In this document: positions 1-64,000 of the stretch, piece by piece | How positions within the stretch are numbered: position 1 is the first letter of the stretch | Layout: each line of letters begins with the position of its first letter | IMG/VR virus record: IMGVR_UViG_3300018876_000008 | Span: 1 to 64,000 of that record | Source of the DNA: a virus | Reading direction: 5' to 3' (one strand) | DNA: 64,000 nucleotides | Program-made: the position numbers and the translations under genes | Notes under the pieces: generated by a model | Seen by the model: only the letters and a program-made list of their open reading frames with translations | Databases searched by the model: none | What the model was told of the DNA's origin: nothing

Positions 1-1020
1 ACTAATACGCCTACAACAACTGCTGAGGTGACATCCACTCCAACGGTTACTCCTACTAATACTCCTACTCAGACTGCGGAAGTTACAACTACTCCGACAG
101 AAACTCCTACTAATACTCCTACTCAAACTGCTGAAGTAACATCAACACCAACAGTTACACCTACTAATACTCCAACTAATACATTGACTTCTACCCCAAC
201 GGGTACACCGGGAACCACACCTACTAACACGCCAACTCAGACTGCAGAAATAACATCTACTCCAACGGTTACTCCAACTAATACTCCAACTGTTACCGCT
301 GAAGTTACTCTAACACCAACTGAAACGCCTACTAATACTCCGACAGGAACTGCTGAGGTTACATCAACTCCTACTGTAACTCCAACAAATACCCCTACAA
401 ATACTTTGACCAACACTCCTACAGGTACACCAGGAACTACACCAACAAATACACCTACAACAACTGCAGAAATTACGTCAACACCAACGGTTACTCCAAC
501 TAATACTCCAACTGTTACCGCTGAAGTTACTCTAACCCCAACTGAAACACCAACTAATACTCCAACGCAAACTGCGGAAGTAACGAGTACACCTACTGTC
601 ACACCGACTAATACTCCTACTAATACTTTGACTAATACTCCTACGAGTACGCCAGGAACTACACCAACAAATACACCTACAGTAACTGCTGAGGTAACGA
701 GTACACCAACTGTTACGGTAACTAACACTCCTAGTGGTACGGCTCAGGTTTCTAGTACCCCTACAGTGACTCCAACAAATACTCCAACATTAACTCCGAC
801 TATTACTCCTACTGATACTCCAGGGGCAAGTGTTACACCAACACCAACAATAACTGATACTCCAACAGAAACACCGACCAACACACCAACACAAACATTA
901 ACACCATCACCAACGCCACCAGAACCTTCTTCAGGATGTACTGCAGTTATAACAACAGGTACAACTACTACATCAACACCGACACCTACTCCAACATTAA
1001 CACCAACACCACAGCCAGGT
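1..1020 (+). repeat. Coding tandem repeat: 54-bp (18 aa) AEVTxTPTxTPTNTPTxT units in a 222-bp (74 aa) super-repeat
   Basis: Equivalent [20 protein letters not shown] units start at 130, 352 and 574 (222-bp period). Synonymous sites have diverged. Confidence 0.9.
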
Positions 1021-3135
1021 ACACCTGTTGGTGGTGAAGTTACATTTATAATTGATGAGGGTTATTTTGATTGTGGTGAAGTTGCAAAATTAATTAACTG
1101 TAACCCCAATGAAAAAGACCAAGAATTTTATGTAACACTTCCAATAAGTTATAGTGGGGGTACAATAACTTCAGGTACTACATTTAATGGTACTATTGAT
1201 ACTATTGAAAGGTGTTTAACATTTGTGGAGGAAATTGAAGGTTCATCTACCCATATATTAACCTCAGTTAATAGTGTTGATGCGGATTGTAATGATTGTC
1301 AGACACCTGACCCAACGCCAACACCTAATATAATAAGTGTTTTTGAAAAATGTGGAGAGATTGGTTGTGTTGAAAATGATATAACATTTGGTGAACTAAC
1401 TAACCCAGAAGATATTGTGAATAATTGGACACGATTCTCATATTTTGCAAGTCATATATTCCCTGGTACAAATCAAGAAAGTGGGTTACAACCTAACGGA
1501 ACTATAATCACTAATGACCCACAGTATTATTTCTATACGGGAGTAACTAATACAAAATATTTAGGTGTTTATAATACAAACATGGTAGAAGGACAAAATA
1601 CTGGACCTGCCGGATTAGCAGCCCCATTCGGATGTACAGGATGTAATGCAGGGGGTGATAATGGTAAATTTTATTTTAACACAACGATAAATAAGTTTGT
1701 GGTTTGGTGGAATGTTGGTCAACCAGGGTGGGCTTGGACAACATTTAATCCAACAGTTAATTTAGGTCAGGCTTTGGGTAACCCAACAGCCTCACAATTA
1801 TTAACCACGTCAACTAATTGGAATGTACCACTTTTAACTAGTGGAGTAGGACAAACTAAATATACTGTTTCAGGTTCTTCAAATACAGTAGTCGGGGCTA
1901 TTGCCAAAATAACTAACGCTGGAGGTGTCCCTAAGATGATTGAGTGTTCACAAAACAGTGGGTTAAACAATGGATTTTATTCAACATGTGGATTTAGTAA
2001 TTATACTCATGAGGTTACAGTCGGAAGTACCGCAAACGATAATGATAATATTGGAATTGTTTTATCAACTATAAAAGATGATGAAGGTTTATATGGCCCT
2101 TCAGGTTCTACACAATCATTATTATTAAACTTTAATTCACAATATGATAGAGCGACTATAACCTATAATAGTAATGATAAAACATTGGCGTTTACTGATG
2201 GTACTGACTTTTCTTCATCAGTATGGCAAGGAACATCACCTTTCTCAGGTGACTCAAATAATTTAGGAACCCCAACGTACAATTTTTATTCAAAACAAGG
2301 TGATGTAAGAGTTAAGATTATTAAAACGGGAACAACAATAACTATATTTACCACTAAAATGATGGGTGATACTAGTACTATATTACCTCAGTGTACTGAT
2401 TGTGTGGAGCCTGGAGACCCTAACCCATATACTCAGTTAGTTTCTATAGACCTAAATGATGTAAATACTTGGACCGCGGCACCTGCTTACGCCACAGGTA
2501 ATGAATTAATTAAATTTGCGAATAAAGGTAAGATTGGATATCATACATATTCTCAACCAAAAACCCAATTTTATGATATTATATTCTCAGGTTCACAATT
2601 AACAAATACAGATACATTATACGGAATAAATGTTAATAATCCTGGAGCTAATAACGTATCTACATTTAATGAGGTACCGGGATGTTGGGAATATATACAA
2701 GATATCACGGGATACACTGGTAGTACATATTCATTAACATTAGATACGGGTTATCCAACATGTACTCAATGTCCAACAGATAATCAACCTTTACCTTCAC
2801 CAACACCACAACCTTCACCAACACCAACAGTACAGTATTCTTCATTGGGTACTTTCTTTGGTCTTCATGGGGGTGGTTCATCACAACCATGTGGAGCATT
2901 TAATGGTGGAAATGTACCATCTACAGAATATTTTACAGATGTAACCCCAGTCGCATTTTCAGGATGTCCGACAGGTAATTCTGTATATACTTATAATAGT
3001 TTTTCAGGAAATTATCAGTTAATTGGTAATGGAGCCTTTGTTTCAAGTGCGGGATGTGCATATAATGTTAGTGGAGGTGTCGTTACATCATTCTCGCCAT
3101 GTACGAATGGTGATTGTGGTCCGACAAGTTGTTAA
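1..3135 (+). CDS. 5'-truncated large Thr/Pro-rich (mucin-like) virion/fibre protein with Cys-rich modules and a putative lectin-like beta domain
   Basis: Frame +1 is open from base 1, so the GTG at 28 is internal. About 340 aa of TPTNTPT repeats, then C..C modules and a segment with [12 protein letters not shown]. Confidence 0.75.
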
Positions 3136-3225
3136 AATTTAAACTAAAATGAATAAAAAAAGAAAGATACTTATAATAAAATAACATGTTCACTTAACAA
3201 TCGGAGTGATTATAATATATAAAAT

Positions 3226-5289
3226 ATGACAAATGTAACAATAAATACGGCATCAGGAACACCACCATTTAATATATGGATGGCAAATGATTGTACCCCT
3301 AATGCGACTACATTATTTGTTGATACAGTTACTGTATTTCCATATACTTTTACTGTACCTACACCGTATCAAAATGTACCATTTTGTGTTAAGTTAATTG
3401 ATAGTGATAATTGTGAGGTTTGTGAATGTTTTGGTTTTGGTCCAACTCCAACACCATCAGTTACTGCTACTGTTACTCCTACAAACACTAACACTCCTAC
3501 ACCTACACCAACTGTTACACCGTCAGGTCCATGTCCTACTCCGACCTATTATTACGGTTCATTTACAGGAAACGGATTTACAGATAGTGCGACATATACC
3601 TTATCTACTATATTACATAACGGAAGAGCTCAATGGGTGTCACCTAATAATGGGTCTATACAATGGACGGGAAATAGATGGGAAGTAACAGGATGGAATT
3701 TGGCTACATTAATATTTTATAATCTTAACCCCACTCCTAATTCACCCGATACGGTTAATTGGAACTATCAAGGATGTTTCCGAGGATTCACATGTGCAGT
3801 ATCATTTACCTCAAGTGGATGTGGTTACCCAACACCAACACCAACATCTACTGCCACAGAGACGCCGACAGTTACACCTACTATAACTGATACTCCTTCT
3901 ATTACTCCAACTAATACCCCTACTATTACTCAAACTGCAACACCAACTAACACTGCAGGTGTAAGTGCAACTCCAACTCCAACTAATACTTTAACACCAA
4001 CAGTAACAGCTGAGGTTACTCCTACCATAACTTCAACTATTACTGCAACACCGACTCAGACTCCTGAATCTACCCCTGGTACCACACCTACTAACACTCC
4101 TACAGTAACGGCTGAAGTTACGTCTACACCAACAGAAACACCTACTAATACTCCTACTCAAACTCCTGAATCTACTCCAGGTGTTACACCTACTAATACA
4201 CCAACGGTAACTGCTGAGGTAACGTTGACACCGACTCAAACTCCTGATGTTACACCTACTAATACTCCTACAGTAACTGCTGAAATAACACGAACACCAA
4301 CAGAAACACCTACAAATACACCAACAAGAACCCCTAAAGAAACTCTTACACCTACTCCGACTCCTGAGTCTACACCAAATCCTACAGATACGCCAACTAA
4401 TACACCAGAGGTGACACCGACTAATACTCAAACACAAACGCCTGAAGTCACTTCAACACCTACTAATACACCTGTAGTAACCCCTACAAGTACTCAAACT
4501 CCTACACCTACTAATGCCACTATATCGACATATATTGCATGTGCAGCAGACGCTACACCTAGTACAGGTGATTTAATGGTTGCACCAACATCTTTCAATA
4601 CTACAGTAACTGATGCTGATTTTGTCGAGTTTGAATTTACAATTACAAATGTTCAAAACCAAACATTTACTATTACCGAATGTTACAAAAAAATTGATTA
4701 TGATGAATCACAATCAATACTCAATCCAACTATAAGTGCTATTAATAGTGACTGTAGTAATGGTACTAAATGTGAAGTAGTACATGTATTGGCTGAAGGT
4801 TGTACTGGTGGAAAAAATATAATAGTACAAATGGGAACGGCTTACGCAGCCACATTAGTGAGTGGTGATACTTTAAGTGCGGCTAGATTAGCGGGAATTG
4901 CATCAGTCGCGACTCCGATTATACAGACTCAAGGTACTAATACTTGTTATACTTTAGGTGGTAAGACTAGTGTTATAACTACTAGTCAAAATAATAATTC
5001 TACGGGTGTTGATTGGACTGATACATCAAATAGAACAGCAGTCGTGACTAATTGTTCAGACAATTATTGCGGTTGTAAAACAGGATTTACAGTTCTAAAT
5101 TCTAGTAGTTCACCAATAACACTAAACGCTAAAGTTTGTGCGGGTGACACAATTCAATTAACTATTCCAGCTTCAGGTGAATTAACTGTTAATGATTGTA
5201 TAAACATGAATGCTTTTTGGGTGGCAGTATTAAGTAGTGGTAGTACATCGTTTATCACTATTGGACCCGGAACTTATAACGACTGTTAA
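3226..5289 (+). CDS. Thr/Pro-repeat, Cys-rich virion structural protein
   Basis: 687 aa ORF with a central ~235 aa TPT tract using the same AEVT-TPT units as the upstream gene, plus Cys-rich terminal domains. Confidence 0.7.
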
Positions 5290-5305
5290 TTAAAAAATAA
5301 ATAAA

Positions 5306-7228
5306 ATGGCAACACTATCAGGAAATAATTGTACAATAATAACCATCATACCGATGGAGGTTGAATGTAAAATAACAGATGCGTCCTCACCGACAGCGAC
5401 AGATGGTATTGCAGAAGTTCAAATATTAGGAGGTACTGCTCCATATACTATTCAATGGAGTAATGGTGGACAAGGTACTACTATAACAAATTTATCACCT
5501 GGAACTTATTCTGCAACAGTTACAGATTATTATGGTGATTACGTTGTAACAACTTCTTGTGTCGTAGGTTCATCTACAAGTATTTTTTATCAATTTGATG
5601 AATGTGATGGAGGTCCGACCGTTTATGTTTCAGGAAGCACATATGACCCTCCATTTCCTAATTTTAAACCAATTATTAAATTTAATGAAATTTCAGGTTG
5701 TTTTGAATTTATAGGGCCTATTTCGAGTGCGGGACTACCTTACTCAGATTTAACAATATCTAATTCTTATACAACTTGTGATGCATGTAATCCGCCAACT
5801 CCAACACCATTACCACAAGGAGACCTATGTTTATTTAGTCCTCAACTTGGTGTACAATATGATTTTGAAGCAAACGGTACTGATAATAACGGAAACTTCC
5901 AATGGATTAATACAGCTAATGGTTTAGTTATGAGTTATAATGTCACTAATGGTTGGTGGGAAGTTACCCCATGGAGTAATGTGGGTACAGGTACTATGAA
6001 TTTAATACAGAGTCCACCAAATACTCTACCTATTGGTAGTGATTGGGAAAACATGGGAGGTAACCCTAAGTTTACTTGGCAAGTTCAAACGGGACTTTGT
6101 GGTTCCTTACCTCTTTCATTAAACTTAAGTGTATCTCAACCTAATTGTGAAGGGGAAAACGGTAGTGTTATAATGACTGCTTCAGAAGGTGTACCACCAT
6201 ATCAATATAAGATAGATGGAATTACGCCGTATCAAGGTTCAGGAGTGTTTAATAATGTGGCGCCAGGTTCCTACACTGCAACAGTTCAAGATAGTGATAC
6301 ACCTCCAAGTACTACAAGTGTGAATTTTGTGATTGATACTGGAGAGTCAGCAACAATATATGATGTAATATTAACTAAAACTCCTACAATTACAACGGTT
6401 AATGAACCTCAAAATTCTGTTACTATAAGTTATGACTACGCAGTAACTGTTAGTCCTACTACATTACCTGCAGGAGTTGAAATTAGTCTAAATTTAAGAT
6501 TTAATCATACAGAAGAAAGAAAGGCACCGATAGATAGTACTTCAGCTATCTTTACGACATTTATAGTGGGTAATGCGGATGGGTTCCCTATGACATTTAC
6601 GCAAAGTGCTCAAGATGTAAATCCTGGAGAAAATTGTCAAGACATTTATATTGGGGATATTACAACATATACTAGTACGTCAAATACAATATCAATCACT
6701 CAGGGTTCTACAGTAACGGGTACTGTTACACAGGCAGTTGATTTAAATACAGTATCCCCTAATTGTTATTGTCCGACCGTTGGTATTAATCAAGTTAGCT
6801 TTAATGCTGAGAACTTAGTTCTGGCGGGAAGTAACTGTGGTACTTTAGGTAATATTAAAAGTAACACCATAACAGAATCAGTCACAAGAAGTGGATGTGG
6901 AGGTCAACCATCAGGTGAGTCACCGATATTTGTTTCACAGGGTACTACGATATGTAATATTTTCTGTAGTCAAAATTTCTTAGTTAATAGTCAGAAAACT
7001 TGTGATGGAGACCCATTACAACCTACATTTATATATGGTATTTCGAATGGTATAGAGGGAGGATATTACGCTTATTGGAGTTCATCAACAGAGACACCTA
7101 ACGGACAATTTAGAATTGCAAAATTACAAACTGCGACATCAGGTCCAAATGTGGGATTATTTGGTCAAGTGATAGCTCTGTATGGTGGTCAATGTAGTTC
7201 AACTACCGGTGAATGTATACCACTATAA
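5306..7228 (+). CDS. SprB-repeat-containing virion/adhesion protein
   Basis: Two SprB-like repeats (DGIAEVQILGGTAPYTIQWSNG...NLSPGTYSATVTD; NGSVIMTASEGVPPYQYKID...NVAPGSYTATVQD). Confidence 0.7.
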   Translation: MATLSGNNCTIITIIPMEVECKITDASSPTATDGIAEVQILGGTAPYTIQWSNGGQGTTITNLSPGTYSATVTDYYGDYVVTTSCVVGSSTSIFYQFDECDGGPTVYVSGSTYDPPFPNFKPIIKFNEISGCFEFIGPISSAGLPYSDLTISNSYTTCDACNPPTPTPLPQGDLCLFSPQLGVQYDFEANGTDNNGNFQWINTANGLVMSYNVTNGWWEVTPWSNVGTGTMNLIQSPPNTLPIGSDWENMGGNPKFTWQVQTGLCGSLPLSLNLSVSQPNCEGENGSVIMTASEGVPPYQYKIDGITPYQGSGVFNNVAPGSYTATVQDSDTPPSTTSVNFVIDTGESATIYDVILTKTPTITTVNEPQNSVTISYDYAVTVSPTTLPAGVEISLNLRFNHTEERKAPIDSTSAIFTTFIVGNADGFPMTFTQSAQDVNPGENCQDIYIGDITTYTSTSNTISITQGSTVTGTVTQAVDLNTVSPNCYCPTVGINQVSFNAENLVLAGSNCGTLGNIKSNTITESVTRSGCGGQPSGESPIFVSQGTTICNIFCSQNFLVNSQKTCDGDPLQPTFIYGISNGIEGGYYAYWSSSTETPNGQFRIAKLQTATSGPNVGLFGQVIALYGGQCSSTTGECIPL

Positions 7229-7265
7229 TAAAATGAATAAAATTAATAAAATTTAATAATAAAAC

Positions 7266-7273
7266 TATTTATA
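7266..7273 (+). promoter_or_regulatory. TATTTATA motif, putative phage late promoter
   Basis: Sits 4 nt before the ATG at 7278. The same motif recurs in sense orientation upstream of many genes. Confidence 0.5.
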
Positions 7274-7277
7274 AAAC

Positions 7278-9524
7278 ATGGGATATATAATTAAAGATAC
7301 AGCAGCGTTAATTAACAGTAAGTTGACTGATGCTGGAAGGAAAAAAATATCTGAAGGAGCATTTAATGTTTCTTACTTCCAAGTCGGAGACAGTGAGGTA
7401 TGTTATGACTGTATACCTAGTTCTAATTTATCAACAGGTATGGTTTTGGATGCGGAATATAACGCACAAAATCTATCACCATTACCTGAGAAGAATAAAG
7501 CAAATGTTAAATATCCGTTACTAGTTACTACACAATCTACTAATACATATGGTATTCCTATTCCTGAACCTCAGATTGATAACATTTATAATACTGCAGC
7601 CACGTTAGGGTTTTTTACAGGGGAAACATCATTTTCTTTTAGTAACATTAAAGACCATAGTTTCACCGCATTTACATCAAGTGCTTATACGATAAACCCT
7701 AATTATGTAATACCGATGGGTACTTTAAATTCAGGTAATACAGTTAGTTTAAATGCGTCTATAATTAATAGTGGAGTAACAGGAACTGTTATTTCTAATC
7801 ATATAATGACAGTTTACTTCTCAGATAATAGTACACAACCAATAAGTAATAACTATCCTGTATTAACATATAAAGTTATAGATATAACAGGTACAACATC
7901 AGGGAATACAGGACCAATAACAGTAAAAGTAGATAGACAATTACCCGACTTACAAAGTATGGGATATGTAGGAGATGCTAGAGTTATATTTTATCCAACA
8001 GGGATGACAGAAATATACGATACCTATACTCCTGAATTTTATTGGAATCAAGACGCAATTAACTTTGAAAGTAATTGTGATATATCTAATTTTTATGTAA
8101 AAGTGTGGAATATGAATATTCCGTGGACAGAAAATCCTGCAGGTTTATTCTCTAACACTTATCAAGGATATGAACAATTTGGTTCTACAGGATATACGGG
8201 TACAAAAGAATATTTAGGTTATAATTCAAATACGGGTCAAACTGATACTGATTCAACTTATTATTATAATTCATTTTCTGAAAAAGTTATTTTATCACCT
8301 TCGGACCAAAAATCTATAGCGATTGTACATTATACTAATCAATCAATAGATAATTTTTATGGTGAAAAATTTGCCTTAACTTATACTGATACTAATTTTG
8401 ATATATCAGGACAAACAGGACCCGCAAGACGATTCAGAGTTAATGTACCAACATTGATGTGGCATAAATCTAGTGGAGGTACAATGGGACAAACCTTCTA
8501 TGTTGACCCTGATGGATTTGAAAAAGAAAATTTATTTCAACCACACTATATAGAATCCAACGTTAATACGGATATGAATAATCCTGGTATTAGATATTAT
8601 CATTTATGGGACACTAACCCTAATACAAATGGTTTTCCTAATAGGGTTGGTAAGGTATGGCCTGATTTTAAAATGATAACATTCGATGATGATGAGATTA
8701 TAGCGTCACTAAGTTACAAGTCTAATAGAAACTGGACATTACCCGCACCTAAATTAGGATTAATTGTACCTAACACATTTAATGGTACTACGGGTAGTGA
8801 TACAGGATTACTATCAGGTACCACAGAGTGTCTTTGGTTAACATATAGATTTAATCACTCAGCATTTACAGAATCTTTACACTGTAACTATTATACTCAG
8901 ATATGTGGAACTGACCCTGATTGTCCACCTGACACTGCAGACGTAACTATTAGGTTTGGTAATGAGTTTCCGTTTTTAGTTAGCGATGGTAGTCAATCAG
9001 GATTCTCTGCTAATGATATTATAATTTTAGCTCAAAAAGTTGTTAATGGTGAAAAACCTGACCCTACAGAATGGTATGAAATCGATATGACAAGTCAATT
9101 AAGTGGAACATCTGTTAGTGGAAACATTACAGTTTCTGGTCTAACAGGTAGTACATTAGTACTTAATAAAACTATGTATGATGATGCAGTTTCTAATGGA
9201 GACCAATATGATTTATCAAATTATATTGACCTTCCTACAAATAATGAACCTGAACCAACTTTAAACTTTGGAGATGAATATTATTTTTATGGTAATATTT
9301 CATCAGATATACAAGCCACAATTTATGTGATGAATTATAAATGTAATTTAGGACCTACTCAATTCTTAACTTCTCAAAATCCAACATGGTCTACTGCTGA
9401 TTCACCATATATTACTGAAGTTGGACTTTACGATTCTAATAAAGAACTTATGATTATATCTAAGATACAATCCCCTGAAAAAAGACAGGGTATACAACAG
9501 TATAGTATAAAGTTAGATTTTTAA
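7278..9524 (+). CDS. Virion structural protein, baseplate/tail-fibre attachment-like
   Basis: N-terminal LTDAGRKKISEG..F.V..FQVGDSE and C-terminal YITEVGLYDSNKELM motifs, typical of baseplate/tail-fibre anchoring domains. Confidence 0.6.
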   Translation: MGYIIKDTAALINSKLTDAGRKKISEGAFNVSYFQVGDSEVCYDCIPSSNLSTGMVLDAEYNAQNLSPLPEKNKANVKYPLLVTTQSTNTYGIPIPEPQIDNIYNTAATLGFFTGETSFSFSNIKDHSFTAFTSSAYTINPNYVIPMGTLNSGNTVSLNASIINSGVTGTVISNHIMTVYFSDNSTQPISNNYPVLTYKVIDITGTTSGNTGPITVKVDRQLPDLQSMGYVGDARVIFYPTGMTEIYDTYTPEFYWNQDAINFESNCDISNFYVKVWNMNIPWTENPAGLFSNTYQGYEQFGSTGYTGTKEYLGYNSNTGQTDTDSTYYYNSFSEKVILSPSDQKSIAIVHYTNQSIDNFYGEKFALTYTDTNFDISGQTGPARRFRVNVPTLMWHKSSGGTMGQTFYVDPDGFEKENLFQPHYIESNVNTDMNNPGIRYYHLWDTNPNTNGFPNRVGKVWPDFKMITFDDDEIIASLSYKSNRNWTLPAPKLGLIVPNTFNGTTGSDTGLLSGTTECLWLTYRFNHSAFTESLHCNYYTQICGTDPDCPPDTADVTIRFGNEFPFLVSDGSQSGFSANDIIILAQKVVNGEKPDPTEWYEIDMTSQLSGTSVSGNITVSGLTGSTLVLNKTMYDDAVSNGDQYDLSNYIDLPTNNEPEPTLNFGDEYYFYGNISSDIQATIYVMNYKCNLGPTQFLTSQNPTWSTADSPYITEVGLYDSNKELMIISKIQSPEKRQGIQQYSIKLDF

Positions 9525-9533
9525 AATAATCAT

Positions 9534-10136
9534 ATGTCAAAACAAGAATTAAATAACACCCCTAAGGTATTAGGGTTGGATATATCTACAAAAACAATCG
9601 GATGGGCATTGTTTGATAATAACACTCAAAAATTATTAGAGTTAACACATTTTTCACCTATTATTAAACCTAAACCTGAAGAAAAAATAGAAGAATTACT
9701 TCTTAAAGTGGATGGTTTTAAGGAGAAGATTGAAGGTTACAAAGATTTAAATATTGAAAGAGTTGTAATTGAAGAACCACTTTTAAACTCAAATAATATA
9801 TGGACTGTAGGTACGTTATTGAGATATAATTCAATGATTTCAAGAGTAATATATGAAGTATTAGGTATTATACCTAATTACATATCTACATATAATTCAC
9901 GTAAATTTGCATGGCCTGACTTAGTTAATGATAATGGTAAGGGTAAAAAAGTATTATTTGGAGGACTTCCTAAAACTATCGATAAAAAAGAAATAGTTTG
10001 GAAAAAAGTTGCAGATGCGGAACCACAAATTGTTTGGTTGTATACTCGAAATAATACTTTAAAGAAAGAATGTTTTGACCAGGCGGACGCTTACACATGT
10101 GTCCAAGGTTATATGAAACAACAAGGTCTTTGGTAA
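9534..10136 (+). CDS. RuvC-like Holliday junction resolvase
   Basis: RNase H-fold acidic motifs VLGLDIS, VVIEEP and DQADA. Confidence 0.75.
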   Translation: MSKQELNNTPKVLGLDISTKTIGWALFDNNTQKLLELTHFSPIIKPKPEEKIEELLLKVDGFKEKIEGYKDLNIERVVIEEPLLNSNNIWTVGTLLRYNSMISRVIYEVLGIIPNYISTYNSRKFAWPDLVNDNGKGKKVLFGGLPKTIDKKEIVWKKVADAEPQIVWLYTRNNTLKKECFDQADAYTCVQGYMKQQGLW

Positions 10137-10175
10137 TTTGATTTTTATTTTCTTTTAAACTATACTTAGTCCTGT

Positions 10176-11105
10176 ATGGACAATCAAGATGATTTATTGG
10201 TAGTTGATTTGTTAGTCAACATATTTGGTAACTCCCATTTACATAATGAAATGAGGGGACAAATATCTTTTGATTGCCCTGTATGTTCACACGATATTAA
10301 AGGGTTAGATAAAGGTGATGGTAAAGGTAATTTAGAAATAAACTACTCACAACATGTTTATAAATGTTGGGCTTGTGCGGAAACTCATGGTACCCATGGA
10401 CATTTAGGTAGACTTATAGATAAATATGGTACCAAAAAAGACAAACAATTCTATACTTTAGTAAGACCCGATGAGTTTGTTAGGGATAGTAGAAAGTATA
10501 AGGTACTAAAGTTACCAAAAGAATACCAAAGATTTGATGAAGTAAATCCTATATATCCTCCAAGAGCACAAGCATATAATTATTTAAAAAGAAGAGGAAT
10601 TACGGATAGTATCATTAAAAAGTATGATATTGGTTTCGCAAATGGCGGAGATTATTCAGGGAGGATTATTGTTCCATCTTTTGACCAAGATGGGATACTT
10701 AACTATTTTGTTGCACGTAGTTGGAATAAATATTCTAAACTAAAATACAAAAATCCTGAAGCTCCCAAAGAACTGTTAATCTTTAACGAGAGTCGAATTA
10801 ATTGGGAGGAAGATATATGGATTGTTGAAGGTGTGTTTGATAGTTTTTTTGTACCTAATTCTATTCCTCTATTAGGTAAATTTATTTCTGAAAAGTTATG
10901 GGAGACTCTTTATGATAAATCTAAAGGGAGAATAAAAATATGTTTAGACCCTGATGCTTGGGAGGATGCTAAAGGTTTATATTATAAATTAAGTGGGGGT
11001 AAATTATATGGTAAAATAGATATAATTAAACTACCCGATGGTAAAGACTTAGGTGACTTAAGAGGGGTTATACCTGATGGGTGTTATATAAAATTAGAAA
11101 AATGA
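10176..11105 (+). CDS. DNA primase (Zn-finger + TOPRIM)
   Basis: CPVC...CWAC zinc finger; YLKRRGI, RIIVP, IVEGVFD, LDPDA, KDLGD. Confidence 0.88.
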   Translation: MDNQDDLLVVDLLVNIFGNSHLHNEMRGQISFDCPVCSHDIKGLDKGDGKGNLEINYSQHVYKCWACAETHGTHGHLGRLIDKYGTKKDKQFYTLVRPDEFVRDSRKYKVLKLPKEYQRFDEVNPIYPPRAQAYNYLKRRGITDSIIKKYDIGFANGGDYSGRIIVPSFDQDGILNYFVARSWNKYSKLKYKNPEAPKELLIFNESRINWEEDIWIVEGVFDSFFVPNSIPLLGKFISEKLWETLYDKSKGRIKICLDPDAWEDAKGLYYKLSGGKLYGKIDIIKLPDGKDLGDLRGVIPDGCYIKLEK

Positions 11106-11962
11106 TAGAAAATATAGAAAAAGTATCTCAAGAGATTAGAAATATAATTGAGGATAAGAAAAAAGAATTAGAACTTTCTTTTATTGAAGAAGACCATATA
11201 TACTTTATGAAAGATAGAAATGGTAAAGTAAGAAATAATTTCCCTTCAGTATCTAAAGTTTTAAAACATTTTTATGAACCATTTCCTGCTGAGGATATTG
11301 CATATAAAAAAGCTAAAGGGGATAGAGTAGAGATGGAAAGATTGTTAGATGAGTGGGCTGCGGCAGGTTCATACGCAACTAATATGGGTTCACGTACACA
11401 CTTTATATTAGAGAAGAAGACTATTGATGATTATGGTGGTTATAAAGATGTGAGAGAACCTCTTTTCGAGTGTGATTTAGAGCAAGAAATGAGAAGTAAT
11501 TCTATGATTAAAGGGGGTGAAAAGTTTCTTAAATTGATGAAAGAAAGAGGAGCGTATCTATTAGATACTGAGATGGTCTTAGGTCATCCCGACTTAGGTT
11601 ATACTGGTCAGCCTGATAAAGTTTGGTTAATTATGAATAGAGAAAAAACAGGATTTGGTTTGGTTATAACTGATTGGAAAACAAACAAAGAAAAAAATTT
11701 TAAGACTAATCAATGGACTAAACCAATGAAAGAACCCTTTCAAGATTTACCAGATAATGCCTTAGGCCATTATAAATTACAATTACCTTTTTATGGTAGA
11801 TTAATTTTAAAAATGTTGGAGGGTACAAAGTACGAAAACATTTCACTTTTAGGATGTGTTATCGTATTATTAAAAGACAATACAGAGTTTGAAGAATTCA
11901 AAGTACCTTCTTCAGTTATTAATAAAGTTATGAGTTTGAAATTATCAGATTATGGAATTTAA
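11102..11962 (+). CDS. PD-(D/E)xK exonuclease (RecB/Cas4-like phage nuclease)
   Basis: PSVSKVL, GSRTH, GQPDKV, ITDWKT, QLPFY. The ATG at 11102 overlaps the primase stop; the ORF track starts at 11081. Confidence 0.75.
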   Translation: MIENIEKVSQEIRNIIEDKKKELELSFIEEDHIYFMKDRNGKVRNNFPSVSKVLKHFYEPFPAEDIAYKKAKGDRVEMERLLDEWAAAGSYATNMGSRTHFILEKKTIDDYGGYKDVREPLFECDLEQEMRSNSMIKGGEKFLKLMKERGAYLLDTEMVLGHPDLGYTGQPDKVWLIMNREKTGFGLVITDWKTNKEKNFKTNQWTKPMKEPFQDLPDNALGHYKLQLPFYGRLILKMLEGTKYENISLLGCVIVLLKDNTEFEEFKVPSSVINKVMSLKLSDYGI

Positions 11963-12563
11963 AGAAAGATTTCCTGATTTATTCAATAGTGAAAATATTG
12001 ATGAATGGAAAAAAAAGAATATTAGAAAAGAATTTTTATCTTACGAATGGGATATGATGGTTCAAGAAGTTGCACCTGATGTTTTTGAATTTCCATTATT
12101 TAATAAAGAATTTTGTGACAACTTCGTCAAAGTTTTAAATAGTATTAATTGGGACCAAATAAATAGATGGGGAACACCCGTCTACTCAACTAATTTAAGA
12201 AAGTTTGATATTGACAAAGTTATGACTCATATCATACATGAGTATATCTTTAGCATAATTCAGAAAGAATGGAAATTAGAGGGTAAAAAATGGAAATTAG
12301 TACAACCTGATAATAATATATTTAAACTCGAAGAGGGTCAAGAAATAAGACTTCATCATGACTACGTACATATATCATTATATTGTAAATTAGACGGAGA
12401 CAGTGAAGGTGGGGAGATAGTTTTTGATAAGTACGGTAAAACTATAACCCCTAAACAGGGCTATGTTTATATGTACCCTGGTCAAATTACCCATAGATAT
12501 GGGATAAAAAGAATAAATAAAGGTGACAGATATTTTTTAATGTCATATTGTATAAGTGATTAG
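11952..12563 (+). CDS. PLOD/lysyl-hydroxylase-like 2OG-Fe(II) oxygenase domain, paralogue 1 (distal Fe-ligand His replaced by Tyr)
   Basis: PDVFEFPLFNKEFCD, LHHD, EGG and YPGQITHRYG...GDRY align to the PLOD C-terminal domain. Confidence 0.8.
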   Translation: MEFKERFPDLFNSENIDEWKKKNIRKEFLSYEWDMMVQEVAPDVFEFPLFNKEFCDNFVKVLNSINWDQINRWGTPVYSTNLRKFDIDKVMTHIIHEYIFSIIQKEWKLEGKKWKLVQPDNNIFKLEEGQEIRLHHDYVHISLYCKLDGDSEGGEIVFDKYGKTITPKQGYVYMYPGQITHRYGIKRINKGDRYFLMSYCISD

Positions 12564-12717
12564 AGTATCGAATAACATATTATTAATTTTAGGTGTAACA
12601 TTTTTTCTAATTGGTAGGGAAATTGGAGGAATATTTCCTTCATTTATGTTTGGTTTATGTTTTGGAATGATATATCTAAATTACAGAGAAGATAAAAAAA
12701 ATAGTAATGGAAAATAA
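12556..12717 (+). CDS. Small two-helix membrane protein (53 aa, GTG start; not in ORF track)
   Basis: MIRVSNNILLILGVTFFLIGREIGGIFPSFMFGLCFGMIYLNYREDKKNSNGK. It fills the gap between the two oxygenase genes and overlaps both. Confidence 0.45.
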   Translation: MIRVSNNILLILGVTFFLIGREIGGIFPSFMFGLCFGMIYLNYREDKKNSNGK

Positions 12718-13342
12718 ACACAGTAATTATATTCATCCTGAATTATACACTTATTTTGATAATCCTGATGAGTGGGAAAAAAGATTCCTTAAAAATGAAG
12801 TTAAATCTAAAAATTGGGAATTATATGTACAAGAAGAATTATTGAACATATATACAATACCTGTATTTACTGATGAGTTTTGTGATTTTATTATAGAAGA
12901 GGCCGAATCTTGCAATTGTTGGACTGTAGATAGACACGAAAGTTATCCCACTACAGATATGGTTTTAAACACTATAGGTTTAGGTGAAACTTATCATGCT
13001 ATATTAAAAAAATATATATGGCCTTTAAGTAAAAAATTATTTAAATTGGAAGAAGAGTCATGGTTAGATATGAGAAGTGAAAACTTTATTGCTAGATATC
13101 ATCCATATGCTCAGTATCATTTATCACTTCATCATGATGCAAGTCAAATAACTACTGTAATTACTTTAAACGAAGATTTTGAAGGGGGAGGTACTTATTT
13201 CCCTAATCAAAACGCAAAACTAAAAGGTAAAAAGGGGGATATGTCTATTCATCCTGGTCAAATAACACATTGGCATGGGGGGTTACCCGTTGAGGCAGGT
13301 CAAAGATATATTATAGTCTCTTTTTGTTCATTAAAACGATAA
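12707..13342 (+). CDS. Stand-alone procollagen lysyl hydroxylase (PLOD/LH) catalytic domain, paralogue 2, intact active site
   Basis: HPELYTYFDNPDEW, PVFTDEFCD, PTTD, NFIARY, HHDAS, FEGGG, HPGQITHWHGGLP...RYIIVSF; collinear with the PLOD3 LH domain. Confidence 0.88.
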   Translation: MENKHSNYIHPELYTYFDNPDEWEKRFLKNEVKSKNWELYVQEELLNIYTIPVFTDEFCDFIIEEAESCNCWTVDRHESYPTTDMVLNTIGLGETYHAILKKYIWPLSKKLFKLEEESWLDMRSENFIARYHPYAQYHLSLHHDASQITTVITLNEDFEGGGTYFPNQNAKLKGKKGDMSIHPGQITHWHGGLPVEAGQRYIIVSFCSLKR

Positions 13343-13345
13343 CGT

Positions 13346-13573
13346 ATGGATATAGGAAATCAAAATCAAATGAGGGTAAATCCATTAGATTTACCAAATG
13401 TAAAATGTGAAGAATGTGAAAATATTTTTTATAAAAAAGTGACAATTATAAAAAAAGTTAGTAAGTTACTAACAGGTTCAGCGACAGACGAGTTAATTCC
13501 AATGGAAACCTACATATGTACTGAATGTTCACATATAAATAAAGATTTTAATATTATTGGAGATGAAAAGTAG
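13346..13573 (+). CDS. Small zinc-ribbon protein
   Basis: CEEC...CTEC in 75 aa. Confidence 0.6.
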   Translation: MDIGNQNQMRVNPLDLPNVKCEECENIFYKKVTIIKKVSKLLTGSATDELIPMETYICTECSHINKDFNIIGDEK

Positions 13574-13799
13574 AGATTTTGTAATATGGATTGATGGATT
13601 CATACAGGGTAAAATTAATTTAAGTGTTGATGATATTAGACATATTAAAAATAAGATTGAAGAAGTTAATTTAGATTCAGAAGAAAAAATAATCATCAGA
13701 AGAGAAGGACCACCCACTCAACCTATTATTATTCAAGAACCTAATCAAAATGAAGAAGGATTAGATTTTCCTGGTAAACCACCTAATGTGTATATGTAA
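13557..13799 (+). CDS. Hypothetical protein
   Basis: 80 aa ORF coupled to its neighbours. Confidence 0.55.
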   Translation: MEMKSRDFVIWIDGFIQGKINLSVDDIRHIKNKIEEVNLDSEEKIIIRREGPPTQPIIIQEPNQNEEGLDFPGKPPNVYM

Positions 13800-13800
13800 C

Positions 13801-13950
13801 ATGAAAAATGAAAAAGAAAATGATTTCTACTTTTGGGATGAAATGTGGAATATTCCTGAAGAAAAAACTAAAAAAAATAAAAATGAGAAAATTACTACAA
13901 AAAATAGCTTGGAAAACGAACAAGTGGACGACAAAGATAAGTCTATTTAA
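13801..13950 (+). CDS. Possible small protein (49 aa; not in ORF track)
   Basis: MKNEKENDFYFWDEMWNIPEEK...; the ATG follows the upstream stop by 1 nt. Confidence 0.35.
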   Translation: MKNEKENDFYFWDEMWNIPEEKTKKNKNEKITTKNSLENEQVDDKDKSI

Positions 13951-14221
13951 TATATATTTAGGTGGAGACAATCATAAGTTCGGTTTTCAAATACTTAATA
14001 TTGATAAGGGATTTATATGGTCAGGTTCACTTTTTGAAATTACTTGGTATTTCCCAACAGTTACACATGCCGGAGAACTAACAATTGATATTTTATACTT
14101 ATTTGAAAAATGGGACAATTGGTGTATAGATATGACTGATAGAGTTATGTGGGGTTCAGGACTTAGTCGATGGGAGAGAATAAATAGATTTATTCATACT
14201 AAATTCAAATCAATAAGATAA
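13883..14221 (+). CDS. Hypothetical protein
   Basis: Likely start MRKLLQKIAW at 13883 (track start 13808). TAATG-coupled to the next gene. Confidence 0.5.
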   Translation: MRKLLQKIAWKTNKWTTKISLFNIYLGGDNHKFGFQILNIDKGFIWSGSLFEITWYFPTVTHAGELTIDILYLFEKWDNWCIDMTDRVMWGSGLSRWERINRFIHTKFKSIR

Positions 14222-15003
14222 TGATAAAAAAAATAGTACATTTTTCTGATTTACATTTAAGATTATTTAAAGACCACGATTTATATAGACGTATTGTTCA
14301 AGATATGTTAGATAAATTTAAAGAAATAAATCCTGACCGTATTGTCTTTACAGGTGATTTAGTCCATAGTAAAAATCAAATGACACCAGAATTAATTGAA
14401 ATTGTTGCGTGGGTTTTAACTGAGTGTACTAAAATTTGTAAAACTATTCTTATACCAGGTAATCATGATTTTCTAAATAATAATCTTAATCGATTGGATG
14501 CACTTACACCCATAATCGACTCTTTACAAAATAGTGAAATTGTATATTACAGAGATAGAGGAGTGTATGAGGACAAAAATATTAGTTGGTGTGTCTACTC
14601 ACAATTTCAAGGAAATATACCACCTGAAATATCAACAGCTAAAGGGTATAAAATAGGTTTATTCCATGACCCAATACAAGGTTTAGTTACGGATACAGGA
14701 TATGGTTTTGGGGACCACGCATATGATATAAAGAAATTTAAAGGGTTAGATGTCTTATTATGTGGTGATATACATAAAAGACAAGTTATCGATATACCTA
14801 ATAAGAAAAAGGCATATATGGTTGGCTCAACCATTCAACAGAATTTTGGAGAAAGTGTAACAAAACATGGATTTGGTATTTATAGTATAAAAGAAGATAC
14901 GTATGAGTTTGTCGATTTAATTAATCCTAGGCCATTCCTATCTTTTAAAATAACAGATATTGAAGATTTAGAAAAAGGACATGAACAACTCACCAATTAT
15001 TAA
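14221..15003 (+). CDS. Mre11/SbcD-like metallophosphoesterase (recombination nuclease subunit)
   Basis: DLH, GDL, GNHD, FH and GDIH motifs; Rad50-like partner downstream. Confidence 0.85.
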   Translation: MIKKIVHFSDLHLRLFKDHDLYRRIVQDMLDKFKEINPDRIVFTGDLVHSKNQMTPELIEIVAWVLTECTKICKTILIPGNHDFLNNNLNRLDALTPIIDSLQNSEIVYYRDRGVYEDKNISWCVYSQFQGNIPPEISTAKGYKIGLFHDPIQGLVTDTGYGFGDHAYDIKKFKGLDVLLCGDIHKRQVIDIPNKKKAYMVGSTIQQNFGESVTKHGFGIYSIKEDTYEFVDLINPRPFLSFKITDIEDLEKGHEQLTNY

Positions 15004-15784
15004 TTTTACAACAAAAGAGATAAAAGACATTAAAAGTTTTTGTAAACTAAACGAATTAGATTTTGAAGAGTTTATTAAAATATGTTTTAGTAAGGGGTAT
15101 CAAATTGAAAAATACGGACTACTAACTACTGATGATGGTGAACAAATAGTTTTTGAAGAAAAAATAGTTGAAAAAATAATTGAAAAAGAAATAATTAAAG
15201 AAATACCAGTAGAAAAGATAGTCGAAAAAGAGGTACCTGTAGAAGTAATTAAAGAAGTACCTATTGAAGTTATTAGGGAGGTAGAAAAAGAAGTTATTGT
15301 CGAGGTAGAGAAGATTGTAGAAGTTGAAAAACCTAAAGAAGTTATAGTAGAGAAAGAAATTTATATTACAGACGATGAACAAGTGAAAGAACTTGGAGGT
15401 AAAATTGCCGAGTTAAAAAAAGAAAAAAAGGAAAGTGATACGAAAATATCCGATTATATGAGAACAATAGAAGAAAGTAAAAATGAGAAGAATAAATTGG
15501 AAAGAAGGGTATCTGAGTTGGAAATTCTCTTGGAGGAGAAACCCAAAGAAATCATCAAGGAGATTGAGGTGGAAAAAATAGTTAAAGAAGAAATTAAAGT
15601 TGAGGATAAAGAAAAACTTAAAAAACTACAAAAAACAATTTCTCATATGACTGATGAGATACGAAAAAAAGATGAAAAGATTTTACAAATAGAAAAAAAT
15701 GTTGTAGAATTAGAAAAGATAAAAGGACCTATTAAAGGAAAATTTATGGGGTCAACAAATTTAAATGATAATTTATATAGATAA
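14981..15784 (+). CDS. Glu/Lys/Val/Ile repeat and coiled-coil protein
   Basis: Repeated EKIVE/EVPVE/KEVIVE units followed by heptads. Confidence 0.6.
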   Translation: MNNSPIINFTTKEIKDIKSFCKLNELDFEEFIKICFSKGYQIEKYGLLTTDDGEQIVFEEKIVEKIIEKEIIKEIPVEKIVEKEVPVEVIKEVPIEVIREVEKEVIVEVEKIVEVEKPKEVIVEKEIYITDDEQVKELGGKIAELKKEKKESDTKISDYMRTIEESKNEKNKLERRVSELEILLEEKPKEIIKEIEVEKIVKEEIKVEDKEKLKKLQKTISHMTDEIRKKDEKILQIEKNVVELEKIKGPIKGKFMGSTNLNDNLYR

Positions 15785-16128
15785 TGGAATTAATAATTTG
15801 GTTAATAGCTGCGTATGGAATGAGTCAAATATTAGTATATGGCTCAATTTTTAATGGTTTAAGAGACGGTATACATAGATGGGGTGAAAACCCATTAGCT
15901 CCACTTAATTTTATGGGAGTATTTTTATCAGGACTAATATCTTGTATGATGTGTACCTCAACATGGGTTGGTTTTGTAATGAGTTTTGTGTGGTCACCAT
16001 TTAACAATGTATTAGAGGTACATCAGGCGGTTTCAGTTTTTTTTGATGGAATGTTAGCGTCAGGTGGAGTATGGTTTATTAATACAATCGTGGAATGGTT
16101 TGAAGAAACTAAAGGAAATAATGGATGA
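15784..16128 (+). CDS. Membrane protein with CxxC (DUF1360-like)
   Basis: Hydrophobic segments flanking LISCMMCTSTW. Confidence 0.55.
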   Translation: MELIIWLIAAYGMSQILVYGSIFNGLRDGIHRWGENPLAPLNFMGVFLSGLISCMMCTSTWVGFVMSFVWSPFNNVLEVHQAVSVFFDGMLASGGVWFINTIVEWFEETKGNNG

Positions 16129-16342
16129 CGAAATAAAAGAAGTTAGGTATTATCTAATACCCGGTGATTGGAGAATGGCGTTTAAGGTTATTGCAATTCT
16201 TGTTAGTTGGTATTTTAATAAATCTTTATTATGGGTAGTTATACACTATCTATTTGGATGGATATATTTAGTATATGTAGCTTTTATGGGTGGATTTTCA
16301 AATGGGGGACTTACCGATATTATAAATTATTATTTCAGTTAG
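16121..16342 (+). CDS. Small membrane protein
   Basis: SWYFNKSLLWVVIHYLFGWIYLVY hydrophobic core; likely start at 16121. Confidence 0.55.
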   Translation: MDDEIKEVRYYLIPGDWRMAFKVIAILVSWYFNKSLLWVVIHYLFGWIYLVYVAFMGGFSNGGLTDIINYYFS

Positions 16343-16764
16343 AACCATTTATTTTTCTTAAAATAATAAAACATACCGACCACAGTTATTACAGTTAATA
16401 CTAAGAAAATCCAAAATCCGTGGTCACCTGTCAGTAGAGGAACATCATCAAAGTTCATTCCCCACATTCCAGTATAAAAAGATAAAGGTAAAAATATCGT
16501 AGACCAAACAGTTAACAAATTTAACTTATGGTTCATCTTTTCACTTTGGTCTTTATCAAAAGCGACATCTAAATTATCCATAAGAGATAATAGAGTATCG
16601 ATATCTTTATCTTTAGGATTAGACAATTTATAAAGTAACATCTCTTTTTTAAGATGGTATAAATCCATCTCATCAAAGTTAGGTCTATTACTTTCTAAAC
16701 TTATCTCTAGTTCATTTATTTTTTTCTTAAACGATTCTATTTTTTCCATATATCCATTATCCAT
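16339..16764 (-). CDS. Truncated CorA/MIT-family Mg2+ channel (stalk + two TM helices)
   Basis: LTVWSTIFLPLSFYTGMWGMNFDDVP with the GMN signature, then a second TM and KKNKWF; only 141 aa. Confidence 0.8.
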   Translation of the reverse strand: MDNGYMEKIESFKKKINELEISLESNRPNFDEMDLYHLKKEMLLYKLSNPKDKDIDTLLSLMDNLDVAFDKDQSEKMNHKLNLLTVWSTIFLPLSFYTGMWGMNFDDVPLLTGDHGFWIFLVLTVITVVGMFYYFKKNKWF

Positions 16765-16943
16765 AATAAACTTTCAAGACCGTACATTACACCAACGAAC
16801 ATTAATCCATAATGTGTGTAACCATTGTTGACTCCTACAGTAAAATCTTGTATAATTGAAGGTATAGTGGAGACAATAATAGATATTGAAAATAAAAGTT
16901 TAACAAATTTATTGGAAAGTATTTTTGTTAGTTGTTCTCTCAT
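16737..16943 (-). CDS. Small two-TM membrane protein
   Basis: Likely start MREQLTKIL at 16943, with TATTTAT 4 nt upstream on the minus strand. Overlaps the mini-CorA start. Confidence 0.55.
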   Translation of the reverse strand: MREQLTKILSNKFVKLLFSISIIVSTIPSIIQDFTVGVNNGYTHYGLMFVGVMYGLESLLWIMDIWKK

Positions 16944-16970
16944 AATAATAAATACACAATAATTAAAATT

Positions 16971-17183
16971 ATGCCGAAAAGTAAAAACAGAGGAGGGGCT
17001 AAGGCTCATCGTAAAAGAGTTCAATCAAGAAACAACAGAATTAGAGGTGTTCAGAGAAAAATGCAAGAACAATATACTGCTGAAATGACTAAACAATTAG
17101 AAGAGTATAGAAAGTCTTTGTCTGCTGAAACTGAAAATAACGAAGTGGTGAGCGGAGAACAACCACTTAACATTAAATTGTAA
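16971..17183 (+). CDS. Small basic hypothetical protein
   Basis: MPKSKNRGGAKAHRKRV...; start refined from the track's 16932. Confidence 0.55.
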   Translation: MPKSKNRGGAKAHRKRVQSRNNRIRGVQRKMQEQYTAEMTKQLEEYRKSLSAETENNEVVSGEQPLNIKL

Positions 17184-17191
17184 GTAGTATA

Positions 17192-19567
17192 ATGGATTTG
17201 TTTAATCCACCAAAAGAATTAAATTATAGTCATATGAGTCATAAATTAGATGTTACTACATTAGAAAATCCCTATATCCAAGTGGTGTGGGAAGATACTC
17301 CTGATAATTTTACGCAAGAGAGAATTAAAAGAGTTAGGTCTTACTTTGAAAAAAAGTATAAATCTAAAAATGTTAATGTTGTAACTAAGGTTAAGACTGA
17401 GTCTGATGAGATACAATCAGTTGATGTATCTATGAACATATTAGACGAGAATTTTCAAAAAGAACTTATAAAAAAATATCTTAAGGTTCATGGGTATGAA
17501 GAAAGTTTAGATGAAATTCTAAATATAGACAATCTTGTTGAAGATAAGATAGCTTCAGAAAAGGCAGAAATAACACCTTTTAAAAAGTGGTATATTAAAA
17601 ATATTGAGTTTTCTAATTTTTTATCTTTTGGTGATAATCAAGTCTTAGATTTTGAAAAAGTAAAAGGTATTACTGCAGTCGAGTCTAATCCGCCTAATTT
17701 TGGTGGTAAAACGGTTCTTACTGTTGACTTACTTTTATTTTTATTCTTTAATACTACAACAAAGACCAATAAAGCTGAAGAAATATTTAATAGATTCAGA
17801 GATAAAGACAAAGTAGTAGTAAAAGGCGAAATTCAAATTGATGGTGAAGATTATGTGATTGTTAGAGAAGTCAAAAGAAAACTAAAAAGAAATAAAATTG
17901 ATTACACTGTTAGTACTAGTTTAGAGTTTTTTAAAAAATTAGCGGATGGAAGTTTACAAAACTTTACTGGAGAACAAAGACGAGAAACTGAAGATTTTAT
18001 TAAGAAATCTATCGGAACTATGGATGATTTTTTAATGACAATACTCACCACATCTACTAACTTAGAAGAACTCATTGATTCGAAACCAACTGCTCGAGGA
18101 CAAGTACTCTCTAGATTTTTAGGGTTAGATTCATTAAAATTAAAAGAGGATGTTGCAAAAGAAATCACATCTAATTATTCTAAAAGTATGATATCTAACA
18201 TATACAATATTGAATCTTTAAAAGAGGAGATTGATATTGCAAATATGGATATTGAGCAGGAAAACAAAAACATATTAACTTATGTTGACGAACTAAATGA
18301 TGTTAACTCTAGAATTGAAAAGGGACAAGATTATCGTGATGAACTAATCAAGAAAAAACATACCGGATTAGATGACGAGTTATTAAGGGTTAACCCCGAT
18401 AAGTTAGAGGTTGAGATAAAAGAATATGGTTCAAAAATAGGTACCACCCTTAAAGAACTTAGTGATATTAATGTTGTCGAACCCTCAAAGTTTTATCATG
18501 AAGATGAACACGATAATATTAAAAATTTACTTTCAGATGAAAGAATTAAAATGGGTACTATGTCATCTAAGAAAGATGATATCGATGAAGAGTTAAAAAC
18601 TTTTGAAGGGGGATTAGAATGTCAATATTGTGGTATAGTCTTAGCAAAATCAACTTATAACGATAATAGAAAAAAAGAATTAAAAACTTTAAAAGAAGAC
18701 TTATTAGTTGTCACTAAAAATGTTGAGGATTTAGTAATTAAAGAAAAATCTTTTGTGGACCTTAAAAAAGATTTTGACCAATACGAGAGAAATAAACTCA
18801 TAAAAGAAAAGTTTGAAATTCAGTTAGAAACTTTAGAGTTAAAGAAAAATGGATTATCGGATAAACTTAAAAGATTTAAAGAAGTACAATTAAAGTTAGA
18901 AGAAAATAAAAAAATAGACGAGACTATTTTAAAGGCGGATATGAGATTGGATGTATTGACTGTTGAAAGAGATGGGGTCAATACAAAAATTAGTGACTCT
19001 AAGAATAATATTAAAAATAGAGAGACTAAAATATCCGAAAATAATAATTTCATTATTCAGATAAAGGAAGAAGAACAAAGATTAAGACTTTATAAGATAT
19101 ATTTGGAGTTATTTGGTAAGAAAGGTATCACCAAGATGATAATGAGAAGTATGACCCCTGTAATTAACTCAGAGTTACAAAGATTATTAGTTGACTCTGC
19201 GGAGTTTAAACTTGAGGTTAGAATATCTGAAAAAGATGAGGTAGAGTTTTGGATGATAGATAATAATACAGGAATAGAAAAATTAATGAGTTCAGGTTCA
19301 GGTTACGAAAGGTCAATAGCTTCATTAGCTTTACGGGCAGTATTGAGTAAAGTTTGTTCACTACCAAAACCAAATGTGGTTGTATTTGATGAGGTTTTTG
19401 GTAAAATCTCTAATGAAAATTTAGAAATGGTTTCTGAATTTTTTCATAAAATAAAAGATTATTTCGAAAAAATATTTGTAATAACTCATAATCCTTTAGT
19501 TAGTCAGTGGGCAGATAGTATAGTAAAAATAAATAAAAGTAATAACGTATCAAAAGTAGAACAATGA
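17192..19567 (+). CDS. Rad50/SbcC-like SMC ATPase (recombination nuclease subunit)
   Basis: NFLSF, Walker A NFGGKT, coiled coil with CQYC zinc hook, signature SGSGYE, Walker B VVFDE, ITH. Confidence 0.88.
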   Translation: MDLFNPPKELNYSHMSHKLDVTTLENPYIQVVWEDTPDNFTQERIKRVRSYFEKKYKSKNVNVVTKVKTESDEIQSVDVSMNILDENFQKELIKKYLKVHGYEESLDEILNIDNLVEDKIASEKAEITPFKKWYIKNIEFSNFLSFGDNQVLDFEKVKGITAVESNPPNFGGKTVLTVDLLLFLFFNTTTKTNKAEEIFNRFRDKDKVVVKGEIQIDGEDYVIVREVKRKLKRNKIDYTVSTSLEFFKKLADGSLQNFTGEQRRETEDFIKKSIGTMDDFLMTILTTSTNLEELIDSKPTARGQVLSRFLGLDSLKLKEDVAKEITSNYSKSMISNIYNIESLKEEIDIANMDIEQENKNILTYVDELNDVNSRIEKGQDYRDELIKKKHTGLDDELLRVNPDKLEVEIKEYGSKIGTTLKELSDINVVEPSKFYHEDEHDNIKNLLSDERIKMGTMSSKKDDIDEELKTFEGGLECQYCGIVLAKSTYNDNRKKELKTLKEDLLVVTKNVEDLVIKEKSFVDLKKDFDQYERNKLIKEKFEIQLETLELKKNGLSDKLKRFKEVQLKLEENKKIDETILKADMRLDVLTVERDGVNTKISDSKNNIKNRETKISENNNFIIQIKEEEQRLRLYKIYLELFGKKGITKMIMRSMTPVINSELQRLLVDSAEFKLEVRISEKDEVEFWMIDNNTGIEKLMSSGSGYERSIASLALRAVLSKVCSLPKPNVVVFDEVFGKISNENLEMVSEFFHKIKDYFEKIFVITHNPLVSQWADSIVKINKSNNVSKVEQ

Positions 19568-20487
19568 CAAAAATAATAGTTACAGGTGGAATGGGATTTA
19601 TAGGGTCTCATTTCGTTAATAAATTAAGTGAAAGGTTACCTAATAGTGAAATAACGGTAATTGATAAAATGACATATGCTGCGAATATTAATAACGTAAA
19701 ATGTGATTTTAATTTTATTGAAGAGGATATATGTAACTTAACTGAACTACCTAACTGTGACTATATAGTTCACTTTGCCGCCGAGTCTCATGTGGATAAT
19801 TCTATAGAAAATGGAAGACCATTTGTTCGTACTAATGTTGAGGGTACATTTAATTTGGTTGAACTAGCTAAAAATATAAAAGGTTTAAAAAAGTTCATCC
19901 ATATCTCAACTGATGAGGTTTACGGTGATATGGATTATTATGGTTCAGATTCAGTAGCTGAGGAAACATTTAATCTTATTGGTTCTTCATATTATTCAGC
20001 AACTAAAGCTGCGTCAGACTTAATTGTACAATCCGCAGGAAGAACTTTTGGTTTACCTTATGTTATTACAAGAACTTGTAATAACTTTGGAGAAAATCAA
20101 CACGAAGAAAAAATGATACCTAAAATTATAAAGAATATAAAAAATGATATTCCTATTCCGGTCTATGGTGATGGTAACCAAGTCAGAGAGTGGATACATG
20201 CAGATGACAACGCTGAGGCAATAATAAATATTATGTTATCTGAAGACACTATCAATGAAGTTTTCAACATAGGTAGTAGGTATCGTATAACTAATAATCA
20301 ATTGATTAATTTAGTTTCTGAAGTTGTTGGTAGAAAAGTTAAATTTGAGTATGTTGAAGATAGGTTAGGACATGATAGGAGGTACGCCTTGAATATTACA
20401 AAATATAATAGTAAGTTTGATAAGATAGACTATATTAATCTTAAAGAGTGGTTGAGTAAAATTATAACTAAAAATGAAGTGGGATAA
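19564..20487 (+). CDS. rmlB: dTDP-glucose 4,6-dehydratase
   Basis: TGGMGFIG, DKMTYA, HFAAESHVD, HISTDEVYG, YSATK, DRLGHDRRY. Confidence 0.9.
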   Translation: MTKIIVTGGMGFIGSHFVNKLSERLPNSEITVIDKMTYAANINNVKCDFNFIEEDICNLTELPNCDYIVHFAAESHVDNSIENGRPFVRTNVEGTFNLVELAKNIKGLKKFIHISTDEVYGDMDYYGSDSVAEETFNLIGSSYYSATKAASDLIVQSAGRTFGLPYVITRTCNNFGENQHEEKMIPKIIKNIKNDIPIPVYGDGNQVREWIHADDNAEAIINIMLSEDTINEVFNIGSRYRITNNQLINLVSEVVGRKVKFEYVEDRLGHDRRYALNITKYNSKFDKIDYINLKEWLSKIITKNEVG

Positions 20488-20929
20488 ATACTTTTTAAAT
20501 ATTGCAGAAAACGTAAAGTTAAAATCCAAAGACAGAAGGACTCAAATCGGCGCGGTAATAGTAGGAAAAGATAATGAAATTGTATCTACAGGTTATAATT
20601 CATTTCCAAGAGGTATTAATGATAATGTTGAAGAAAGACAAATTAGACCTGAAAAGTATTATTGGATTGAACATGCCGAGCGTAACGCAATTTATAATGC
20701 TGCACGTATTGGTGTTAGTTTAAGAGATACAACAATGTATCTAACCTGTGGAATACCATGTAGTGATTGTACTAAGGGTATCATAAGTTCAGGTATAAAA
20801 AAGATATACTGTAAAGTTCAGGATACCACAAGAAATAGAGAGCATTGGGATGAACACGCTAAAAGAAGTCTGCAAATGTTTAAAGAAAGTAATGTTGAAA
20901 TAATTTTTTATGATGAGAAAGAAAAGTGA
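20474..20929 (+). CDS. dCMP deaminase (ComEB-like)
   Basis: GYN, HAERNA and PCSDC zinc motifs. Confidence 0.9.
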   Translation: MKWDKYFLNIAENVKLKSKDRRTQIGAVIVGKDNEIVSTGYNSFPRGINDNVEERQIRPEKYYWIEHAERNAIYNAARIGVSLRDTTMYLTCGIPCSDCTKGIISSGIKKIYCKVQDTTRNREHWDEHAKRSLQMFKESNVEIIFYDEKEK

Positions 20930-21569
20930 TGATACGTGGCAAATTTTAAGAATTCAGGGAGAATTCACAAAAGGATTTGATACATTTAATGATTTAGGAC
21001 CGTGTGTCTCAGTTTTTGGTTCTGCTCGAACTGAAAAAGACACATGGTGGTATGATGAAGCTAAGAAATTCGGTAATCTTATCGCATCTAAAGGATTCGG
21101 AATTATCACAGGAGGAGGACCTGGTATTATGGAGGCGGCTAATCAAGGAGCTAAAGAGGTTGGTGCTAATTCCGTAGGAATTGGTATTGAGTTACCTTTT
21201 GAGTCTGGAATGAATCCACACGTTACTAAAGGATTGGAATGTAGATACTTCTTTACTAGAAAGGTAATGTTTTTAAAGTATTCACAGGCATTTGTGGTCT
21301 TTCCGGGGGGTTTAGGAACATTAGATGAACTATTCGAAGCGTTAACATTGGCACAGACAGGTCATTCACCAAAGTATCCTATAGTATTAGTAGGTAAGAA
21401 ATATTGGGGAGGTTTAATTGATTGGTTATATGATATGGTTAATCCTACAGGAAGAATGAGTTTAGATGATTTTGATTTATTTAGAATAGTTGATAATGCT
21501 GAGGAGGCGAGTGAGAAAGTTATTGAATTTATGGAAAAATATAGAAAAGAAAACACTAATAATTTTTAA
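20910..21569 (+). CDS. LOG family (TIGR00730) nucleotide monophosphate nucleosidase
   Basis: VFGSAR, TGGGPGIMEA, RKVM, PGGLGTLDE. Confidence 0.9.
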   Translation: MMRKKSDDTWQILRIQGEFTKGFDTFNDLGPCVSVFGSARTEKDTWWYDEAKKFGNLIASKGFGIITGGGPGIMEAANQGAKEVGANSVGIGIELPFESGMNPHVTKGLECRYFFTRKVMFLKYSQAFVVFPGGLGTLDELFEALTLAQTGHSPKYPIVLVGKKYWGGLIDWLYDMVNPTGRMSLDDFDLFRIVDNAEEASEKVIEFMEKYRKENTNNF

Positions 21570-21585
21570 GTTAAGTTTTTTTTAT

Positions 21586-21593
21586 TATCTTTG
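21586..21593 (+). promoter_or_regulatory. Bacteroidota-type -7 element (TAnnTTTG)
   Basis: TATCTTTG lies 18 nt before the ATG at 21612. No exact -33 TTTG. Confidence 0.45.
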
Positions 21594-21611
21594 TCCTCTA
21601 AACTTATAGAT

Positions 21612-21842
21612 ATGAAAAATATAGATTTAAATAAAGAGATGGCTTGGGTTACTTTCCTTCACGAGGGATGGGAAACTATATGGCATCCTGTAACTGATGT
21701 AAGCGGCAACCATCTTGAATTTGATGATGGTATTATGGACCATTGTCGTTCTCAGTTCAACCGAGAAGGGAATTGGGTAAGTTTTGGAATAGCACCAACT
21801 AGCCAAATGATTTTAAAAAATTCTGTAAGAGATAACCTTTAA
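21612..21842 (+). CDS. Hypothetical protein
   Basis: Start refined to MKNIDLNK; the track's TTG start lies inside the promoter element. Confidence 0.55.
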   Translation: MKNIDLNKEMAWVTFLHEGWETIWHPVTDVSGNHLEFDDGIMDHCRSQFNREGNWVSFGIAPTSQMILKNSVRDNL

Positions 21843-21858
21843 AACAAAAGAGAGTAAT

Positions 21859-22098
21859 ATGAAAACAGTTAAAAATAATAGTGAAGACGTAAGAAGAGTT
21901 GATGACTCTACTGCAGAAATGTTGGTTAGTAGTGGTTCTTGGTTTTATTGTAGTAAAGAAGAATATAAGAAAAATAGAAAATCTGTTAAGGTAAAAACTA
22001 ACAACAAAACCGAAACTAAAGATATTGAAAACAGAGGTTTATCAGATAAAAAACTTAGAAGAGAAAGAAAACGAGCTAAATCAAATAGAAACCTTTAA
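21859..22098 (+). CDS. Small basic hypothetical protein
   Basis: 79 aa, Lys/Arg-rich C-terminus. Confidence 0.55.
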   Translation: MKTVKNNSEDVRRVDDSTAEMLVSSGSWFYCSKEEYKKNRKSVKVKTNNKTETKDIENRGLSDKKLRRERKRAKSNRNL

Positions 22099-22110
22099 AA
22101 CAAAAGAGAG

Positions 22111-22569
22111 ATGAAAAACGTAATTTTTGACCTTGATGGAACTATTGCTCTTATTAATGATAGGAGAAAATTGTCTACAAAAGATAATGGTAAAATTGAT
22201 TGGGATATTTTTTTTAACCCTGATAATATTAATTTGGACCAACCAAATGATGCGGTCATTACTATGGTTAGACTTTTTAAAGATGCAGGAAATAGGATTG
22301 TAATTCTTTCAGGTAGAAGTAAAGCCACTAAAGATGCTACTAAAGATTGGTTGAATAAGTTTGATGTACCATTTGACATTTTGAAGATGAGACCCACTTC
22401 AAAAGAATTCATGTTTATGCCCGATGACCAACTTAAGCAAATGTGGTTGGATAAACTGTTTACGGATAAGAATGATATTGTGTGTGTTTTTGACGACAGA
22501 CAGAAAGTTGTGGATATGTGGAGACGAAATGGTTTAACTTGTATGCAAGTTGATAAAGGAGATTTTTAA
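22111..22569 (+). CDS. HAD phosphatase, polynucleotide kinase 3'-phosphatase (PseT C-terminal)-like
   Basis: DLDGT, LSGR, MRP, FDDR. Confidence 0.82.
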   Translation: MKNVIFDLDGTIALINDRRKLSTKDNGKIDWDIFFNPDNINLDQPNDAVITMVRLFKDAGNRIVILSGRSKATKDATKDWLNKFDVPFDILKMRPTSKEFMFMPDDQLKQMWLDKLFTDKNDIVCVFDDRQKVVDMWRRNGLTCMQVDKGDF

Positions 22570-22571
22570 TT

Positions 22572-22931
22572 ATGATTTGGAGAGTAAAAAGACTTTTTAG
22601 AAAAATTAAAAGGGTTTGGGATTTTATACCCATCATTTGGAAGGGTGATGACTATGATTATCAATATTCAATTGACCTTTTTAAGTATCAATTGGATAGA
22701 ACTGCAGATTATATTCAAGATAGAGGATTTATCTCAGATGCGGATAATGTTGCATCACGTATTCGTACTGCGACTCGATTGATGGAAAAGGTATATGATG
22801 ATGGTTATATGTCTGAGGCTTGGTCTTACAAAGGTGATGATAAAATTAAACAGGCAGTTGAAAAGTCGGATAAGGCTGAAAAGATTCTTTGGAAGTTTAT
22901 AGGACATAATATTCGTAAATGGTGGGATTAA
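22572..22931 (+). CDS. Hypothetical phage protein
   Basis: 119 aa ORF ending in RKWWD. Confidence 0.6.
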   Translation: MIWRVKRLFRKIKRVWDFIPIIWKGDDYDYQYSIDLFKYQLDRTADYIQDRGFISDADNVASRIRTATRLMEKVYDDGYMSEAWSYKGDDKIKQAVEKSDKAEKILWKFIGHNIRKWWD

Positions 22932-22951
22932 TTAATTAATAAATAAAAAAT

Positions 22952-23488
22952 ATGATAAAAGAACTGACATACAAAAAAAGAGGGACGGATGACTATTATC
23001 CTCCGTTAAAGTATTATACTATGAATGATAATACAGTAATTGCGACATACCAAGGATTCAGAGGTGAAAATCCGGACTTAGACTTTATTGTAAAGTATAG
23101 AGAACCAGGGAAGAGACTCAGAACACCAAGTCATACCCATTGGATTGTAGACTTACTTGTAAAATGTGAATACAATAAAGGTTTGGTAAGAGGATTTATA
23201 TACCAAATGTTAGACCAATATGATAACATTGAACCATTCAGTACTAAAGAAGAGAGAGATAATTACCAGTTAATCTTAAGTGAAAACTTAGATGAGGTTT
23301 ATGACGAGTTAAATGGTCATGGTTATTACAATGTGGATACACTTACTACATTCATAGAGTTATTTATAAGATGTGAAAAACAAACCTCAGGTGCCTTTAT
23401 GTTTAAAGCCTTGTTACAGTTAGTATTAGACTACTGTGACGATAAAAAAGACTTCTACCAAGTTGTCGGATACTCTAAAAGAGTTTAA
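22952..23488 (+). CDS. Hypothetical protein
   Basis: 178 aa ORF with a conserved-looking RTPSHTHWIVDL. Confidence 0.6.
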   Translation: MIKELTYKKRGTDDYYPPLKYYTMNDNTVIATYQGFRGENPDLDFIVKYREPGKRLRTPSHTHWIVDLLVKCEYNKGLVRGFIYQMLDQYDNIEPFSTKEERDNYQLILSENLDEVYDELNGHGYYNVDTLTTFIELFIRCEKQTSGAFMFKALLQLVLDYCDDKKDFYQVVGYSKRV

Positions 23489-23489
23489 A

Positions 23490-24356
23490 ATGAATATATT
23501 AGTTACTGGAGGAGCTGGATTTGTTGGTTCTAACCTTATTAAGGAATTGACTAAGATTTACCCTAAAAGTCGAATAGTAAGTGTAGATAATTACTTCACC
23601 GGTAAAAAAAGTAATCATGTTAAAGGGGTGACTTATTTAAACACTTCAGTCAATGATTTTATAGAGTTTAATGATGAGTTTAAACCTGATATAGTTTACC
23701 ATTTTGGTGAATATTCGAGAATTGTAAAATCTTTTGAGGATATAGATTATTTAATTGAAACTAATTTATATTCTACATCTAAACTTATTGAAAAATGTAT
23801 TCAATGGGACTGTAAATTAATTTACTCCGCATCATCTTCTAAATTTGGTAATAAAGGTAATGATGAAAATTTATCACCTTATTCTTGGGTCAAAGCTAAA
23901 ATGGTTGAACTTATTAAAAATTATGGTAAGTGGTTTAACTTGAAATATGAAATAGTCTATTTTTATAATGTATATGGACCTGGTCAAATTGAAAAAGGTG
24001 ATTACGCAACTGTTATAGGTATCTTTGAAAGACAATATAGAAATGGTGAAATACTAACAGTGGTATCTCCGGGGACTCAGGAAAGAGATTTTACCCATAT
24101 TGAAGACATTGTAAATGGGACTATACTAATATCCGAACAAAATCTTAATCACGAATGGTTTCTTAGGAAAGGTGACCCCAAAACAATAATTCAGATAGCT
24201 AATTTATTTGATAAAGATAAATGGGTTATGGTTGAACAAAGACGTGGAGAAAGACAGACGGCAGATATTGTGGAAAATGACACTAATAAAATTTTAGGTT
24301 GGAAACCTAAACATACGATTGAAAAATATATTAACTCATTAAAAAATTTGAAATAG
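23490..24356 (+). CDS. NAD-dependent nucleotide-sugar epimerase/dehydratase (extended SDR)
   Basis: MNILVTGGAGFVG, YSASSS, YSWVK (YxxxK), NVYGP, RDFTH. Start refined from 23436. Confidence 0.85.
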   Translation: MNILVTGGAGFVGSNLIKELTKIYPKSRIVSVDNYFTGKKSNHVKGVTYLNTSVNDFIEFNDEFKPDIVYHFGEYSRIVKSFEDIDYLIETNLYSTSKLIEKCIQWDCKLIYSASSSKFGNKGNDENLSPYSWVKAKMVELIKNYGKWFNLKYEIVYFYNVYGPGQIEKGDYATVIGIFERQYRNGEILTVVSPGTQERDFTHIEDIVNGTILISEQNLNHEWFLRKGDPKTIIQIANLFDKDKWVMVEQRRGERQTADIVENDTNKILGWKPKHTIEKYINSLKNLK

Positions 24357-24359
24357 GGT

Positions 24360-24390
24360 TTTGTGTAAATGGTTTTTTTTCTTATATTTG
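24360..24390 (+). promoter_or_regulatory. Bacteroidota primary-sigma promoter TTTG-N19-TATATTTG
   Basis: Exact -33/-7 consensus with a 19-nt spacer, upstream of 24409. Confidence 0.75.
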
Positions 24391-24408
24391 TAAAACAAAC
24401 AAGGAAAC

Positions 24409-24960
24409 ATGGCAAATAAACACGACATCATTGAAACAACTACTATTGAAAATCGTTGGGGAGGATATACCACCAAGAAAAAAATCAAAGACATTTATTT
24501 TAAGGATTCTAATGTAATCGCCACTTCTCAAAGTAAACTTGCAAAGTCTGAACGTAACGATTGTGTTGTAAGGGCTTTCATGATGTCTTTGGATTTGCCT
24601 TACGACAAAGCACATAAATTTGTGTCGGATAAGTTTAACCGAGTTAACCGTAAAGGAACTTACACATCAGTTTACCTTAAAAATATTTTGGGAAAACAAA
24701 AGAACGGTAAAAAAATGAGATTGATGGGGTACCACCCAACAAAGACTTTTGGTGGTAGAAAAAAACTTGTTAATCCTAAATACAAGAAAGAGACGGGGTA
24801 CACAGTTAAATCTTTTATGGAACAACACCCTGAAGGAAGATACTTTATGATTGTTAAAGGACACGCACTTGCACTTGTAGATGGAATTCTTTATGGGAAC
24901 TCTAACGAACAATATGACGGTTTCCGCCGACCAGTTCACTACGTAATTAAATGTCAATAA
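24409..24960 (+). CDS. Hypothetical protein with possible Cys/His catalytic pair
   Basis: NDCVVRA and GHALALVDG motifs. Confidence 0.55.
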   Translation: MANKHDIIETTTIENRWGGYTTKKKIKDIYFKDSNVIATSQSKLAKSERNDCVVRAFMMSLDLPYDKAHKFVSDKFNRVNRKGTYTSVYLKNILGKQKNGKKMRLMGYHPTKTFGGRKKLVNPKYKKETGYTVKSFMEQHPEGRYFMIVKGHALALVDGILYGNSNEQYDGFRRPVHYVIKCQ

Positions 24961-24961
24961 G

Positions 24962-25126
24962 TTGATTACTAAAGACCAAATTGAAATAGGTGATATAGTT
25001 GAATGGTTAGATTCAACATATATTGTAGTAGAAATTAAAACTAATGGTTTAATTCTTAAACAAAACTTTAGTATAGGTGTTATTTTAAATAGTCCTGTTA
25101 ATTTTAATGAGATAGTTAAAGTTTAG
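24962..25126 (+). CDS. Possible small beta-barrel protein (54 aa, TTG start; not in ORF track)
   Basis: ITKDQIEIGDIVEWLDSTYIVVEIK...; fills the gap before the next promoter. Confidence 0.35.
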   Translation: MITKDQIEIGDIVEWLDSTYIVVEIKTNGLILKQNFSIGVILNSPVNFNEIVKV

Positions 25127-25136
25127 TACCAAATAT

Positions 25137-25167
25137 TTTGTGTAAATGAAATATTATTGTATCTTTG
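25137..25167 (+). promoter_or_regulatory. Bacteroidota primary-sigma promoter TTTG-N19-TATCTTTG
   Basis: Exact consensus; shares TTTTGTGTAAATG with the 24360 promoter. Confidence 0.75.
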
Positions 25168-25206
25168 TAGAACAATAAGGGTTTAACAATATAAAAAAGG
25201 AAAGAT

Positions 25207-25671
25207 ATGTATATTAAAGAGTATGACAACGTAATGGGTAAAGGGTTCTCAGTAGAGCAATCAGTTAATGGTAAAATGTGTAAATTCATGGTAAATGATA
25301 ATGGATTTGATTCTGAAACTGAGTATGAGTACAGAGCAATCACTAAGTGTGTCGCAGGATTTCTAACAATTTCAGAGGGTAAAGGTAAACTTTCACAAAT
25401 TGCCACTCGATGGGAAAAGAATCGACTACATACCCTTGAAGTAAAAAACCAATACGGTAACTATCAAACGGTATTGGCTATGAAAGCTAGTAAATTCTAC
25501 ATAATTGATAAAGTCATTATTGAGAATTTAACAGTTGGAGATATTCACTCTGGTTTTCCTAAGATGGCTGACTATAATCACTGGAAATCTATCGGTTCTA
25601 AAACGTGGGCTGACCCTGCTTACGGGGTGTTAGTGGACAGTTTTAAAAACATGACTCTTAAAATGGTTTAA
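25207..25671 (+). CDS. Hypothetical protein (probable early gene)
   Basis: 154 aa ORF between a host-type promoter and a terminator. Confidence 0.6.
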   Translation: MYIKEYDNVMGKGFSVEQSVNGKMCKFMVNDNGFDSETEYEYRAITKCVAGFLTISEGKGKLSQIATRWEKNRLHTLEVKNQYGNYQTVLAMKASKFYIIDKVIIENLTVGDIHSGFPKMADYNHWKSIGSKTWADPAYGVLVDSFKNMTLKMV

Positions 25672-25676
25672 ACCAT

Positions 25677-25704
25677 AAAAAAACCCACCGATTGGTGGGT
25701 TTTT
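25677..25704. terminator. Bidirectional intrinsic terminator
   Basis: AAAAAAACCCACC-GATT-GGTGGGTTTTT between convergent genes. Confidence 0.85.
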
Positions 25705-25723
25705 AATTTTATAATAATATAAT

Positions 25724-26590
25724 TTAGAAGTCCATATTATCGAATGGGTCTAATAAACTTCTTTGTTTAAATCCTACACCACCCACATAAGTCTCTCTAT
25801 TTTTAATTTGACTTCTGTAAAATTCTAACATTTTTTCTGCTACCTTTCTATCATATTCTTTGTCATCAGTTTCAGGTACCATATCATCTATGTAGATAGA
25901 CCCTCTAAAACGTCTTAAAGGTCCTCTGTAGTTATATATATCCATAATATCACCTTCGTCCATTTCAAATTCAAAATCATCTACAGGGTACTTAATACCA
26001 ACCTCTTCTTCTTCCTCATCTTCATCTTCTAATTGTTCAGAAACTACATTATTATGGAAATCTATACCTTCTAAAGACTTAAAAAAGTCTATAAATTCTC
26101 CACGTTCATCATCCATCTTCATAATATACTCATCTGTTTCTCTATACGGTTGAAGTAAATCAGGGTTCTCACAATGAAAATCCACATGTGCTGCATAATC
26201 CTCCATTGTTACGACACCATCTTTATCTAAGTCAAAGTGTTTATAAAGTTCTTGAGGAGTTATAATACCATCATTATTTTCATCTGCGGAACCTTCATTT
26301 AAAGATTCAGTTTCATCTTCAATAACCATATCGGTCATATACTCTAACATCTTAGGACCATAAATGTCCATTAAACGATTAATAACTAATTTAGGATTTT
26401 TTCTCATATACCTTACTACATCGGCAGGTATCTCTCCACTATATTTTCCAAACACATTTTCCAACTCCGTTTCTCTTGGAGTTTTATTTATTTGAGGTTC
26501 TATAGTAAAATCTTCTCCCATAAGTTTTTTTTCTACGGCTTTTTGTATTATATTTGTAAGCTCAGTTTCGGAAACGACAAGTTTTTTCAT
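25724..26590 (-). CDS. Acidic protein with two EF-hand loops
   Basis: DENNDGIITPQE and DLDKDGVVTMED. Likely start MKKLVVSETELTNII at 26590. Confidence 0.7.
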   Translation of the reverse strand: MKKLVVSETELTNIIQKAVEKKLMGEDFTIEPQINKTPRETELENVFGKYSGEIPADVVRYMRKNPKLVINRLMDIYGPKMLEYMTDMVIEDETESLNEGSADENNDGIITPQELYKHFDLDKDGVVTMEDYAAHVDFHCENPDLLQPYRETDEYIMKMDDERGEFIDFFKSLEGIDFHNNVVSEQLEDEDEEEEEVGIKYPVDDFEFEMDEGDIMDIYNYRGPLRRFRGSIYIDDMVPETDDKEYDRKVAEKMLEFYRSQIKNRETYVGGVGFKQRSLLDPFDNMDF

Positions 26591-26607
26591 AATAATTTGT
26601 TTTTTCT

Positions 26608-26621
26608 TATAAATATAAATA
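26608..26621 (-). promoter_or_regulatory. Tandem TATTTATA motifs, putative late promoter
   Basis: TATAAATA on + at 26608-26615 and 26614-26621 reads TATTTATA in the sense of the minus-strand gene. Confidence 0.5.
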
Positions 26622-26641
26622 GAATTAAAAAAAAAGTCCAA

Positions 26642-27235
26642 ATGGAAGAAAAGTCAAAACCTTATTTATTGTTCATCTTCGCAGAATTCACAGAAGGTTC
26701 AACAATATTACAAGACTTACCCTTACAACTAACACCGGTAAGTTCATCTAAATATTTTAAATATAATTACAATAATTCAAATGTAATTTGTAACTTTGAA
26801 TCAAAATTACCGTTTAATGAGTTGAGGGAATTCATAGATAGTACAATTACACCAATTGTTGACCATTGGTATTTGATTGAACATTCTCAAAATATGGCTG
26901 TTCATCTTGAGAGTTCATTGAAATTAAATTTATTTGATTTAAACTCAAAAAATGAAGAACCTGACATTATGACAGATAAAGCTGGTGAAGAAGAGATGTA
27001 TAAGGTAATGGATTACTTTTTGAGTCAGTCAATGAAACAAATTGACCCTAAAGAATTGGATGAACTATTTTTAGAAAGTGAGGAAGACTCACTTATATCT
27101 AAACTGAAATTAAAAAAGAACTCTATCATTTCAAAACCAACTTTAGATAGTTTACTTGAAAAGATAAAAGAAAATGGGATAGAAAAATTAACAAAATACG
27201 AAAAACAAATATTAGACGAATATGCGAGAAATTAA
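26642..27235 (+). CDS. Hypothetical protein with C-terminal DUF6576-like helical motif
   Basis: LDSLLEKIKENGIEKLTKYEKQIL. Start MEEKSKP at 26642; coupled to the sigma gene. Confidence 0.55.
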   Translation: MEEKSKPYLLFIFAEFTEGSTILQDLPLQLTPVSSSKYFKYNYNNSNVICNFESKLPFNELREFIDSTITPIVDHWYLIEHSQNMAVHLESSLKLNLFDLNSKNEEPDIMTDKAGEEEMYKVMDYFLSQSMKQIDPKELDELFLESEEDSLISKLKLKKNSIISKPTLDSLLEKIKENGIEKLTKYEKQILDEYARN

Positions 27236-28031
27236 AGAAAACAACAGTATGTACACTTTAAATCAAGATGAGATTCAGATGTATCTTAAAGATTTGAGAC
27301 AACTTGATGTAATGACACCTGACAGAGAAAAACAATTATCTGAGATTATGTGCTCAGATAATTGTACTGAGGAACAAAAAGAAAAGATTCATAAAGAACT
27401 TTTAGAAGGGAATCTTAGATTTGTTATCACAGTAGCCAAACAGTATCAAAACCAAGGTTTAGATATGTCTGACTTAATAGCTGAAGGTAATTTAGGTTTA
27501 ATGAAGGCAATCAAAAATTTTGATTGGACAAAAAAACTAAGATTTATATCATATGCTGTATGGTGGATTAAACAATCTATCTTACAATCATTGAATGAAA
27601 ATTCACGAACGATACGTTTACCAGTTAATGTTGTACAGGATTTACATAAAGCTAAGAAATTGGCTCAAAAAACCAATACAGAATTGGACGATAAATACAC
27701 CACCTTACCTAAGACAACATCAGTAGATAACTATATCAATGATGAAGGTGATACCCTTATTGATTTAATTGAAAATAAAAATTCAGTACAACCTGATGAA
27801 GGGTTTAATACTGAGGGTGAACTAAAAAATAGATTATTAGGTATTATGTCAGTGCTTGATAATCGTGAAAGAATCATCGTAGAGGAGTATTACGGTTTAA
27901 CGGGTACACCAAGAACACTTGAGGATATTGGTGGTGATTTTAGTCTCACAAAAGAAAGAGTTAGACAGATTAAAGAGAAGGCACTACGTAAATTACGTAA
28001 CGAAAGCTCTACACTTTTTGATTATTTATAA
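27222..28031 (+). CDS. rpoD: RNA polymerase sigma-70 family factor, Bacteroidota primary-sigma-like (no region 1.1)
   Basis: NLRFVITVAKQYQNQG, DLIAEGNLGL, FISYAVWWIKQSILQ, RTIRLP, TLEDIG..FSLTKERVRQIKEKALRKLR. Confidence 0.88.
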   Translation: MREIKENNSMYTLNQDEIQMYLKDLRQLDVMTPDREKQLSEIMCSDNCTEEQKEKIHKELLEGNLRFVITVAKQYQNQGLDMSDLIAEGNLGLMKAIKNFDWTKKLRFISYAVWWIKQSILQSLNENSRTIRLPVNVVQDLHKAKKLAQKTNTELDDKYTTLPKTTSVDNYINDEGDTLIDLIENKNSVQPDEGFNTEGELKNRLLGIMSVLDNRERIIVEEYYGLTGTPRTLEDIGGDFSLTKERVRQIKEKALRKLRNESSTLFDYL

Positions 28032-28041
28032 GAGTTTTAAC

Positions 28042-28049
28042 TATTTATA
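28042..28049 (+). promoter_or_regulatory. TATTTATA motif, putative late promoter
   Basis: 19 nt before the ATG at 28069; a second copy is at 28023-28030. Confidence 0.5.
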
Positions 28050-28068
28050 GATAGTTAAGTTTTAAAAT

Positions 28069-29289
28069 ATGTCAGTATTCAACGGAATAAAAAAACGTAT
28101 ATTTCCCACTATAGTGGCACTCTCGGCTTTGTCGGTGAGTGCTTCTGCTGCATTTTATTCAGTATCGGGTTTAAGTAAATTATTCGCGGGTGCGACCTTT
28201 GAAGTTATTATAATGGCAACTTCTTTAGAAGTGGCTAAATTAGTTATAGCATCTTTACTATATCAATATTGGGGTCAGTTAAATAAGTTACTAAAATTTT
28301 ATTTAACATTGGCAACCATAATTTTAGTACTGATAACATCAGCAGGAATTTACGGGTTTTTATCTGCAGCTTATCAAGAGACTGCAACTAAATCGGGTAT
28401 TGTTGATAAACAAGTTGAGGTTTTAGAACTTAAAAAAGAACGATTTGTCGAAAATAGAGAATATCTACTAACTGAAAAGAAAGAAATAGATAATAGTATT
28501 TCAAGTTTAAGAGATGGGTTATCTAATAATGTTATTCAATATAAGGATAGAGAAACAGGAGAAATAATTACAACAACATCATCAAGTACTAGAAGAGCAT
28601 TACAAGGTCAATTAGAAAGTGCAATATCCCAAAGAGACGGAATCTCCATTAAGTTAGAAGCTACTACCGATTCTATTAATAAATTAGATATTAAAATATT
28701 AGATACTGAAAGTTCTGCTGACTTAGCTAGTGAGTTAGGTCCCTTAAAGTATTTAAGTGAATTAACTGACAAACCTATGAATAGTATAATCAATATTCTT
28801 CTATTGATTATAATTTTTGTTTTTGACCCATTAGCGATATCTTTAGTCATTGCTGCTAATTTTGCGTTTAACCAATTAAGGGGTAAAGATAAAAAAGAAC
28901 TGATACAAGAAAGTGATAATGATATATCAAGAGGTGCTGGTAAAATAGAAAGAGAATTAATAAAAAGTGAACCAAAACCTCTACATGTTTCTGATGAATT
29001 ATTAGATAAATTAGAAAAACATTTAAATTTAAATAATGAATCTAATGAAGAAAATCATGTAAAAAAAGGTGAAAATGAAAAAAGTATTTCAGTAACTGAT
29101 GATTTATTAAAAAAAATTAATAAATTATCTGAAGTGATTGATTTGGAAAGTGACGATGAAGAACAATCAGAGAATATAGAAAAAAAAGAAAATACAGAGA
29201 AACCTAAAGTCACTCCACAACCTAATAAACGAATTCTAAAATATAGAAGGAGAGATGGAGGCCAAAATAGAGATACTGACCGACTTTAA
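28069..29289 (+). CDS. Multi-pass membrane protein with long coiled coil
   Basis: Three N-terminal TM segments, coiled coil, further TM (FVFDPLAI), charged tail. Confidence 0.65.
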   Translation: MSVFNGIKKRIFPTIVALSALSVSASAAFYSVSGLSKLFAGATFEVIIMATSLEVAKLVIASLLYQYWGQLNKLLKFYLTLATIILVLITSAGIYGFLSAAYQETATKSGIVDKQVEVLELKKERFVENREYLLTEKKEIDNSISSLRDGLSNNVIQYKDRETGEIITTTSSSTRRALQGQLESAISQRDGISIKLEATTDSINKLDIKILDTESSADLASELGPLKYLSELTDKPMNSIINILLLIIIFVFDPLAISLVIAANFAFNQLRGKDKKELIQESDNDISRGAGKIERELIKSEPKPLHVSDELLDKLEKHLNLNNESNEENHVKKGENEKSISVTDDLLKKINKLSEVIDLESDDEEQSENIEKKENTEKPKVTPQPNKRILKYRRRDGGQNRDTDRL

Positions 29290-29854
29290 ATCTGTTGGTA
29301 ATTACAAAAATAAAAAACAAATACTTCTAACTCATACTGCACGTAATATTAAAGATTATATACGTGGTCTTAAGTATAGATTAAATGGTAATTATAAAAA
29401 GTTACCTCATTATATTATTTCAAGAGAGGGAGAAATATATCAAATTATACCACCAGAAACTTACAGTAATTATATTGATATTAAGACATATAATAAGTCG
29501 GCAATTATAATATCATTAGAAAATTTAGGTTGGTTACGTAAAAACCCACTAAAGGGAGGTTATATTAACTGGATTGGTAATATTTATAAAGATAGGATAT
29601 ATGAAAGAAAATGGAGAGGATATTTTTTTTGGCAACCATATACTGAGATACAAATGGATTCTTTGTCAAAATTAATAAAAAAACTTTGTGTGGACTTTAA
29701 TATTCCTGAGACCTTTATAGGTCATAATGTTAAAGTGGATAAGATTGAAAAATTTCACGGTATTGCTAGTTATAGTAACTATGATGCTGAAAGGACAGAT
29801 TTAAATCCATCTTTCAACTTTGAAGAAATTATAAAAACAGTAGAAAATGAATAA
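29255..29854 (+). CDS. N-acetylmuramoyl-L-alanine amidase (Amidase_2)-like, putative endolysin
   Basis: ILLTHT, PHYIISREGEIYQ, ISLE, YTEIQMDSL, IGH, TDLNP. Confidence 0.7.
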   Translation: MEAKIEILTDFKSVGNYKNKKQILLTHTARNIKDYIRGLKYRLNGNYKKLPHYIISREGEIYQIIPPETYSNYIDIKTYNKSAIIISLENLGWLRKNPLKGGYINWIGNIYKDRIYERKWRGYFFWQPYTEIQMDSLSKLIKKLCVDFNIPETFIGHNVKVDKIEKFHGIASYSNYDAERTDLNPSFNFEEIIKTVENE

Positions 29855-30428
29855 TCAATACGATGAATTAAAAAGCTTATTAGAGGCATCAAGAAATATG
29901 TTAGGTAAAAATGACTTGACAGAATCTAAAAACACTTTAATAACTAAAGGTTTAATAAAAGAACAAGAAGATGGTCCTATAGATATAGAGGCGGACTCTG
30001 AAGAAGAGATTGAGATTGAAACGACGCCCGAAGAAGATAAACAAAAATCTTATAGAGTTTCTGGTGGACTAATAACCTTACATGGAAAAACTAAACAAGA
30101 TTTAGAGTTATCAACGGATGAAAAAACTTCATATCAAGAGACTATGGATGAGTTTGTAAATGAAGTATCTGATTTATCTGATTTTGGAACTTTAAATGTT
30201 TACCCTAATAATGTTGACTGGTCAGGTAAAGTTATAGACTATGATGTTGAGTTTTACTTTTCAATAGGTGAAACTAACGGAGTATACATAAATGGAGATA
30301 TGATTAAACTTGATGATGGATTAGTTGAATTAATAAATAAATTAACTTCTTATTATGATAAGTTTAAGGCTAAATGGGCTAAAGTTTTATCACAAAGAAA
30401 GAAAACAAAAAATGTAGATGAAGTATAA
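29847..30428 (+). CDS. Hypothetical acidic protein (possible head protein)
   Basis: LLEA, LTES and IKEQ motifs in the N-terminal part. Confidence 0.55.
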   Translation: MNNQYDELKSLLEASRNMLGKNDLTESKNTLITKGLIKEQEDGPIDIEADSEEEIEIETTPEEDKQKSYRVSGGLITLHGKTKQDLELSTDEKTSYQETMDEFVNEVSDLSDFGTLNVYPNNVDWSGKVIDYDVEFYFSIGETNGVYINGDMIKLDDGLVELINKLTSYYDKFKAKWAKVLSQRKKTKNVDEV

Positions 30429-31318
30429 TGATGACTTCGATTTTAAACATAATAAGTAGTGTCTTTGGATTTATTAAAAAGAACCCTAAATTTTTCTTAG
30501 GTGTTCTTTTTGCGTTACTAATAGTTTTATTATTTAGACAATGTGAAAGTATTAAAACTTTAAAACATGAGATTGAAACTAAAGAGGTTGAATATAAAAA
30601 TGAACAAAATAGATTCTTTAACAATATTCAAAATTTAAAAGACTCGGTTCAGTTCATTGAAGAAGACAATCTATATGTTAAGTCACTTTTGAGAGTTAAA
30701 GATGATGAGTTAAAAGTTTTAGATAGTAAATTAGAATCTGCTAGAGTAAACATACAACAGTTAGCTAATCAAATTGATGAGAACTCAGAAGTTAAAAACA
30801 TTTATGTTACTGAAGTAAGTTCAGAATTGATTACTGACGATGTTATGACTCAATTAAAGAAAGATAGTGTAGGTAATCTTTCGATTGGAATTAAAGATTC
30901 TAATCAAATATATAGTTTAGAAACGGAGAGTTGGTTTAAACTGGTACCTTTTCAGGATTCATTAAAATTACAATTAATTGATAAATTTGGATTTGGTAAA
31001 TCGTCATTACTAAAACATAAATTAAATTTTTCTCTAACTTTATCTCAGATTGAGATGGAAAATGGACTTACTAGAGTATTAGTTCAACCAACAGACAATC
31101 AGGGTATACCTATTCCGCCAAGTATTCTTGAAATACCATTTATGAATGGTGTTGAATTCATGGATATAAAACCAAACATTATACCAACACCACCAGTTCG
31201 TAAAAGTAGAAGAGGTTTTGGAGTTTTAATTGGCCCATCATATGGTTTATATAGTATTGACGGCTCATTTCAACCAACATGGGGTATAGGAATAAGTGTA
31301 GGTTATAAAATTTTCTAA
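30428..31318 (+). CDS. Membrane-anchored coiled-coil protein with C-terminal beta-hairpin (spanin candidate)
   Basis: N-terminal TM ending LLFRQC, coiled coil, C-terminal GFGVLIGPSYG...GIGISVGYKIF. Confidence 0.5.
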   Translation: MMTSILNIISSVFGFIKKNPKFFLGVLFALLIVLLFRQCESIKTLKHEIETKEVEYKNEQNRFFNNIQNLKDSVQFIEEDNLYVKSLLRVKDDELKVLDSKLESARVNIQQLANQIDENSEVKNIYVTEVSSELITDDVMTQLKKDSVGNLSIGIKDSNQIYSLETESWFKLVPFQDSLKLQLIDKFGFGKSSLLKHKLNFSLTLSQIEMENGLTRVLVQPTDNQGIPIPPSILEIPFMNGVEFMDIKPNIIPTPPVRKSRRGFGVLIGPSYGLYSIDGSFQPTWGIGISVGYKIF

Positions 31319-31329
31319 TATTTATTAGT

Positions 31330-31578
31330 ATGGCACTGACACAAGCAGATAAAAACGACATTGAGGTAATGATTAGAAAGGAAATTAAGAGTTTTCTTGA
31401 ATCTACTACTATTAATCAATTTGAAAAGAAAATAATTGATAAAATACAAGATGAGATACGTAGAGGTAAAATAACTAAAGACGTTAGTGAAATTGTGGCT
31501 AAAGTCATGAAAGAATTTTATAAAATAATGTGGACTAGAAGAAGTTTTTGGGAGCCAACACTAAAAAATGTTAAGTAA
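31330..31578 (+). CDS. Hypothetical protein
   Basis: 82 aa; TATTTAT at 31319-31325 just upstream. Confidence 0.6.
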   Translation: MALTQADKNDIEVMIRKEIKSFLESTTINQFEKKIIDKIQDEIRRGKITKDVSEIVAKVMKEFYKIMWTRRSFWEPTLKNVK

Positions 31579-32483
31579 TGGATAAAGTATCGACACAATT
31601 AAAAAAATCATTAGGGAAAGAGATGGCTAAATCTATGAGTGATAACTATAGTAGTCATGGTGATAGTGATTCTATTAGTGATTTTATGACCGCAACCGCG
31701 AAACTTAAAAAAGAAGTTCAAGAAGATGGGGAACAGGGATACTCACCTCAAATAGGTAAAACAGACGGATTGACAAGTGATGTATTAACTAAGATACTAA
31801 CTAAAATAGCTAAAGATTTAGATGATGAAATGGAATCAACTAAAGAAGAACCAAATGAAGCCATGGGTGCGGGTTCAGCTGGTGGGTATGTTGGACCATT
31901 ATTTGGTAAAGTTGAAAAGAAAAAAATTAAAGAGGAAAAACTAAAAGGGGGGTTAGCTGATGGTATGAGTATTGAATCACTTGCTGACCATCATAATGTT
32001 GAAGTTGAAAAGGTAATTGACGCTTTAGAAATAGGTGTTAATGTAGAGTTAGAACACACTACTGAAATGATGTTAGCATTTGAAATAGCTATGGACCATA
32101 TCTATGAAGATTTAGATTACTATAATAAATTAGAAAAAATAGAATCTAAAGAGGCTACAACATCATCCTCCTCAGGACCATATGATGCTCCATTTGGGGG
32201 ACCTAAAAGAGACCCATTAAAAATAGACACACCTAAAAGTGTTTATTCTAATTTAAGGTCAGTACAGGACAAAAACTTCCCAAAGTATGGAGGTAAAGGT
32301 GGTACATATGTTAAAATTAAAGATAAGTGTAAAAAATTCCCTTACTGTAATCAAGGTGATATAAATGCTTTAGAATTCTTTGAAAATAACATAGTAAAAG
32401 AAGCCATAAAACGAGTATCTCAAAAATATAACTTAGATAGTTCCTTTATAAAGGGGGTTATTATGGAGAAGTTAAATAAATAA
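31578..32483 (+). CDS. DUF5661-like domain protein
   Basis: GVNVELEHT...AFEIAMDHIYEDLDYYNKL; CKKFPYC. Confidence 0.6.
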   Translation: MDKVSTQLKKSLGKEMAKSMSDNYSSHGDSDSISDFMTATAKLKKEVQEDGEQGYSPQIGKTDGLTSDVLTKILTKIAKDLDDEMESTKEEPNEAMGAGSAGGYVGPLFGKVEKKKIKEEKLKGGLADGMSIESLADHHNVEVEKVIDALEIGVNVELEHTTEMMLAFEIAMDHIYEDLDYYNKLEKIESKEATTSSSSGPYDAPFGGPKRDPLKIDTPKSVYSNLRSVQDKNFPKYGGKGGTYVKIKDKCKKFPYCNQGDINALEFFENNIVKEAIKRVSQKYNLDSSFIKGVIMEKLNK

Positions 32484-32498
32484 TTGATACTTACTATA

Positions 32499-32506
32499 TA
32501 TTTATA
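32499..32506 (+). promoter_or_regulatory. TATTTATA motif, putative late promoter
   Basis: 14 nt before the ATG at 32521. Confidence 0.5.
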
Positions 32507-32520
32507 ATAAAAATACTGAT

Positions 32521-33606
32521 ATGAAAGATATTGAAAATATGATTGAAAACCTTGTTGAAAGAGTTCTAAGCGAGGAAGTCAATAAAAAAGTTAAAGATAT
32601 TACTGAATCTGTTTCGGGTGAAATCGATGAAATGGAAGAGTATTACGAAGTAGCCAAAAATCGTAAAGAAGATAGAATGGCTAAAAAAGAAGAATCAAAA
32701 GAAGGAATGGGTAAAATGCCAGAATTAAGAGACAAATTCGATGGAAGAGACTCTAAGGTTGTTGGTGTCTATTCTGATATAGATAAGCAACGTGAGGAAA
32801 TGGAAGAAGAGGAAGTTGAAGAAGGAAATAAATTTAGTGGTGCGAGAGCAGAGGCTATTAAAAATGGAGAAAAAGAGTTTACTGTTGATGGTGAAACTTA
32901 CCCTGTTGAAGATGAAGAAGATGAGGTTAAAAGTGAATCTAAAAAACAGACTCTTCAATTAACTGAAGATGAAATGATTGAACTTATCCAAAGAATAGTA
33001 AAAGAACAAAAAATTGAAGGTATTTCATCTGAAAAAAAATCAATGAAAACTTCTAAAAAAGATAATGAAGATTACATTAAGTCCGTAACTAAAAAAATGA
33101 CAGAATATCTTAAAGACGCTGATGAAGGAAAGTATGAAGCTAACCCTACAGAGTTCCCAAAAGGTAATGGAGATAGAAAAGATGATAAGATGATGTACAC
33201 TGCCTCTAAAGGGGTTGAAGAGTATATAGACCAAATAGCACGTTCAGGGGGTATGGAAAACTTAGACTACGACCAAATCAAACCTGACGAAGAATGGTTA
33301 GACCTTAACATACTTGGTTCGTCAGAAACAGGTAATAATCCTGAATGGGGCAATGCGGTTAAAACAGACACAGGAGAAAAAGTTAAAGATAGAATGGATA
33401 AAAACGTTCTTGCTAAACTTAAGAAACAGTCATATAACAAAGCACCTCAACCTGTTACAGATTTTGCTGGTAAAAAAACACATGATGAAGACATGGCAGG
33501 TATTGAAGTAGCTGAATCAAAAACTGAAAACAAAAAGAAAGAAAAAGTAAATGAGGAAATTGATAAAATGAAAAAATTAATTTCTCACAATTACAAAACT
33601 CAGTAA
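32521..33606 (+). CDS. Highly charged protein, putative internal head/scaffold-type protein
   Basis: LVERVLSEE, LTEDEMIELIQRIVKEQ, VNEEIDKMKKLI motifs. Confidence 0.55.
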   Translation: MKDIENMIENLVERVLSEEVNKKVKDITESVSGEIDEMEEYYEVAKNRKEDRMAKKEESKEGMGKMPELRDKFDGRDSKVVGVYSDIDKQREEMEEEEVEEGNKFSGARAEAIKNGEKEFTVDGETYPVEDEEDEVKSESKKQTLQLTEDEMIELIQRIVKEQKIEGISSEKKSMKTSKKDNEDYIKSVTKKMTEYLKDADEGKYEANPTEFPKGNGDRKDDKMMYTASKGVEEYIDQIARSGGMENLDYDQIKPDEEWLDLNILGSSETGNNPEWGNAVKTDTGEKVKDRMDKNVLAKLKKQSYNKAPQPVTDFAGKKTHDEDMAGIEVAESKTENKKKEKVNEEIDKMKKLISHNYKTQ

Positions 33607-33650
33607 ACAATAAAACTTTATATTTTTTTGGTCCATTCTATATTTTTAAT

Positions 33651-34136
33651 ATGAAAAGATATAGTATGGACCAATTTTTTAACTGGCTATCTAAACCTAT
33701 GAAAAAGGAGGATGTAGAAATATGGAATCGCGCCAACAATATTATTCCTGAATATTGTGATTTATTTGAGGACTTTAGTTTTTCCTTATTTTTTTTAGTT
33801 AGTACCACTTATTTAGGTTTTAGTCACGGTGAGAATAATATGACTAAAATTGGTGTAAGTAATGTTGAAAAAGTAAAACACTTTCAATGGTGTTGGAATA
33901 AGACTATCAAAAATTTTAATAAAGAAAATATAGTTTTCGACTTTAATAAAAGTGATTACGACTATTTCGAATCTTTCTATATGGAAGTATTTTATGACCA
34001 ACGAGATGAAAAGGTGAGGGACACTATTGAAACTTTCCTAAAGGAGTTATTCAATAGGAAAAGAGCGGTTACAAAATCTGATATGGAAATGTTTACTGAT
34101 TTATATAAGACATTAGAACGTTCACTTAAAATATAA
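33651..34136 (+). CDS. Hypothetical protein
   Basis: 161 aa ORF. Confidence 0.6.
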   Translation: MKRYSMDQFFNWLSKPMKKEDVEIWNRANNIIPEYCDLFEDFSFSLFFLVSTTYLGFSHGENNMTKIGVSNVEKVKHFQWCWNKTIKNFNKENIVFDFNKSDYDYFESFYMEVFYDQRDEKVRDTIETFLKELFNRKRAVTKSDMEMFTDLYKTLERSLKI

Positions 34137-34215
34137 TTTTTTCCTTTTCTATTTACTATGAGCAATATAAAATTAACTTTTTACTAAAATAAACTAAAAT
34201 AAGATTTTTAAAAAA

Positions 34216-34386
34216 ATGGAAACATTAGAAACAATTAAAGGACTAGTCGAAGAACTTTCAGTGGACACTACTAAGTTCTATGGTGGTAACAAATCTGCCG
34301 GTGTAAGGGCTAGAAAAAGCGCACAACAACTAAAAGCACTTTTACAAGATTTAAGAAAAGAAATTTTGGAAGAAAAAAATAAGTAA
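34216..34386 (+). CDS. Histone H1-like Hc1-family small DNA-binding protein (56 aa; not in ORF track)
   Basis: METLETIKGLVEELSVDTTKFYGGNKSAGVRARKSAQQLKALLQDLRKEILEEKNK; GNKxAGxRARK is the Hc1-family signature. Confidence 0.8.
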   Translation: METLETIKGLVEELSVDTTKFYGGNKSAGVRARKSAQQLKALLQDLRKEILEEKNK

Positions 34387-34390
34387 GTCT

Positions 34391-34588
34391 ATGTTAGAGA
34401 ATGTAATGACATATATCACTATTTTTACTGCGGTATTTTCAACATTATCACTATTAAGATTAGCTATTAACTTTATTAGAGCTCTCCTCTCCAATCCACC
34501 TAAAAAGTTTGAGATTGGCGGGAGAGCAATAATATATTATGGTATTTGTTTATCATATTTAATAACACTATCAATAATATCATTATGA
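34391..34588 (+). CDS. Small two-TM membrane protein
   Basis: Two hydrophobic helices in 65 aa. Confidence 0.55.
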   Translation: MLENVMTYITIFTAVFSTLSLLRLAINFIRALLSNPPKKFEIGGRAIIYYGICLSYLITLSIISL

Positions 34589-35046
34589 GTACATATTATA
34601 ACTTTTTAGAAAAAATACATCCGTATTTAAAGTCAGTCAGAAAACTAAAGACTCACGTTAGTTATGATTTAATATTTTCAGATAGATGGTCAATACCTAA
34701 AAACAAGGCTAAAAATATTGAAATAGTTAAGAACGGTGTGGAAGCGGGGTATATACAATTATCTTTTGTTTGTCCGATTAATCGTGATACGGTTGGTGAA
34801 GTTGAAAGTTTTATAGACGGTATTATTAAATCTAACCAAGAAAGAGAAGAGAAAGAAAAACTATTTAGGTCGAAAGTTCAAGAATTAAAAGGTATTTTTG
34901 AAAAACAAAAATTAGAAGATTTAAAAGGTTTAAAATTTGATGTTGATGAAATAACTAGTTTAATAAATTCAAATGAAGGAGATATCGAATCAGGACATAC
35001 AGAAGGAGCTGAAGTTACTACAGACGGAACGACTAAAGTCGATTAA
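34585..35046 (+). CDS. Hypothetical protein
   Basis: Start MSTYYNFL is ATGA-coupled to the upstream stop. Confidence 0.6.
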   Translation: MSTYYNFLEKIHPYLKSVRKLKTHVSYDLIFSDRWSIPKNKAKNIEIVKNGVEAGYIQLSFVCPINRDTVGEVESFIDGIIKSNQEREEKEKLFRSKVQELKGIFEKQKLEDLKGLKFDVDEITSLINSNEGDIESGHTEGAEVTTDGTTKVD

Positions 35047-35182
35047 AGAAATTGAATCCTCCAAAAACTTATTCATTAAGGAAATAAAATCCTTAAAAAA
35101 AGATAGTGTGTCTAATACTATTTTTGTTGAAAAAAAATATACAATATGGGAAAGGATAAGAAAAGTTTTAGGGATGAGTTAG
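34973..35182 (+). CDS. Hypothetical protein
   Basis: 69 aa ORF. Confidence 0.5.
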   Translation: MKEISNQDIQKELKLLQTERLKSIKEIESSKNLFIKEIKSLKKDSVSNTIFVEKKYTIWERIRKVLGMS

Positions 35183-35373
35183 AAAAGTTAGCTAATATTT
35201 CTCAGTTAGTCGACAATTCAATTTTGTCAAAGGGAGATGTTAATATAATAATAGAGTTAGAATCTAAAGAATATTTAAAAATAATCAAAAATTTTGCGGA
35301 TATTTATAAAAAGTCAGAAGAATTCGTAATTGAAATCTCTGATACTAAATTTACGTTCGTTTTGAAAAAGTAG
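35146..35373 (+). CDS. Hypothetical protein
   Basis: 75 aa ORF. Confidence 0.5.
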   Translation: MGKDKKSFRDELEKLANISQLVDNSILSKGDVNIIIELESKEYLKIIKNFADIYKKSEEFVIEISDTKFTFVLKK

Positions 35374-35995
35374 TAGTCTGTCTATATAACTTCTTTTTAT
35401 CAAATCCATTTTTAACTAATAAATCATACATCCATTTTCTTTGTGTTGTTGAGACATCCTTAACAAATATTGAATCATTTCTATTGTTATCTCTGAAATA
35501 CTGTTCCATAGTTTCTAAAAGTCTATGAGAATCCTGAATATTTTTTAAACTGAATACTCTAAACACATCATTTATTTGTATTACCAATTTGTTATTTAAA
35601 GTCGAAATACTTTTCATTTCTTTTTTAATACAATATTTTGATATTAATTTATCAAATCCGATTCTTTTATTGGTTTGCCAATCAAATACTTTTTCTTCAA
35701 CTCGATAAGGTTTTATATCTTTTATGATATAGTCTGAATCGTCAGACATAAAAATTTCTTCATTACGCCCAATCTCGTCTTCAACGAATAGTGGTATTTG
35801 AAATGAGTCTTGATTACTTAATAATGCTAGTTCATATTTAGATTCTTCCGCATTTTCGTATCTTACCTCAAAATAACAATTATTATTTTTAATAAGAGAT
35901 TTAAATTTATCACGAGCACGTTTCTCTGACTGATAACCTTTGATTATCTTTTTCTTTTTCTTATTCTTAAATAATACAATTATATAATTCTGCAT
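35351..35995 (-). CDS. Hypothetical protein
   Basis: 214 aa ORF whose start codon overlaps the dnaJ start codon (CATG). Confidence 0.65.
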
Positions 35996-36947
35996 GAAGA
36001 ACTATTATCAAATTTTAGGTGTTAATAAAGACGCTTCTCAATCGGAGATTAAAAAAGCGTATAGAAAATTAAGTAAACAATATCATCCAGATGTCAACCC
36101 TCAAGGGGAAGATAAATTCAAAGAAATTGTTGAAGCTTATGATATTTTAGGTGATGAAGGTAAAAGAAAACAGTATGACAACCCAAATCCTTTTGGTGGT
36201 GGTAATCCATTTGATGCATTCAGTCAAATGTTTAATAGACAACGTAGACCACAAAAACCTAAGGTAAAAGATAGGATAATAAAAGTTACCTTAACTCCTG
36301 AACAATCCTTTAAGGGTCTTAATAAAGAATTAACATATAAATCTAAAGAATCTTGTCAAATGTGTGCCGGAACAGGAGGTAACAAAAATGTATGTACATC
36401 ATGTTCTGGAAGAGGAGTACACCAACAGAAAGTTGGTACGGGATTTTTTACTCAAATAGTTGAGACACAATGTCCAAGTTGCCAAGGTAGAGGTCAAATA
36501 GTGATTGACCCATGTATTAATTGTAATGGAGTAGGTGCAATCGATAAATTTAAAAACATTAGAGTTGATATACCTAAAGGGGTTGACACAGGAGATTTTT
36601 TAAGGGTTAATGGAAAAGGTGATTTTATAAATGGTATACAAGGAGATTTATTAGTACAAATTAATTTGATAAAAAGTAAGTATGAAAAGGTTGGTAATGA
36701 TTTGGTATTTCAACTGATAATTAGTCCTATTGACATGATTACTAACCAAACACTAATAGTCTCACACCCTGACGGGGACTTACAAATTAACTTACCAAAG
36801 GAGTTAAGTACGGAAAAACCCCTTAGAATAAAATCTAAAGGGTTTGTAACTAAGAGGGGTATTGGTGATTTTTATATCAAAATTTCAGTAATAAATAAAC
36901 AGATTACTGAAGATGATAAATCTAAACTTAAAGAATTATTTAAGTAA
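35994..36947 (+). CDS. dnaJ: DnaJ co-chaperone with zinc-finger domain
   Basis: J-domain with HPD, short G/F region, four CxxCxGxG repeats, C-terminal domain. Confidence 0.92.
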
Positions 36948-37115
36948 CGTTCCAATAAGTTGAATTAATTTTATAGTCCCGTATATTGATGTACCCAACA
37001 TGTAGAATGAAATTAATACTACAAATTTTTGACTAACATTTAAACCCTTATTACAGGTCTTACACTTTTTGTCTTTTTTTATTTCTTCTCCCTTAACTGT
37101 ATACTCTTTTGACAT
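36936..37115 (-). CDS. Small CxxC + TM protein (59 aa; not in ORF track)
   Basis: [59 protein letters not shown]; sense TATTTATA at 37172-37179. Confidence 0.55.
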
Positions 37116-37182
37116 AATATTATTTTTAATACGTCTAATTTAAGTAAAAAACATTACTTTGTAAATCAATATATAAATAATA

Positions 37183-37539
37183 TTAGTCTTTAGTTGCCAC
37201 TAAAAAGTTAATATCGGTGATTATCTTAGCTCTTGACTTTAGACCGTTAGAATATGTCACTTCAACATAATCATTATCAAGGTAATGTTTCCACACACCA
37301 TGTTTTACTCCATTCTTAAACTTACCTATAACTAATAAGTTTCCACTTTTGTCATATTGTTTCCATATACCAATATGTTTACCATTTTCATTGTATGTCC
37401 CTTCTTCTAATATTATTCCTGTTTCAGATGTTTTTGTATAGACAATATTATTGTCAAAATCTCTAACATATGTTTTTTGTTCTTGAGACAGTACACTTAT
37501 TGAAAATAACATAGACATAATTAATAATAAATTTCTCAT
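37183..37539 (-). CDS. Secreted MORN-variant (YwqK-like) repeat protein
   Basis: Signal peptide MRNLLLIMSMLFSISVLSQ; NGKHIGIWKQYD and NGVKHGVWKHY repeats. Confidence 0.7.
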   Translation of the reverse strand: MRNLLLIMSMLFSISVLSQEQKTYVRDFDNNIVYTKTSETGIILEEGTYNENGKHIGIWKQYDKSGNLLVIGKFKNGVKHGVWKHYLDNDYVEVTYSNGLKSRAKIITDINFLVATKD

Positions 37540-37712
37540 AATTATTGTTATTTAGATTAGGTTTATTTTATACCACTTCAGTGATAAAATATGTTACTCA
37601 TTTTAATATTTCAATAACTGTTTGGTAACAGTTTGGTAACATTTAGTTAACAATAAATATAGTTAAAATTGATAATATGTCTATAAAATCATTCATTTTA
37701 AACTCCTTTGTA

Positions 37713-37720
37713 TATTTATA
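37713..37720 (+). promoter_or_regulatory. TATTTATA motif, putative late promoter
   Basis: 13 nt before the ATG at 37734. Confidence 0.5.
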
Positions 37721-37733
37721 ATAAAAAAATATT

Positions 37734-37946
37734 ATGAAAAAAATTTTAGATTTTATTAAAAATGTTTACAATTTAGTTAAGAATTGGATTGTTGGAAACG
37801 GTATCGAAGGTGTAGTTGGGCTAATTGCAGGTTTATTACTATGGTCATTCGGTTATAAGATTTATGCAGGTTTCGCATTTGGTGTATTTGCAACCAGAAA
37901 TTGGGAACTACTTAAATCTTGGGTAATTAAGAAGATTGGTAAATAA
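37734..37946 (+). CDS. Small membrane protein (holin candidate)
   Basis: 70 aa with amphipathic N-terminus, hydrophobic core and basic C-terminus; monocistronic. Confidence 0.5.
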   Translation: MKKILDFIKNVYNLVKNWIVGNGIEGVVGLIAGLLLWSFGYKIYAGFAFGVFATRNWELLKSWVIKKIGK

Positions 37947-37951
37947 GAAAT

Positions 37952-37980
37952 AAAAAACCTCACTTCGGTGGGGTTTTTTT
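37952..37980 (+). terminator. Intrinsic terminator with UUCG tetraloop
   Basis: AAAAAACCTCAC-TTCG-GTGGGGTTTTTTT. Confidence 0.88.
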
Positions 37981-37990
37981 ATGGTTTACA

Positions 37991-38021
37991 TTTGCTTTTT
38001 GAATATTTTTTACTATGTTTG
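37991..38021 (+). promoter_or_regulatory. Bacteroidota primary-sigma promoter TTTG-N19-TATGTTTG
   Basis: Exact consensus upstream of the methylase gene. Confidence 0.75.
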
Positions 38022-38036
38022 TAAAAAAGAAAAATT

Positions 38037-38954
38037 ATGTTATCATATATCGGAGGTAAAAGTAGAATAGGTAAATGGATAGTAGAGTACTATCCAACAG
38101 ACATGGAGGTCTATTTAGAAACATTTGGAGGAATGTTTTGGTGTTTTTATAATATGGACTTAGATTTATATCCTAATCTTAAGAAAGTGGTTTATAATGA
38201 TTTTAATCCACTAAACTATAATTTGTTTCTTTGTATTCAGAATCCAACAGAATTACTTAAAGCTGTTGAAAATATACCTTGTCAACAAAAAGGGGTTTAT
38301 CCAACGCCACCAATGTATAAAGATTTATTTAATGAGTTTCAGAAAGAAATATTTGCAGACTCGTATACTACAATCAAAAAACCTAATTATGAATTGGCCG
38401 CTAAATATGCTTATGTTCTAACTCAAGTTTTTAGTGGTAGTAAACCTGAAACATCAAGTTTCATTGACCTTAAAGGGAAGTATAAATCAAAATACTTAAC
38501 ATTTAGAGATAAATTAAAGAATGATAAGTGGGTTAAAAAATTCTTAGCGGTCACTCACGTTGAGAATATGGATTTTGATGACGTAATTGAAAAATATGAT
38601 TCACCAACAACGTATATATATTTAGACCCACCGTATTGGAAAACTGAAAATTATTATTCTAATCATGATTTTGACCGAAATGACCATGAAAGACTTGCCA
38701 ACACCTTGCAAAATGTAAAAGGTAAATTTTCATTATCTTACTACGACTTTGACCTTTTACATACTTGGTTTCCTAAAACTAAATTCGCTTGGGCGGAAAA
38801 AGATTTTGCTAAAGCTGCTGCGGCATCTAAAGGTAAAAAACAAAATAAAGGTACTGAGTTATTGATTATGAATTATACTATAAAAGGTATAACATCGTTT
38901 GAAGTTAAAACAGAAAATGAAATCAATAGAGGTCAACTTTCTTTAGACCTATAA
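38037..38954 (+). CDS. Dam-family (D12 class) N6-adenine DNA methyltransferase
   Basis: SYIGGK, ETFGG, YND, YLDPPY, ELLIMNY. Confidence 0.88.
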   Translation: MLSYIGGKSRIGKWIVEYYPTDMEVYLETFGGMFWCFYNMDLDLYPNLKKVVYNDFNPLNYNLFLCIQNPTELLKAVENIPCQQKGVYPTPPMYKDLFNEFQKEIFADSYTTIKKPNYELAAKYAYVLTQVFSGSKPETSSFIDLKGKYKSKYLTFRDKLKNDKWVKKFLAVTHVENMDFDDVIEKYDSPTTYIYLDPPYWKTENYYSNHDFDRNDHERLANTLQNVKGKFSLSYYDFDLLHTWFPKTKFAWAEKDFAKAAAASKGKKQNKGTELLIMNYTIKGITSFEVKTENEINRGQLSLDL

Positions 38955-39032
38955 TTACATACACTTCTTATACAATATAAAAAATAGAATATTTTTAATT
39001 TATAACATATTTATATGAAAACGAATAGAGAT

Positions 39033-40361
39033 ATGAAGTTTAATAAAATCATTAAAAGTATTATAGTAGAACAGGGTCGTTATGAGATTCTGAAAAAAAC
39101 CTATACTCAACCTAAAAAAAAAGGTGAGAAGGTTAAGCCCGCAAAAATGTCACTTGAACAACTTAACAAAATAGTTTTAGCTGACCCAACCACTCGAAGA
39201 GACGGTGAAAATATTAAAAAGGCAGGAAAATACGTAAATTGGATTATAAAACAATTTTTACAGATTGAACCAAAAATAGAGTCTCAATATGGTTCGCCTC
39301 AATTCAAAAAAGATTTAAAGGAGAAAACTGATTTGTTTTTTGAGGATTTGTATAAAACTACTGAAGATTTAACTAAATTTGATAGATTTAAAGGCCAACT
39401 AGATAGTGAATTAAGAGATATAAACAAATTAACTATTGATACTTTATTTAATTCAGTTAAAGACTTTAGTTTAGAAAAAGCCACGACTACTAAAGCTGAA
39501 AGAAAAAAGATGGATGTACATCCAGGGGCTGAACAAGTCTATAGCGGTTCTAAATATGATGTTTATATGATTGAAGACCAAGGAGACCTTGGTAAAGAAG
39601 CCGCATGTTTCTATGGGGGACAAAATAAAGAAACACGTTGGTGTACATCAGCACCTGGTCTCTCATATTTTAACACTTACATTAAGCAAGGTCCTTTATA
39701 CGTATTAATTGATAAGACTGACACCGAAGTAGGTGATGTGTCAGGATTACCAAAACATAGATATCAATTCCATTTCCCAAGTAATCAGTTTATGGATATT
39801 AATGATAGACAAATTAATCTAGTGGAATTTTTACTTGGAGAAGAGGAAGGGTTAAGAGAGTTCTTTAAACCTGAATTTATGAAGGGACTATCTAGTGCGG
39901 ACGGAACAGAGGTTACGGTTGAATACCCAAGAGATGCCGCTTCAAAGTTTATTGCCTTATATGGGTTTGATAAATTCTTTGAAGATTTACCTAATAATTT
40001 AGGTAGGTTAGATTTTATTAAAGGAAGTTCAGGTAGGTATGGTCAACAAGATAATAAAGACCTTAACATAAAAATACCAGAAAGTATTGGTAGATTCAAA
40101 AATATGTACGCATTACACCTTGACGGTATATTAGATGAGTTACCTTCAAGTATATCAAACTTAGAAGACTTAATGTTTTTATCACTTCCTAATAATAAAA
40201 ACCTTAAATCATTACCTAAAGAAATGGCGGAAAAGAATGGTGATGATTACAAAATGAAAAATTTAGCAGTTATAACTCTGGCAGGAACTAACCCTAATAT
40301 AGAAATTCCTGAAGAGGTTCAAAAAATGATTGACGAAAAAGGTATCAAAGTTTTTAAGTAA
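39033..40361 (+). CDS. Phage protein with CxYGxxxxxWCT domain and C-terminal leucine-rich repeats
   Basis: ACFYGGQNKETRWCTS; IPESIGRFKNMYALHL, LPSSISNLEDLMFLSL, LKSLP. TATTTATA at 39008-39015 favours a start at 39033 (track 39015). Confidence 0.65.
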   Translation: MKFNKIIKSIIVEQGRYEILKKTYTQPKKKGEKVKPAKMSLEQLNKIVLADPTTRRDGENIKKAGKYVNWIIKQFLQIEPKIESQYGSPQFKKDLKEKTDLFFEDLYKTTEDLTKFDRFKGQLDSELRDINKLTIDTLFNSVKDFSLEKATTTKAERKKMDVHPGAEQVYSGSKYDVYMIEDQGDLGKEAACFYGGQNKETRWCTSAPGLSYFNTYIKQGPLYVLIDKTDTEVGDVSGLPKHRYQFHFPSNQFMDINDRQINLVEFLLGEEEGLREFFKPEFMKGLSSADGTEVTVEYPRDAASKFIALYGFDKFFEDLPNNLGRLDFIKGSSGRYGQQDNKDLNIKIPESIGRFKNMYALHLDGILDELPSSISNLEDLMFLSLPNNKNLKSLPKEMAEKNGDDYKMKNLAVITLAGTNPNIEIPEEVQKMIDEKGIKVFK

Positions 40362-40411
40362 ATCATTGAAATTCTGTTATATTTCATTTAGTTTTATTTA
40401 AAATTACTATT

Positions 40412-40699
40412 ATGTCAAACATAGATGTTGAAATATATTTCTCACAATTCAAAACTTTTTTTGTTGAAAACCCTAAAGAATTAAGAAAATTAATAGGGAG
40501 AGCTTCTGACGAAGAGTTTTTTAATGAAGTTTATCTTGAGATAAATAATAATCACGAAAGAGGTGAGGAAGTAGTATTAACACAAAAACAAATAATAGAA
40601 ATAGTTCTAAAAATTAATAAATCAAAACCTAAAGACATTAATGATACTGTAGATAGTATTTTCCAAAAAACTGATTTTGGTTTGATTTGTTTGAATTGA
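40412..40699 (+). CDS. Hypothetical protein
   Basis: 95 aa ORF. Confidence 0.6.
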   Translation: MSNIDVEIYFSQFKTFFVENPKELRKLIGRASDEEFFNEVYLEINNNHERGEEVVLTQKQIIEIVLKINKSKPKDINDTVDSIFQKTDFGLICLN

Positions 40700-40776
40700 T
40701 ATCTTATCCATACCCTTTATTTATTTTTCTAATTATTTATTTTGAATATATAATAAACTAATAATTTATATGATAA

Positions 40777-42210
40777 ATGTACTGTAGAGATAATAGTTAT
40801 AGTGATGGTATCGACAGATTTATAGTTATTACTGTCGCTACAGAAAATAACAAAGAATTAGACCGATTTAGAGAATCGTGTCATATTAATAATATACCCT
40901 ACAAGATTATTGGTTTAGGTCAAGAATGGACAGGAGGTGAGGCTAAAGATGGGGTATTGTTACAACCTGGAGGAGCACAAAAAATAAATCTTCTTAAGAA
41001 AGAATTAGAGGATTATCCTAATTTATCTAATCACATAATTTTATTTACAGATTCATATGATGTAATAATTAATTCAACACCAAGTGAAATAGTTAGTAAA
41101 TTTAGGACTATGAAATCACCCGTAGTATTTTCAGCTGAAAAAACTTGTTGGCCGAAAAAAGATTTACAAAATAAGTACCCACCATCAACTACGGAGTATA
41201 AATTTTTAAATTCAGGAGGATTTATTGGTTACGGAGACCACATAATTAAAATTGTAAATAAAATTGATGTAAGCAATGATTACGATGACCAACTATATTA
41301 CACTGAAAGATACTTTGAGTCTTTAGCTGAAGATAAGAATATCATTTTAGATAATAATCAAAATATATTTCAAACCCTTAATGAATCCTTAGATGATGTT
41401 TTGGTGAAGGACGGTAAAGTTTTTAACAGAATAACAAATACGTATCCTTTAATAATTCATGGAAATGGTGGTTCGTCAATAAAAAATGTCCTAAATGATT
41501 ATTACCGCAGGTTATTTGATAAAGATGTTACAACTATAAATTATTTTAAGAAGGAAGATGACTTGGAGGATTTTGAGGATAATGTTAATATAGGATTATT
41601 TCTTGATGAGGAAGTCCCTAACATTAATCAAACTTTCGACCACATTAGATTTTTAAAATACCCTAAAGATAAAATATCCCTCACAATATATTATTCTGAT
41701 AACACACACAAGTATGATATTGATTTGTTTGAGAAAAAATATTCACATATTTTTAAAGAGTTTTATGTAAAATTTAATGACGATGGTAAAATAAAGTCAC
41801 GAAAAGACTTTTTGATTAATTCTTATGGTCTGTCTGATTATACAGTTTTAATGGAATCAAATCACATTTTTAGAAATAATAAATCTTTAGGGTTGATTAT
41901 CAAAGAGTGTGAAGGTATAATAACTCCTATGATTCATAAAGAAGGTAGTGATTGGGTTAATTTTGATTGTGAAAAGACTAAAAAGGATTCTTACAGGACT
42001 TATGAAACTAAAGGAATATGGGAGGTAAATTATCTTTACGGTATACACGTCATAAAAAATGATTTAATTCCTTACTGTGTAAATTCTTTATATATTAATT
42101 ACGATAACTATACAGACCCTAATTGGGACATTATGTTGTGTGATAATTTAAAAAGTAGAGGGGAAACTCTACAAATTTCAAATACAAACTATTACGGAGG
42201 AATTATATAA
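40777..42210 (+). CDS. PLOD3/LH3-like collagen hydroxylysine glycosyltransferase (GT + accessory domains, no hydroxylase domain)
   Basis: VITVAT, GLGQEW.GG, GGAQK, FTDSYDV, FSAEKTCWP, FLNSGGFIG, DDQLYY, IFQTLN, IHGNG; accessory domain LKYPKD, PMI....W.NF, GIWEV.Y, ISN...YG. Confidence 0.88.
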   Translation: MYCRDNSYSDGIDRFIVITVATENNKELDRFRESCHINNIPYKIIGLGQEWTGGEAKDGVLLQPGGAQKINLLKKELEDYPNLSNHIILFTDSYDVIINSTPSEIVSKFRTMKSPVVFSAEKTCWPKKDLQNKYPPSTTEYKFLNSGGFIGYGDHIIKIVNKIDVSNDYDDQLYYTERYFESLAEDKNIILDNNQNIFQTLNESLDDVLVKDGKVFNRITNTYPLIIHGNGGSSIKNVLNDYYRRLFDKDVTTINYFKKEDDLEDFEDNVNIGLFLDEEVPNINQTFDHIRFLKYPKDKISLTIYYSDNTHKYDIDLFEKKYSHIFKEFYVKFNDDGKIKSRKDFLINSYGLSDYTVLMESNHIFRNNKSLGLIIKECEGIITPMIHKEGSDWVNFDCEKTKKDSYRTYETKGIWEVNYLYGIHVIKNDLIPYCVNSLYINYDNYTDPNWDIMLCDNLKSRGETLQISNTNYYGGII

Positions 42211-42252
42211 TTCTTCTTTTTTTATTAATTATTTTTTACTATTTTTGTGTTT

Positions 42253-43899
42253 ATGGATAAACGTGAAAATTTACATTACAAAAAAGTTATAGACTCTTAT
42301 AGTATTGATTACTTTAGAGGTTATAACCGTATTAATGATAGATTTGAAACATATTCTGTACCTAAGTATGGTCATTGGGCTCATATTGATAAAAAGAGTG
42401 TCGATGAAAAAGAGTTTAAGGATAATTACGCTAATCAACAAGTTGCAGTTGAAAGTACAAAATACATAATAGTAATTGAAGAGTTTAGTAATAAAATTTC
42501 ATTAAAATTATATTCAACATTCCGAGCTCGTTCAGTAGGTGCAAAGTTTTTTAGAGTTAGAAAGGAATTATTATTTGTTACATACAATTTAAAGTTTAAT
42601 AATTTTTATACTGGTATTGTAAACAAAAAAAATAAAAAATTAATTAATAAGAGAGTTCGCGTTAATGATTTTTATAATCATCCTTTTAGTCGTATTGGTT
42701 TAGAAATAAGAAAAGTACTAAGAGACAGTTCACTAAAAAATGGTGGTAATATAGATGTTATACCTAATATGACAAAGATAAATGATTTATCGGATAACAT
42801 CATGAATATATTTTTAAACGCTATAATGGAAAAATGTGAAGTTAAATGTGATATTAGGAGTAAAGACCACGAGGAAAGGTTTTTTCAACTATTTTTAGAA
42901 TGTAATAAATTTAAGTATCCTAATAATTACAAAGAATACTCAAAATTACGTATACCTAAAAAACTACTTAAAAAACAAATTAATTTAGTTTCATCATTTA
43001 TGTCTACTAATTCTTTATATGGAAAAAAAGTACGAAAGTTTTTAAATAGTGGTGATAATATAGATTTTAATAAGTTAGTTAATCTCTATCGGTTGTTAGG
43101 AGTAGATTATTTTAACCTCTTAAATGATAGTGTATTTTCAAAAAACGATTTACAATACTATGATTCTTTTAAAGTTAACGAATTAGATTTTAGTTTAAAT
43201 TTATCAAACACAATGAAAACGAGGATAGTGAACGTGATAAATCAAGGACTTAGACTTAATTTACTTACAGACCATTTAAGGATGGTTAGTGACTTGAGAG
43301 AAAAACATAATTATATATTTAAATGTCATTTTAAAAATATAGATGAATTTAGTAATGAACATTATGATTTATCAGAGTTATTACAGTCTTATAATACAGG
43401 GGTAATTAACAGAAATTATGGTGATGAGGTTAATTCATGTATCGAAAATACGATAAGTGATTTAGTTGGTATTGAGTATTATCCAAAAGTATTAACTAAT
43501 ACTAAAGAGTATAATGAAGAATCACAAATTCAAAAAAATTGTGTAAGAACTTACTCCGAAAAATCAAATAATATTATAATATCACTTAGATGTGGTAATA
43601 TTAATAGTAATAATCGTGCAACTATTGAATATCGTTTTACTAAAAACAATATAGAAAGAGTACAATCTTTAGGAGGTAAAAACCATCAATTAAGTAATAT
43701 GTGGAAAGTACCTTTAGATATTTTAGATGAGAGAGTTAAAACCTTATATAAAAATAAAATATTAAATCCTCCTCATTTGTTTAAAGAATACAAAAGTGGT
43801 TTAGTAATTGAAAGACGCGCAGTATTAGATGGTGATTATGTAGTATGGGATAACATCGATGATTTACAAGAAAATGAAATTATGGATTTACCATTTTAA
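42253..43899 (+). CDS. PcfJ-like domain protein
   Basis: C-terminal EESQIQKNCVRTY...IISLR...ATIEY...QSLG..N; a TATTTTTG element at 42240-42247 precedes the ATG. Confidence 0.6.
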   Translation: MDKRENLHYKKVIDSYSIDYFRGYNRINDRFETYSVPKYGHWAHIDKKSVDEKEFKDNYANQQVAVESTKYIIVIEEFSNKISLKLYSTFRARSVGAKFFRVRKELLFVTYNLKFNNFYTGIVNKKNKKLINKRVRVNDFYNHPFSRIGLEIRKVLRDSSLKNGGNIDVIPNMTKINDLSDNIMNIFLNAIMEKCEVKCDIRSKDHEERFFQLFLECNKFKYPNNYKEYSKLRIPKKLLKKQINLVSSFMSTNSLYGKKVRKFLNSGDNIDFNKLVNLYRLLGVDYFNLLNDSVFSKNDLQYYDSFKVNELDFSLNLSNTMKTRIVNVINQGLRLNLLTDHLRMVSDLREKHNYIFKCHFKNIDEFSNEHYDLSELLQSYNTGVINRNYGDEVNSCIENTISDLVGIEYYPKVLTNTKEYNEESQIQKNCVRTYSEKSNNIIISLRCGNINSNNRATIEYRFTKNNIERVQSLGGKNHQLSNMWKVPLDILDERVKTLYKNKILNPPHLFKEYKSGLVIERRAVLDGDYVVWDNIDDLQENEIMDLPF

Positions 43900-43971
43900 C
43901 TTATTGACATAATAAAAATATTATACTATGTTTACTACAAAATAAATTCTATAATTAAATACTAAAAAAAA

Positions 43972-44169
43972 ATGTCAAAATTAAGAAGAAGAGTAATATA
44001 CACAGATATTAGATGGGAAGAAACAGAACCACTAACTGAAGAGCAAATTAAAAAATGGAAATCAGACGATGAAGAACTCCAAGAGGAAGTTATGGATGAG
44101 GTAGAGTTTGATTTAGTTAACGATAAGGCCTTAGAAGATTCTGATTGGCCCGAATTAATAGAAGAATAA
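43972..44169 (+). CDS. Small acidic hypothetical protein
   Basis: 65 aa ORF. Confidence 0.55.
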   Translation: MSKLRRRVIYTDIRWEETEPLTEEQIKKWKSDDEELQEEVMDEVEFDLVNDKALEDSDWPELIEE

Positions 44170-44179
44170 AAATAAAGAT

Positions 44180-44779
44180 ATGGCAAATAATTTAAAAAGT
44201 TTCGTTAAAGTTAATGCTAACGAAAAAACGGTAAAATTTATTGATTCTTTAATCGATAAAATTAATGATAATGACAATGATAGTTCTATAACTGCATTCG
44301 CAAAGGCATTCTACAACAATGTAGAGTTAGGTGAAAGTGGAGGTGTGATGAATTCGTGGTCGTTGGATAATCTTGGTTCTAAATGGACCACTTTGTACGA
44401 TGTTCAAGATGAGGCTGAGTTCTCAATAGAATCTGCTTGGTATCCACCAAAAGAATTTTTTATACATCTATATAACTTATGTGTAGAATTAGATGAAAAT
44501 GTTGAAATTGAAGTTACTTACGAAGATGAAACATATAGTCCAATTGGTGCGATTTTAATTAAGAAAGATAATGAAGGAACTCCTTGTATGTGGGTCGAAG
44601 AAGATGATGATATTGAGAATCCACTTGAGGATATGGATTGGGACGATGAGGAATATGATACAAAATCTGAGGAGTTTTATGATAGTATTTATGAGAATCA
44701 ACAATCACTATTGGCGTTATGTCATGAATTAGTATTAACAGATGGGGAACCAATATTAGAAAAAGAAGAAGTAGAATAA
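44180..44779 (+). CDS. YubB/DUF1281-like ferredoxin-fold protein
   Basis: WSLDNLGSKW, ESAWYPP, VTYEDE. Confidence 0.6.
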   Translation: MANNLKSFVKVNANEKTVKFIDSLIDKINDNDNDSSITAFAKAFYNNVELGESGGVMNSWSLDNLGSKWTTLYDVQDEAEFSIESAWYPPKEFFIHLYNLCVELDENVEIEVTYEDETYSPIGAILIKKDNEGTPCMWVEEDDDIENPLEDMDWDDEEYDTKSEEFYDSIYENQQSLLALCHELVLTDGEPILEKEEVE

Positions 44780-44780
44780 T

Positions 44781-45917
44781 ATGAAAATTAAATTAGAATA
44801 TATTTGGTTAGATGGGTATAAACCCGAACCAAATCTTAGAAGTAAAGTAAAGGTTGTAGATGCACCTACCCATGAAGTTAAGGGTAAAACATTACACGGA
44901 ATAACATTAAAAGATTGTCCTCAATGGGGATTTGATGGTTCATCAACTAAACAGGCTGAAGGTAATTTTTCTGATTGTATCTTAAATCCTGTTAGGTTAT
45001 ATCCTAATCCACTTAACAAAGGTATATTAGATTCATACCTTGTTTTTTGTGAAGTTATGAATCCTGATGGTACTCCACATGAGTCTAATACTCGTAATTT
45101 ATTAGGTAAGGAAGATGATAAAGACTTATGGTTTGGTTTCGAACAAGAATATACCATCATGAAAGACAGTAAACCTATCGGATTCCCAAAAGATGGATTC
45201 CCTGAACCTCAAGGTAAGTATTACTGTGGTGTTGGTAATGGTCAAGTAAACGGTAGATTATTCGTTGAACAACATATGGAAAATTGTATTATGGCAGGTA
45301 TTGAAGTTACAGGTACTAATGCTGAAGTAATGTTAGGTCAATGGGAATACCAAGTATTAGGTAAAGGTAAACTAAAATCAGGTGATGACCTTTGGGTATC
45401 GAGATATATTTTAAATCAAATGTCAGAGGATTATGGTTTTAAAATAGAATACCACCCTAAACCTGTAACTGGTGATTGGAATGGTTCAGGATTACATTGT
45501 AACTTTTCTAATATTAAAATGAGAGAAGAAGGGGGTAAAGAATATTTTGATGCAATATTTAAAACATTTGAGTCAAGACATATTGAACACATAAAATGTT
45601 ATGGTTCTTCAAATGACATGAGGTTAACTGGTGACCACGAAACTCAATCAATTCATAAATTTAGTTGGGGAGTATCGGACAGAGGAGCATCAATTAGAGT
45701 TCCAATATCCACAGAAAAAGAATGGAAGGGATATGTTGAAGACAGGAGACCTGCTTCTAACGCAGACCCCTATAAAATCATTAACATTATTAATGAATCT
45801 ATAAATAACGCAGAAGAACTATACAAAACATTACACAATATGTATAGCGATGTAAAAGTAAGTGATGAAGTCAAAGAAATGGTTTTGACTGAACCATTAG
45901 AAAGAGATACTGAATAA
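44781..45917 (+). CDS. glnII: Glutamine synthetase type II
   Basis: LEYIWLDG, LRSK, WGFDGSST.QAEG, FEQEY, NAEVMLGQWEYQ, HPKP..GDWNGSGLH, RLTG.HET, DRGASIR, EDRRPASN.DPY. Confidence 0.92.
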   Translation: MKIKLEYIWLDGYKPEPNLRSKVKVVDAPTHEVKGKTLHGITLKDCPQWGFDGSSTKQAEGNFSDCILNPVRLYPNPLNKGILDSYLVFCEVMNPDGTPHESNTRNLLGKEDDKDLWFGFEQEYTIMKDSKPIGFPKDGFPEPQGKYYCGVGNGQVNGRLFVEQHMENCIMAGIEVTGTNAEVMLGQWEYQVLGKGKLKSGDDLWVSRYILNQMSEDYGFKIEYHPKPVTGDWNGSGLHCNFSNIKMREEGGKEYFDAIFKTFESRHIEHIKCYGSSNDMRLTGDHETQSIHKFSWGVSDRGASIRVPISTEKEWKGYVEDRRPASNADPYKIINIINESINNAEELYKTLHNMYSDVKVSDEVKEMVLTEPLERDTE

Positions 45918-46291
45918 TGGAAAAAAAAGATAATATAGTTGATAAGGATAGATACCAACTACCTAATGAAATATTAACTTATGTTAGTAAAATTATGGGT
46001 GGTACAGGTAATCATTCCTTACCAACTGTTATCGAAACAGAGTTTTATACTAAAGATGCTTTAGATAGAATTTTAGAGAAAAATAAAATAGTATCATCGT
46101 ATAAAACTTATGATGGTGATAATATAACCTTAATAGATGGTCTTATACGATTTTCGGACAGTATTAGTTTTTTATATTTTATAAAAAGAAAAGATGAAAA
46201 TACTTATAAGTTTTACACCATATGTAAAGAAGAATCTTCTAATGGTATGATATTCTTCTTGAATAGTTATAAAAAATTTAAAACAATTTAA
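45917..46291 (+). CDS. Hypothetical protein
   Basis: 124 aa, TAATG-coupled to the GS gene. Confidence 0.55.
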   Translation: MEKKDNIVDKDRYQLPNEILTYVSKIMGGTGNHSLPTVIETEFYTKDALDRILEKNKIVSSYKTYDGDNITLIDGLIRFSDSISFLYFIKRKDENTYKFYTICKEESSNGMIFFLNSYKKFKTI

Positions 46292-46294
46292 AAA

Positions 46295-46615
46295 ATGAAA
46301 ATATTAAATTCTCAAGAACTACAAGAAAAAATTGACAGCGGAGAAAAATTCATTGTAGATATGTATGCCGATTGGTGTGGTCCTTGTCGAATGTTATCAA
46401 AAGTGATTGATAATGTTGATAAAAAATTAACAGAGGAAAATCATTCAGTCAATATCTACAAATTCAATATTGAATCAGATAAAGATATGTCTGTTAAATT
46501 AGGTGTACGTTCAATACCCGTTCTATTAGCGTTTAACGAAGGTAAAAATGTCCAAACTAAAATAGGATTAGTACAAGAAAACGTGATAGTAGAAATGGCT
46601 AATTCCATACTTTAA
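46295..46615 (+). CDS. trxA: Thioredoxin
   Basis: WCGPC and cis-Pro VRSIP. Confidence 0.9.
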   Translation: MKILNSQELQEKIDSGEKFIVDMYADWCGPCRMLSKVIDNVDKKLTEENHSVNIYKFNIESDKDMSVKLGVRSIPVLLAFNEGKNVQTKIGLVQENVIVEMANSIL

Positions 46616-46623
46616 ATTTTACA

Positions 46624-46908
46624 ATGAAAAAAGTAGTATTATATACGATGAAAGGTTGTCCTCACTGTGATGAGATGAAACAAAAATTAATTGAGTCTAA
46701 AATAAGATTCACTCAAAGAGATATTCATAAATTTGAAAAAGAATATGATTTGTTTGTCGAGGCAACCGGTAGTGAGTATATACCTGCATTCATGTTGTTA
46801 AACATTGGAAAAAATAATAAGACATCAGACGTAAAATTAATGGTACCTGATGATGACTTTGATGATTTAGATGAAGCTTTGTATAAGGTGAGAAGATATT
46901 TAGACTAA
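46624..46908 (+). CDS. Glutaredoxin-like protein
   Basis: YTMKGCPHC, YIP. Confidence 0.8.
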   Translation: MKKVVLYTMKGCPHCDEMKQKLIESKIRFTQRDIHKFEKEYDLFVEATGSEYIPAFMLLNIGKNNKTSDVKLMVPDDDFDDLDEALYKVRRYLD

Positions 46909-47766
46909 TATCATCTCACCTACTTTATCTTTTATTTTCCATATATTCTCATTACTTATGATTTCTTCTTCAAAATCATAATTCTCTAAATCCCATCTTG
47001 ATATAATTTTATTAGGTTCAAATGTAAATAAATCTAATATTAGTGATTCCAACCATTCTGTACTAGTTATTAAACTTTTAGAAGTTATCTTAAGACTTAG
47101 GTTTTCCCAGTTGATGGATTCAAAATCTGAATCTGTAAAAAATTCAATATTTATATCCTTACACAAATTTCTTTCAAAAATATTATATATTATATAGTTG
47201 AAGTAAGAGTCAAATAACTTACTAGATTTTAGATGTTTACCATATTTTTCAGAAGAATAAAAACTTTCAGATAGATTATTAAGGTTTACAATTTTATAGT
47301 CATCAAAATTACTTATGATATTATTTAAATTCTGAGAATTATATTTTTTATTTATAAGTAGAGTATTTAAATCTGTACACGCGGTCAATCTATAATCTAA
47401 ACCATTTAACGTGTCGTTATAAGTTATTTTATTTAAGTTATTGATAAAGTCATCTTTAATATAAGTTTTATTAATATAAATTGGGTCTTCTTTGATAACC
47501 TGACTATATTCTATCAAATCAACAACATTAAATGTAATTGATTTATTAAATAATTTTTGATAGTACGAATTAAATAGTTTGGAAAAGTTTAAAGGGGTAC
47601 TATGTGTTGTGATGCCTTTAACCACTACAAAATTTCCATTGTTTATTACTTGTATATTTGTTTTATGATTTTTTGTTTCTTTATTTATTTCAGTAATTAT
47701 TTTATTAGCTAATAAATTAGTTAACTTTTTACCGTTAGAATAAGTTTCTATAATTTGATTCGACAT
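46900..47766 (-). CDS. Hypothetical protein; N-terminus faintly resembles SAM synthetase N-domain
   Basis: 288 aa ORF; KLTNLLANKI...FVVVKGITT. Confidence 0.5.
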   Translation of the reverse strand: MSNQIIETYSNGKKLTNLLANKIITEINKETKNHKTNIQVINNGNFVVVKGITTHSTPLNFSKLFNSYYQKLFNKSITFNVVDLIEYSQVIKEDPIYINKTYIKDDFINNLNKITYNDTLNGLDYRLTACTDLNTLLINKKYNSQNLNNIISNFDDYKIVNLNNLSESFYSSEKYGKHLKSSKLFDSYFNYIIYNIFERNLCKDINIEFFTDSDFESINWENLSLKITSKSLITSTEWLESLILDLFTFEPNKIISRWDLENYDFEEEIISNENIWKIKDKVGEMILV

Positions 47767-47867
47767 ATTAAATGACTTTTAAATATTTATTGATTGAATG
47801 ATAAAAAAAATTACTCAAAGGATAAATACAAATCAGTATTTAAATTAGATATAAACTTCTTTACGAG

Positions 47868-47875
47868 TATTTATA
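47868..47875 (+). promoter_or_regulatory. TATTTATA motif upstream of the collagen operon
   Basis: 29 nt before the ATG at 47905. Confidence 0.5.
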
Positions 47876-47904
47876 ATATAAGATAAAACCTTTTAAATTC
47901 ATAC

Positions 47905-50900
47905 ATGGCTAAAGACGTAAGAATAGTACCACAACCCACAGGAACTACACTTCCTTATATTTTATTTGAAAATGCAAATGGTGATGTTATGTCACTTAAT
48001 GTTAGTGATGATGGTCGCATAGTATTTTCAGGTGCCACTCATGGTAATAATTTAGTAACCATAGATAGTGACCGTGTTAATATTAAAGGCTCAATACATA
48101 TGGGTAATGACATGGGATTCAACGGGGTTATGACTATTACCGATACTGGAGGGTGGAAAGGTAGTACAGTCGGATTAAAAGGTAATAAAGGTACTGTAGG
48201 ACCAACAGGTCCAAAAGGACATCAAGGACCAACAGGCCCCGCAGGTGCAAGAGGGACAACCGTTAAAGGTGAAAGTGGTGATAAAGGAAGAAAAGGTCTT
48301 AAAGGTCTTAAAGGGCTTAAAGGTAATATTGGTACCAGTAGAATATTTTATAATGATGGAGATAAAGGGTTAAAAGGAAAACAAGGACCACAATCAACTG
48401 ATAAAGGAGATAAAGGACTTAAAGGTCTTAGAGGTGTTAAAGGCGAAATAGGTCAATTAGGTCCAATAGGTATACAAGGACCACAAGGCCCTGTGGGTTT
48501 AAAAGGAATTAACTCAGATAAAGGTATAGTTGGTGATAAAGGGGATAAAGGATTAAAAGGTCTAAAAGGTTTAAAAGGGTTAAAGGGTCCTGTCGGATTA
48601 AAAGGTAAAAAAGGTATTTTGGGACCACAAGGTCCTATTTCTCAAGCCGGTAATGTTGCGGATAAAGGAACAAAAGGTCCAAAAGGGCCACAAGGTCAAA
48701 AGGGACCAAAAGGAATTCAAGGACCACAAGGTACAAAAGGGTTAACCGCAAACACAGGAGGTCAAGGACCAATAGGGCCTAAAGGGCCAACAGGGAGTAA
48801 AGGTATTAAAGGACTTCGTGGTAACAAAGGGGTTAAGGGACTTAAAGGACTTAAGGGGCTTAAAGGTCGTAAAGGTCTTATTGCGGTAACTGGTGATAAT
48901 GGTCAACAAGGCCCAATCGGTCAACAAGGTCCCATTGGTTTTAAAGGTGATAAAGGACTTAAAGGTTTAGAAGGACCAAAAGGACCAAAAGGTATCAAAG
49001 GTCCTCAAGCCGAAACAACCGTTCAAGGACCACAAGGTTCACAAGGACTACAAGGAAATACTTCTACCGATAAAGGTATCAAAGGTCAGAAGGGATTAAA
49101 AGGTAATAAAGGTATAAAAGGATTAAAACCTAATAGTGGTGAAAGAGGGAATATAGGAGAAACAGGACCTAATGGGCCTCAAGGTATTCAAGGTCCGAAA
49201 GGAGATGATAAAGGTCAAAAAGGTTTTAAAGGTATAAAAGGTAAAAAAGGAGTTAAAGGAGCCATAGGTCCACAAGGTGAAATTGGTAATCAAGGTAATA
49301 TTGCTACCACTGGTGATAAAGGTCTTAAAGGATTATTCGGTCCAACAGCATTTAAAGGATTAAAAGGGTTAAAAGGTAATAAAGGATTAAAAGGTCCAAA
49401 AAATATTCAAGGACCACAAGGACCTGTCGGGTTGGATGCGGATAGAGGTTCGATAGGTAATCAAGGACTTCAATCGACCGATAAAGGATTAAAAGGTCCA
49501 AAAGGTCCAAAAGGAATTAAAGGATTAAAAGGTTTAAAACCTGGAAGAGGACCCCAACCTAGTGTAGGGTCGAGGGGAGTTCAAGGACCACAAGGACCAC
49601 AAGGACCGCAAGGGCCTACATCAGCAGATAAAGGATTTAAGGGACTTAAGGGACTTAAAGGTATTACAGGTGTAAGAGGAGAACAAGGTATAGGTGGACA
49701 AAGAGGAACTCAAGGGACACAAGGACCAACAGGAAATAGAGGTAATACAGGTACTAGCTCAGATAAAGGAAATAGAGGTCCCCAAAGTACTGAAAAAGGA
49801 TTAAAAGGACCTGACGGAGGTAGAGGACCTCAATCGACCGATAAAGGACAAAAGGGACCTCAAGGAAGTAGAGGGGCAAAGGCCTCAACAGGTGACCAAG
49901 GACCAACCAGTACTGATAGAGGGAATCAGGGTGAAACCGGTCCTAATGGGCCAAATTCAACTGATAAGGGACAAAAAGGACCTAGAGGAGGAATAGGTAC
50001 TCAAGGACCTAAAGGTTATAAAGGACCACAAGGACCTGCTAACAATGACAGAGGCCCGGTAGGTGATAAAGGTTTTAAAGGACCAAAAGGAAATAGAGGT
50101 GCTATCGGTGGACAAGGTTCAGTGGGTAACACTTCTACCGTTAAGGGTTCTATAGGTCCCTCTAATACTACAAAAGGTCTTAAAGGAATTAAAGGTAGAA
50201 AGGGTAGTGAAGGTCCAAGAGGACCAGAAGGCCCTCAAGGACCAAGAGGTACAGCATCTACAGTTAAAGGATATAAAGGACCTAGTAATAGTGTTAAAGG
50301 TATTAAAGGGTTAAAAGGTTTAAAAGGTTTAAAGGGCCCAAGAGGACCACAAGGTCCAAGAGGACCACAAGGTAGTACATCTACAGTTAAAGGTTCTATA
50401 GGAAATCCTAATAACTTGCAGGGTTTAAAAGGTTCAAAAGGTTTAAAAGGTCTAAAAGGTAGTACAGGACCAAGAGGTCCACAAGGGGCGAGAGGTAATG
50501 TGTCGACAGTTAAAGGATATAAAGGTTTAGCCAATAATACAAAAGGAAATACAGGAGAAACGGGACCTCAAGGTTTAAAAGGTCGACAAGGTAGTCAAGG
50601 ACCACAAGGTCCAAGAGGAACGGCTTCTACTGTTAAAGGACCAAAAGGATTGACAAATACAACTAAAGGTCCAAAAGGTCTTAAAGGGTTAAAAGGACTT
50701 AAAGGAACCAAAGGTCGAAAAGGAGACAAAGGGTTAATAGGTAATCAGTCCACAGTCAAAGGATATAAAGGACCTAATAATACTACAAAAGGACCTAAAG
50801 GACCTAAAGGGTTAAAAGGGTTAAAAGGAAATTTTGGACCTGCAGGATTTAAAGGATTTAAAGGTCCACAATCAACAGTCAAAGGTGCTATAGGTGAACA

Positions 50901-51765
50901 AGGAGTTAAAGGACTAAAAGGAATAAAAGGATATAAAGGACCTGACGGAGGTAGAGGACCTCAAGGAAATAAAGGTGTAAAAGGTCCTGTTGGAAGACCT
51001 GGACCTACCGGACCAACAAATACAACTAAAGGTTTAAAAGGACCAACAGGCCCAAATGGACCTCAAGGACCGAGAGGAGGAATAGGACCACAAGGTATTA
51101 AAGGTCAGAGAGCCCAACAAGGACCATTAGGAGATGTTGGTGATGAGTATGGTCCAAAAGGTCGTAAAGGTGCTATAGGACCTACCAATACAGATAAAGG
51201 TCCAAAAGGACCTATCGGTCGTGATAATCTAACTAAAGGTGCGAAAGGACCTAAAGGTGATATAGGTCCTGTCCTCGTAAAAAATGGACCTGGTGACCAA
51301 GGACCAACAGGTCCAAGAGGAAATAAAGGACCCAAAGGTCCGATAGGTAGAACGGGACCAACAGGACCTATAGGGGGTACAGGACCACAAGGTCCACAAG
51401 GTCCAAGAGGGGCTCAAGGGGTACAAGGACCTCAAGGACCTGCTTCAGATAAGAGAGTTAAAAATAATATTAAGTCTTTAAAGGGTAATTTATCTAAATT
51501 AAAAAATATTAGAGGTGTTAAATTTACATGGAAGGGTGGAATAAATCACAGATTTAATATAAAAGGAAATGATATCGGTTTTATCGCTCAAGAAATTGAT
51601 AAAGTTATACCTGACGTGGTATTTACTGGTGAAGACGGATTCTTAAAATTAGAATACGGTAAGTTAGTTGCTATTGGGATTGGTTCAATACAAGAGCAAC
51701 ATACACGTATAACTCAACTTAAGGAGAGAATTAACATATTGAAATCAAAAGTTTTAAATGGGTAG
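47905..51765 (+). CDS. Giant Lys-rich collagen-like fibre protein 1 with C-terminal peptidase S74 intramolecular chaperone
   Basis: Gly-X-Y from aa 90 to 1180; SDKRVKNNI, GFIAQE, LEYGKL and a terminal coiled coil. Confidence 0.88.
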   Translation: MAKDVRIVPQPTGTTLPYILFENANGDVMSLNVSDDGRIVFSGATHGNNLVTIDSDRVNIKGSIHMGNDMGFNGVMTITDTGGWKGSTVGLKGNKGTVGPTGPKGHQGPTGPAGARGTTVKGESGDKGRKGLKGLKGLKGNIGTSRIFYNDGDKGLKGKQGPQSTDKGDKGLKGLRGVKGEIGQLGPIGIQGPQGPVGLKGINSDKGIVGDKGDKGLKGLKGLKGLKGPVGLKGKKGILGPQGPISQAGNVADKGTKGPKGPQGQKGPKGIQGPQGTKGLTANTGGQGPIGPKGPTGSKGIKGLRGNKGVKGLKGLKGLKGRKGLIAVTGDNGQQGPIGQQGPIGFKGDKGLKGLEGPKGPKGIKGPQAETTVQGPQGSQGLQGNTSTDKGIKGQKGLKGNKGIKGLKPNSGERGNIGETGPNGPQGIQGPKGDDKGQKGFKGIKGKKGVKGAIGPQGEIGNQGNIATTGDKGLKGLFGPTAFKGLKGLKGNKGLKGPKNIQGPQGPVGLDADRGSIGNQGLQSTDKGLKGPKGPKGIKGLKGLKPGRGPQPSVGSRGVQGPQGPQGPQGPTSADKGFKGLKGLKGITGVRGEQGIGGQRGTQGTQGPTGNRGNTGTSSDKGNRGPQSTEKGLKGPDGGRGPQSTDKGQKGPQGSRGAKASTGDQGPTSTDRGNQGETGPNGPNSTDKGQKGPRGGIGTQGPKGYKGPQGPANNDRGPVGDKGFKGPKGNRGAIGGQGSVGNTSTVKGSIGPSNTTKGLKGIKGRKGSEGPRGPEGPQGPRGTASTVKGYKGPSNSVKGIKGLKGLKGLKGPRGPQGPRGPQGSTSTVKGSIGNPNNLQGLKGSKGLKGLKGSTGPRGPQGARGNVSTVKGYKGLANNTKGNTGETGPQGLKGRQGSQGPQGPRGTASTVKGPKGLTNTTKGPKGLKGLKGLKGTKGRKGDKGLIGNQSTVKGYKGPNNTTKGPKGPKGLKGLKGNFGPAGFKGFKGPQSTVKGAIGEQGVKGLKGIKGYKGPDGGRGPQGNKGVKGPVGRPGPTGPTNTTKGLKGPTGPNGPQGPRGGIGPQGIKGQRAQQGPLGDVGDEYGPKGRKGAIGPTNTDKGPKGPIGRDNLTKGAKGPKGDIGPVLVKNGPGDQGPTGPRGNKGPKGPIGRTGPTGPIGGTGPQGPQGPRGAQGVQGPQGPASDKRVKNNIKSLKGNLSKLKNIRGVKFTWKGGINHRFNIKGNDIGFIAQEIDKVIPDVVFTGEDGFLKLEYGKLVAIGIGSIQEQHTRITQLKERINILKSKVLNG

Positions 51766-54700
51766 AGATATTAACATAAATCCAACAGGTGGTACAATTC
51801 ATTTTTCAGGTCAATCAAATACTAAGATTGATGTGAAATATACTAGCGGTGAATTAAATTTTAATACTCACTTAGGTAACGACTTTAAAATAACGAATCA
51901 TTTAGAACTTGATAGTTTAAAATTTATGGCTGAAACCTCAGTTGTAAAAAATAATAGTGATGAATTAATTGACGACCGTGGTAACTGGAAAGGGCATGCA
52001 ATGAATATGGGAGGGCCAACAGGACCAACAGGGCCACAAGGACCTGTAGGGGCAAAAGGTGATGAACCATCTGCAGGTCAAAGAGGTGCAAAAGGTGAAA
52101 AAGGTATTAAAGGACAGACTTCATTAGAACAAGGACCTACGGGTGACGTTGGACCAAAAGGTCTTAAAGGTATTAAAGGTGAGAAAGCCTCCCAAGGACC
52201 ACAAGGACCTGCAGGGGTAAAAGGTTTAATTGGACCACAAGGTTCTGAAGGACCAGCTGGACCTGCCGCGATTAAAGGGGATATTGGGACACAAGGACCT
52301 AAAGGGTTAAAAGGTTTACAAGGTATTAAAGGTTCAATAGGTAATTCAATTAAAGGTCCTATAGGTGCAGATGCAGATAAAGGTAATACAGGACCTACCG
52401 GTAATAATAAAGGAGATATTGGACCTAAAGGTATTGTTGGGGATAAAGGTCCACAAGGACCAATTGGTCTTACAGCAAATTTAGATGTTTATGTTTTCTA
52501 TGATGCAACATCAATGCCAAGTGATAAGGCTAAAGAGGCTTCTCAAAGTGTTAGAGATTGGTTCCAAACGGTAAACGGTAATGGTGACATTAACAAATTA
52601 TACGAGGGTGTAATCGGTAAAAACAATGTTAATGGTGAAAACTGGTTATGGTGGGCATCTTATCCATATCTTGGTTCACTTAGTGGTGGTACGTTGAGTA
52701 ACGGAACACAGTTGAGTGAATTTAATAGTGCGGTACCTAACGCCACTTATGATTCCGATTATTGTAAATCTAATTCGGGTGGTAATTGTGTACCAAGAAA
52801 TTCACAATTTAATGATGGTCTAACCACATATAGAAGAATTAACAGAGGTCTTAATTTAGATACTGGTGCTGTAGAAAATATTTCTCAAGGGGTTCCTTTT
52901 GACCATAGTAATTTAAATAATACAGAAACATCGGGACAGGGTTCATTCGGTGGTGATAATACTAATTATTTAGTTATCATAGTCGCCGATGAGTCAGATG
53001 GTATTGTTGGTTTATATCATGGACAGTTAGGTGGGACACCAACCAACGCTACTAAGAGTGATTTATATAATAAACCATTTGAACTGAATGGTGATTATTG
53101 GAATAATAGTGCCGGTACTGAATATACTAATAGATATTTACACGACTACTGTGCATATATACAAGTTTATGAAGACATTATATCTAATAGACAAGGAAAT
53201 GCAAGAGGTTTAATATATCCTGTAGTAAATCCACTTAGAGGTACCGCCACATATGCATTTGTTCAACATGCGGTTGGTGCTGTTGAAGGTGAAACCATTA
53301 CTACTCAAGAATTTTTAAATAGTTACGGAGACCAAATGGATTCAGTTGGTCCTGAAAATTTAAATTTAACTGCATTAACACATACTAATGTATATTCAGC
53401 TTTAGCTTCTGAAAATTGTTATACGAGTTTAAATGTAGATTTTAAAAATGGGGCGGGGTTAAAACACTTTGGTTTTGGAGTTGACCCAACCGTAGATAAT
53501 TTTACTGAAGAGGTGGTAACAAATGCGTTAACATCATTTTTACGTCAACAAGGTGATACAGGTGACCAAGGTAATAAAGGTATTACAGGTGATGATAAAG
53601 GAACAAAAGGTCTTAAAGGTATAAAGGGACTAAAAGGTATTAAAGGACAAAGAGGTCCTAATACGGATTCAGGTTTAAAAGGTGCGATAGGTGACCAAGG
53701 ACCTGTTGGTATTGACGGTCCAATAGGTAACTTAAAAGGACCCAAAGGTGAAGTAGGTGTTGTTGGGCCAAAAGGTTTAAAAGGTCCTGATGGTAGTATA
53801 GGTGATTCACCAAAAGGTGCTGTTGGGTTAACAGGTGACCAAGGACCTACAGGTGGTAGAGGTGAAACATCGACAGATAAGGGTCAAAAAGGTATTAAAG
53901 GACAAAGAGGTGTTAAGGGATTAAAAGGATTAAAAGGTATCAAAGGGTTAATAGCAGTTCAAGGGGATGTAGGACCAACAGGACCTCAATCAGATAAAGG
54001 AATTGTTGGTGATAAAGGTAATAAAGGGCTTAAAGGTTTAAAAGGATATAAAGGTATCAAAGGAATTAAAGGTCCTATTGGTATAATTGCCGACCAAGGA
54101 GATACAGGACCCGTTTCTCAAAACGGTGAAGGTGCAGACAAAGGATTCAAAGGACTTAAAGGTATAAAAGGATTAAAAGGTAAGAAGGGTATTGAAGGAC
54201 CTAAAGGACCTACAGGTACATCTTCGGAAGAAGGTACTGTTGGACCTACAGGTGAAAAAGGAGAAAGAGGACCACAAGGAGATAAAGGTAATAAAGGTTT
54301 AAAAGGTCTTAAAGGTAAAAAAGGTATAAAAGGTACTAAAGGACTTAAAGGTTTAATTGCCAGTCAAGGAGATAAAGGACCACAAGGGCCAATTGGTGTT
54401 AAAGGTGAGCAAGGAAATAAAGGGGACAAAGGACTTAAAGGTATTAAAGGTCAAAAAGGTTATAAAGGATTAACCGGTCCTCAAGGTAACAAAGGTTTAA
54501 TGGCTTCTCAAGGAGATACAGGACCACAAGGACCGGCAAGTATTAAAGGTCAAAAAGGACTTAAAGGTATTAAAGGTCAAAAAGGATATAAAGGGTTAAG
54601 AGGTAATAAAGGTCCAAAAGGTTATAAGGGATTAAAAGGTATTACAGGTGATAAAGGATTTATTAGTACAGTTACCGGAGATAAAGGTATTAAAGGTCAA

Positions 54701-56941
54701 AAAGGGTTTAGAGCAACCGATGGAGATAAAGGTATAAAAGGGCAAAAAGGTTATAAAGGTAATCAAGGTCCAAGAGGAACTGCATCTACAGTAAAAGGTT
54801 TAAAAGGTCGTAAAGGTTTTAAAGGTAATAGGGCTACTGATGGTGTAAAAGGATTTAAAGGATTTAAAGGATTAAAAGGGTTACGAGGACCTTTGGGACC
54901 ACAAGGTAGTCAGGAGGGCCCAAAAGGATTAATAGGTGCAGAAGGCCCTATAGGTCCTACTGCCGATAAAGGTTTAAAAGGATTAAAAGGTATTAAAGGA
55001 CCCAAAGGACCTAAAGGACCTAAAGGATTAAGGGCAGGTGCAGTTGGACCAACAGGACCTAAAGGACCAATCGGACCTACTGCAGAAAAAGGATTTAAAG
55101 GTCTAAAAGGTCCAAAAGGTTATAAGGGACCTAAAGGACCTACAGGTTCCACAACAGGTGCTGAAGGAGATACAGGACCACAAGGTCCAACAGGTCCTAC
55201 CGCTTACAAAGGGTTTAAAGGGATAAAAGGATATAAAGGTCCGAAGGGTCCAAAAGGACCTCTTGGTTTGACAACAGGACCTAAAGGGTTAAAAGGACCT
55301 ATAGGTCAAACAGGACCAACTGCGAATAAAGGCCAAAAAGGATATAAAGGACCAAAAGGATATAAAGGACCTAAGGGTCCACTTGGACCGACTACAGGGG
55401 ATAAAGGACAAAAAGGTAAGAAAGGTTCGATAGGTGATAGTGCAAATAAAGGATTAAAAGGTCCAAAAGGGCCTAAAGGTTATAAGGGGCCTAAAGGAGA
55501 AAAAGGTCCTCATTCAAACAATAAAGGACCCGTAGGACCTCAAGGACCACTCGGACCTACCGCTGATAAAGGTGAACAAGGACCTAAAGGACCAATTGGA
55601 AATAAAGGACCTAAAGGACCAAAAGGAAGTGCAACCGGTGATAAAGGGCAACAAGGAGAGACAGGACCACAAGGACCTCTTGGAAAATCAGGACCAACTG
55701 GAGGTGTTGGAGATAAAGGTCCGAAAGGTGCCAAAGGTCCTCAAGGGTTAAATGGGATACAGTCAGGACCTACAGGACCACAAGGACCTGTTAATAACAC
55801 AAAAGGACAAAAAGGATATAAGGGACCTGAAGGTCCAATAGGTATACAAGGTCCCGAAGGAGAAATCGGTAATACGGAGGGAGCTCAAGGACCTAAAGGT
55901 AGTGTAAGTACGGTTAAAGGTCCTAAAGGACCTAAAGGTTATAAAGGACTGAAAGGATTATACGGTCCCAAAGGTTTAAAGGGTAGACAAGGACCGACTG
56001 ATATTAAAAAATTTATTGGTCAACAAGGTGATAAAGGACCAAGAGGAACAGATTCTACAGTTAAAGGACCGACAGGTCCACAAGGGGCTAAAGGGCCAAA
56101 AGGACCCATAGGACCTAAAGGAGCTAGAAAAACTCAAGGACCGACAGGTCCACAAGGGGCTAAAGGGCCAAAAGGTTACAAAGGACCTACAGGGCCACAA
56201 GGTCCAAGAGGTCAAAAAGGACGTGTAGGTGCAAGTGGACTTAGTGGTCCACAAGGGGAAAAAGGATTTAAAGGTAGGAAAGGACCTGCGGGACCTTCAG
56301 GTGTATCGTGTTATTCACACGATGTTGCACTTATAAGTGATAAAGCATTACCATGTAGCTTTTGTGATAGAGATGCGCCACCGTGTGGTGAGGAACCCAA
56401 CGTTACAGTATATTCTCCTAATTCAGGGGCATTAAGTGCGGGTAATTTTGTTTATACTGACTCAAATTGTACCGAATGTAGAACACCGAGACCTGGTTGT
56501 TTTGATGATAAGTCAGGCCAATTTACATTATGGGACGCTGACCATAATAATAGTTCTATACATACTTGGGATTTACAATTTTGTGGATTATTAAAGTGTG
56601 CGGATTGTTCCTTCTCAGATGAAAGACTTAAAACTGGTATTAGAACAATATCTAATTCATTAGAATCCTTATTAAACATTCAAGTTACTGAGTACGATTG
56701 GAATGAGAAATATTCGGGTTACGATTTCTTAAAAGAAAGACAAAAACTTCACTCTATTGGTATGATTGCACAAGATATCCAAAAAATATTTCCTGAAGTA
56801 GTTTACAAAAGAAGTGATGGTTACTACGCTATTAAATATTTCAAATTAAATGCACTAATAATAGAATCGATTAAGTCTCACCAAGTATTTATAGATGATA
56901 TTGATGAACAAATAAAATGGTTAAAAACACAAATTAATTAA
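51758..56941 (+). CDS. Giant Lys-rich collagen-like fibre protein 2 with inserted vWA-like domain, Cys-rich domain and S74 chaperone
   Basis: Gly-X-Y at aa 86-239 and 599-1517; insert with VFYDATSM and VIIVADESD; [15 protein letters not shown]. Confidence 0.88.
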
Positions 56942-59900
56942 TGGCTAATATTATTATATACCCTACAGGGAGTACTACTAATAGTAATCCTCACATTATA
57001 TTTACAGGTTCAGGTAGTAATGATTATACTATTGAAATAGATACTAGTGGTGATTTAATATTTAAATCGTCTAGCAATATTTTTAAAATTAAAGATAGTG
57101 CTCAACCATTTCAATTTGACGGTGAAGTAGATGTGGTTAATAGTGAATTATATGTGGGTAATACTATGGTTGTTGATTCAAATGGTAATTGGGTTGGAGT
57201 ATTATCAGGATTAAAAGGAATACAAGGACCAATTGGTGCAAAAGGAAGAGTTGGTGACCAAGGACCTAAAGGTGCAAAAGGTCAAGAAGGTCCTGTTGGT
57301 GAGCAAGGAGATAAAGGTAATCTAGGTATTAAAGGAAGAATAGGTTCTACAGGAATTAAAGGTGCAAAAGGACCTATTTCAGTTAAAGGTGATAAAGGTA
57401 ATAGAGGGCCTCAAGGGGAAGACGGAGCGGTAGGACCTAAAGGTTTAAAAGGTGTAAGACCTTCAGACAGTAGTAAAGGTATAAAAGGACCAAAAGGTTT
57501 AAAAGGAGAAACATCTAACGATAAAGGTTTAAAAGGACCTATAGGTTTTAAAGGTATTAAAGGTAATAAAGGACCGAAACAAGTTACAGGACCCCAAGGG
57601 TCTCAAGGAGGTATTTCGCCAAAAGGACCTATTGGGTTACAAGGTCCGACAAGTACTGACAAGGGTCAAAAAGGACCTAAAGGTATTAAAGGAGTAAAAG
57701 GTCAGAAAGGTATTGACGGTAATAAAGGTCCTGAAGGTGATAAAGGTTTAAGATATACTGATGGGGACCAGGGGCCACAAGGACCTACAGGTCCTACTGC
57801 AGACAAAGGTATTAAAGGTAACAAAGGTGTTAAGGGGTTATTAGGTCCACAGGGAATACAAGGACCTGATGGTACTGTTGGTACTCAAGGACCACAAGGA
57901 CCCTTAGGACCACAGGGTGTACAATCTTCAGATAAGGGAGATAAAGGTATTAAAGGTATTAAAGGTAGGAAAGGAATTAAAGGTCCTAAACAAGTACGTG
58001 GTAATATTGGTATACAAGGTGATAAAGGTTTTATAGGGCCACAAGGACCTGAAGGACCAGCAGGACCTGCAGCCGTTAAAGGACCTATAGGTCCACAAGG
58101 GCCGATTGGGCCAAAAGGTTTGGAAGGGAACCGAGGGCCACAAGGTTCATCATTAAAAGGACCAACAGGTTCGGGAGGTGAGAAAGGTCCGCAAGGTGAT
58201 AATAGTACAGATAAAGGTCCTATAGGTATAAAAGGACCGATAGGTATAAAAGGTTTTAAAGGACCTAGAGGACCACAATCAGAAGTAAGTGTTGGTGATA
58301 AAGGTAATACTGGACCCATAGGACCACAAGGACCGGCTAGTTCCGATAAAGGACTAAAAGGGCCTCAAGGGTTTAAAGGGTTAAAAGGTAAGAGAGGACC
58401 ACAAGGACCACAAGGAAATAATGAAAAAGGATTTATAGGTGATGGTGCACAAGGGGGAGATATAGGTCCAACAAATACTGATAAAGGACACCAAGGACCA
58501 ACTGGACCTGTCGGACCAAAAGGTTTTGTAGGTACTAAAGGTAGTATAGGTACGTCTCCTCAAGGTGATGTAGGAGATGGTGGTGACCAAGGACCTACTG
58601 CAAGTCAAGGGCCAGCAAGTACCGATAAAGGACTAAAAGGTTTAAAAGGATTTAAAGGGCCAAAAGGGTTTACAGGCCCTCAAGGAGGTATAGGACCTAG
58701 AATTACAGGACCCACAGGACCTAATGGACCTACCGGACCAACAAATACAGATAAAGGTTTAAAGGGTTTTCAAGGACCAACAGGTCCTACTAATACGGAT
58801 AAAGGCACACAAGGGTCTAAGGGGCCAAGAGGACCTCAAGGTGGTCAAGGACCAACAGGACCTAACGGACCTAAAGGTATAACAGGAGGTCAAGGACCTC
58901 AAGGACCTACTAGTACTGATAAAGGTGTTAAAGGTCAAAAAGGATATAAAGGACCTGAAGGGCCAACAGGAGAAAAGGGACCATTAGGACCAAAAGGATT
59001 ACAAAATAATACACAAGGAGACCAAGGACCCGTATCAAGTGATAGGGGTGATAAAGGGCCTAAAGGTATTAAAGGTATCAAAGGTGTTAAAGGACCTAGA
59101 GGTGAACAAGGAGCCAAGAATATTACAGGAGCAAAAGGACCAACAGGACCCCAAGGACCTGCTGGAAATAATAAAGGACCAATTGGACAATTAGGACCCA
59201 TAGGGTTTACAGGTCCACAAGGTTTAAAAGGTAGTACAAGTGATATAGGTAATAAAGGTCCGATAGGACCACAAGGACCCGCGAGTACGGATAGAGGGGT
59301 ACAAGGTAATATAGGTGCATTTATTGGACAAGGCCCCCAAGGACCTCAAGGACCAAATAGTTCAACAGGTCTTGTTGGTGCTCAAGGACCAATAGGACCT
59401 GCGGGTAACAATAAAGGACCAATCGGCCCTCAAGGTAATAGAGCGGATAAAGGACCTATCGGTCCTGTAGGGGAGAAGAATAATACTGGTGGACAAGGAC
59501 CAACCGGCCCACAAGGACCGGCTAGTAGTGATAGAGGACCCCAAGGACCCCAAGGTAATAAGGCACAAACAGGTGACCAAGGACCAATAGGTCCGCAAAA
59601 TATAGTAGGTGCTCAGGGACCCATAGGACCACAAGGGCCGGCTAGTTCAGACAAAGGACCAAAAGGACCATTAGGACCTATAGGACCTATAGGACCACAA
59701 GGCTCTATAGGTTCCAAGAATGCGACTGGTGGTGTTGGTGATAGAGGACTTCAAGGAGACCAAGGACAAAATAGAGGACCTCAAGGAGACCAAGGACCAA
59801 TACAGTCAGGAGGTTCTCAAGGTATACAAGGACTAAAAGGGTTAAAAGGACTAAAAGGAGGTAGAGGTACTCAAGGTCCAAATAGTTCTGATAAAGGACC

Positions 59901-60780
59901 AATAGGTCAAAAAGGGCCTAGAGGTCCACAAGGACCAAGAGGAGGAAATGGTATACCAGGACCACAGGGTCCAACAGGACCTAACGGACCGATTGGACCT
60001 GAAGGTAATAAAGGTATTAAAGGAATAAAAGGTTTTATAGGACCTAAAGGTCCCAAAGGACCACAAGGCCCACAAGGCCCAACCGGCCCACAAGGACCAC
60101 TAGGACCGTTAGGGTCAAGTAGTACAGATAAAGGAGAAAAAGGTTCAAAAGGACGTAAAGGACCGATAGGGATAACAGGAGCTAAAGGGCCAAAAGGTTA
60201 CAAAGGACCTAAAGGTTCAATAGGTCTTGATGGTGCGAATGCAGATAAAGGTATTAAAGGTCTAAAGGGTCCTTTACAACTTAAGGGACGTAAAGGTCCT
60301 ATTGGACCACAGGGTCCCACAGGCCCTAAAGGGTCACAAGGATTAATTGGACCTAAAGGTTATAAAGGTCCTACAGGTGGTGGAGGACTTCAAGGAGCCA
60401 CAGGACCTCAAGGACCTGCCGGAGCACAAGGACCAGCAGGAGGACCATCTGACAAAAGATTAAAAGAAAATATTGTTACCATTGATGAAGCACTTAAAAA
60501 AGTATTGAAATTAAGAGGAGTAGAATTTATATGGAGAAAAGAAGGTATTAATGGTGAAATCATTGATGAGGGTGGTAGAAAAGATATTGGTGTTATTGCA
60601 CAAGAAGTTAAAGAGGTTTTACCTGAATTAATTCTTGGTGACGAAGAAAGTGCTTATAGAGTAAGATACGGTGAAATGATATCAATATTATTTGAGGCTA
60701 TTAAAGAACAAGAATCAATACTAGATTTAAAAGAAGATGAGTTAGAAGAGTTAGAGAGAAAATTTAAAGATAATCAGTAA
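56941..60780 (+). CDS. Giant Lys-rich collagen-like fibre protein 3 with C-terminal S74 chaperone
   Basis: Gly-X-Y from aa 90 to 1169; [22 protein letters not shown]. Confidence 0.88.
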
Positions 60781-61819
60781 TCATATCGTTAAGATATTGA
60801 GAAACCAAAGTATGGTCGGCATAATCATAATAACTTCTACTCATTGACGCACCTTCAATTACTTCCTCAGAAATCATTTCTTTAGTCAGGTCTTCAAAGT
60901 CACCATAATACTCAAATACATTTCTGTAATCATCTAACTGATAGTCATCATTAAAAATTGAACTAAATAAATAAGGTATGAATTTGGTAACTTCTATAAT
61001 GTAGTTGTAAATTGTTTTTTCTTCACCATTACTAGTTTTTACGGTCTTAGATTCCCAATCACCACTATTATCTATTTCCAATAGATGTTTAATCTCATTT
61101 ATTATTTCATTATACTTTTCATCAGTATATGCGGTGTTATATGAGTGATGGTGAAGTGAATATAAATTACCTGAAACTTCAGAAGCCTCATCTAATAAGA
61201 CTTTAGTAGATTTTTCATCTTCTTCTAAAATATCCATTACTAATAAAGGGTCTTTAACTTCAACATAATTAGGGTGACCTTGGTCTTGAGCGATATTTTC
61301 TAATAACTCAGTTTCGGGTGAAATTTGAGTTCCTGATAATTCTTCAGATATTGATTTGGCAAGTAAGAATTTATTTTTTTCATTTAACTCTTCAATAACA
61401 TCGGTGTATAAATTTTGAGTAACATCTTGAAATGGTTCGAACCAATCATCTTCACCTAAAATATTTTCAACCATTTCTGATGATGACATTTCACGATGAC
61501 CGTCATCTGATTTAAAAAAAGTACTTAAGTCTGACCTTTCCCCAAGAGTTAAAAAATATTTATCACCTTTTTTACTTATATCACTATAGGTGGAAACAAT
61601 GTTATCGATAGTTTTTTTACGGTCATCAATATAACTCTTTCTTAGATAAGTCATTGGAAACATTTCAATAACACTTTCGTATGTGTCGGAGTTTTGAAGT
61701 AATCCGAACCTTTCTAGTAAATCAAAAAAACTATCCTTATCACCATTGAGATAACGGTTGATAAAGTCTTCAACCTCACCTGAACCTCCTTGTAGTATAC
61801 TGATAATTTTTTCTTTCAT
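60764..61819 (-). CDS. Acidic hypothetical protein
   Basis: 351 aa, Asp/Glu-rich; sense TATTTATA at 61835-61842. Confidence 0.65.
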
Positions 61820-61844
61820 AACATGTTATTTACTTATAAATATA

Positions 61845-61870
61845 AAAAAAGGTGAGTTTTACCTCACCTT
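61845..61870 (-). terminator. Intrinsic terminator (minus strand)
   Basis: AAGGTGAG-TTTTAC-CTCACCTT stem preceded by an A-run on +, giving a U-tail on minus. Confidence 0.65.
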
Positions 61871-61895
61871 AGATTAATCCGCTAAAAATAATTAG

Positions 61896-62027
61896 TTATT
61901 TTTTTTCGTAATACTTTTCTACTGTTTTCTTAATTGCCTCTTTTACAGTTTGAGTATTGGCATTTCTTACAGTTTGAGTAGTTTTCTTTTGTTGGTTTTT
62001 GTTTTTATTTTTACAGCCGCATCCCAT
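61896..62027 (-). CDS. Small basic peptide with N-terminal MGCGC (43 aa; not in ORF track)
   Basis: MGCGCKNKNKNQQKKTTQTVRNANTQTVKEAIKKTVEKYYEKK; has its own TATTTAT (62059-62065) and terminator. Confidence 0.6.
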   Translation of the reverse strand: MGCGCKNKNKNQQKKTTQTVRNANTQTVKEAIKKTVEKYYEKK

Positions 62028-62129
62028 AGTTGATATTTTTTTGATAAAGTTTATAATAATAAATATATGTAACCATGAATTAATGTAATAATTGGTTTTT
62101 AATTATATTTATGATAAAAGTACAATATT

Positions 62130-63743
62130 ATGAGTCTTAGTCAAGTTTTAACTGAAAGTAGGAAAGATGATTTTTTGAGAAAATTTAAAAGTAAGTTTTC
62201 ACCTGAACAACTTAAGAAAGTGTTTAGTCTTTCAAGAAGTTTAGCACCTAATCAAAAATTCCTAATGTTTTTAGGTAATGTAATATCTTCAGAAAATTTT
62301 GATGAGAATCTAAGTAAGGCTGAAAAAGTAGTAGAAAAGTTTATAAAATATCAACAAGCATTAGAACAAAAAGATATTAATCAGTATAGAACTTTAGAAG
62401 ACATAATAACTACAATTAATAATCATGAAAATAAAGTAAGACGTACAGTTAAATCAGTAGACGGTGCAGATGTCGTATATGAAAATGATAGATTTACAGT
62501 AGTAACACCTCAGACACATAAGGCAAGTTGTTACTATGGGGCTGGAACTAAATGGTGTACGGCCTCTTTAAATGGTTCTACACATTTTGATAATTATAAT
62601 GTTGATGGTAAACTTTTTTATATTCTAGATAAAAAGGCTAAAAGTAATGACCGTTTTTATAAAGTGGCGGTTTTACAAAAATATGATGGAGATAAGACTT
62701 TTTATGATGCACCAGATAAATCATTCAAAGACGGATGGATATTAGGTACTCCTGAGTATGATGAAATACAGAAGAGTATTGATGAGTATATTGAAACTAA
62801 CTACCAACGAGAAATTAAAATTTTCAAAGATAAAGAAGCCGCTCGTTTAGAAAGAGAAAGATTAAGAAAGATAGCTGAAAGACGTAGAATTGCTCAAATG
62901 TTAGCTGATGCGGAAGAAAGAAAAGAAAACGATGAATGGAATTTAGAAAACACTGATGTTGATGGTGAAAAGGCTAATGCAGTTTTTGAAGTTTTAGTTG
63001 ATGAATATGGTGTTAATGTTAATGAAGAAGAAGGAGAATCTATCTACAATTTAGTTCCTTCACAATATTCCCATTATGATTTACAAACGTTTGAATGGAC
63101 AGGAGAAGACGAACAAGGATTAATACTCGCTGTTGGAGATTGGGATGAGGTATGGCAGGCGGCTAAGGAATATTATGAGGGTTTATGGGACGATATGGGT
63201 GCTGATGGTTGGAATAGAGGTTTTGTTGAATCATATATTGATGAAAGTGAAGTCAGAGATTGGTTTTATGATATGTTTGAAGAAGATGTAAATAATAATT
63301 ATGAGGTTTACTTTGATGATGACTTACCTCTGTCTGATGAACAGGAATCTCAAATCGCCAAATTAAAAGAAGAACAAGAAGAGTTAGATGAAATAACTGC
63401 TAATCTTGACGATGAATATACTGATGATGAAGTAGAATTAGCTGAAGATAGATGGAATGAAATTGATGATGAAATAACTGATATTGAAAGTGACCCTCAA
63501 GGAGAACCCACAGTTGGACAGATAGAAGATATGGTTAATTCAAGAGTAGACGATGTAATGTATGATATGGTAAGGTCTATGGAAGATTACGGATTAGATT
63601 TAAATGACTATGTGGATACTGATGCTTTATTTGAGGCGGCTATTGATGCTGATGGTGTTGGTAATGCCTTGAATAGTTATGACGGTGCTGAATATGAGTC
63701 ATCAATCAATGGAACTTGGTATCATGTAGTTAGAACAGAATAA
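62130..63743 (+). CDS. Phage protein with SCYYGxGTKWCT domain and very acidic C-terminal half
   Basis: HKASCYYGAGTKWCTAS...GKLFYILDK is paralogous to 39033-40361; TATTTAT at 62106-62112. Confidence 0.65.
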   Translation: MSLSQVLTESRKDDFLRKFKSKFSPEQLKKVFSLSRSLAPNQKFLMFLGNVISSENFDENLSKAEKVVEKFIKYQQALEQKDINQYRTLEDIITTINNHENKVRRTVKSVDGADVVYENDRFTVVTPQTHKASCYYGAGTKWCTASLNGSTHFDNYNVDGKLFYILDKKAKSNDRFYKVAVLQKYDGDKTFYDAPDKSFKDGWILGTPEYDEIQKSIDEYIETNYQREIKIFKDKEAARLERERLRKIAERRRIAQMLADAEERKENDEWNLENTDVDGEKANAVFEVLVDEYGVNVNEEEGESIYNLVPSQYSHYDLQTFEWTGEDEQGLILAVGDWDEVWQAAKEYYEGLWDDMGADGWNRGFVESYIDESEVRDWFYDMFEEDVNNNYEVYFDDDLPLSDEQESQIAKLKEEQEELDEITANLDDEYTDDEVELAEDRWNEIDDEITDIESDPQGEPTVGQIEDMVNSRVDDVMYDMVRSMEDYGLDLNDYVDTDALFEAAIDADGVGNALNSYDGAEYESSINGTWYHVVRTE

Positions 63744-64000
63744 TGACAAACATAAAAACATACAAGATTGGAGATAAATGGTCAGATGATTTCGATTACA
63801 ATGGTATGTTGAAATCAGGATTAAAAGTAAGCCTAAAAACTCCAATAAAAAAAATGGAAGATTTGTTAAAATCTTTTACAGATGTTAACTACCATTCAGA
63901 GGGAGGACATTTATCACACCTTATTAAAATGGTAAAGTCAGGTAATAATAAAGATGCGGAAAAACACCTTAAAGACTTTAAAGACTCAATTAATAAAACC
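63743..64000 (+). CDS. Hypothetical protein, 3'-truncated by window end
   Basis: TAATG-coupled start MTNIKTYKIGDKWSDDFDY; open to the end of the window. Confidence 0.55.
   Translation, partial: MTNIKTYKIGDKWSDDFDYNGMLKSGLKVSLKTPIKKMEDLLKSFTDVNYHSEGGHLSHLIKMVKSGNNKDAEKHLKDFKDSINKT

What the first reader, a model, noticed from the sequence alone, without database searches (positions are those of the whole stretch)
11952..60780. Candidate phage-encoded, animal-like collagen lysine hydroxylation/glycosylation system (split PLOD/LH3 plus Gly-X-Lys collagen fibres)
Seen: 40777-42210 carries PLOD3 GT-domain motifs (DSYD, CWP, FLNSGGFIG, DDQL, HGNG) and the accessory domain, and stops at ISNTNYYGGII. 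12707-13342 begins at HPELYTYFDNPDEW and holds a full hydroxylase domain. Joined, the two genes are collinear with one PLOD chain (LH3 recalled as LSNQHEFGRLL...HLHPDLWQIFDNPVDW). The same genome encodes three ~1080-residue collagens dominated by Lys in the Y position ([15 protein letters not shown]), with Y-position Pro rare. Established: PLOD enzymes hydroxylate Lys in X-Lys-Gly, LH3 glycosylates the product, and mimivirus L230 is a fused viral example. Inference: a Bacteroidota jumbo phage hydroxylates and glycosylates its own collagen fibres, for stability, protease shielding or receptor binding. RmlB and the SDR epimerase could supply donors and DnaJ could assist folding. I know of no described bacteriophage equivalent but cannot check the literature here.
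Basis: partly seen in the sequence, partly recalled or inferred. Interest (0 to 1): 0.95.

Follow-up and report, generated by a model that had tools for sequence, protein, structure and literature searches.

The report
Phage collagen lysine hydroxylation-glycosylation gene set
A large marine or salt-marsh bacteriophage carries, as separate genes, relatives of the enzymes that animals and mimivirus use to hydroxylate collagen lysines and attach sugars, plus three very long lysine-rich collagen fibre genes that are their likely targets; I found no paper describing this chemistry in bacteriophages.

Summary
40777-42210 encodes a PLOD-type glycosyltransferase plus accessory domain (Pfam GT_PLOD E 3.6e-75; human LH3 E 1e-59; mimivirus R699 E 8e-43). 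12707-13342 encodes a lysyl-hydroxylase domain with all catalytic residues (LH3 E 2e-31). 47905-60780 encodes three collagens with C-terminal tail-fibre chaperone domains. Lys fills 33-49% of their Y positions and 1% or less of X.

Three things are new here:
- 11952-12563 is a conserved paralogue of the hydroxylase. Its third iron ligand is Tyr in 37 of 38 orthologues, so it is probably non-catalytic.
- The same genome encodes a COLGALT-type GT25 enzyme outside the window.
- Relatives fuse these modules in many combinations, which ties them together functionally.

All 11 close relatives' contigs carry Lys-rich collagen arrays. A 99%-complete relative has the same gene set. The cultured cyanophage S-PRM1 has a GT25-GT-LH fusion near a Lys/Thr collagen.

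"Split PLOD" is better read as unfused modules: the phage genes form clades of their own, apart from the animal clade. The RmlB, SDR and DnaJ links are unsupported.

Earlier notes of this scan report fused versions on other phage DNA (at least 17 genomes). Enzyme activity has not been shown.

The parts
11952..12563 (+). LHb: diverged paralogue of the lysyl-hydroxylase domain (203 aa), probably non-catalytic
   Evidence: Human LH3 LH domain E 1.2e-9, L230 E 2.7e-7. AlphaFold model pLDDT 88; Foldseek TM 0.82 to the LH3 LH domain and 0.79-0.82 to L230. Tyr183 replaces the third Fe ligand in 37 of 38 orthologues. The first His is Arg in 5 of 38, and the 2OG-binding Arg is not invariant. It lies in tandem with LHa in every relative that has LHa.
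12707..13342 (+). LHa: stand-alone collagen lysyl-hydroxylase domain (211 aa) with the full Fe(II)/2-oxoglutarate site
   Evidence: LH3 residues 500-713 of chain 6teu_A, E 2.1e-31; mimivirus L230 LH domain E 1.1e-23. H142, H190 and R200 are invariant and D144 nearly so across 21 homologues. Pfam OGFOD2-like and 2OG-FeII_Oxy_3.
40777..42210 (+). PLOD-type glycosyltransferase plus accessory domain (477 aa), same architecture as mimivirus R699
   Evidence: PF25342 E 3.6e-75. LH3 E 1.2e-59 and R699 E 8.1e-43. W51, D92-S-Y-D95, C124-W-P126, D170-D-Q172 and H228-x-N-G231 are invariant across phage, viral and animal homologues. The model matches LH3 at E 1.5e-42 and R699 at 1e-37; the GT domain matches 6wfv with TM 0.87, rmsd 2.3 A.
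47905..51765 (+). Collagen fibre A (1286 aa): N-terminal ~89-aa domain, 1091-residue interrupted Gly-X-Y region, C-terminal S74 intramolecular chaperone
   Evidence: Pfam Collagen E 4.7e-98, Peptidase_S74 2.1e-13. C-terminus matches PHROG tail-fibre families, E 8e-26. Y-Lys 0.42, X-Lys 0.01, 120 GxKG sites.
51758..56941 (+). Collagen fibre B (1727 aa): collagen region with a 359-aa non-collagen insert, Cys-rich C-terminal part, S74 chaperone
   Evidence: Pfam Collagen E 1.5e-111, Peptidase_S74 3.1e-14. Y-Lys 0.49, X-Lys 0.01, 146 GxKG sites, 14 Cys. Its start overlaps the end of gene A.
56941..60780 (+). Collagen fibre C (1279 aa): 1080-residue interrupted Gly-X-Y region, S74 chaperone
   Evidence: Pfam Collagen E 7.2e-91, Peptidase_S74 3.9e-16. 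Y-Lys 0.33, X-Lys 0.00, 88 GxKG sites. Its start overlaps the stop of gene B.

Best explanation
The phage modifies its own collagen fibres in the bacterial cytoplasm by the pathway known from animals and mimivirus, using four separate gene products.

1. LHa (12707-13342) is an Fe(II)/2-oxoglutarate dioxygenase. It hydroxylates Lys in the Y position of Gly-X-Lys-Gly in the three collagen proteins, which offer about 350 candidate sites per set of three chains.
2. The GT25/COLGALT-type enzyme, at about 148.6 kb of the same genome and outside the window, adds the first sugar to hydroxylysine.
3. The PLOD-type GT-AC protein (40777-42210), an R699/LH3-GT homologue, adds the second sugar.
4. LHb (11952-12563) has lost the canonical iron site. 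It most likely acts as a non-catalytic partner of LHa or as a substrate-binding subunit.

The modified chains trimerise with help from their C-terminal S74 chaperone domains and form roughly 300-nm fibres on the virion.

Shown here: homology, conserved catalytic residues, substrate-type sites, and co-occurrence and fusion of the modules in relatives. Inferred: every enzymatic step, the identity of the sugars, the role of LHb, and the location of the fibres on the virion.
For: - Homology and catalytic residues.
- Substrate. Lys is almost confined to the Y position (0.33-0.49 against 0.01 or less in X), which is the position LH enzymes act on.
- Fusions in relatives. Among 365 homologues there are 20 GT25-GT-AC, 20 GT25-GT-AC-LH, 8 GT25-GT-LH and 20 GT-AC-LH forms. 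A GT25-GT-AC protein sits within the closest starred clade of P0001.
- Co-occurrence. All 11 close relatives' contigs carry arrays of 1000-1770-aa collagens with Y-Lys 0.28-0.49, except G009. G011 (297 kb, 99% complete) has exactly three collagens, one GT-AC, LHa, LHb and a GT25. The near-complete G012 and G013 also hold collagen (Y-Lys 0.32-0.35), LH, GT25 and PLOD-GT.
- A cultured phage. In cyanophage S-PRM1 a 614-aa GT25-GT-LH protein lies about 1.5 kb from a 1824-aa protein whose collagen segment has Y = Lys in 23 and Thr in 22 of 59 triplets.
- Precedent. The homologous mimivirus enzymes have the proposed activities and work when made in E. coli (PMC9546862, PMC12279948).
- Fibre identity. 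The collagen C-termini match tail-fibre chaperone families.
- Weak hint of expression. Contigs from metatranscriptome libraries of two habitats contain pieces of the GT-AC and collagen genes, some without any difference from the window. DNA carry-over is not excluded.
Against: - No biochemical or proteomic data exist for any phage member.
- The genes are scattered (12 kb, 41 kb, 48-61 kb and 148 kb), so they do not form an operon.
- G009 is an exception. It is a 22%-complete relative with a GT25-GT-AC fusion, Thr/Gln-rich collagens (Y-Lys 0.01-0.11) and no close LH on the fragment, so these glycosyltransferases may not always need hydroxylysine.
- The GT25 family also contains LPS enzymes. The GT25 match to COLGALT1 is modest (E 2e-8) and covers only residues 73-236.
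- Sugar identity cannot be read from sequence. L230 puts glucose directly on hydroxylysine (PMC9546862).
- A reductant and free Fe(II) in the host cytoplasm are assumed.
Confidence: 0.72

Rival explanations
1. The enzymes do modify the collagens, but the chemistry differs from the animal Glc-Gal-Hyl pattern. Examples: glucose placed directly on hydroxylysine as by mimivirus L230, other sugars, or extra steps such as methylation. Some of the glycosyltransferases may act on Thr instead of hydroxylysine.
For: - L230 makes Glc-Hyl (PMC9546862).
- Many relatives carry a SAM-methyltransferase domain inserted in the PLOD GT domain (37 of 365).
- G009 pairs GT25-GT-AC with Lys-poor, Thr-rich collagens.
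- The genome has an RmlB-like dehydratase and another SDR.
- Thr fills 9-11% of Y positions here.
Against: The donor- and acceptor-site residues that LH3 and R699 share are invariant in P0001. GT25 and PLOD-GT co-occur or are fused in most lineages, as expected for two successive sugars.
Confidence: 0.18
2. The hydroxylase and glycosyltransferases act on something other than the collagen fibres, such as host envelope glycans or LPS, other phage or host proteins, or free metabolites. On this view their co-occurrence with collagens only reflects shared ancestry of the genomes.
For: - The genes do not adjoin the collagen genes in this genome.
- GT25 is an LPS-biosynthesis family in bacteria (Pfam description).
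- R699 also makes kojibiose from free glucose (PMC12279948).
- Phages encode many 2OG oxygenases of unknown role (PMC2938197; three more in this genome).
Against: - The association recurs in unrelated phage groups, and even with gene adjacency: a jumbo Flavobacteriia-type phage, T4-like cyanophages and giant viruses.
- The closest characterised homologues all act on collagen.
- Lys is confined to the one position the hydroxylase can use.
Confidence: 0.07
3. The two 'halves' re-associate non-covalently into an LH3-like GT-AC-LH assembly. That is, this is a true fission of a PLOD chain whose parts still work as one enzyme.
For: The two proteins are collinear with LH3 and break exactly at the AC/LH boundary. 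Fused GT-AC-LH and GT25-GT-AC-LH forms exist.
Against: - R699, with the same GT-AC architecture, is active alone as a homodimer (PMC12279948).
- The genes lie 27 kb apart.
- The stand-alone LHs and the phage GT-ACs each form their own clade, apart from the fused forms.
- No binding test of this pair was run.
Confidence: 0.1

Closest known systems
Acanthamoeba polyphaga mimivirus R699 (collagen galactosylhydroxylysyl glucosyltransferase; PDB 9dyt, 9dzs, 9e92; PMC9546862, PMC12279948)
   Same: Same architecture as 40777-42210: a PLOD GT domain plus the accessory domain with no LH domain, about 450-480 aa, encoded by a virus that also encodes collagens, an LH and a GT25 enzyme. phmmer E 8e-43 over the whole length; Foldseek E 1e-37.
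   Different: About 27% identity. R699 is from a giant virus of amoebae and falls in a different clade of the GT-AC tree (its moumouvirus-size homologue L023). The phage enzyme has not been assayed.
Human LH3/PLOD3 (PDB 6fxk, 6fxr, 8zgc)
   Same: GT, AC and LH domains are each homologous (E 1e-59 and 2e-31). The Mn site, acceptor-site residues, Fe triad and 2OG-binding Arg are conserved.
   Different: LH3 is one secreted-pathway chain of 738 aa. Here GT-AC and LH are separate genes 27 kb apart and lack an N-terminal hydrophobic signal (read from the sequence). An extra degenerate LH paralogue is present. The animal sequences form their own clade.
Mimivirus L230 (lysyl hydroxylase + hydroxylysyl glucosyltransferase; PDB 6ax6, 9nev)
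   Same: A viral collagen lysyl hydroxylase. Its LH domain matches LHa at E 1e-23 and the LHb model at TM about 0.8. It works in E. coli (PMC9546862).
   Different: In L230 the LH domain is fused to a GT25-like domain. Here LH stands alone and GT25 is a separate 249-aa protein.
Human COLGALT1/GLT25D1 (PDB 9evj, 8zgc chain U; PMC12003778)
   Same: The phage GT25 protein (genome 148568-149317) matches Pfam PF01755 above its cut-off. Its best solved relatives are COLGALT1, E 2e-8, including the aligned E-D-D motif.
   Different: The match covers only one GT domain, about 160 aligned residues at low identity. The gene lies outside the window, and its acceptor is unknown.
Fused GT25-PLOD_GT-LH proteins of T4-like cyanophages (e.g. 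Synechococcus virus S-PRM1 AXN58392.1, S-CAM9), deposited as 'hypothetical protein'
   Same: The same three catalytic modules in tailed phages, next to Lys-bearing collagen-like proteins. Earlier notes of this scan describe such fusions on other phage DNA.
   Different: These are single chains of 614-690 aa without the accessory domain. Their LH domains form a separate long-branched clade, and their collagens are short (59 triplets in S-PRM1).

Membership tests
PLOD-type collagen glycosyltransferase (GT + accessory domain; LH3 N-terminal part, R699) | Sequence match to the PLOD GT domain model above the curated threshold | tested here: met
   PF25342, 252.8 bits against a cut-off of 27, E 3.6e-75, residues 14-246.
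PLOD-type collagen glycosyltransferase (GT + accessory domain; LH3 N-terminal part, R699) | Mn2+-binding D-x-x-D plus His, and the Trp and poly-Asp acceptor/donor residues. LH3 numbering D112, D115, H253, W75, W145, D190-D191 is from my own knowledge of the LH3 structure papers. | tested here: met
   D92/D95, H228, W51, W125 and D170-D171-Q172 align with these residues. They are invariant across 17 phage, viral and animal sequences.
PLOD-type collagen glycosyltransferase (GT + accessory domain; LH3 N-terminal part, R699) | Second Rossmann-like accessory domain following the GT domain | tested here: met
   The alignment runs to LH3 chain residue 492 and R699 residue 456. AC profile E 2e-77. The model has two alpha/beta domains.
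PLOD-type collagen glycosyltransferase (GT + accessory domain; LH3 N-terminal part, R699) | UDP-glucose:galactosylhydroxylysine glucosyltransferase activity | not testable with these tools
   Needs an enzyme assay.
Collagen lysyl hydroxylase (LH domain of PLOD1-3, L230): LHa, 12707-13342 | Closest solved relatives are LH domains, aligned over the whole domain | tested here: met
   LH3 E 2.1e-31 (query residues 6-207) and L230 E 1.1e-23. The next families, prolyl 4-hydroxylases, score E 6e-4.
Collagen lysyl hydroxylase (LH domain of PLOD1-3, L230): LHa, 12707-13342 | 2-His-1-carboxylate Fe(II) triad and the basic residue that binds 2-oxoglutarate | tested here: met
   H142-x-D144, H190 and R200. 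H142, H190 and R200 are invariant in 21 homologues.
Collagen lysyl hydroxylase (LH domain of PLOD1-3, L230): LHa, 12707-13342 | Hydroxylation of Lys in X-Lys-Gly | not testable with these tools
   Only the presence of 354 GxKG sites in the co-encoded collagens could be shown.
Collagen lysyl hydroxylase: LHb, 11952-12563 | 2-His-1-carboxylate Fe(II) triad | tested here: not met
   The fold is kept (TM 0.82 to LH3). The third ligand is Tyr183 in 37 of 38 orthologues and the first His is Arg in 5. I file it as an LH-fold paralogue; the evidence does not support calling it a hydroxylase.
GT25 / COLGALT collagen galactosyltransferase (genome 148568-149317, outside the window) | Match to PF01755 above its cut-off, with COLGALT1 as the closest solved relative | tested here: met
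   52.1 bits against a cut-off of 24. COLGALT1 E 2e-8, residues 73-236.
GT25 / COLGALT collagen galactosyltransferase (genome 148568-149317, outside the window) | Galactose transfer to hydroxylysine | not testable with these tools
   The family also holds LPS glycosyltransferases, so the acceptor cannot be read from sequence.
Full-length animal-type PLOD (GT-AC-LH in one chain) | All three domains in one polypeptide | tested here: not met
   There is a stop after the AC domain. The LH gene lies 27 kb upstream. The phage proteins lie outside the animal clade in both trees.
Phage collagen-like tail fibre with intramolecular chaperone | Gly-X-Y repeats plus a C-terminal Peptidase_S74 chaperone domain | tested here: met
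   Pfam Collagen and Peptidase_S74 in all three proteins. PHROG tail-fibre families match the C-terminus. Presence in the virion was not tested.

The most novel reading that the evidence does not exclude
Tailed bacteriophages make fibres about 300 nm long that carry glycosylated hydroxylysine, until now treated as a hallmark of animal and mimivirus collagen. They do so with a freely recombining toolkit of LH, PLOD-GT, AC and GT25 modules. That viral toolkit, and not an animal invention, would be the pool from which the fused animal PLOD chain and the giant-virus enzymes were assembled. The conserved iron-site-less LHb would be a dedicated non-catalytic collagen-binding or dimerisation subunit, a lysyl-hydroxylase pseudoenzyme.
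Probability: 0.2. Interest if true: 0.85.

Novelty: new variant of a known kind. Interest (0 to 1): 0.72.

Why it matters
Hydroxylysine and its Glc-Gal glycoside are textbook features of animal collagen, with mimivirus as the only characterised outsider. This finding matters in four ways:
- Scope. If phages of marine Flavobacteriia and cyanobacteria do the same, this protein chemistry takes place in bacterial cytoplasm and on virions that are abundant in the sea.
- Phage biology. It would affect how fibre stability, protease resistance and receptor recognition are understood.
- Evolution. The many fused and unfused forms give a natural map of which modules work together, and they bear on how the animal PLOD and COLGALT enzymes arose.
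- Practice. Small, signal-peptide-free, bacterially encoded LH, GT25 and GT-AC enzymes are candidates for making hydroxylated and glycosylated recombinant collagen in E. coli. PMC9546862 states that this is still not possible with human enzymes.

The cultured phage S-PRM1 offers an immediate experimental handle.

Tried and rejected
- NCBIfam gave no hit for P0001, P0002, P0003 or the GT25 protein.
- There are no tRNA genes in the window.
- Host assignment through the phage DnaJ found only one 29%-identical match in an unnamed MAG. The Flavobacteriia host therefore rests on one SprB-repeat protein and on resemblance to the 'moraphages' of PMC12619734 (GlnII, DnaJ, size, habitat). It is not shown.
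- RmlB and SDR as sugar-donor suppliers. 19564-20487 scores 294.9 bits against a cut-off of 365 for dTDP-glucose 4,6-dehydratase. 23436-24356 is a weak heptose-epimerase-like SDR. Neither is a GalE equivalog, and nothing ties them to the collagens. I rejected them as parts of the system.
- DnaJ as a collagen-folding aid: no evidence either way.
- The third LH-like ORF flagged by another note (genome 89228-89989, minus strand) matches only the C-terminal half of the domain. Its best solved relatives are prolyl 4-hydroxylases, E 3.5e-5, so I did not count it as part of the system.
- RNA evidence. Contigs of four metatranscriptome runs cover pieces of the GT-AC and collagen genes. They are contigs from libraries that can contain DNA, many joints are repeat artefacts, and uncovered parts mean nothing. 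I treat this as a hint only.
- Literature. Six full-text searches (lysyl hydroxylase + bacteriophage + collagen; R699 + mimivirus + collagen; procollagen-lysine + phage; collagen-like/jumbo phage/glycosyltransferase; hydroxylysine/phage/tail fiber; cyanophage/collagen/GT25) and eight papers read found no description of PLOD-type enzymes in tailed phages. Subscription-only papers are not covered.
- I did not run a control set of collagens from phages without LH. That Thr and Gln dominate the Y position in other bacterial and phage collagens rests on my own knowledge (Rasmussen et al. 2003) and on G009.

Full report
**Setting**

The window is the first 64 kb of a 169,337-bp IMG/VR virus record that CheckV rates 56% complete.
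- Near-identical proteins occur on contigs of up to 412-430 kb. A relative, G011, is 297 kb and 99% complete. This is therefore a jumbo tailed phage.
- GC content is about 29%, rising to 40-42% only over the collagen genes.
- Near-identical DNA occurs in salt-marsh and seawater metagenomes from many studies.
- The window also encodes a GlnII-type glutamine synthetase, DnaJ, thioredoxin, a sigma-70 factor, a Dam-type methylase, an amidase and a SprB-repeat protein. This matches the published description of 'moraphages', large aquatic phages assigned to Flavobacteriia (PMC12619734). That paper lists four core glycosyltransferase groups but never mentions collagen or hydroxylases.
- Host assignment remains an inference. 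My one direct attempt gave nothing.

**Observation**

- P0001 (40777-42210, 477 aa) matches Pfam 'PLOD GT domain' at E 3.6e-75. It aligns with human LH3 from the start of the GT domain to the end of the accessory domain (chain residues 14-492, E 1.2e-59), and with mimivirus R699 over its whole length (E 8.1e-43).
- P0002 (12707-13342, 211 aa) aligns with the LH domain of LH3 (chain 500-713, E 2.1e-31) and with the L230 LH domain (E 1.1e-23).
- The three collagens (1286, 1727 and 1279 aa) have collagenous spans of 1091, 1432 (1073 after subtracting a 359-aa insert) and 1080 residues, broken by 36-43 short interruptions. Each ends in a Peptidase_S74 intramolecular chaperone domain that also matches PHROG tail-fibre families.
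- Lys fills 42, 49 and 33% of Y positions but 1% or less of X positions. Pro is 33-44% of X and about 0% of Y.
- There are 120 + 146 + 88 G-x-K-G sites.

**Catalytic sites**

In P0001, W51, D92-S-Y-D95, C124-W-P126, D170-D-Q172 and H228-x-N-G231 are invariant across 17 phage, viral and animal sequences.
- They align with LH3 W75, D112/Y114/D115, W145, D190/D191 and H253. The LH3 residue roles come from my own knowledge of the LH3 structure papers. I derived the numbering offset from the alignment.
- The AlphaFold model (pLDDT 85.9) finds LH3 at E 1.5e-42 and R699 at 1e-37. Its GT domain superposes on the human GT domain 6wfv with TM 0.87 and rmsd 2.3 A. The low whole-chain TM of about 0.47 reflects domain orientation.

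In P0002, H142, H190 and R200 are invariant and D144 is nearly invariant among 21 homologues. They align with the LH3 triad and Arg.

Neither protein starts with a hydrophobic signal-like stretch (read). This fits action in the cytoplasm.

**A degenerate paralogue**

The ORF at 11952-12563 (P0003, here LHb) lies 144 bp upstream of LHa.
- Its best solved relatives are again LH3 (E 1.2e-9) and L230. Its model (pLDDT 88) superposes on the LH3 LH domain at TM 0.82.
- Across 38 orthologues, down to 38% identity, the motif is T-H-R-Y-G where LHa and all active LHs have T-H-x-H-G. The third iron ligand is Tyr in 37 of 38.
- The first ligand His is Arg in 5 of 38, and the 2OG-binding Arg is not invariant. 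D137, H136 and H181 are invariant.
- LHb lies in tandem with LHa in every relative that has LHa. It forms a long-branched clade with 100% support inside the stand-alone LH group.
- I read it as a conserved, probably non-catalytic LH-fold protein.
- A heterodimer test (ESMFold2) returned 'weak support'.
  - The score was 0.57 and the best of 3 controls 0.04. The runs agreed in at least 92% of contacts, and partner pLDDT was at least 86.
  - The tool's mark was reached by 58 of 80 solved complexes and 2 of 110 mismatched pairs. At 0.60 or under, it was reached by only 7 of those 80 solved complexes and by both mismatches that passed.
  - LH-domain homodimers are solved structures, so the pass may reflect likeness only.

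**The third enzyme and the fusions**

The same genome encodes a 249-aa GT25 protein at 148568-149317, outside the window. It matches PF01755 at 52 bits against a cut-off of 24, and its best solved relatives are human COLGALT1, E 2e-8.

An exhaustive search found 2725 homologues of P0001.

| Architecture | Count |
|---|---|
| GT-AC | 110 |
| GT domain interrupted by a methyltransferase insert, then AC | 37 |
| GT25-GT-AC | 20 |
| GT25-GT-AC-LH | 20 |
| GT-AC-LH (animal type) | 20 |
| GT25-GT-LH | 8 |
| Rarer orders, including LH-GT25-GT-AC | a few |

The closest starred clade of P0001 contains both a GT-AC and a GT25-GT-AC protein at about 60% identity. Repeated independent fusion of exactly these modules is strong evidence that they act in one pathway.

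**Co-occurrence**

A scan of viral contigs gave 91 loci with a relative of P0001. I searched 20 records in full.
- All 11 close relatives (G001-G011) carry arrays of collagen ORFs of about 930-1770 aa, and 16 of 20 records have collagen.
- LH-like genes occur in 16 of 20 records and GT25 in 12 of 20. The misses are on fragments 14-41% complete.
- In the sampled collagens, Y-Lys is 0.28-0.49 and X-Lys 0.02 or less.
- G011, at 99% complete, has exactly three collagens (1352, 1315 and 1619 aa; Y-Lys 0.37-0.41), one GT-AC with insert, LHa and LHb in tandem, and one GT25.
- The near-complete G012 and G013 hold a collagen with Y-Lys 0.32-0.35 together with all three enzyme modules.
- In the cultured Synechococcus virus S-PRM1, the 614-aa 'hypothetical protein' AXN58392.1 is GT25-GT-LH. 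The 1824-aa AXN58396.1, three small genes upstream, has a 59-triplet collagen segment with Y = Lys in 23 and Thr in 22.
- The exception is G009, which is 22% complete. It has a GT25-GT-AC fusion, collagens rich in Thr and Gln with Y-Lys 0.01-0.11, and no close LH on the fragment. I leave this unexplained.

**Evolution**

Both trees were built with a quick maximum-likelihood search and are unrooted.
- In the GT-AC tree (80 rows), P0001 sits in a clade of 12 phage-type sequences (SH-aLRT 98). Animal-type sequences form their own clade (95). Giant-virus-type GT25-GT-AC(-LH) sequences form the other half of the tree. Architecture needs at least 25 changes.
- In the LH tree (49 rows), stand-alone LHs (LHa, LHb and others) group together (89). 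Animal LH domains (97) group with giant-virus fused forms (95). The cyanophage GT25-GT-LH domains form a separate long branch.
- A recent fission of an animal-type PLOD is therefore not supported. The phage has unfused lineages of each module. The direction of change (fusion or fission) and the root are open.

**Comparison with what is known**

Mimivirus has the same toolkit (PMC9546862, PMC12279948):
- collagens;
- L230, a GT25-like domain plus LH, which makes Hyl and Glc-Hyl;
- R655, a GT25 protein that is untested;
- R699, a GT-AC protein shown to glucosylate Gal-Hyl, active as a homodimer, and expressed in E. coli.

The present system is homologous module for module. It differs in five ways:
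- it belongs to a virus of bacteria;
- all modules are separate genes;
- it has the LHb paralogue;
- its fibres have about 1080-residue helices, comparable in length to animal fibrillar collagen (the comparison is from my own knowledge);
- its collagens lack Y-position Pro, so prolyl 4-hydroxylation cannot contribute to their stability.

I found no paper describing PLOD-type enzymes in tailed phages. An earlier comparative study predicted that other dioxygenase families hydroxylate bacterial collagen-like proteins (PMC2938197).

Earlier notes of this scan describe fused GT25-LH, GT25-GT-LH and GT4-LH proteins beside Lys-rich collagens in at least 17 other phage genomes. My independent searches agree with them. 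This window adds the fully unfused, AC-containing version and LHb.

**Verdict**

No activity has been measured. The novelty class is a new variant of a known kind: the animal and mimivirus collagen-lysine pathway, in bacteriophages and in modular form.

Noticed in passing
relatives: G011 52731-54611 (-), proteins P0044-P0100 (692 aa class): In many relatives the PLOD GT domain is interrupted, after about profile position 185, by a SAM-methyltransferase domain of 145-200 aa (Pfam PF13489/PF08242/PF13649), followed by the rest of GT and the AC domain. This form accounts for 37 of 365 homologues. It could mean an extra methylation step on the same substrate.
   Followed up: partly
G009 (IMG/VR contig of 65,666 bp): 19347-22109 and 25522-34377: A relative with a 920-aa GT25-GT(insert)-AC fusion sits next to three collagens that are Thr/Gln-rich and Lys-poor (Y-Lys 0.01-0.11). 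No close LH lies on the 22%-complete fragment. This may be a lineage that glycosylates Thr instead of hydroxylysine.
   Followed up: partly
window 51758-56941: Collagen B differs from A and C. It has a 359-aa non-collagen insert within the helix region, and 14 Cys in the protein against none in A and C; those seen lie in the non-collagen region C-terminal to the helix, ahead of the S74 domain. After subtracting the insert, all three helices are 1073-1091 residues long. This is compatible with fibres of equal length or a heterotrimer.
   Followed up: partly
genome beyond the window: 89228-89989 (-), 138162-138743 (+), 139109-139825 (-): There are three further 2OG-oxygenase-like ORFs. The first resembles bacterial prolyl 4-hydroxylases and L230 only weakly (E 3.5e-5). 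The last matches 2OG-FeII_Oxy_4 and Ofd1-type domains. Their substrates are unknown, and the collagens have almost no Y-position Pro.
   Followed up: partly
window 44781-45917, 35994-36947, 46295-46615, 27222-28031: GlnII-type glutamine synthetase (399 bits, below the 500 cut-off), a full DnaJ, thioredoxin and a sigma-70-family factor. This gene content matches the 'moraphages' of PMC12619734.
   Followed up: partly
window 16339-16764 (-): A 141-aa ORF matches only the C-terminal membrane part of the CorA Mg2+ channel (Pfam E 1.8e-22).
   Followed up: no
window 20474-21569: A dCMP deaminase is followed by a LOG/TIGR00730-family (SLOG) protein. A PNKP-type HAD phosphatase lies nearby at 22111-22569.
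   Followed up: no
window 5306-7228: A 640-aa protein carries SprB repeats, a repeat known from Bacteroidota gliding-motility adhesins. It is one of four large ORFs (1-9524) of higher GC that have no other family match.
   Followed up: no
L002 (Synechococcus virus S-PRM1, MH629685.1) 122963-131804: A cultured phage has a GT25-GT-LH protein (AXN58392.1) and a 1824-aa protein with a Lys/Thr collagen segment (AXN58396.1). Both are deposited as hypothetical proteins. This makes it a ready experimental model.
   Followed up: yes
G019/L022 (viral contigs) and proteins P0321, P0353: Very large fused forms exist: GT25-GT25-GT-AC-LH (1137-1140 aa), next to a collagen gene at the contig end, and proteins of about 1800 aa with three GT25 and two GT domains.
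   Followed up: no

Follow-up and report, generated by a model that had tools for sequence, protein, structure and literature searches.

The 64,000-nucleotide stretch of viral DNA analysed here ("the window", positions 1 to 64,000 of IMG/VR record IMGVR_UViG_3300018876_000008) encodes a protein that resembles the glycosyltransferase and accessory domains of human LH3/PLOD3 and stops where the lysyl hydroxylase (LH) domain would be expected. This raises the questions whether the protein, called GT-AC below, is an intact enzyme, how it came to be separate from its hydroxylase, and what it glycosylates. Glc-Gal on hydroxylysine (Hyl) counts as a hallmark of animal collagens, and to our knowledge it is known outside animals from mimivirus only. 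The DNA comes from a tailed jumbo phage of marine/salt-marsh origin that has not been cultured. Its record (169 kb, ~56% complete) carries tailed-phage marks, namely TerL, Peptidase_S74 fibres and T4-type terminase relatives. No match among GenBank phages was obtained when 18 kb of the window were searched with megablast. The coordinates of all relevant features are collected in Table 1.

Table 1. Location of GT-AC, its sequence elements, the putative partner enzymes and the candidate substrates
Feature	Coordinates	Strand	Size or residues	Basis or remarks
GT-AC, PLOD/LH3-type glycosyltransferase + accessory domain	40777..42210	+	477 aa	ATG to TAA; stop 42208-42210
GT-A catalytic domain of GT-AC	40816..41514	+	residues 14-246	Pfam, LH3 alignment
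DSYD motif	41050-41061	+		inside GT-A catalytic domain
DDQ motif	41284-41292	+		inside GT-A catalytic domain
HGNG motif	41458-41469	+		inside GT-A catalytic domain
Interdomain linker of GT-AC	41521..41550	+	residues 249-258	predicted disordered, pLDDT <50
Accessory (AC) GT-A-like domain of GT-AC	41551..42207	+	residues ~259-477	LH3 alignment, alignments A1/A2, model, Foldseek
Stand-alone LH domain	12707..13342	+	211 aa	LH3 match; Pfam OGFOD2-like + 2OG-FeII_Oxy_3
Divergent LH paralogue	11952..12563	+	203 aa	directly upstream of LH; LH3 match E 1e-9
Collagen-like fibre protein 1	47905..51765	+	1286 aa	Pfam Collagen E 5e-98; C-terminal Peptidase_S74 chaperone domain
Collagen-like fibre protein 2	51758..56941	+	1727 aa	collagen, Peptidase_S74
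Collagen-like fibre protein 3	56941..60780	+	1279 aa	collagen, Peptidase_S74
COLGALT1-like GT25 gene	genome 148568-149317			outside window; best PDB match is human COLGALT1 catalytic domain

Domain structure and catalytic residues of GT-AC

The GT_PLOD family of Pfam (PF25342) matches the catalytic domain of GT-AC with an E-value of 3.6e-75 (252.8 bits, cut-off 27; 255.4 bits in the genome scan). In a phmmer search of the PDB, residues 13-476 align with residues 37-515 of human LH3 (E 1e-59), covering both domains, and mimivirus R699 is matched with E 8e-43. The AF2 model (pLDDT 92.4) comprises two Rossmann-type domains separated by the disordered linker, and its best Foldseek matches are LH3 (TMq 0.72-0.78, ~488 columns aligned) and R699.

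The motifs DSYD, DDQ and HGNG, which the original prediction described as intact, align with functional residues of LH3: D92/Y94/D95 with D112/Y114/D115, D170/D171/Q172 with D190/D191/Q192, and H228/N230/G231 with H253/N255/G256; in addition, W125 (in the motif CWP) corresponds to W145. Six residues (D92, D95, W125, Q172, H228 and N230) do not vary in either the 17-sequence (A1) or the 65-sequence (A2) alignment; Y94, D170, D171 and G231 do not vary in A1 and reach at least 90% conservation in A2. GT-AC thus retains the Mn2+ ligands (the DxxD pair D92 and D95 and the third ligand H228, invariant in 65 sequences), the UDP-contacting aromatics (Y94, W125) and the acceptor-side D170, D171 and Q172. 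In the accessory domain P384 and N395 are invariant, and conservation is at least 90% at F396, N469 and G474 (A1, A2); by analogy with LH3 this domain is probably non-catalytic. The glycoloop of GT-AC is four residues longer than that of LH3, so the specificity may differ.

The protein ends three residues past the conserved YGG with which the accessory domain finishes, at a point from which fused PLODs run on into a linker. A TAA codon follows residue 477, hence there is no LH domain on the same chain, and the next ORF encodes an unrelated PcfJ-like protein. As judged from its sequence, GT-AC is a genuine, intact stand-alone LH3-type glycosyltransferase with an accessory domain, which ends at the boundary to the hydroxylase as originally predicted; the architecture (GT and AC without LH) is that of R699. 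Metatranscriptome contigs from X16, X17 and X18 span parts of the gene; since RNA libraries may contain DNA, they do not prove transcription, and the gaps in coverage carry no information. A promoter and terminator scan yielded fewer sigma-70-like sites than in shuffled sequences, none of them usable.

Partner genes and candidate substrates

The hydroxylase that had been proposed as a partner ~27 kb away is present: 27.4 kb lie between the end of the LH ORF and the start of GT-AC. The LH protein matches residues 523-736 of LH3 (E 2e-31) and the LH domain of mimivirus L230 (E 1e-23). Its HxD...H Fe(II) triad and 2OG-binding Arg are intact and align with H667/D669/H719/R729 of LH3 (site motifs LHHDAS, THWHGG and QRYIIVSF). 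In LH3 numbering it starts ~7 residues after the end of GT-AC, and the two proteins together are collinear with a single PLOD chain. Orthologues with 72-87% identity occur in five related phage records. The adjacent paralogue possesses a Tyr in place of the distal Fe-binding His in all six phages compared, and two of the six have also lost the 2OG-binding Arg; it therefore lacks the Fe(II) triad of a collagen lysyl hydroxylase. ORF 89228-89989(-) was considered as a missing LH and rejected, as it is no orthologue but a distant 2OG oxygenase, with E 2e-14 against the LH ORF and about 1e-4 to 1e-5 against P4H and L230.

A complex between GT-AC and the LH protein, suggested as a follow-up to the original prediction, is weakly supported by structure prediction: the median score for GT-AC (A2) with LH (A3) was 0.48 (runs 0.00, 0.48 and 0.52), at least 0% of the contacts agreed between runs and the pLDDT of the partner was at least 71, whereas controls reached 0.02 at best of three. 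In the calibration the mark was attained by 58 out of 80 solved complexes, as against 2 out of 110 mismatched pairs, but at scores of 0.60 or below just 7 of the 80 solved complexes, and both mismatches, did so. The pass may also reflect memory, because AC and LH share one chain in the LH3 structures.

The GT25 gene of the phage, 107 kb from GT-AC, is divergent (E 2e-8 to COLGALT1). In sister phages the same locus encodes a GT25 domain fused to the N-terminus of GT-AC (P0029, 718 aa, 59% identity), and this domain matches COLGALT1 with E 1.4e-29; a 923-aa ORF in G009/G012 is likewise a GT25-GT-AC fusion. Human COLGALT1/GLT25D1 (PDB 9evj, 8zgc chain U) is the best PDB match of both the separate and the fused GT25; it has an extra N-terminal GT domain, while the phage GT25 consists of the ~250-aa catalytic domain alone. 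GT25 is also present in the larger records G005 and G011. Such a fusion appears to link two steps of the pathway, as would be expected if they were consecutive. A GalE-type supplier of UDP-Gal was not found; ORF 19564-20487, a member of the epimerase family, was examined for this role and left out of the pathway, since it is RmlB-like (closest to dTDP-glucose 4,6-dehydratase, 295 bits, below the cut-off) and not GalE.

The candidate substrates are the three collagen-like fibre proteins, whose ORFs begin 5.7 kb downstream of GT-AC. Lys occupies the Y position in 118 of 278 G-X-Y triplets of fibre 1 (42%), 146 of 297 of fibre 2 (49%) and 90 of 272 of fibre 3 (33%); Pro is found at X and is scarce at Y. 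According to a 2022 review (PMC8968730) the usual Y residue of bacterial collagens is Thr, not Lys, prokaryotic collagens are generally neither hydroxylated nor glycosylated, and phage collagens are short. Giant collagen ORFs accompany GT-AC in all 12 related phage records.

Conservation and origin of the separate genes

Proteins of 465-481 aa resembling GT-AC form more than 100 clusters, an independent contig of 413 kb carries a copy with 98% identity, and the synteny of the locus is kept down to 32% identity. The split between GT-AC and LH is therefore not an artefact of assembly. Nor is it a singular event: an entire clade of marine phages shares it as a conserved state. LH orthologue and paralogue were found in five of the 12 related records with GT-AC, including G011, the sole ~99%-complete one; many of these records are fragments, so the presence or absence of LH and GT25 is informative only in part. 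Where LH is present, it is always tens of kb from GT-AC, and the pathway genes are scattered, with no operon. The combination of GT and AC was seen in viruses and eukaryotes only and was absent from 62 bacterial loci (GTDB genome scan with A1), while proteins with GT_PLOD only occur in cyanophages and many bacteria, mainly Bacteroidota, without known links to collagen.

Separate trees were calculated for GT-AC and LH with quick searches. They are unrooted, as the P4H-like paralogues that could serve as outgroups diverge too far for ~200 columns, their backbones are weak, many of the metagenomic rows may stem from truncated gene models, and R699 was left out of the GT-AC trees. The GT-AC of the window belongs to a group of 19 rows with 100% support and no LH fusions, all 38 LH-fused rows being on the other side of the tree, and a branch with 100% support sets the LH group of the window apart from the PLOD-type LH domains, 35 in all. 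Both phage proteins thus fall into well-supported groups without PLOD-type fused members, outside those of the animal and GT25-GT-AC-LH proteins (100% SH-aLRT branches). The modules GT_PLOD, AC, LH, GT25, GT4 and methyltransferase are combined in many ways, and the architecture changes at least 30 times on the GT-AC tree.

A fused PLOD gene might have been broken recently to give GT-AC, through fission or a frameshift, in the course of pseudogene decay, or as an error of the assembly. This is suggested by the exact collinearity of GT-AC and LH with one PLOD chain, from which only the ~7 linker residues are missing. We regard such a break as very improbable. A decaying or misassembled gene does not fit an ORF of constant length in so many clusters and independent assemblies, with invariant catalytic residues and an LH gene always distant in the relatives, and the position of both genes outside the PLOD-type fused groups makes a recent fission unlikely; moreover, the closest LH-fused GT-AC is just 37% identical. 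The original choice between fission and a pre-fusion state was too simple in view of the many architecture changes: recent fission loses ground, and the unrooted trees are compatible with either direction of change, fusion or fission. The sequences rather suggest that the unfused state dates far back in the phage clade, where it has been inherited stably, and that it is unlikely to stem from a recent break of an animal or giant-virus PLOD gene.

Proposed reactions and relation to known systems

We consider it probable that GT-AC is a functional glycosyltransferase, in an old unfused state, that performs the last step of hydroxylysine glycosylation on the phage's own three fibres. It would act as a free-standing, Mn2+- and UDP-sugar-dependent member of the LH3/PLOD family in the cytoplasm of the infected bacterium, with the giant collagen-like tail-fibre proteins as acceptors. 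The separate LH would hydroxylate the abundant Y-position lysines (X-Lys-Gly), the COLGALT1-like GT25 would attach galactose, and GT-AC would add glucose to yield Glc-Gal-Hyl or, alternatively, glycosylate Hyl directly. Directly observed are the homology, the fold, the intactness of the catalytic residues and the joint occurrence or fusion of the genes; the donor sugar and the acceptor cannot be read from the sequence, and these, like the order of the steps, are inferred. A precedent is R699, which glucosylates Gal-Hyl with UDP-Glc (PMC9546862). More tentatively, with the balance slightly against it, the jumbo-phage clade may encode a complete, unbundled version of the animal-type pathway, in which stand-alone LH, COLGALT-like GT25 and LH3-type GT-AC place Glc-Gal-Hyl on Lys-rich fibres in bacteria and represent the free modules behind the PLOD-type and L230-type fusions; of these modules, the GT domain is common in Bacteroidota, and the AC domain has been seen in viruses and eukaryotes only.

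The variant in which GT-AC acts in the same system and on the same substrate, but glycosylates Hyl directly instead of extending Gal-Hyl, with GT25 acting elsewhere or adding a different sugar, seems unlikely to us. Mimivirus L230 has been reported to make Glc-Hyl directly (PMC9546862), the GT25 of this phage is divergent and distant, and the longer glycoloop could change acceptor recognition. On the other hand, the sister-phage fusion, with its strongly COLGALT1-like GT25 domain, fits two consecutive steps, and GT-AC keeps the equivalents of D190/D191/Q192 and W145, which LH3 and R699 use on Gal-Hyl. Still less probable in our view is an acceptor other than the fibres, for example a different protein of virion or host, a glycan of the host envelope or a free sugar. 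It would agree with the genes being neither adjacent nor in one operon, with the widespread GT_PLOD proteins of bacteria and cyanophages that have no known collagen links, and with the side activity of R699 on free glucose described in PMC12279948. Against it stand the constant company of giant Lys-rich collagen ORFs, the LH and GT25 genes in the same genomes, the GT25-GT-AC fusion and the confinement of the GT-AC tandem to viruses and eukaryotes.

Among known proteins, human LH3 (PDB 6fxk, 6fxr, 8zgc) is the best match of GT-AC in both sequence and structure (TMq up to 0.78), sharing all Mn2+-, UDP- and acceptor-site residues at an identity of ~28-31%. LH3, which acts in the animal ER, has its LH on the same chain and forms a complex with a COLGALT1 dimer, whereas in the phage LH and GT25 are separate, 27 and 107 kb away. 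In architecture the closest counterpart is mimivirus R699 (PDB 9dyt/9dzs/9e92), which also consists of GT and AC without LH, is of similar length (458-aa chain) and conserves the donor-site DxxD, Trp and Tyr. PMC9546862 and PMC12279948 describe R699 as a stand-alone GT-AC with Gal-Hyl glucosyltransferase activity, expressed in E. coli and with crystal structures, from a virus that has, besides collagen-like proteins, a GT25-like protein and a separate one containing LH. The activity of enzymes of the R699 type depends on a homodimer. On this account the GT-AC architecture is not new, and the expectation that the phage protein would offer a small collagen glycosyltransferase expressible in bacteria was anticipated by R699 (PDB 9dyt). 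What appears to be new is that a phage has this architecture and encodes the remaining pathway enzymes by separate genes. GT-AC is less similar to R699 (150 bits, TMq 0.61-0.63) than to LH3 (205 bits), and its glycoloop is four residues longer; R699 belongs to a giant virus of amoebae, GT-AC to a tailed phage of bacteria. The hydroxylase likewise differs, as mimivirus LH is fused in L230 and the phage LH is a separate 211-aa protein. L230 and the megavirus procollagen-lysine 5-dioxygenase (~890 aa; LH in PDB 6ax6), which modify viral collagen-like proteins, are long fusions (the BFVD hit K7YEL3 has a TMq of 0.62), whereas in the phage every module has its own gene.

If the proposed pathway is true, it would be the first of this kind that is complete in a virus of prokaryotes, and the phages would provide a living example of the free modules behind the PLOD-type and L230-type fusions. 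If the enzymes are active, this chemistry would run in the bacterial cytoplasm on fibres of more than 1000 residues, the set (LH, GalT and GlcT as separate small proteins) would be a prokaryote-adapted modular kit for modified recombinant collagen, and the broad range of unfused or variously fused relatives could help to trace the origin of the multifunctional PLODs. Among these relatives, GT25-GT-AC-LH forms of ~900 aa are common in the metagenomic set, and a search for the cluster of R699 among the metagenomic representatives led to P0236 and P0261, which reach only 180-240 bits with R699.

The GT-AC protein and its stand-alone relatives

GT-AC, an LH3-type glycosyltransferase (GT) followed by an accessory domain (AC), matches Pfam GT_PLOD at residues 14–246 (E 3.6e-75). 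In phmmer searches of the PDB its residues 13–476 align with residues 37–515 of human LH3 (PLOD3; E 1e-59), and the mimivirus protein R699 is also retrieved (E 8e-43). The LH3 alignment and family alignments of 17 and 65 members reveal that the residues contacting Mn2+, UDP-sugar and acceptor in LH3 are all kept: D92/Y94/D95 (LH3 D112/Y114/D115), W125 (W145), D170/D171/Q172 (D190/D191/Q192) and H228/N230/G231 (H253/N255/G256), with active-site residues invariant or at least 90% conserved in both family alignments. In the accessory domain P384 and N395 are invariant, and F396, N469 and G474 are at least 90% conserved. The AlphaFold2 model (pLDDT 92.4) comprises two Rossmann-type domains separated by a disordered linker (249–258); its top structural matches in the PDB are LH3 (TMq 0.72–0.78, ~488 columns) and then R699 (0.61–0.63). 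The stop lies three residues past the conserved YGG with which the accessory domain ends, the point at which fused PLODs continue into a linker. The original prediction of an intact stand-alone LH3-type GT, with metal and donor motifs and a clean stop after the accessory domain, was thus confirmed: the gene is genuine and intact, and it had been read correctly. The glycoloop is 4 residues longer in the phage clade than in LH3, and therefore the specificity could differ.

A word-indexed search found 547 relatives of GT-AC, with more than 100 clusters of stand-alone proteins (465–481 aa, 44–98% identity), found mostly in marine datasets (Tara, ENA, JGI). A 98% identical representative (P0001) lies on an independent ENA contig of 412,709 bp, where the genes follow the same order, and on a separate Logan contig as well. 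The neighbourhood (Hc1, DnaJ, Dam methylase, LRR protein, ~95-aa ORF, GT-AC, ~555-aa PcfJ-like ORF, thioredoxin, glutaredoxin) is kept even where GT-AC is only 59%, 45% or 32% identical. The LRR protein lies upstream of GT-AC in all relatives examined, and the DnaJ, glutamine-synthetase-like, thioredoxin and glutaredoxin genes are kept throughout the phage clade. An assembly artefact as the source of the separation between GT-AC and the lysyl hydroxylase (LH) is ruled out by the independent contigs, the >100 clusters and the conserved neighbourhood.

Two reports (PMC9546862; PMC12279948) describe R699 as a stand-alone GT+AC protein, expressed well in E. coli, which transfers glucose from UDP-Glc onto collagen galactosylhydroxylysine and forms an obligate homodimer in crystals. 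Like GT-AC, it has no LH domain. The idea that GT-AC offers a small, bacterially expressible collagen glycosyltransferase is therefore not new, as R699 already is one; within the kind that R699 typifies, GT-AC is a new member, carried by a phage. Full two-domain matches in BFVD come solely from giant viruses (moumouvirus R699-like, megavirus L230-like), with no named phage protein among the matches; NCBIfam lacks a model for either GT-AC or LH, and our literature search yielded no publication describing PLOD-type enzymes in phages.

Features of the phage record (window and whole record G000)
Feature	Position	Strand	Length	Remarks
Divergent LH paralogue	11952-12563			directly upstream of LH
Stand-alone LH	12707-13342		211 aa	LH3 523-736, E 2e-31; L230 (mimivirus fusion) LH domain, E 1e-23
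Metabolic gene cluster	19564-21569			dTDP-glucose 4,6-dehydratase-like SDR, dCMP deaminase, LOG/"lysine decarboxylase"-family protein
DnaJ-type chaperone	35994-36947			named from Pfam matches on the orthologue at locus L013
LRR protein	39015-40361		448 aa	C-terminal leucine-rich repeats; weak LRR_14 and weak XopL/XopAE-like LRR matches
GT-AC	40777-42210	+	477 aa	TAA stop
Glutamine-synthetase-like gene	44781-45917			named from Pfam matches on the L013 orthologue
Three collagen-repeat ORFs	47905-60780		1286, 1727, 1279 aa	overlapping/abutting; 5.7 kb downstream of GT-AC
2OG-Fe(II) oxygenase-like	89228-89989	-		weakly P4H/LH-like
2OG-Fe(II) oxygenase-like	138162-138743	+		
2OG-Fe(II) oxygenase-like	139109-139825	-		matches 2OG-FeII_Oxy_3/4 and Ofd1_CTDD
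Stand-alone GT25	148568-149317			107 kb from GT-AC; best solved relative: catalytic domain of human COLGALT1, E 2e-8

The lysyl hydroxylase and its paralogue

As originally predicted, GT-AC ends at the accessory/hydroxylase boundary ~27 kb from its partner: according to their alignments to LH3, GT-AC and LH jointly span one PLOD chain, short of only ~7 linker residues, with 27.4 kb between the ORFs. LH retains the HxD...H triad and Arg. Stand-alone LH proteins are just as widespread as stand-alone GT-AC (~100 clusters, 196–260 aa, contigs up to 430 kb), and in five related IMG/VR records, including the only one that is ~99% complete (G011, 297 kb), the LH orthologue and the paralogue lie side by side, tens of kb from GT-AC. 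The paralogue is conserved and keeps HxD; a Tyr stands in for its distal Fe-binding His in each of the six phages compared, two of which also lack the 2OG-binding Arg. It is unlikely to be a normal hydroxylase. Since LH domains function as dimers (PMC5802723), the paralogue may be a non-catalytic (pseudo-hydroxylase) partner of LH.

The proposed complex of GT-AC with LH received weak support. The predictions gave a median of 0.48 (best control 0.02; one of three runs 0.00; run agreement at least 0%, partner pLDDT at least 71). Among the calibration pairs, 58 of the 80 solved complexes and 2 of the 110 mismatched pairs reached the mark; scores of 0.60 or below accounted for only 7 of the solved complexes and for both mismatches. 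The score may reflect memory of LH3, and we do not claim binding.

Fission or pre-fusion

HMMER, run exhaustively against 1.84 billion representatives, returned 2725 matches. Home-made HMMs for GT, AC, LH and GT25, applied to the fetched proteins, revealed the architectures GT-AC, GT-AC-LH, GT25-GT-AC, GT25-GT-AC-LH, GT only, GT with an inserted methyltransferase, and others. The inserted forms, from sister phages (P0040-P0096, ~626–699 aa; L029-L033, L084), carry ~150–215 extra residues inside the GT domain, past about residue 182; in those of ~685–699 aa the insertion matches the SAM-methyltransferase families PF13489, PF08242 and PF13649. Searching longer, with LH as the starting point, brought up many marine metagenomic proteins (P0381-P0447) whose LH domains, ~50% identical to the phage LH, are C-terminally joined to GT25+GT4 (~790–830 aa) or to a GT4-type transferase (558 aa); these are PLOD analogues with a different glycosyltransferase.

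The trees are unrooted and come from quick searches, their backbones are weak, and truncation may affect some metagenomic rows; in that for GT-AC (91 rows) the window protein falls into a 19-row group with 100% SH-aLRT (17 unfused, two GT25-fused, none with LH), a group of their own (99%) unites the animal GT-AC-LH proteins, the branch of the phage group parts it from all 38 LH-fused rows, and architecture changes at least 30 times. In the LH tree, built with a mixture model, the 35 PLOD-type LH domains (animal, GT25-GT-AC-LH) are set apart by a 100% branch from 46 rows comprising the window LH, other stand-alone LHs and the GT4 fusions. The closest LH-fused GT-AC in the HMMER scan is 37% identical. 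At 62 loci of GTDB species genomes (L102-L163) the GT domain alone was matched (query residues up to 274) and the accessory domain never; the genomes include many Bacteroidota (Chitinophaga, Pedobacter, Sphingobacterium, Cyclobacteriaceae, Flavobacterium), some Pseudomonadota and Micromonospora. The original prediction allowed either fission of a fused PLOD or a pre-fusion state. Taken together, the trees, the distance of the closest LH fusion, the architectures and the GT-only loci make it unlikely that a PLOD of animal or giant-virus type underwent fission recently, the 100% branches excluding PLOD-type fusions; the unrooted trees agree with a pre-fusion state as well as with an ancient fission. 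The pattern fits long-lived free modules that were fused repeatedly in different ways.

Collagen-like fibres and the phage

The surrounding system, which our checks support, is more interesting than GT-AC alone. All three collagen-repeat proteins end in Peptidase_S74 domains, the layout of phage fibres. Lys occupies Y in 118/278, 146/297 and 90/272 of their G-X-Y triplets, X is mostly Pro, and Pro is rare at Y. The lysyl hydroxylase substrate motif is X-Lys-Gly (PMC9546862); the usual Y residue of bacterial collagens is Thr (PMC8968730). Relatives' fibres are likewise rich in G-X-K, and giant collagen ORFs occur in 12 of 12 related phage records with GT-AC. At the orthologous locus of sister phages, a strongly COLGALT1-like GT25 domain (E 1.4e-29) is fused N-terminally to GT-AC (P0029, 718 aa), and two other records contain a further GT25-containing ORF of 923 aa. 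We propose that, before trimerisation, fibre chains would be modified successively by LH, GT25 (adding Gal) and GT-AC (adding Glc), with sugars and order suggested by analogy to R699, LH3 and COLGALT1. A search for a GalE-type source of UDP-Gal found none.

The record (169,337 bp, ~56% complete by CheckV; the window is its first 64 kb) is a tailed phage of jumbo size, since it encodes a large terminase (phrog_2 match), an SbcC-like nuclease and a DnaG-type primase besides the Peptidase_S74 fibres. Among terminases of GenBank phages the closest, belonging to Flavobacterium phage immuto and an uncultured phage of 484 kb, share no more than 30% identity. The host may belong to the Bacteroidota, as hinted by an SprB repeat protein and, among relatives, a TonB-receptor gene. 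Near-identical copies of the GT-AC gene occur in salt-marsh and seawater metagenomes, one seawater contig differing from the window at 3 of 1534 positions. Within 40782-42199, parts of the GT-AC gene are also represented in contigs of three metatranscriptome runs from two studies (marine and salt marsh), a hint of its expression.

Follow-up and report, generated by a model that had tools for sequence, protein, structure and literature searches.

The question raised by this locus is whether three adjacent viral genes, each encoding a long collagen-like protein, specify the three chains of one triple helix or three separate fibres. The window, the whole stretch of 64,000 nucleotides analysed here (positions 1 to 64,000 of IMG/VR record IMGVR_UViG_3300018876_000008), contains three co-oriented open reading frames exactly where a sequence-only reading had placed three coupled genes (A, B, and C). 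The overlapping stop and start codons described in that reading were also present: the ATG of B falls within the last 8 nt of A, an arrangement that recurs in relatives, and the stop codon of B and the ATG of C have one base in common (TAATG). From these overlaps we infer that translation of A, B, and C is coupled.

As judged from sequence features, A, B, and C are probably alpha-chains that combine 1:1:1 in a single heterotrimeric collagen-like fibre of a jumbo phage. Homotrimeric fibres of each chain on its own (A3, B3, and C3), kept at the same length by a shared functional constraint such as a uniform fibre layer or a common virion reach, appear unlikely, and some other mixed assembly is improbable.

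Gene layout and domains of the three chains

All three proteins matched Pfam Collagen (PF01391; E 7e-91 to 1.5e-111, with 9-16 stretches per protein) and, at the C-terminus, Peptidase_S74 (PF13884; E 2e-13 to 4e-16), in each case above the cut-off. Their long Gly-X-Y tracts assign A, B, and C, at the level of sequence, to the collagen triple-helix repeat proteins. The features are as follows:

47905-51765, + strand: gene A (1286 aa), N-domain, interrupted collagen, and class-A S74 chaperone (ORF, translation, and Pfam)
47905-48171, + strand: N-domain of A (aa 1-89), all-beta, ends in GGWKG
48172-51438, + strand: collagen of A (aa 90-1178, 1089 aa), ~353 effective triplets, 36 interruptions
51758-51765, + strand: A/B overlap, start of B within the last codons of A (ATGGGTAG)
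51758-56941, + strand: gene B (1727 aa), N-domain, insert-split collagen, Cys-rich domain, and class-B S74 (ORF, translation, and Pfam)
52013-52468, + strand: collagen of B, part 1 (aa 86-237, 152 aa)
52469-53551, + strand: globular insert of B (aa 238-598, 361 aa)
53552-56302, + strand: collagen of B, part 2 (aa 599-1515, 917 aa)
56303-56614, + strand: Cys-rich domain of B (aa 1516-1619), between the helix end and S74
56941-60780, + strand: gene C (1279 aa), N-domain, collagen, and class-C S74 (ORF, translation, and Pfam)
57208-60441, + strand: collagen of C (aa 90-1167, 1078 aa), ~350 triplets, 43 interruptions

The two parts of the B collagen sum to 1069 aa (152+917, excluding the 361-aa insert), with ~348 triplets and 43 interruptions. 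The measured lengths of 1089, 1069, and 1078 aa thus agree closely with the 1091, 1073, and 1080 aa given earlier. The accompanying figure of ~310 nm is an upper estimate because the helices carry 36, 43, and 43 breaks; ~350 effective triplets correspond to roughly 300 nm. Perfect Gly-X-Y runs account for 73-79% of the residues, with 253-268 perfect triplets per chain. Each chain contained a 13-triplet super-repeat, which was a tandem 41-aa unit in A (about collagen residues 580-940) and a 40-aa unit in B (about 460-900) and C (about 600-920). Lysine occupied 45% of the Y positions in A and 34-54% across the chains.

The similar N-domains of ~85-89 aa ending in GxWxG, which had been noticed before, measured 89, 85, and 89 aa in A, B, and C, and are homologous (21-27% identity between paralogues). 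The AF2 model of the A domain (pLDDT 72) has six short strands; searches gave no Pfam family, found no relative among the phage records covered, and matched no fold in the PDB.

Two domains distinguish chain B. The 361-aa insert had no family match and a poor AF2 model (pLDDT 37), and it is optional and movable, since it is missing in L023 and a Laminin_G_3-like domain stands at another position in L022 instead. Globular inserts were confined to a single chain at varying sites (B 238; B 471 or 821; C 725; or none), and triplet counts that exclude them remained matched between chains. The Cys-rich domain is a constant feature of class-B chains across the lineages and is absent from all A and C chains; the helix end is separated from S74 by ~104 aa in B vs 2-3 residues in A and C. 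In a heterotrimer, this ~104-aa domain would have to loop out, whereas in a B homotrimer it would be a tip domain before S74, as in a normal fibre.

Triplet number and register across relatives

Every related record long enough to judge contained exactly three tandem N-domain/collagen/S74 genes, and none of the 15 + 80 loci had one, two, or four. This constant number argues against separate homotrimers. The assembly contig L028 carried the same three genes as L031. Effective triplets in the chains of S74 class A, B, and C were as follows:

L031: 97, 97, 97
L034: 153, 152, 151
L036: 153, 152, 150
L032: 160, 160, 159
L033: 215, 213, 214
L035: 268, 268, 265
L029: 339, 327, 333
L022: 341, 336, 338
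This phage: 353, 348, 350
L019: 365, 360, 364

Within a lineage, the spread of triplet number was 0-3.6% over a range of 97-365 (10 lineages), the pairwise r between chains was at least 0.9997, and only 1 of 518,400 permutations was as tight as observed. The length match among the three chains is far beyond chance. Class-A chains of the short clade contain 11-34 additional one-residue bulges and exceed the other chains by 2.6-4.5% in residues, but they are nonetheless equal in triplets to within 0-2%; the matched quantity is triplet number rather than residue number. In the clade of this phage, lineages differ by one 40-41-aa (13-triplet) super-repeat gained or lost in each of the three chains. 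The sequence-only reading had held that lengths varying independently across genomes would argue against a shared helix; instead, the 10 lineages exhibit strong co-variation. The locus thus encodes distinct chains of equal, evolutionarily co-varying helix length, a feature by which heterotrimeric collagens are recognised. Over a 3.8-fold range, independent fibres need no matching as close as one to three triplets, and they give no reason for triplets to match better than residues; even if the fibres are separate, the near-exact matching still needs an explanation.

The positions of the interruptions favour homotrimers. Interruptions in A neither coincided with nor avoided those of B and C in this phage, and the ungapped in-phase fraction of A with B or C was 0.27-0.29, the same as for shuffled chains, vs 0.73-0.79 for a homotrimer. 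Overall, a chain was in phase with another chain over a fraction of 0.27-0.36 and with itself over 0.73-0.79, so that each set of interruptions fits only its own register. Interruptions at matching levels in partner chains were absent for A-B and A-C, which equalled the shuffled null; B-C was the sole pair with any alignment, and this was weak (z 0.5-3.6). However, C1q and type IV collagen have interruptions in only some chains, so alignment is not a strict requirement, and tolerance of interruptions in a subset of chains is a property that these proteins have in common with the phage triad.

No overall charge complementarity among A, B, and C was found along the helix, as all three are strongly basic (net charges of +144, +125, and +82). 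In L032, four of five acidic residues of one chain lay no more than one triplet away from the sparse basic residues of a second chain (null 1.2), and in L036 an acidic cluster of one chain faced basic residues of the other two (observed 7, null 1.3). Such coincidence was strong (z above 4) in only 2 of 30 chain pairs, with three weaker; the placement of opposite charges on separate chains at equal triplet levels, as in L032 and L036, is not expected of homotrimers. Viral collagens are enriched in K-G-D/E triplets, which have a stabilising effect on homotrimers (PMC11923368); here, all three chains were depleted in them (11 observed vs 29 expected), and this also counts against homotrimers. In contrast, one relative, L033, contained the in-chain K-G-D motifs that are typical of them.

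The S74 domains and their predicted coiled coil

The S74 domain previously assigned to each chain was recovered in A, B, and C by profile matches well above the cut-off (50.8-59.5 bits vs 22 in Pfam; 56.9-65.7 bits in the genome search):

51445-51762, + strand: Peptidase_S74 of A, SDKRVK, basic C-terminal coiled-coil helix
56615-56938, + strand: Peptidase_S74 of B, SDERLK, acidic C-terminal helix
60448-60777, + strand: Peptidase_S74 of C, SDKRLK, mixed or acidic C-terminal helix

The S-x4-K motif of the Ser-Lys dyad stands at the start of the domain in all three chains, as well as in the class-B and class-C alignment rows and the junction sequences of all three genes in relatives, and self-cleavage at the conserved Ser is expected in each chain. 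A tree of the S74 domains indicated three classes older than all lineages. N-domains and S74 classes have been re-assorted among the chains between clades, and the set of three has been conserved.

In solved S74 structures the C-terminal helix forms the trimer coiled coil, and all of these are homotrimeric (PMC4690869, PMC8326128), a precedent that supports homotrimers, as does the description of prokaryotic collagen-like proteins as homotrimers (PMC8968730). The helices of the triad carry different net charges (A +2.1, B -3.2, and C -0.9). By a g-to-e' ionic score, a simple count over ten lineages that are not independent, AAA scored -3 to -6 in 10/10 lineages, BBB scored 0 to -6 and was repulsive in 5/10, and an A-C-B ring scored +2 to +4 in 10/10. 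On this crude charge count, the ring outscored AAA and BBB in every lineage. Only 1 of 22 non-collagen phage S74 helices had a negative self-score; thus, the repulsive AAA and BBB trimers that homotrimers would demand are unlike 21 of these 22 controls. In the clade of this phage, C-g20 usually carries E (S in one lineage) opposite a K or R at B-e25; the short clade instead combines R or K at C-g20 with E at B-e25, so that the charge change in one chain is compensated in the other.

Modelling of homo- against heterotrimers had been proposed in the earlier reading. The S74 domains of A + C + B gave a complex score of 0.85 (best of three controls, 0.40), a mark that 58 of 80 solved complexes but just 2 of 110 mismatched pairs attained, but this result does not separate hetero- from homotrimers because likeness to solved S74 homotrimers may cause it. 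The runs had at least 97% contact agreement and a partner pLDDT of at least 89. The a/d positions made the lowest-error contacts, in support of the heptad assignment, and in the model the g-face of C lies on B and that of B on A, as in the favourable ring. The heptad pattern and the complex model together point to a C-terminal helix that would form a central trimeric coiled coil, as in other S74 domains.

Proposed assembly of the fibre and comparison with known systems

The 1:1:1 heterotrimer of the sequence-only reading is supported indirectly by length co-variation, triplet matching, the presence of three genes everywhere, the S74 charges, and cross-chain charges in some relatives, whereas the unaligned interruptions of A and the B-only domain speak against it. 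In such a fibre, translation of a single message would supply about as much of A as of B and C. Their S74 domains would join via the terminal three-helix coiled coil, the main trimerisation driver in solved S74 domains, and with these class charges (A basic, B acidic, and C mixed) a single A-C-B ring would be preferred to trimers of A alone or B alone. This trimer would nucleate C-to-N zipping of a ~350-triplet (~300 nm) helix, from which one-residue bulges and single-chain globular inserts would loop out with the register unchanged. The three homologous all-beta N-domains would meet at the opposite end, which is probably the site of virion attachment; such a meeting needs equal triplet numbers in the three helices and would explain the matching. 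The S74 domains would then cut themselves off at the conserved Ser, leaving a rod to which chain B contributes both a single Cys-rich tip domain and a single lateral 361-aa domain. As separate homotrimers, A and C would become bare rods without a distal domain after this cleavage.

Variable-composition trimers (e.g., 2:1) or a nine-chain bundle of three in-register homotrimers held by their N-domains could account for the length matching and same-level complementary residues, which need only side-by-side in-register chains rather than a shared helix, and the super-repeat, which all chains carry in a common axial zone, could aid lateral packing; however, three conserved S74 classes and a ring favourable only as A-C-B suggest a trimer of fixed 1:1:1 composition, separate rods would have nothing to keep their distal ends together after cleavage, and such rods would repel one another because all are strongly basic.

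The genes neighbouring the triad are auxiliary (thioredoxin, glutamine-synthetase-like, PcfJ-like, and GT_PLOD). One of them is a candidate modifier of Gly-X-Lys, although its link to the triad is inferred:

40777-42210, + strand: GT_PLOD glycosyltransferase (PF25342, E 3.6e-75)

Y-position Lys of the heterotrimer may be hydroxylated and glycosylated by phage PLOD-like enzymes. The neighbours and N-domain searches gave no tail or baseplate module placement and no known attachment-family N-domain for the triad, and in the 169-kb contig (56% complete) no gene was recognised as encoding a capsid or tail protein.

S74 phage fibres and tailspikes (K1F endosialidase and T5 pb1; PF13884) and MyRF likewise have a C-terminal Ser-x4-Lys domain and a trimeric coiled coil. 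In S74 fibres, as in A and C, the chaperone directly follows the rod that it helps fold, and self-removal is expected (PMC4690869, PMC8326128). Known S74 fibres are single genes that form homotrimers with beta-helical or beta-sandwich tips, whereas here three diverged classes always occur together, two follow a collagen helix without a tip domain, and the charges of the coiled coil are better suited to a mixed trimer than to a pure one. Phage-encoded collagen-like proteins already exist (PMC3368898, PMC8968730). Prokaryotic and phage examples (Scl1/2, BclA, and EHEC prophage EPclA) are likewise Gly-X-Y rods without hydroxyproline that carry a non-collagenous trimerisation domain, but they are homotrimeric and range from tens to a few hundred residues, in contrast to the ~1080-residue, heavily interrupted, Lys-rich, and length-matched triad.

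Animal heterotrimeric collagens and C1q likewise contain three paralogous chains of equal helix length and a C-terminal, partner-choosing trimerisation domain (putative in the phage) that is then removed. Animal collagens and C1q rely on C-terminal non-collagenous chain selection, C-to-N zipper folding, and propeptide removal. Their selector is a C-propeptide, NC1, or gC1q, to which the phage S74 is not homologous; unlike in animal collagens, the phage interruptions are mostly unaligned between chains, and the phage heterotrimer is a prediction from sequence. There is about an even chance that the triad is a natural non-animal heterotrimeric collagen, set at 1:1:1 by co-evolved self-cleaving S74 domains, with locked triplets, single-copy lectin-like side branches, and PLOD-modified Lys, which would be a viral system paralleling procollagen logic. 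The heterotrimeric form of collagen is regarded as particular to animals, and the making of defined heterotrimers is an unsolved task in collagen engineering (PMC8968730). If the heterotrimer is real, this would be the first S74 chaperone acting as a heterotrimer and a phage fibre with binding modules in one copy rather than three, and the S74 trio would be a small, self-removing, bacterially expressible registration tag for mixed triple helices. The family is also a natural 97-365-triplet series of helix tolerance to one-residue bulges and whole single-strand domain inserts.

Architecture of the three collagen genes

The locus at 47905-60780 contained three co-oriented collagen genes, each encoding an N-domain, a collagen tract of great length (Pfam E-values as low as 1.5e-111), and, at the C-terminus, a Peptidase_S74 domain (PF13884, a self-cleaving trimerisation chaperone) with an S-x4-K motif:

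47905-51765 (+), gene A, first ORF, 1286 aa
51758-56941 (+), gene B, second ORF, 1727 aa
56941-60780 (+), gene C, third ORF, 1279 aa

The sequence-only reading had proposed three coupled genes of this kind with overlapping stop and start codons, and the ORFs, Pfam matches, and overlaps bear this out: gene B starts 8 nt inside gene A, and the start of C has one base in common with the stop of B. The N-domains, described there as about 85-89 aa and ending in GxWxG, proved to be homologous, all-beta domains of 85-89 aa that terminate in G-x-W-x-G, and the matched collagen lengths (1091, 1073, and 1080) held with slight revision at 1089 residues in A, 1069 in B (152+917 around a 361-aa insert), and 1078 in C. 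The collagen regions had 36, 43, and 43 interruptions in A, B, and C, mostly G5G, G6G (x-S-T-D-K), and G3G, with Lys at 34-54% of the Y positions and Pro at 32-45% of the X positions. A super-repeat of 40-41 residues (13 triplets plus one or two bulge residues) occupied the same axial zone in all three chains. Only the class-B chain (classes A, B, and C are named by S74) harbored a Cys-rich domain ahead of S74, and it did so in every lineage.

A word-indexed search with the A N-domain and a comparison of the N-domain protein with phage records returned no match, variability of the N-domain alignment precluded its use in scanning for loci, and fold comparison of an N-domain model (pLDDT 72) gave no significant match. 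The N-domain profile matched 6-9 tandem stretches in proteins of 1400-1800 aa from elsewhere (P0021, P0049, and P0023); this suggests that the domain consists of a repeat unit which forms long beta-structures in other proteins.

Gene number and helix length among relatives

Two baits, a downstream gene that is conserved and the S74 domain of class A, retrieved the related loci, to which assembly contigs were added. Exactly three tandem collagen genes were present in every record of sufficient length. Of 80 S74 loci, seven encoded collagen and had three genes each; the other 73 contained one or two non-collagen S74 genes. Helix length was expressed in effective triplets, for which the whole triplets of each interruption were counted and left-over residues were treated as bulges.

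Effective triplets in chains A, B, and C of this phage and related loci (L numbers)
L031: 97, 97, 97
L034: 153, 152, 151
L036: 153, 152, 150
L032: 160, 160, 159
L033: 215, 213, 214
L035: 268, 268, 265
L029: 339, 327, 333
L022: 341, 336, 338
This phage: 353, 348, 350
L019: 365, 360, 364

The co-variation of lengths that the sequence-only reading had suggested looking for was found over 97-365 triplets, with correlations between chains of at least 0.9997; in a permutation test on six distinct length states, 1 of 518,400 arrangements was as tight as the real one. In the short-helix clade, the class-A chain carried 11-34 one-residue bulges that were missing from the other two chains and was 2.6-4.5% longer in residues, yet the triplets were equal within 0-2%. 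Matching is tighter in triplets than in residues. Lineages of the clade to which this phage belongs differed by one 13-triplet unit that was gained or lost in all three chains, and triplet counts without the globular inserts were still matched. Because of this triplet-level matching, the concerted 13-triplet changes, and the exclusion of inserts from the match, independent variation of the lengths, named earlier as the outcome that would speak against a heterotrimer, fails as a description of these genomes. Gene conversion was rejected as the source of equal lengths, since class-specific repeat patterns and bulges were kept and co-linear identity was lacking, as was simple inheritance from an ancestral duplication, since the S74 classes predate all lineages and length has changed many times.

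Two relatives had apparently disrupted class-B genes. An in-frame TGA stood at an expected Gly codon (GGA) in L029 (9951-9953), through a sequencing error or else a nonsense mutation of recent origin, and in the otherwise near-identical L024 (G002) the B gene fell apart at about 4800-10100 into shorter reading frames, with pieces of 582 and 431 aa, probably by repeat mis-assembly or a frameshift.

Chain composition of the trimer

Taken together, the sequences make a single 1:1:1 heterotrimeric helix the best explanation of the three chains, and a moderately probable one. The S74 domains formed three well-supported classes that are older than all lineages, and the two clades differed in which N-domain class was paired with which S74 class; thus the set of three is conserved rather than any single chain, which favours a mixed helix. 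A central three-helix coiled coil is built from the C-terminal helices of solved S74 domains; it is described as chiefly responsible for trimerisation and as the probable starting point of folding (PMC8326128; PMC4690869). The mean charge of the C-terminal helix was +2.1 in class A (basic) and -3.2 in class B (acidic); class C was mixed. A simple count of g-to-e' ion pairs in ten lineages gave -3 to -6 for AAA single-chain trimers (10/10 lineages), 0 to -6 for BBB, and -3 to +3 for CCC, against +2 to +4 for the mixed A-C-B ring (10/10 lineages) and about 0 for the opposite ring; among ordinary phage S74 helices, 1 of 22 had a negative self-score. These charges lean towards the mixed helix over three homotrimers of equal length. 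At C-g20, lineages in the clade of this phage mostly have E opposite K or R at B-e25 (S at C-g20 in one lineage), and lineages of the short-helix clade have R or K opposite E, a putative compensating charge swap between different chains.

A complex model of the S74 trio scored 0.85 (best control, 0.40), with at least 97% of contacts agreeing between runs and a partner pLDDT of at least 89; the mark was reached by 58/80 solved complexes and 2/110 mismatched pairs, although the score may reflect likeness to solved homotrimers and hence does not discriminate between hetero- and homotrimers. The predicted complex confirms how the heptads were assigned, and its ring order is the favourable one.

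Along the helix, the evidence was divided. Homotrimers are stabilised by in-chain K-G-D/E triplets, in which viral collagens are rich (PMC11923368); the depletion of these triplets here (11 observed, 29 expected) favours a mixed helix. So do opposite charges on different chains at the same levels in two relatives: in L032, a motif of Asp, Lys, and Phe, each on a different chain, recurred at common triplet levels 12, 33, and 72 (4 opposite-charge coincidences, 1.2 expected), and in L036 basic residues of two chains lay opposite an acidic cluster of the third (7 coincidences, 1.3 expected). However, this signal was strong in only 2/30 chain pairs (three others were weaker), and K-G-D motifs were present within the chains of L033, both of which count against a mixed helix, as does the strongly basic character of all three chains. 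The heterotrimer inferred from sequence alone gained from length co-variation, S74 charges, and K-G-D/E depletion and lost on register, as the A interruptions of this phage were out of line with those of B or C, with an in-phase fraction of 0.27-0.29, equal to shuffled chains (homotrimer, 0.73-0.79). Rigid register with interruption coincidence gave no signal for A-B and A-C, nor was there avoidance of simultaneous interruptions; banded alignment gave none except a partial B-C alignment, same-level triplet identity none except in L031, the shortest lineage, and aromatic-aromatic and acid-acid coincidences none.

Once S74 had been cleaved off, the A and C chains of the mature product would end without a distal domain, which, with a Cys-rich domain in class B only, again favours the mixed helix. 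For the B helix end to sit beside those of A and C, however, the Cys-rich domain would need to loop out, a point against such a helix. Moreover, no heterotrimer of S74 domains or prokaryotic collagens is on record (PMC8968730). Three homotrimeric fibres of equal length, which the register and precedent would suit, appear less likely than the heterotrimer, and other mixed assemblies are improbable. Phage collagen-like fibres with an S74 chaperone are already known as a general kind; new here is the triad with triplet-exact matching and charge-coded S74 chaperones.

Globular inserts and genomic setting

Globular inserts occurred in a single chain only, at positions that differed between lineages:

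Chain B of this phage, residue 238: 361-aa insert
Chain B of relatives, residue 471 or 821 (L022, 6569-7231; L029, residues 821-1041): Laminin_G_3-like insert
Chain C of L029, residues 725-900: 176-aa unknown domain

The 361-aa insert had no match in Pfam, PDB, or Atlas, and its AF2 model (pLDDT 37) was unusable. A Laminin_G_3/ConA-like lectin fold (E 8e-8) was found among the mid-collagen inserts of L022 and L029, which look like exchangeable binding modules, and L023 was without any globular insert.

The record is linear, 169 kb, about 30% G+C, and an estimated 56% complete, of which the window is the first 64 kb. It encodes peptidoglycan hydrolases, a DnaG-type primase, DnaJ, and an ATP-dependent protease, and its source is read as a large tailed phage. 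PHROGs and Pfam recognised no capsid or tail genes (triad neighbours and large ORFs, rest of the contig), so the fibre is not placeable on a virion. The DNA of the triad neighbourhood matched no phage records, and a second anchor gene (46900-47766) had no relatives among viral contigs. A Bacteroidota-type promoter motif was absent upstream of gene A and not in excess in the window (6 matches, 3.6 expected). SprB repeats, a family that occurs in Bacteroidota gliding-motility adhesins, were detected in a 640-aa protein (5306-7228, E 5e-11), which would fit a Bacteroidota host.

A convergent 351-aa gene without a known family (60764-61819, minus strand) overlaps the 3' end of gene C by 17 nt (60764-60780) with its own 3' end and adjoins the triad in all near relatives. 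An antisense 144-aa ORF inside gene C (57885-58319, minus strand) most likely arises artefactually from the repeats and purine-richness of the collagen coding strand. The Lys-rich collagens are preceded by a PLOD-type glycosyltransferase gene (40777-42210, E 3.6e-75) and two OGFOD2-like 2OG-Fe(II) oxygenase genes (11952-12563 and 12707-13342). In the syntenic relative L028 (2820-6177), the collagen is Lys-poor, of a Gly-Ala-Gln type, and the genes upstream of it had no GT_PLOD Pfam match; the presence of the PLOD-type enzyme may therefore track the Lys content of the collagens.
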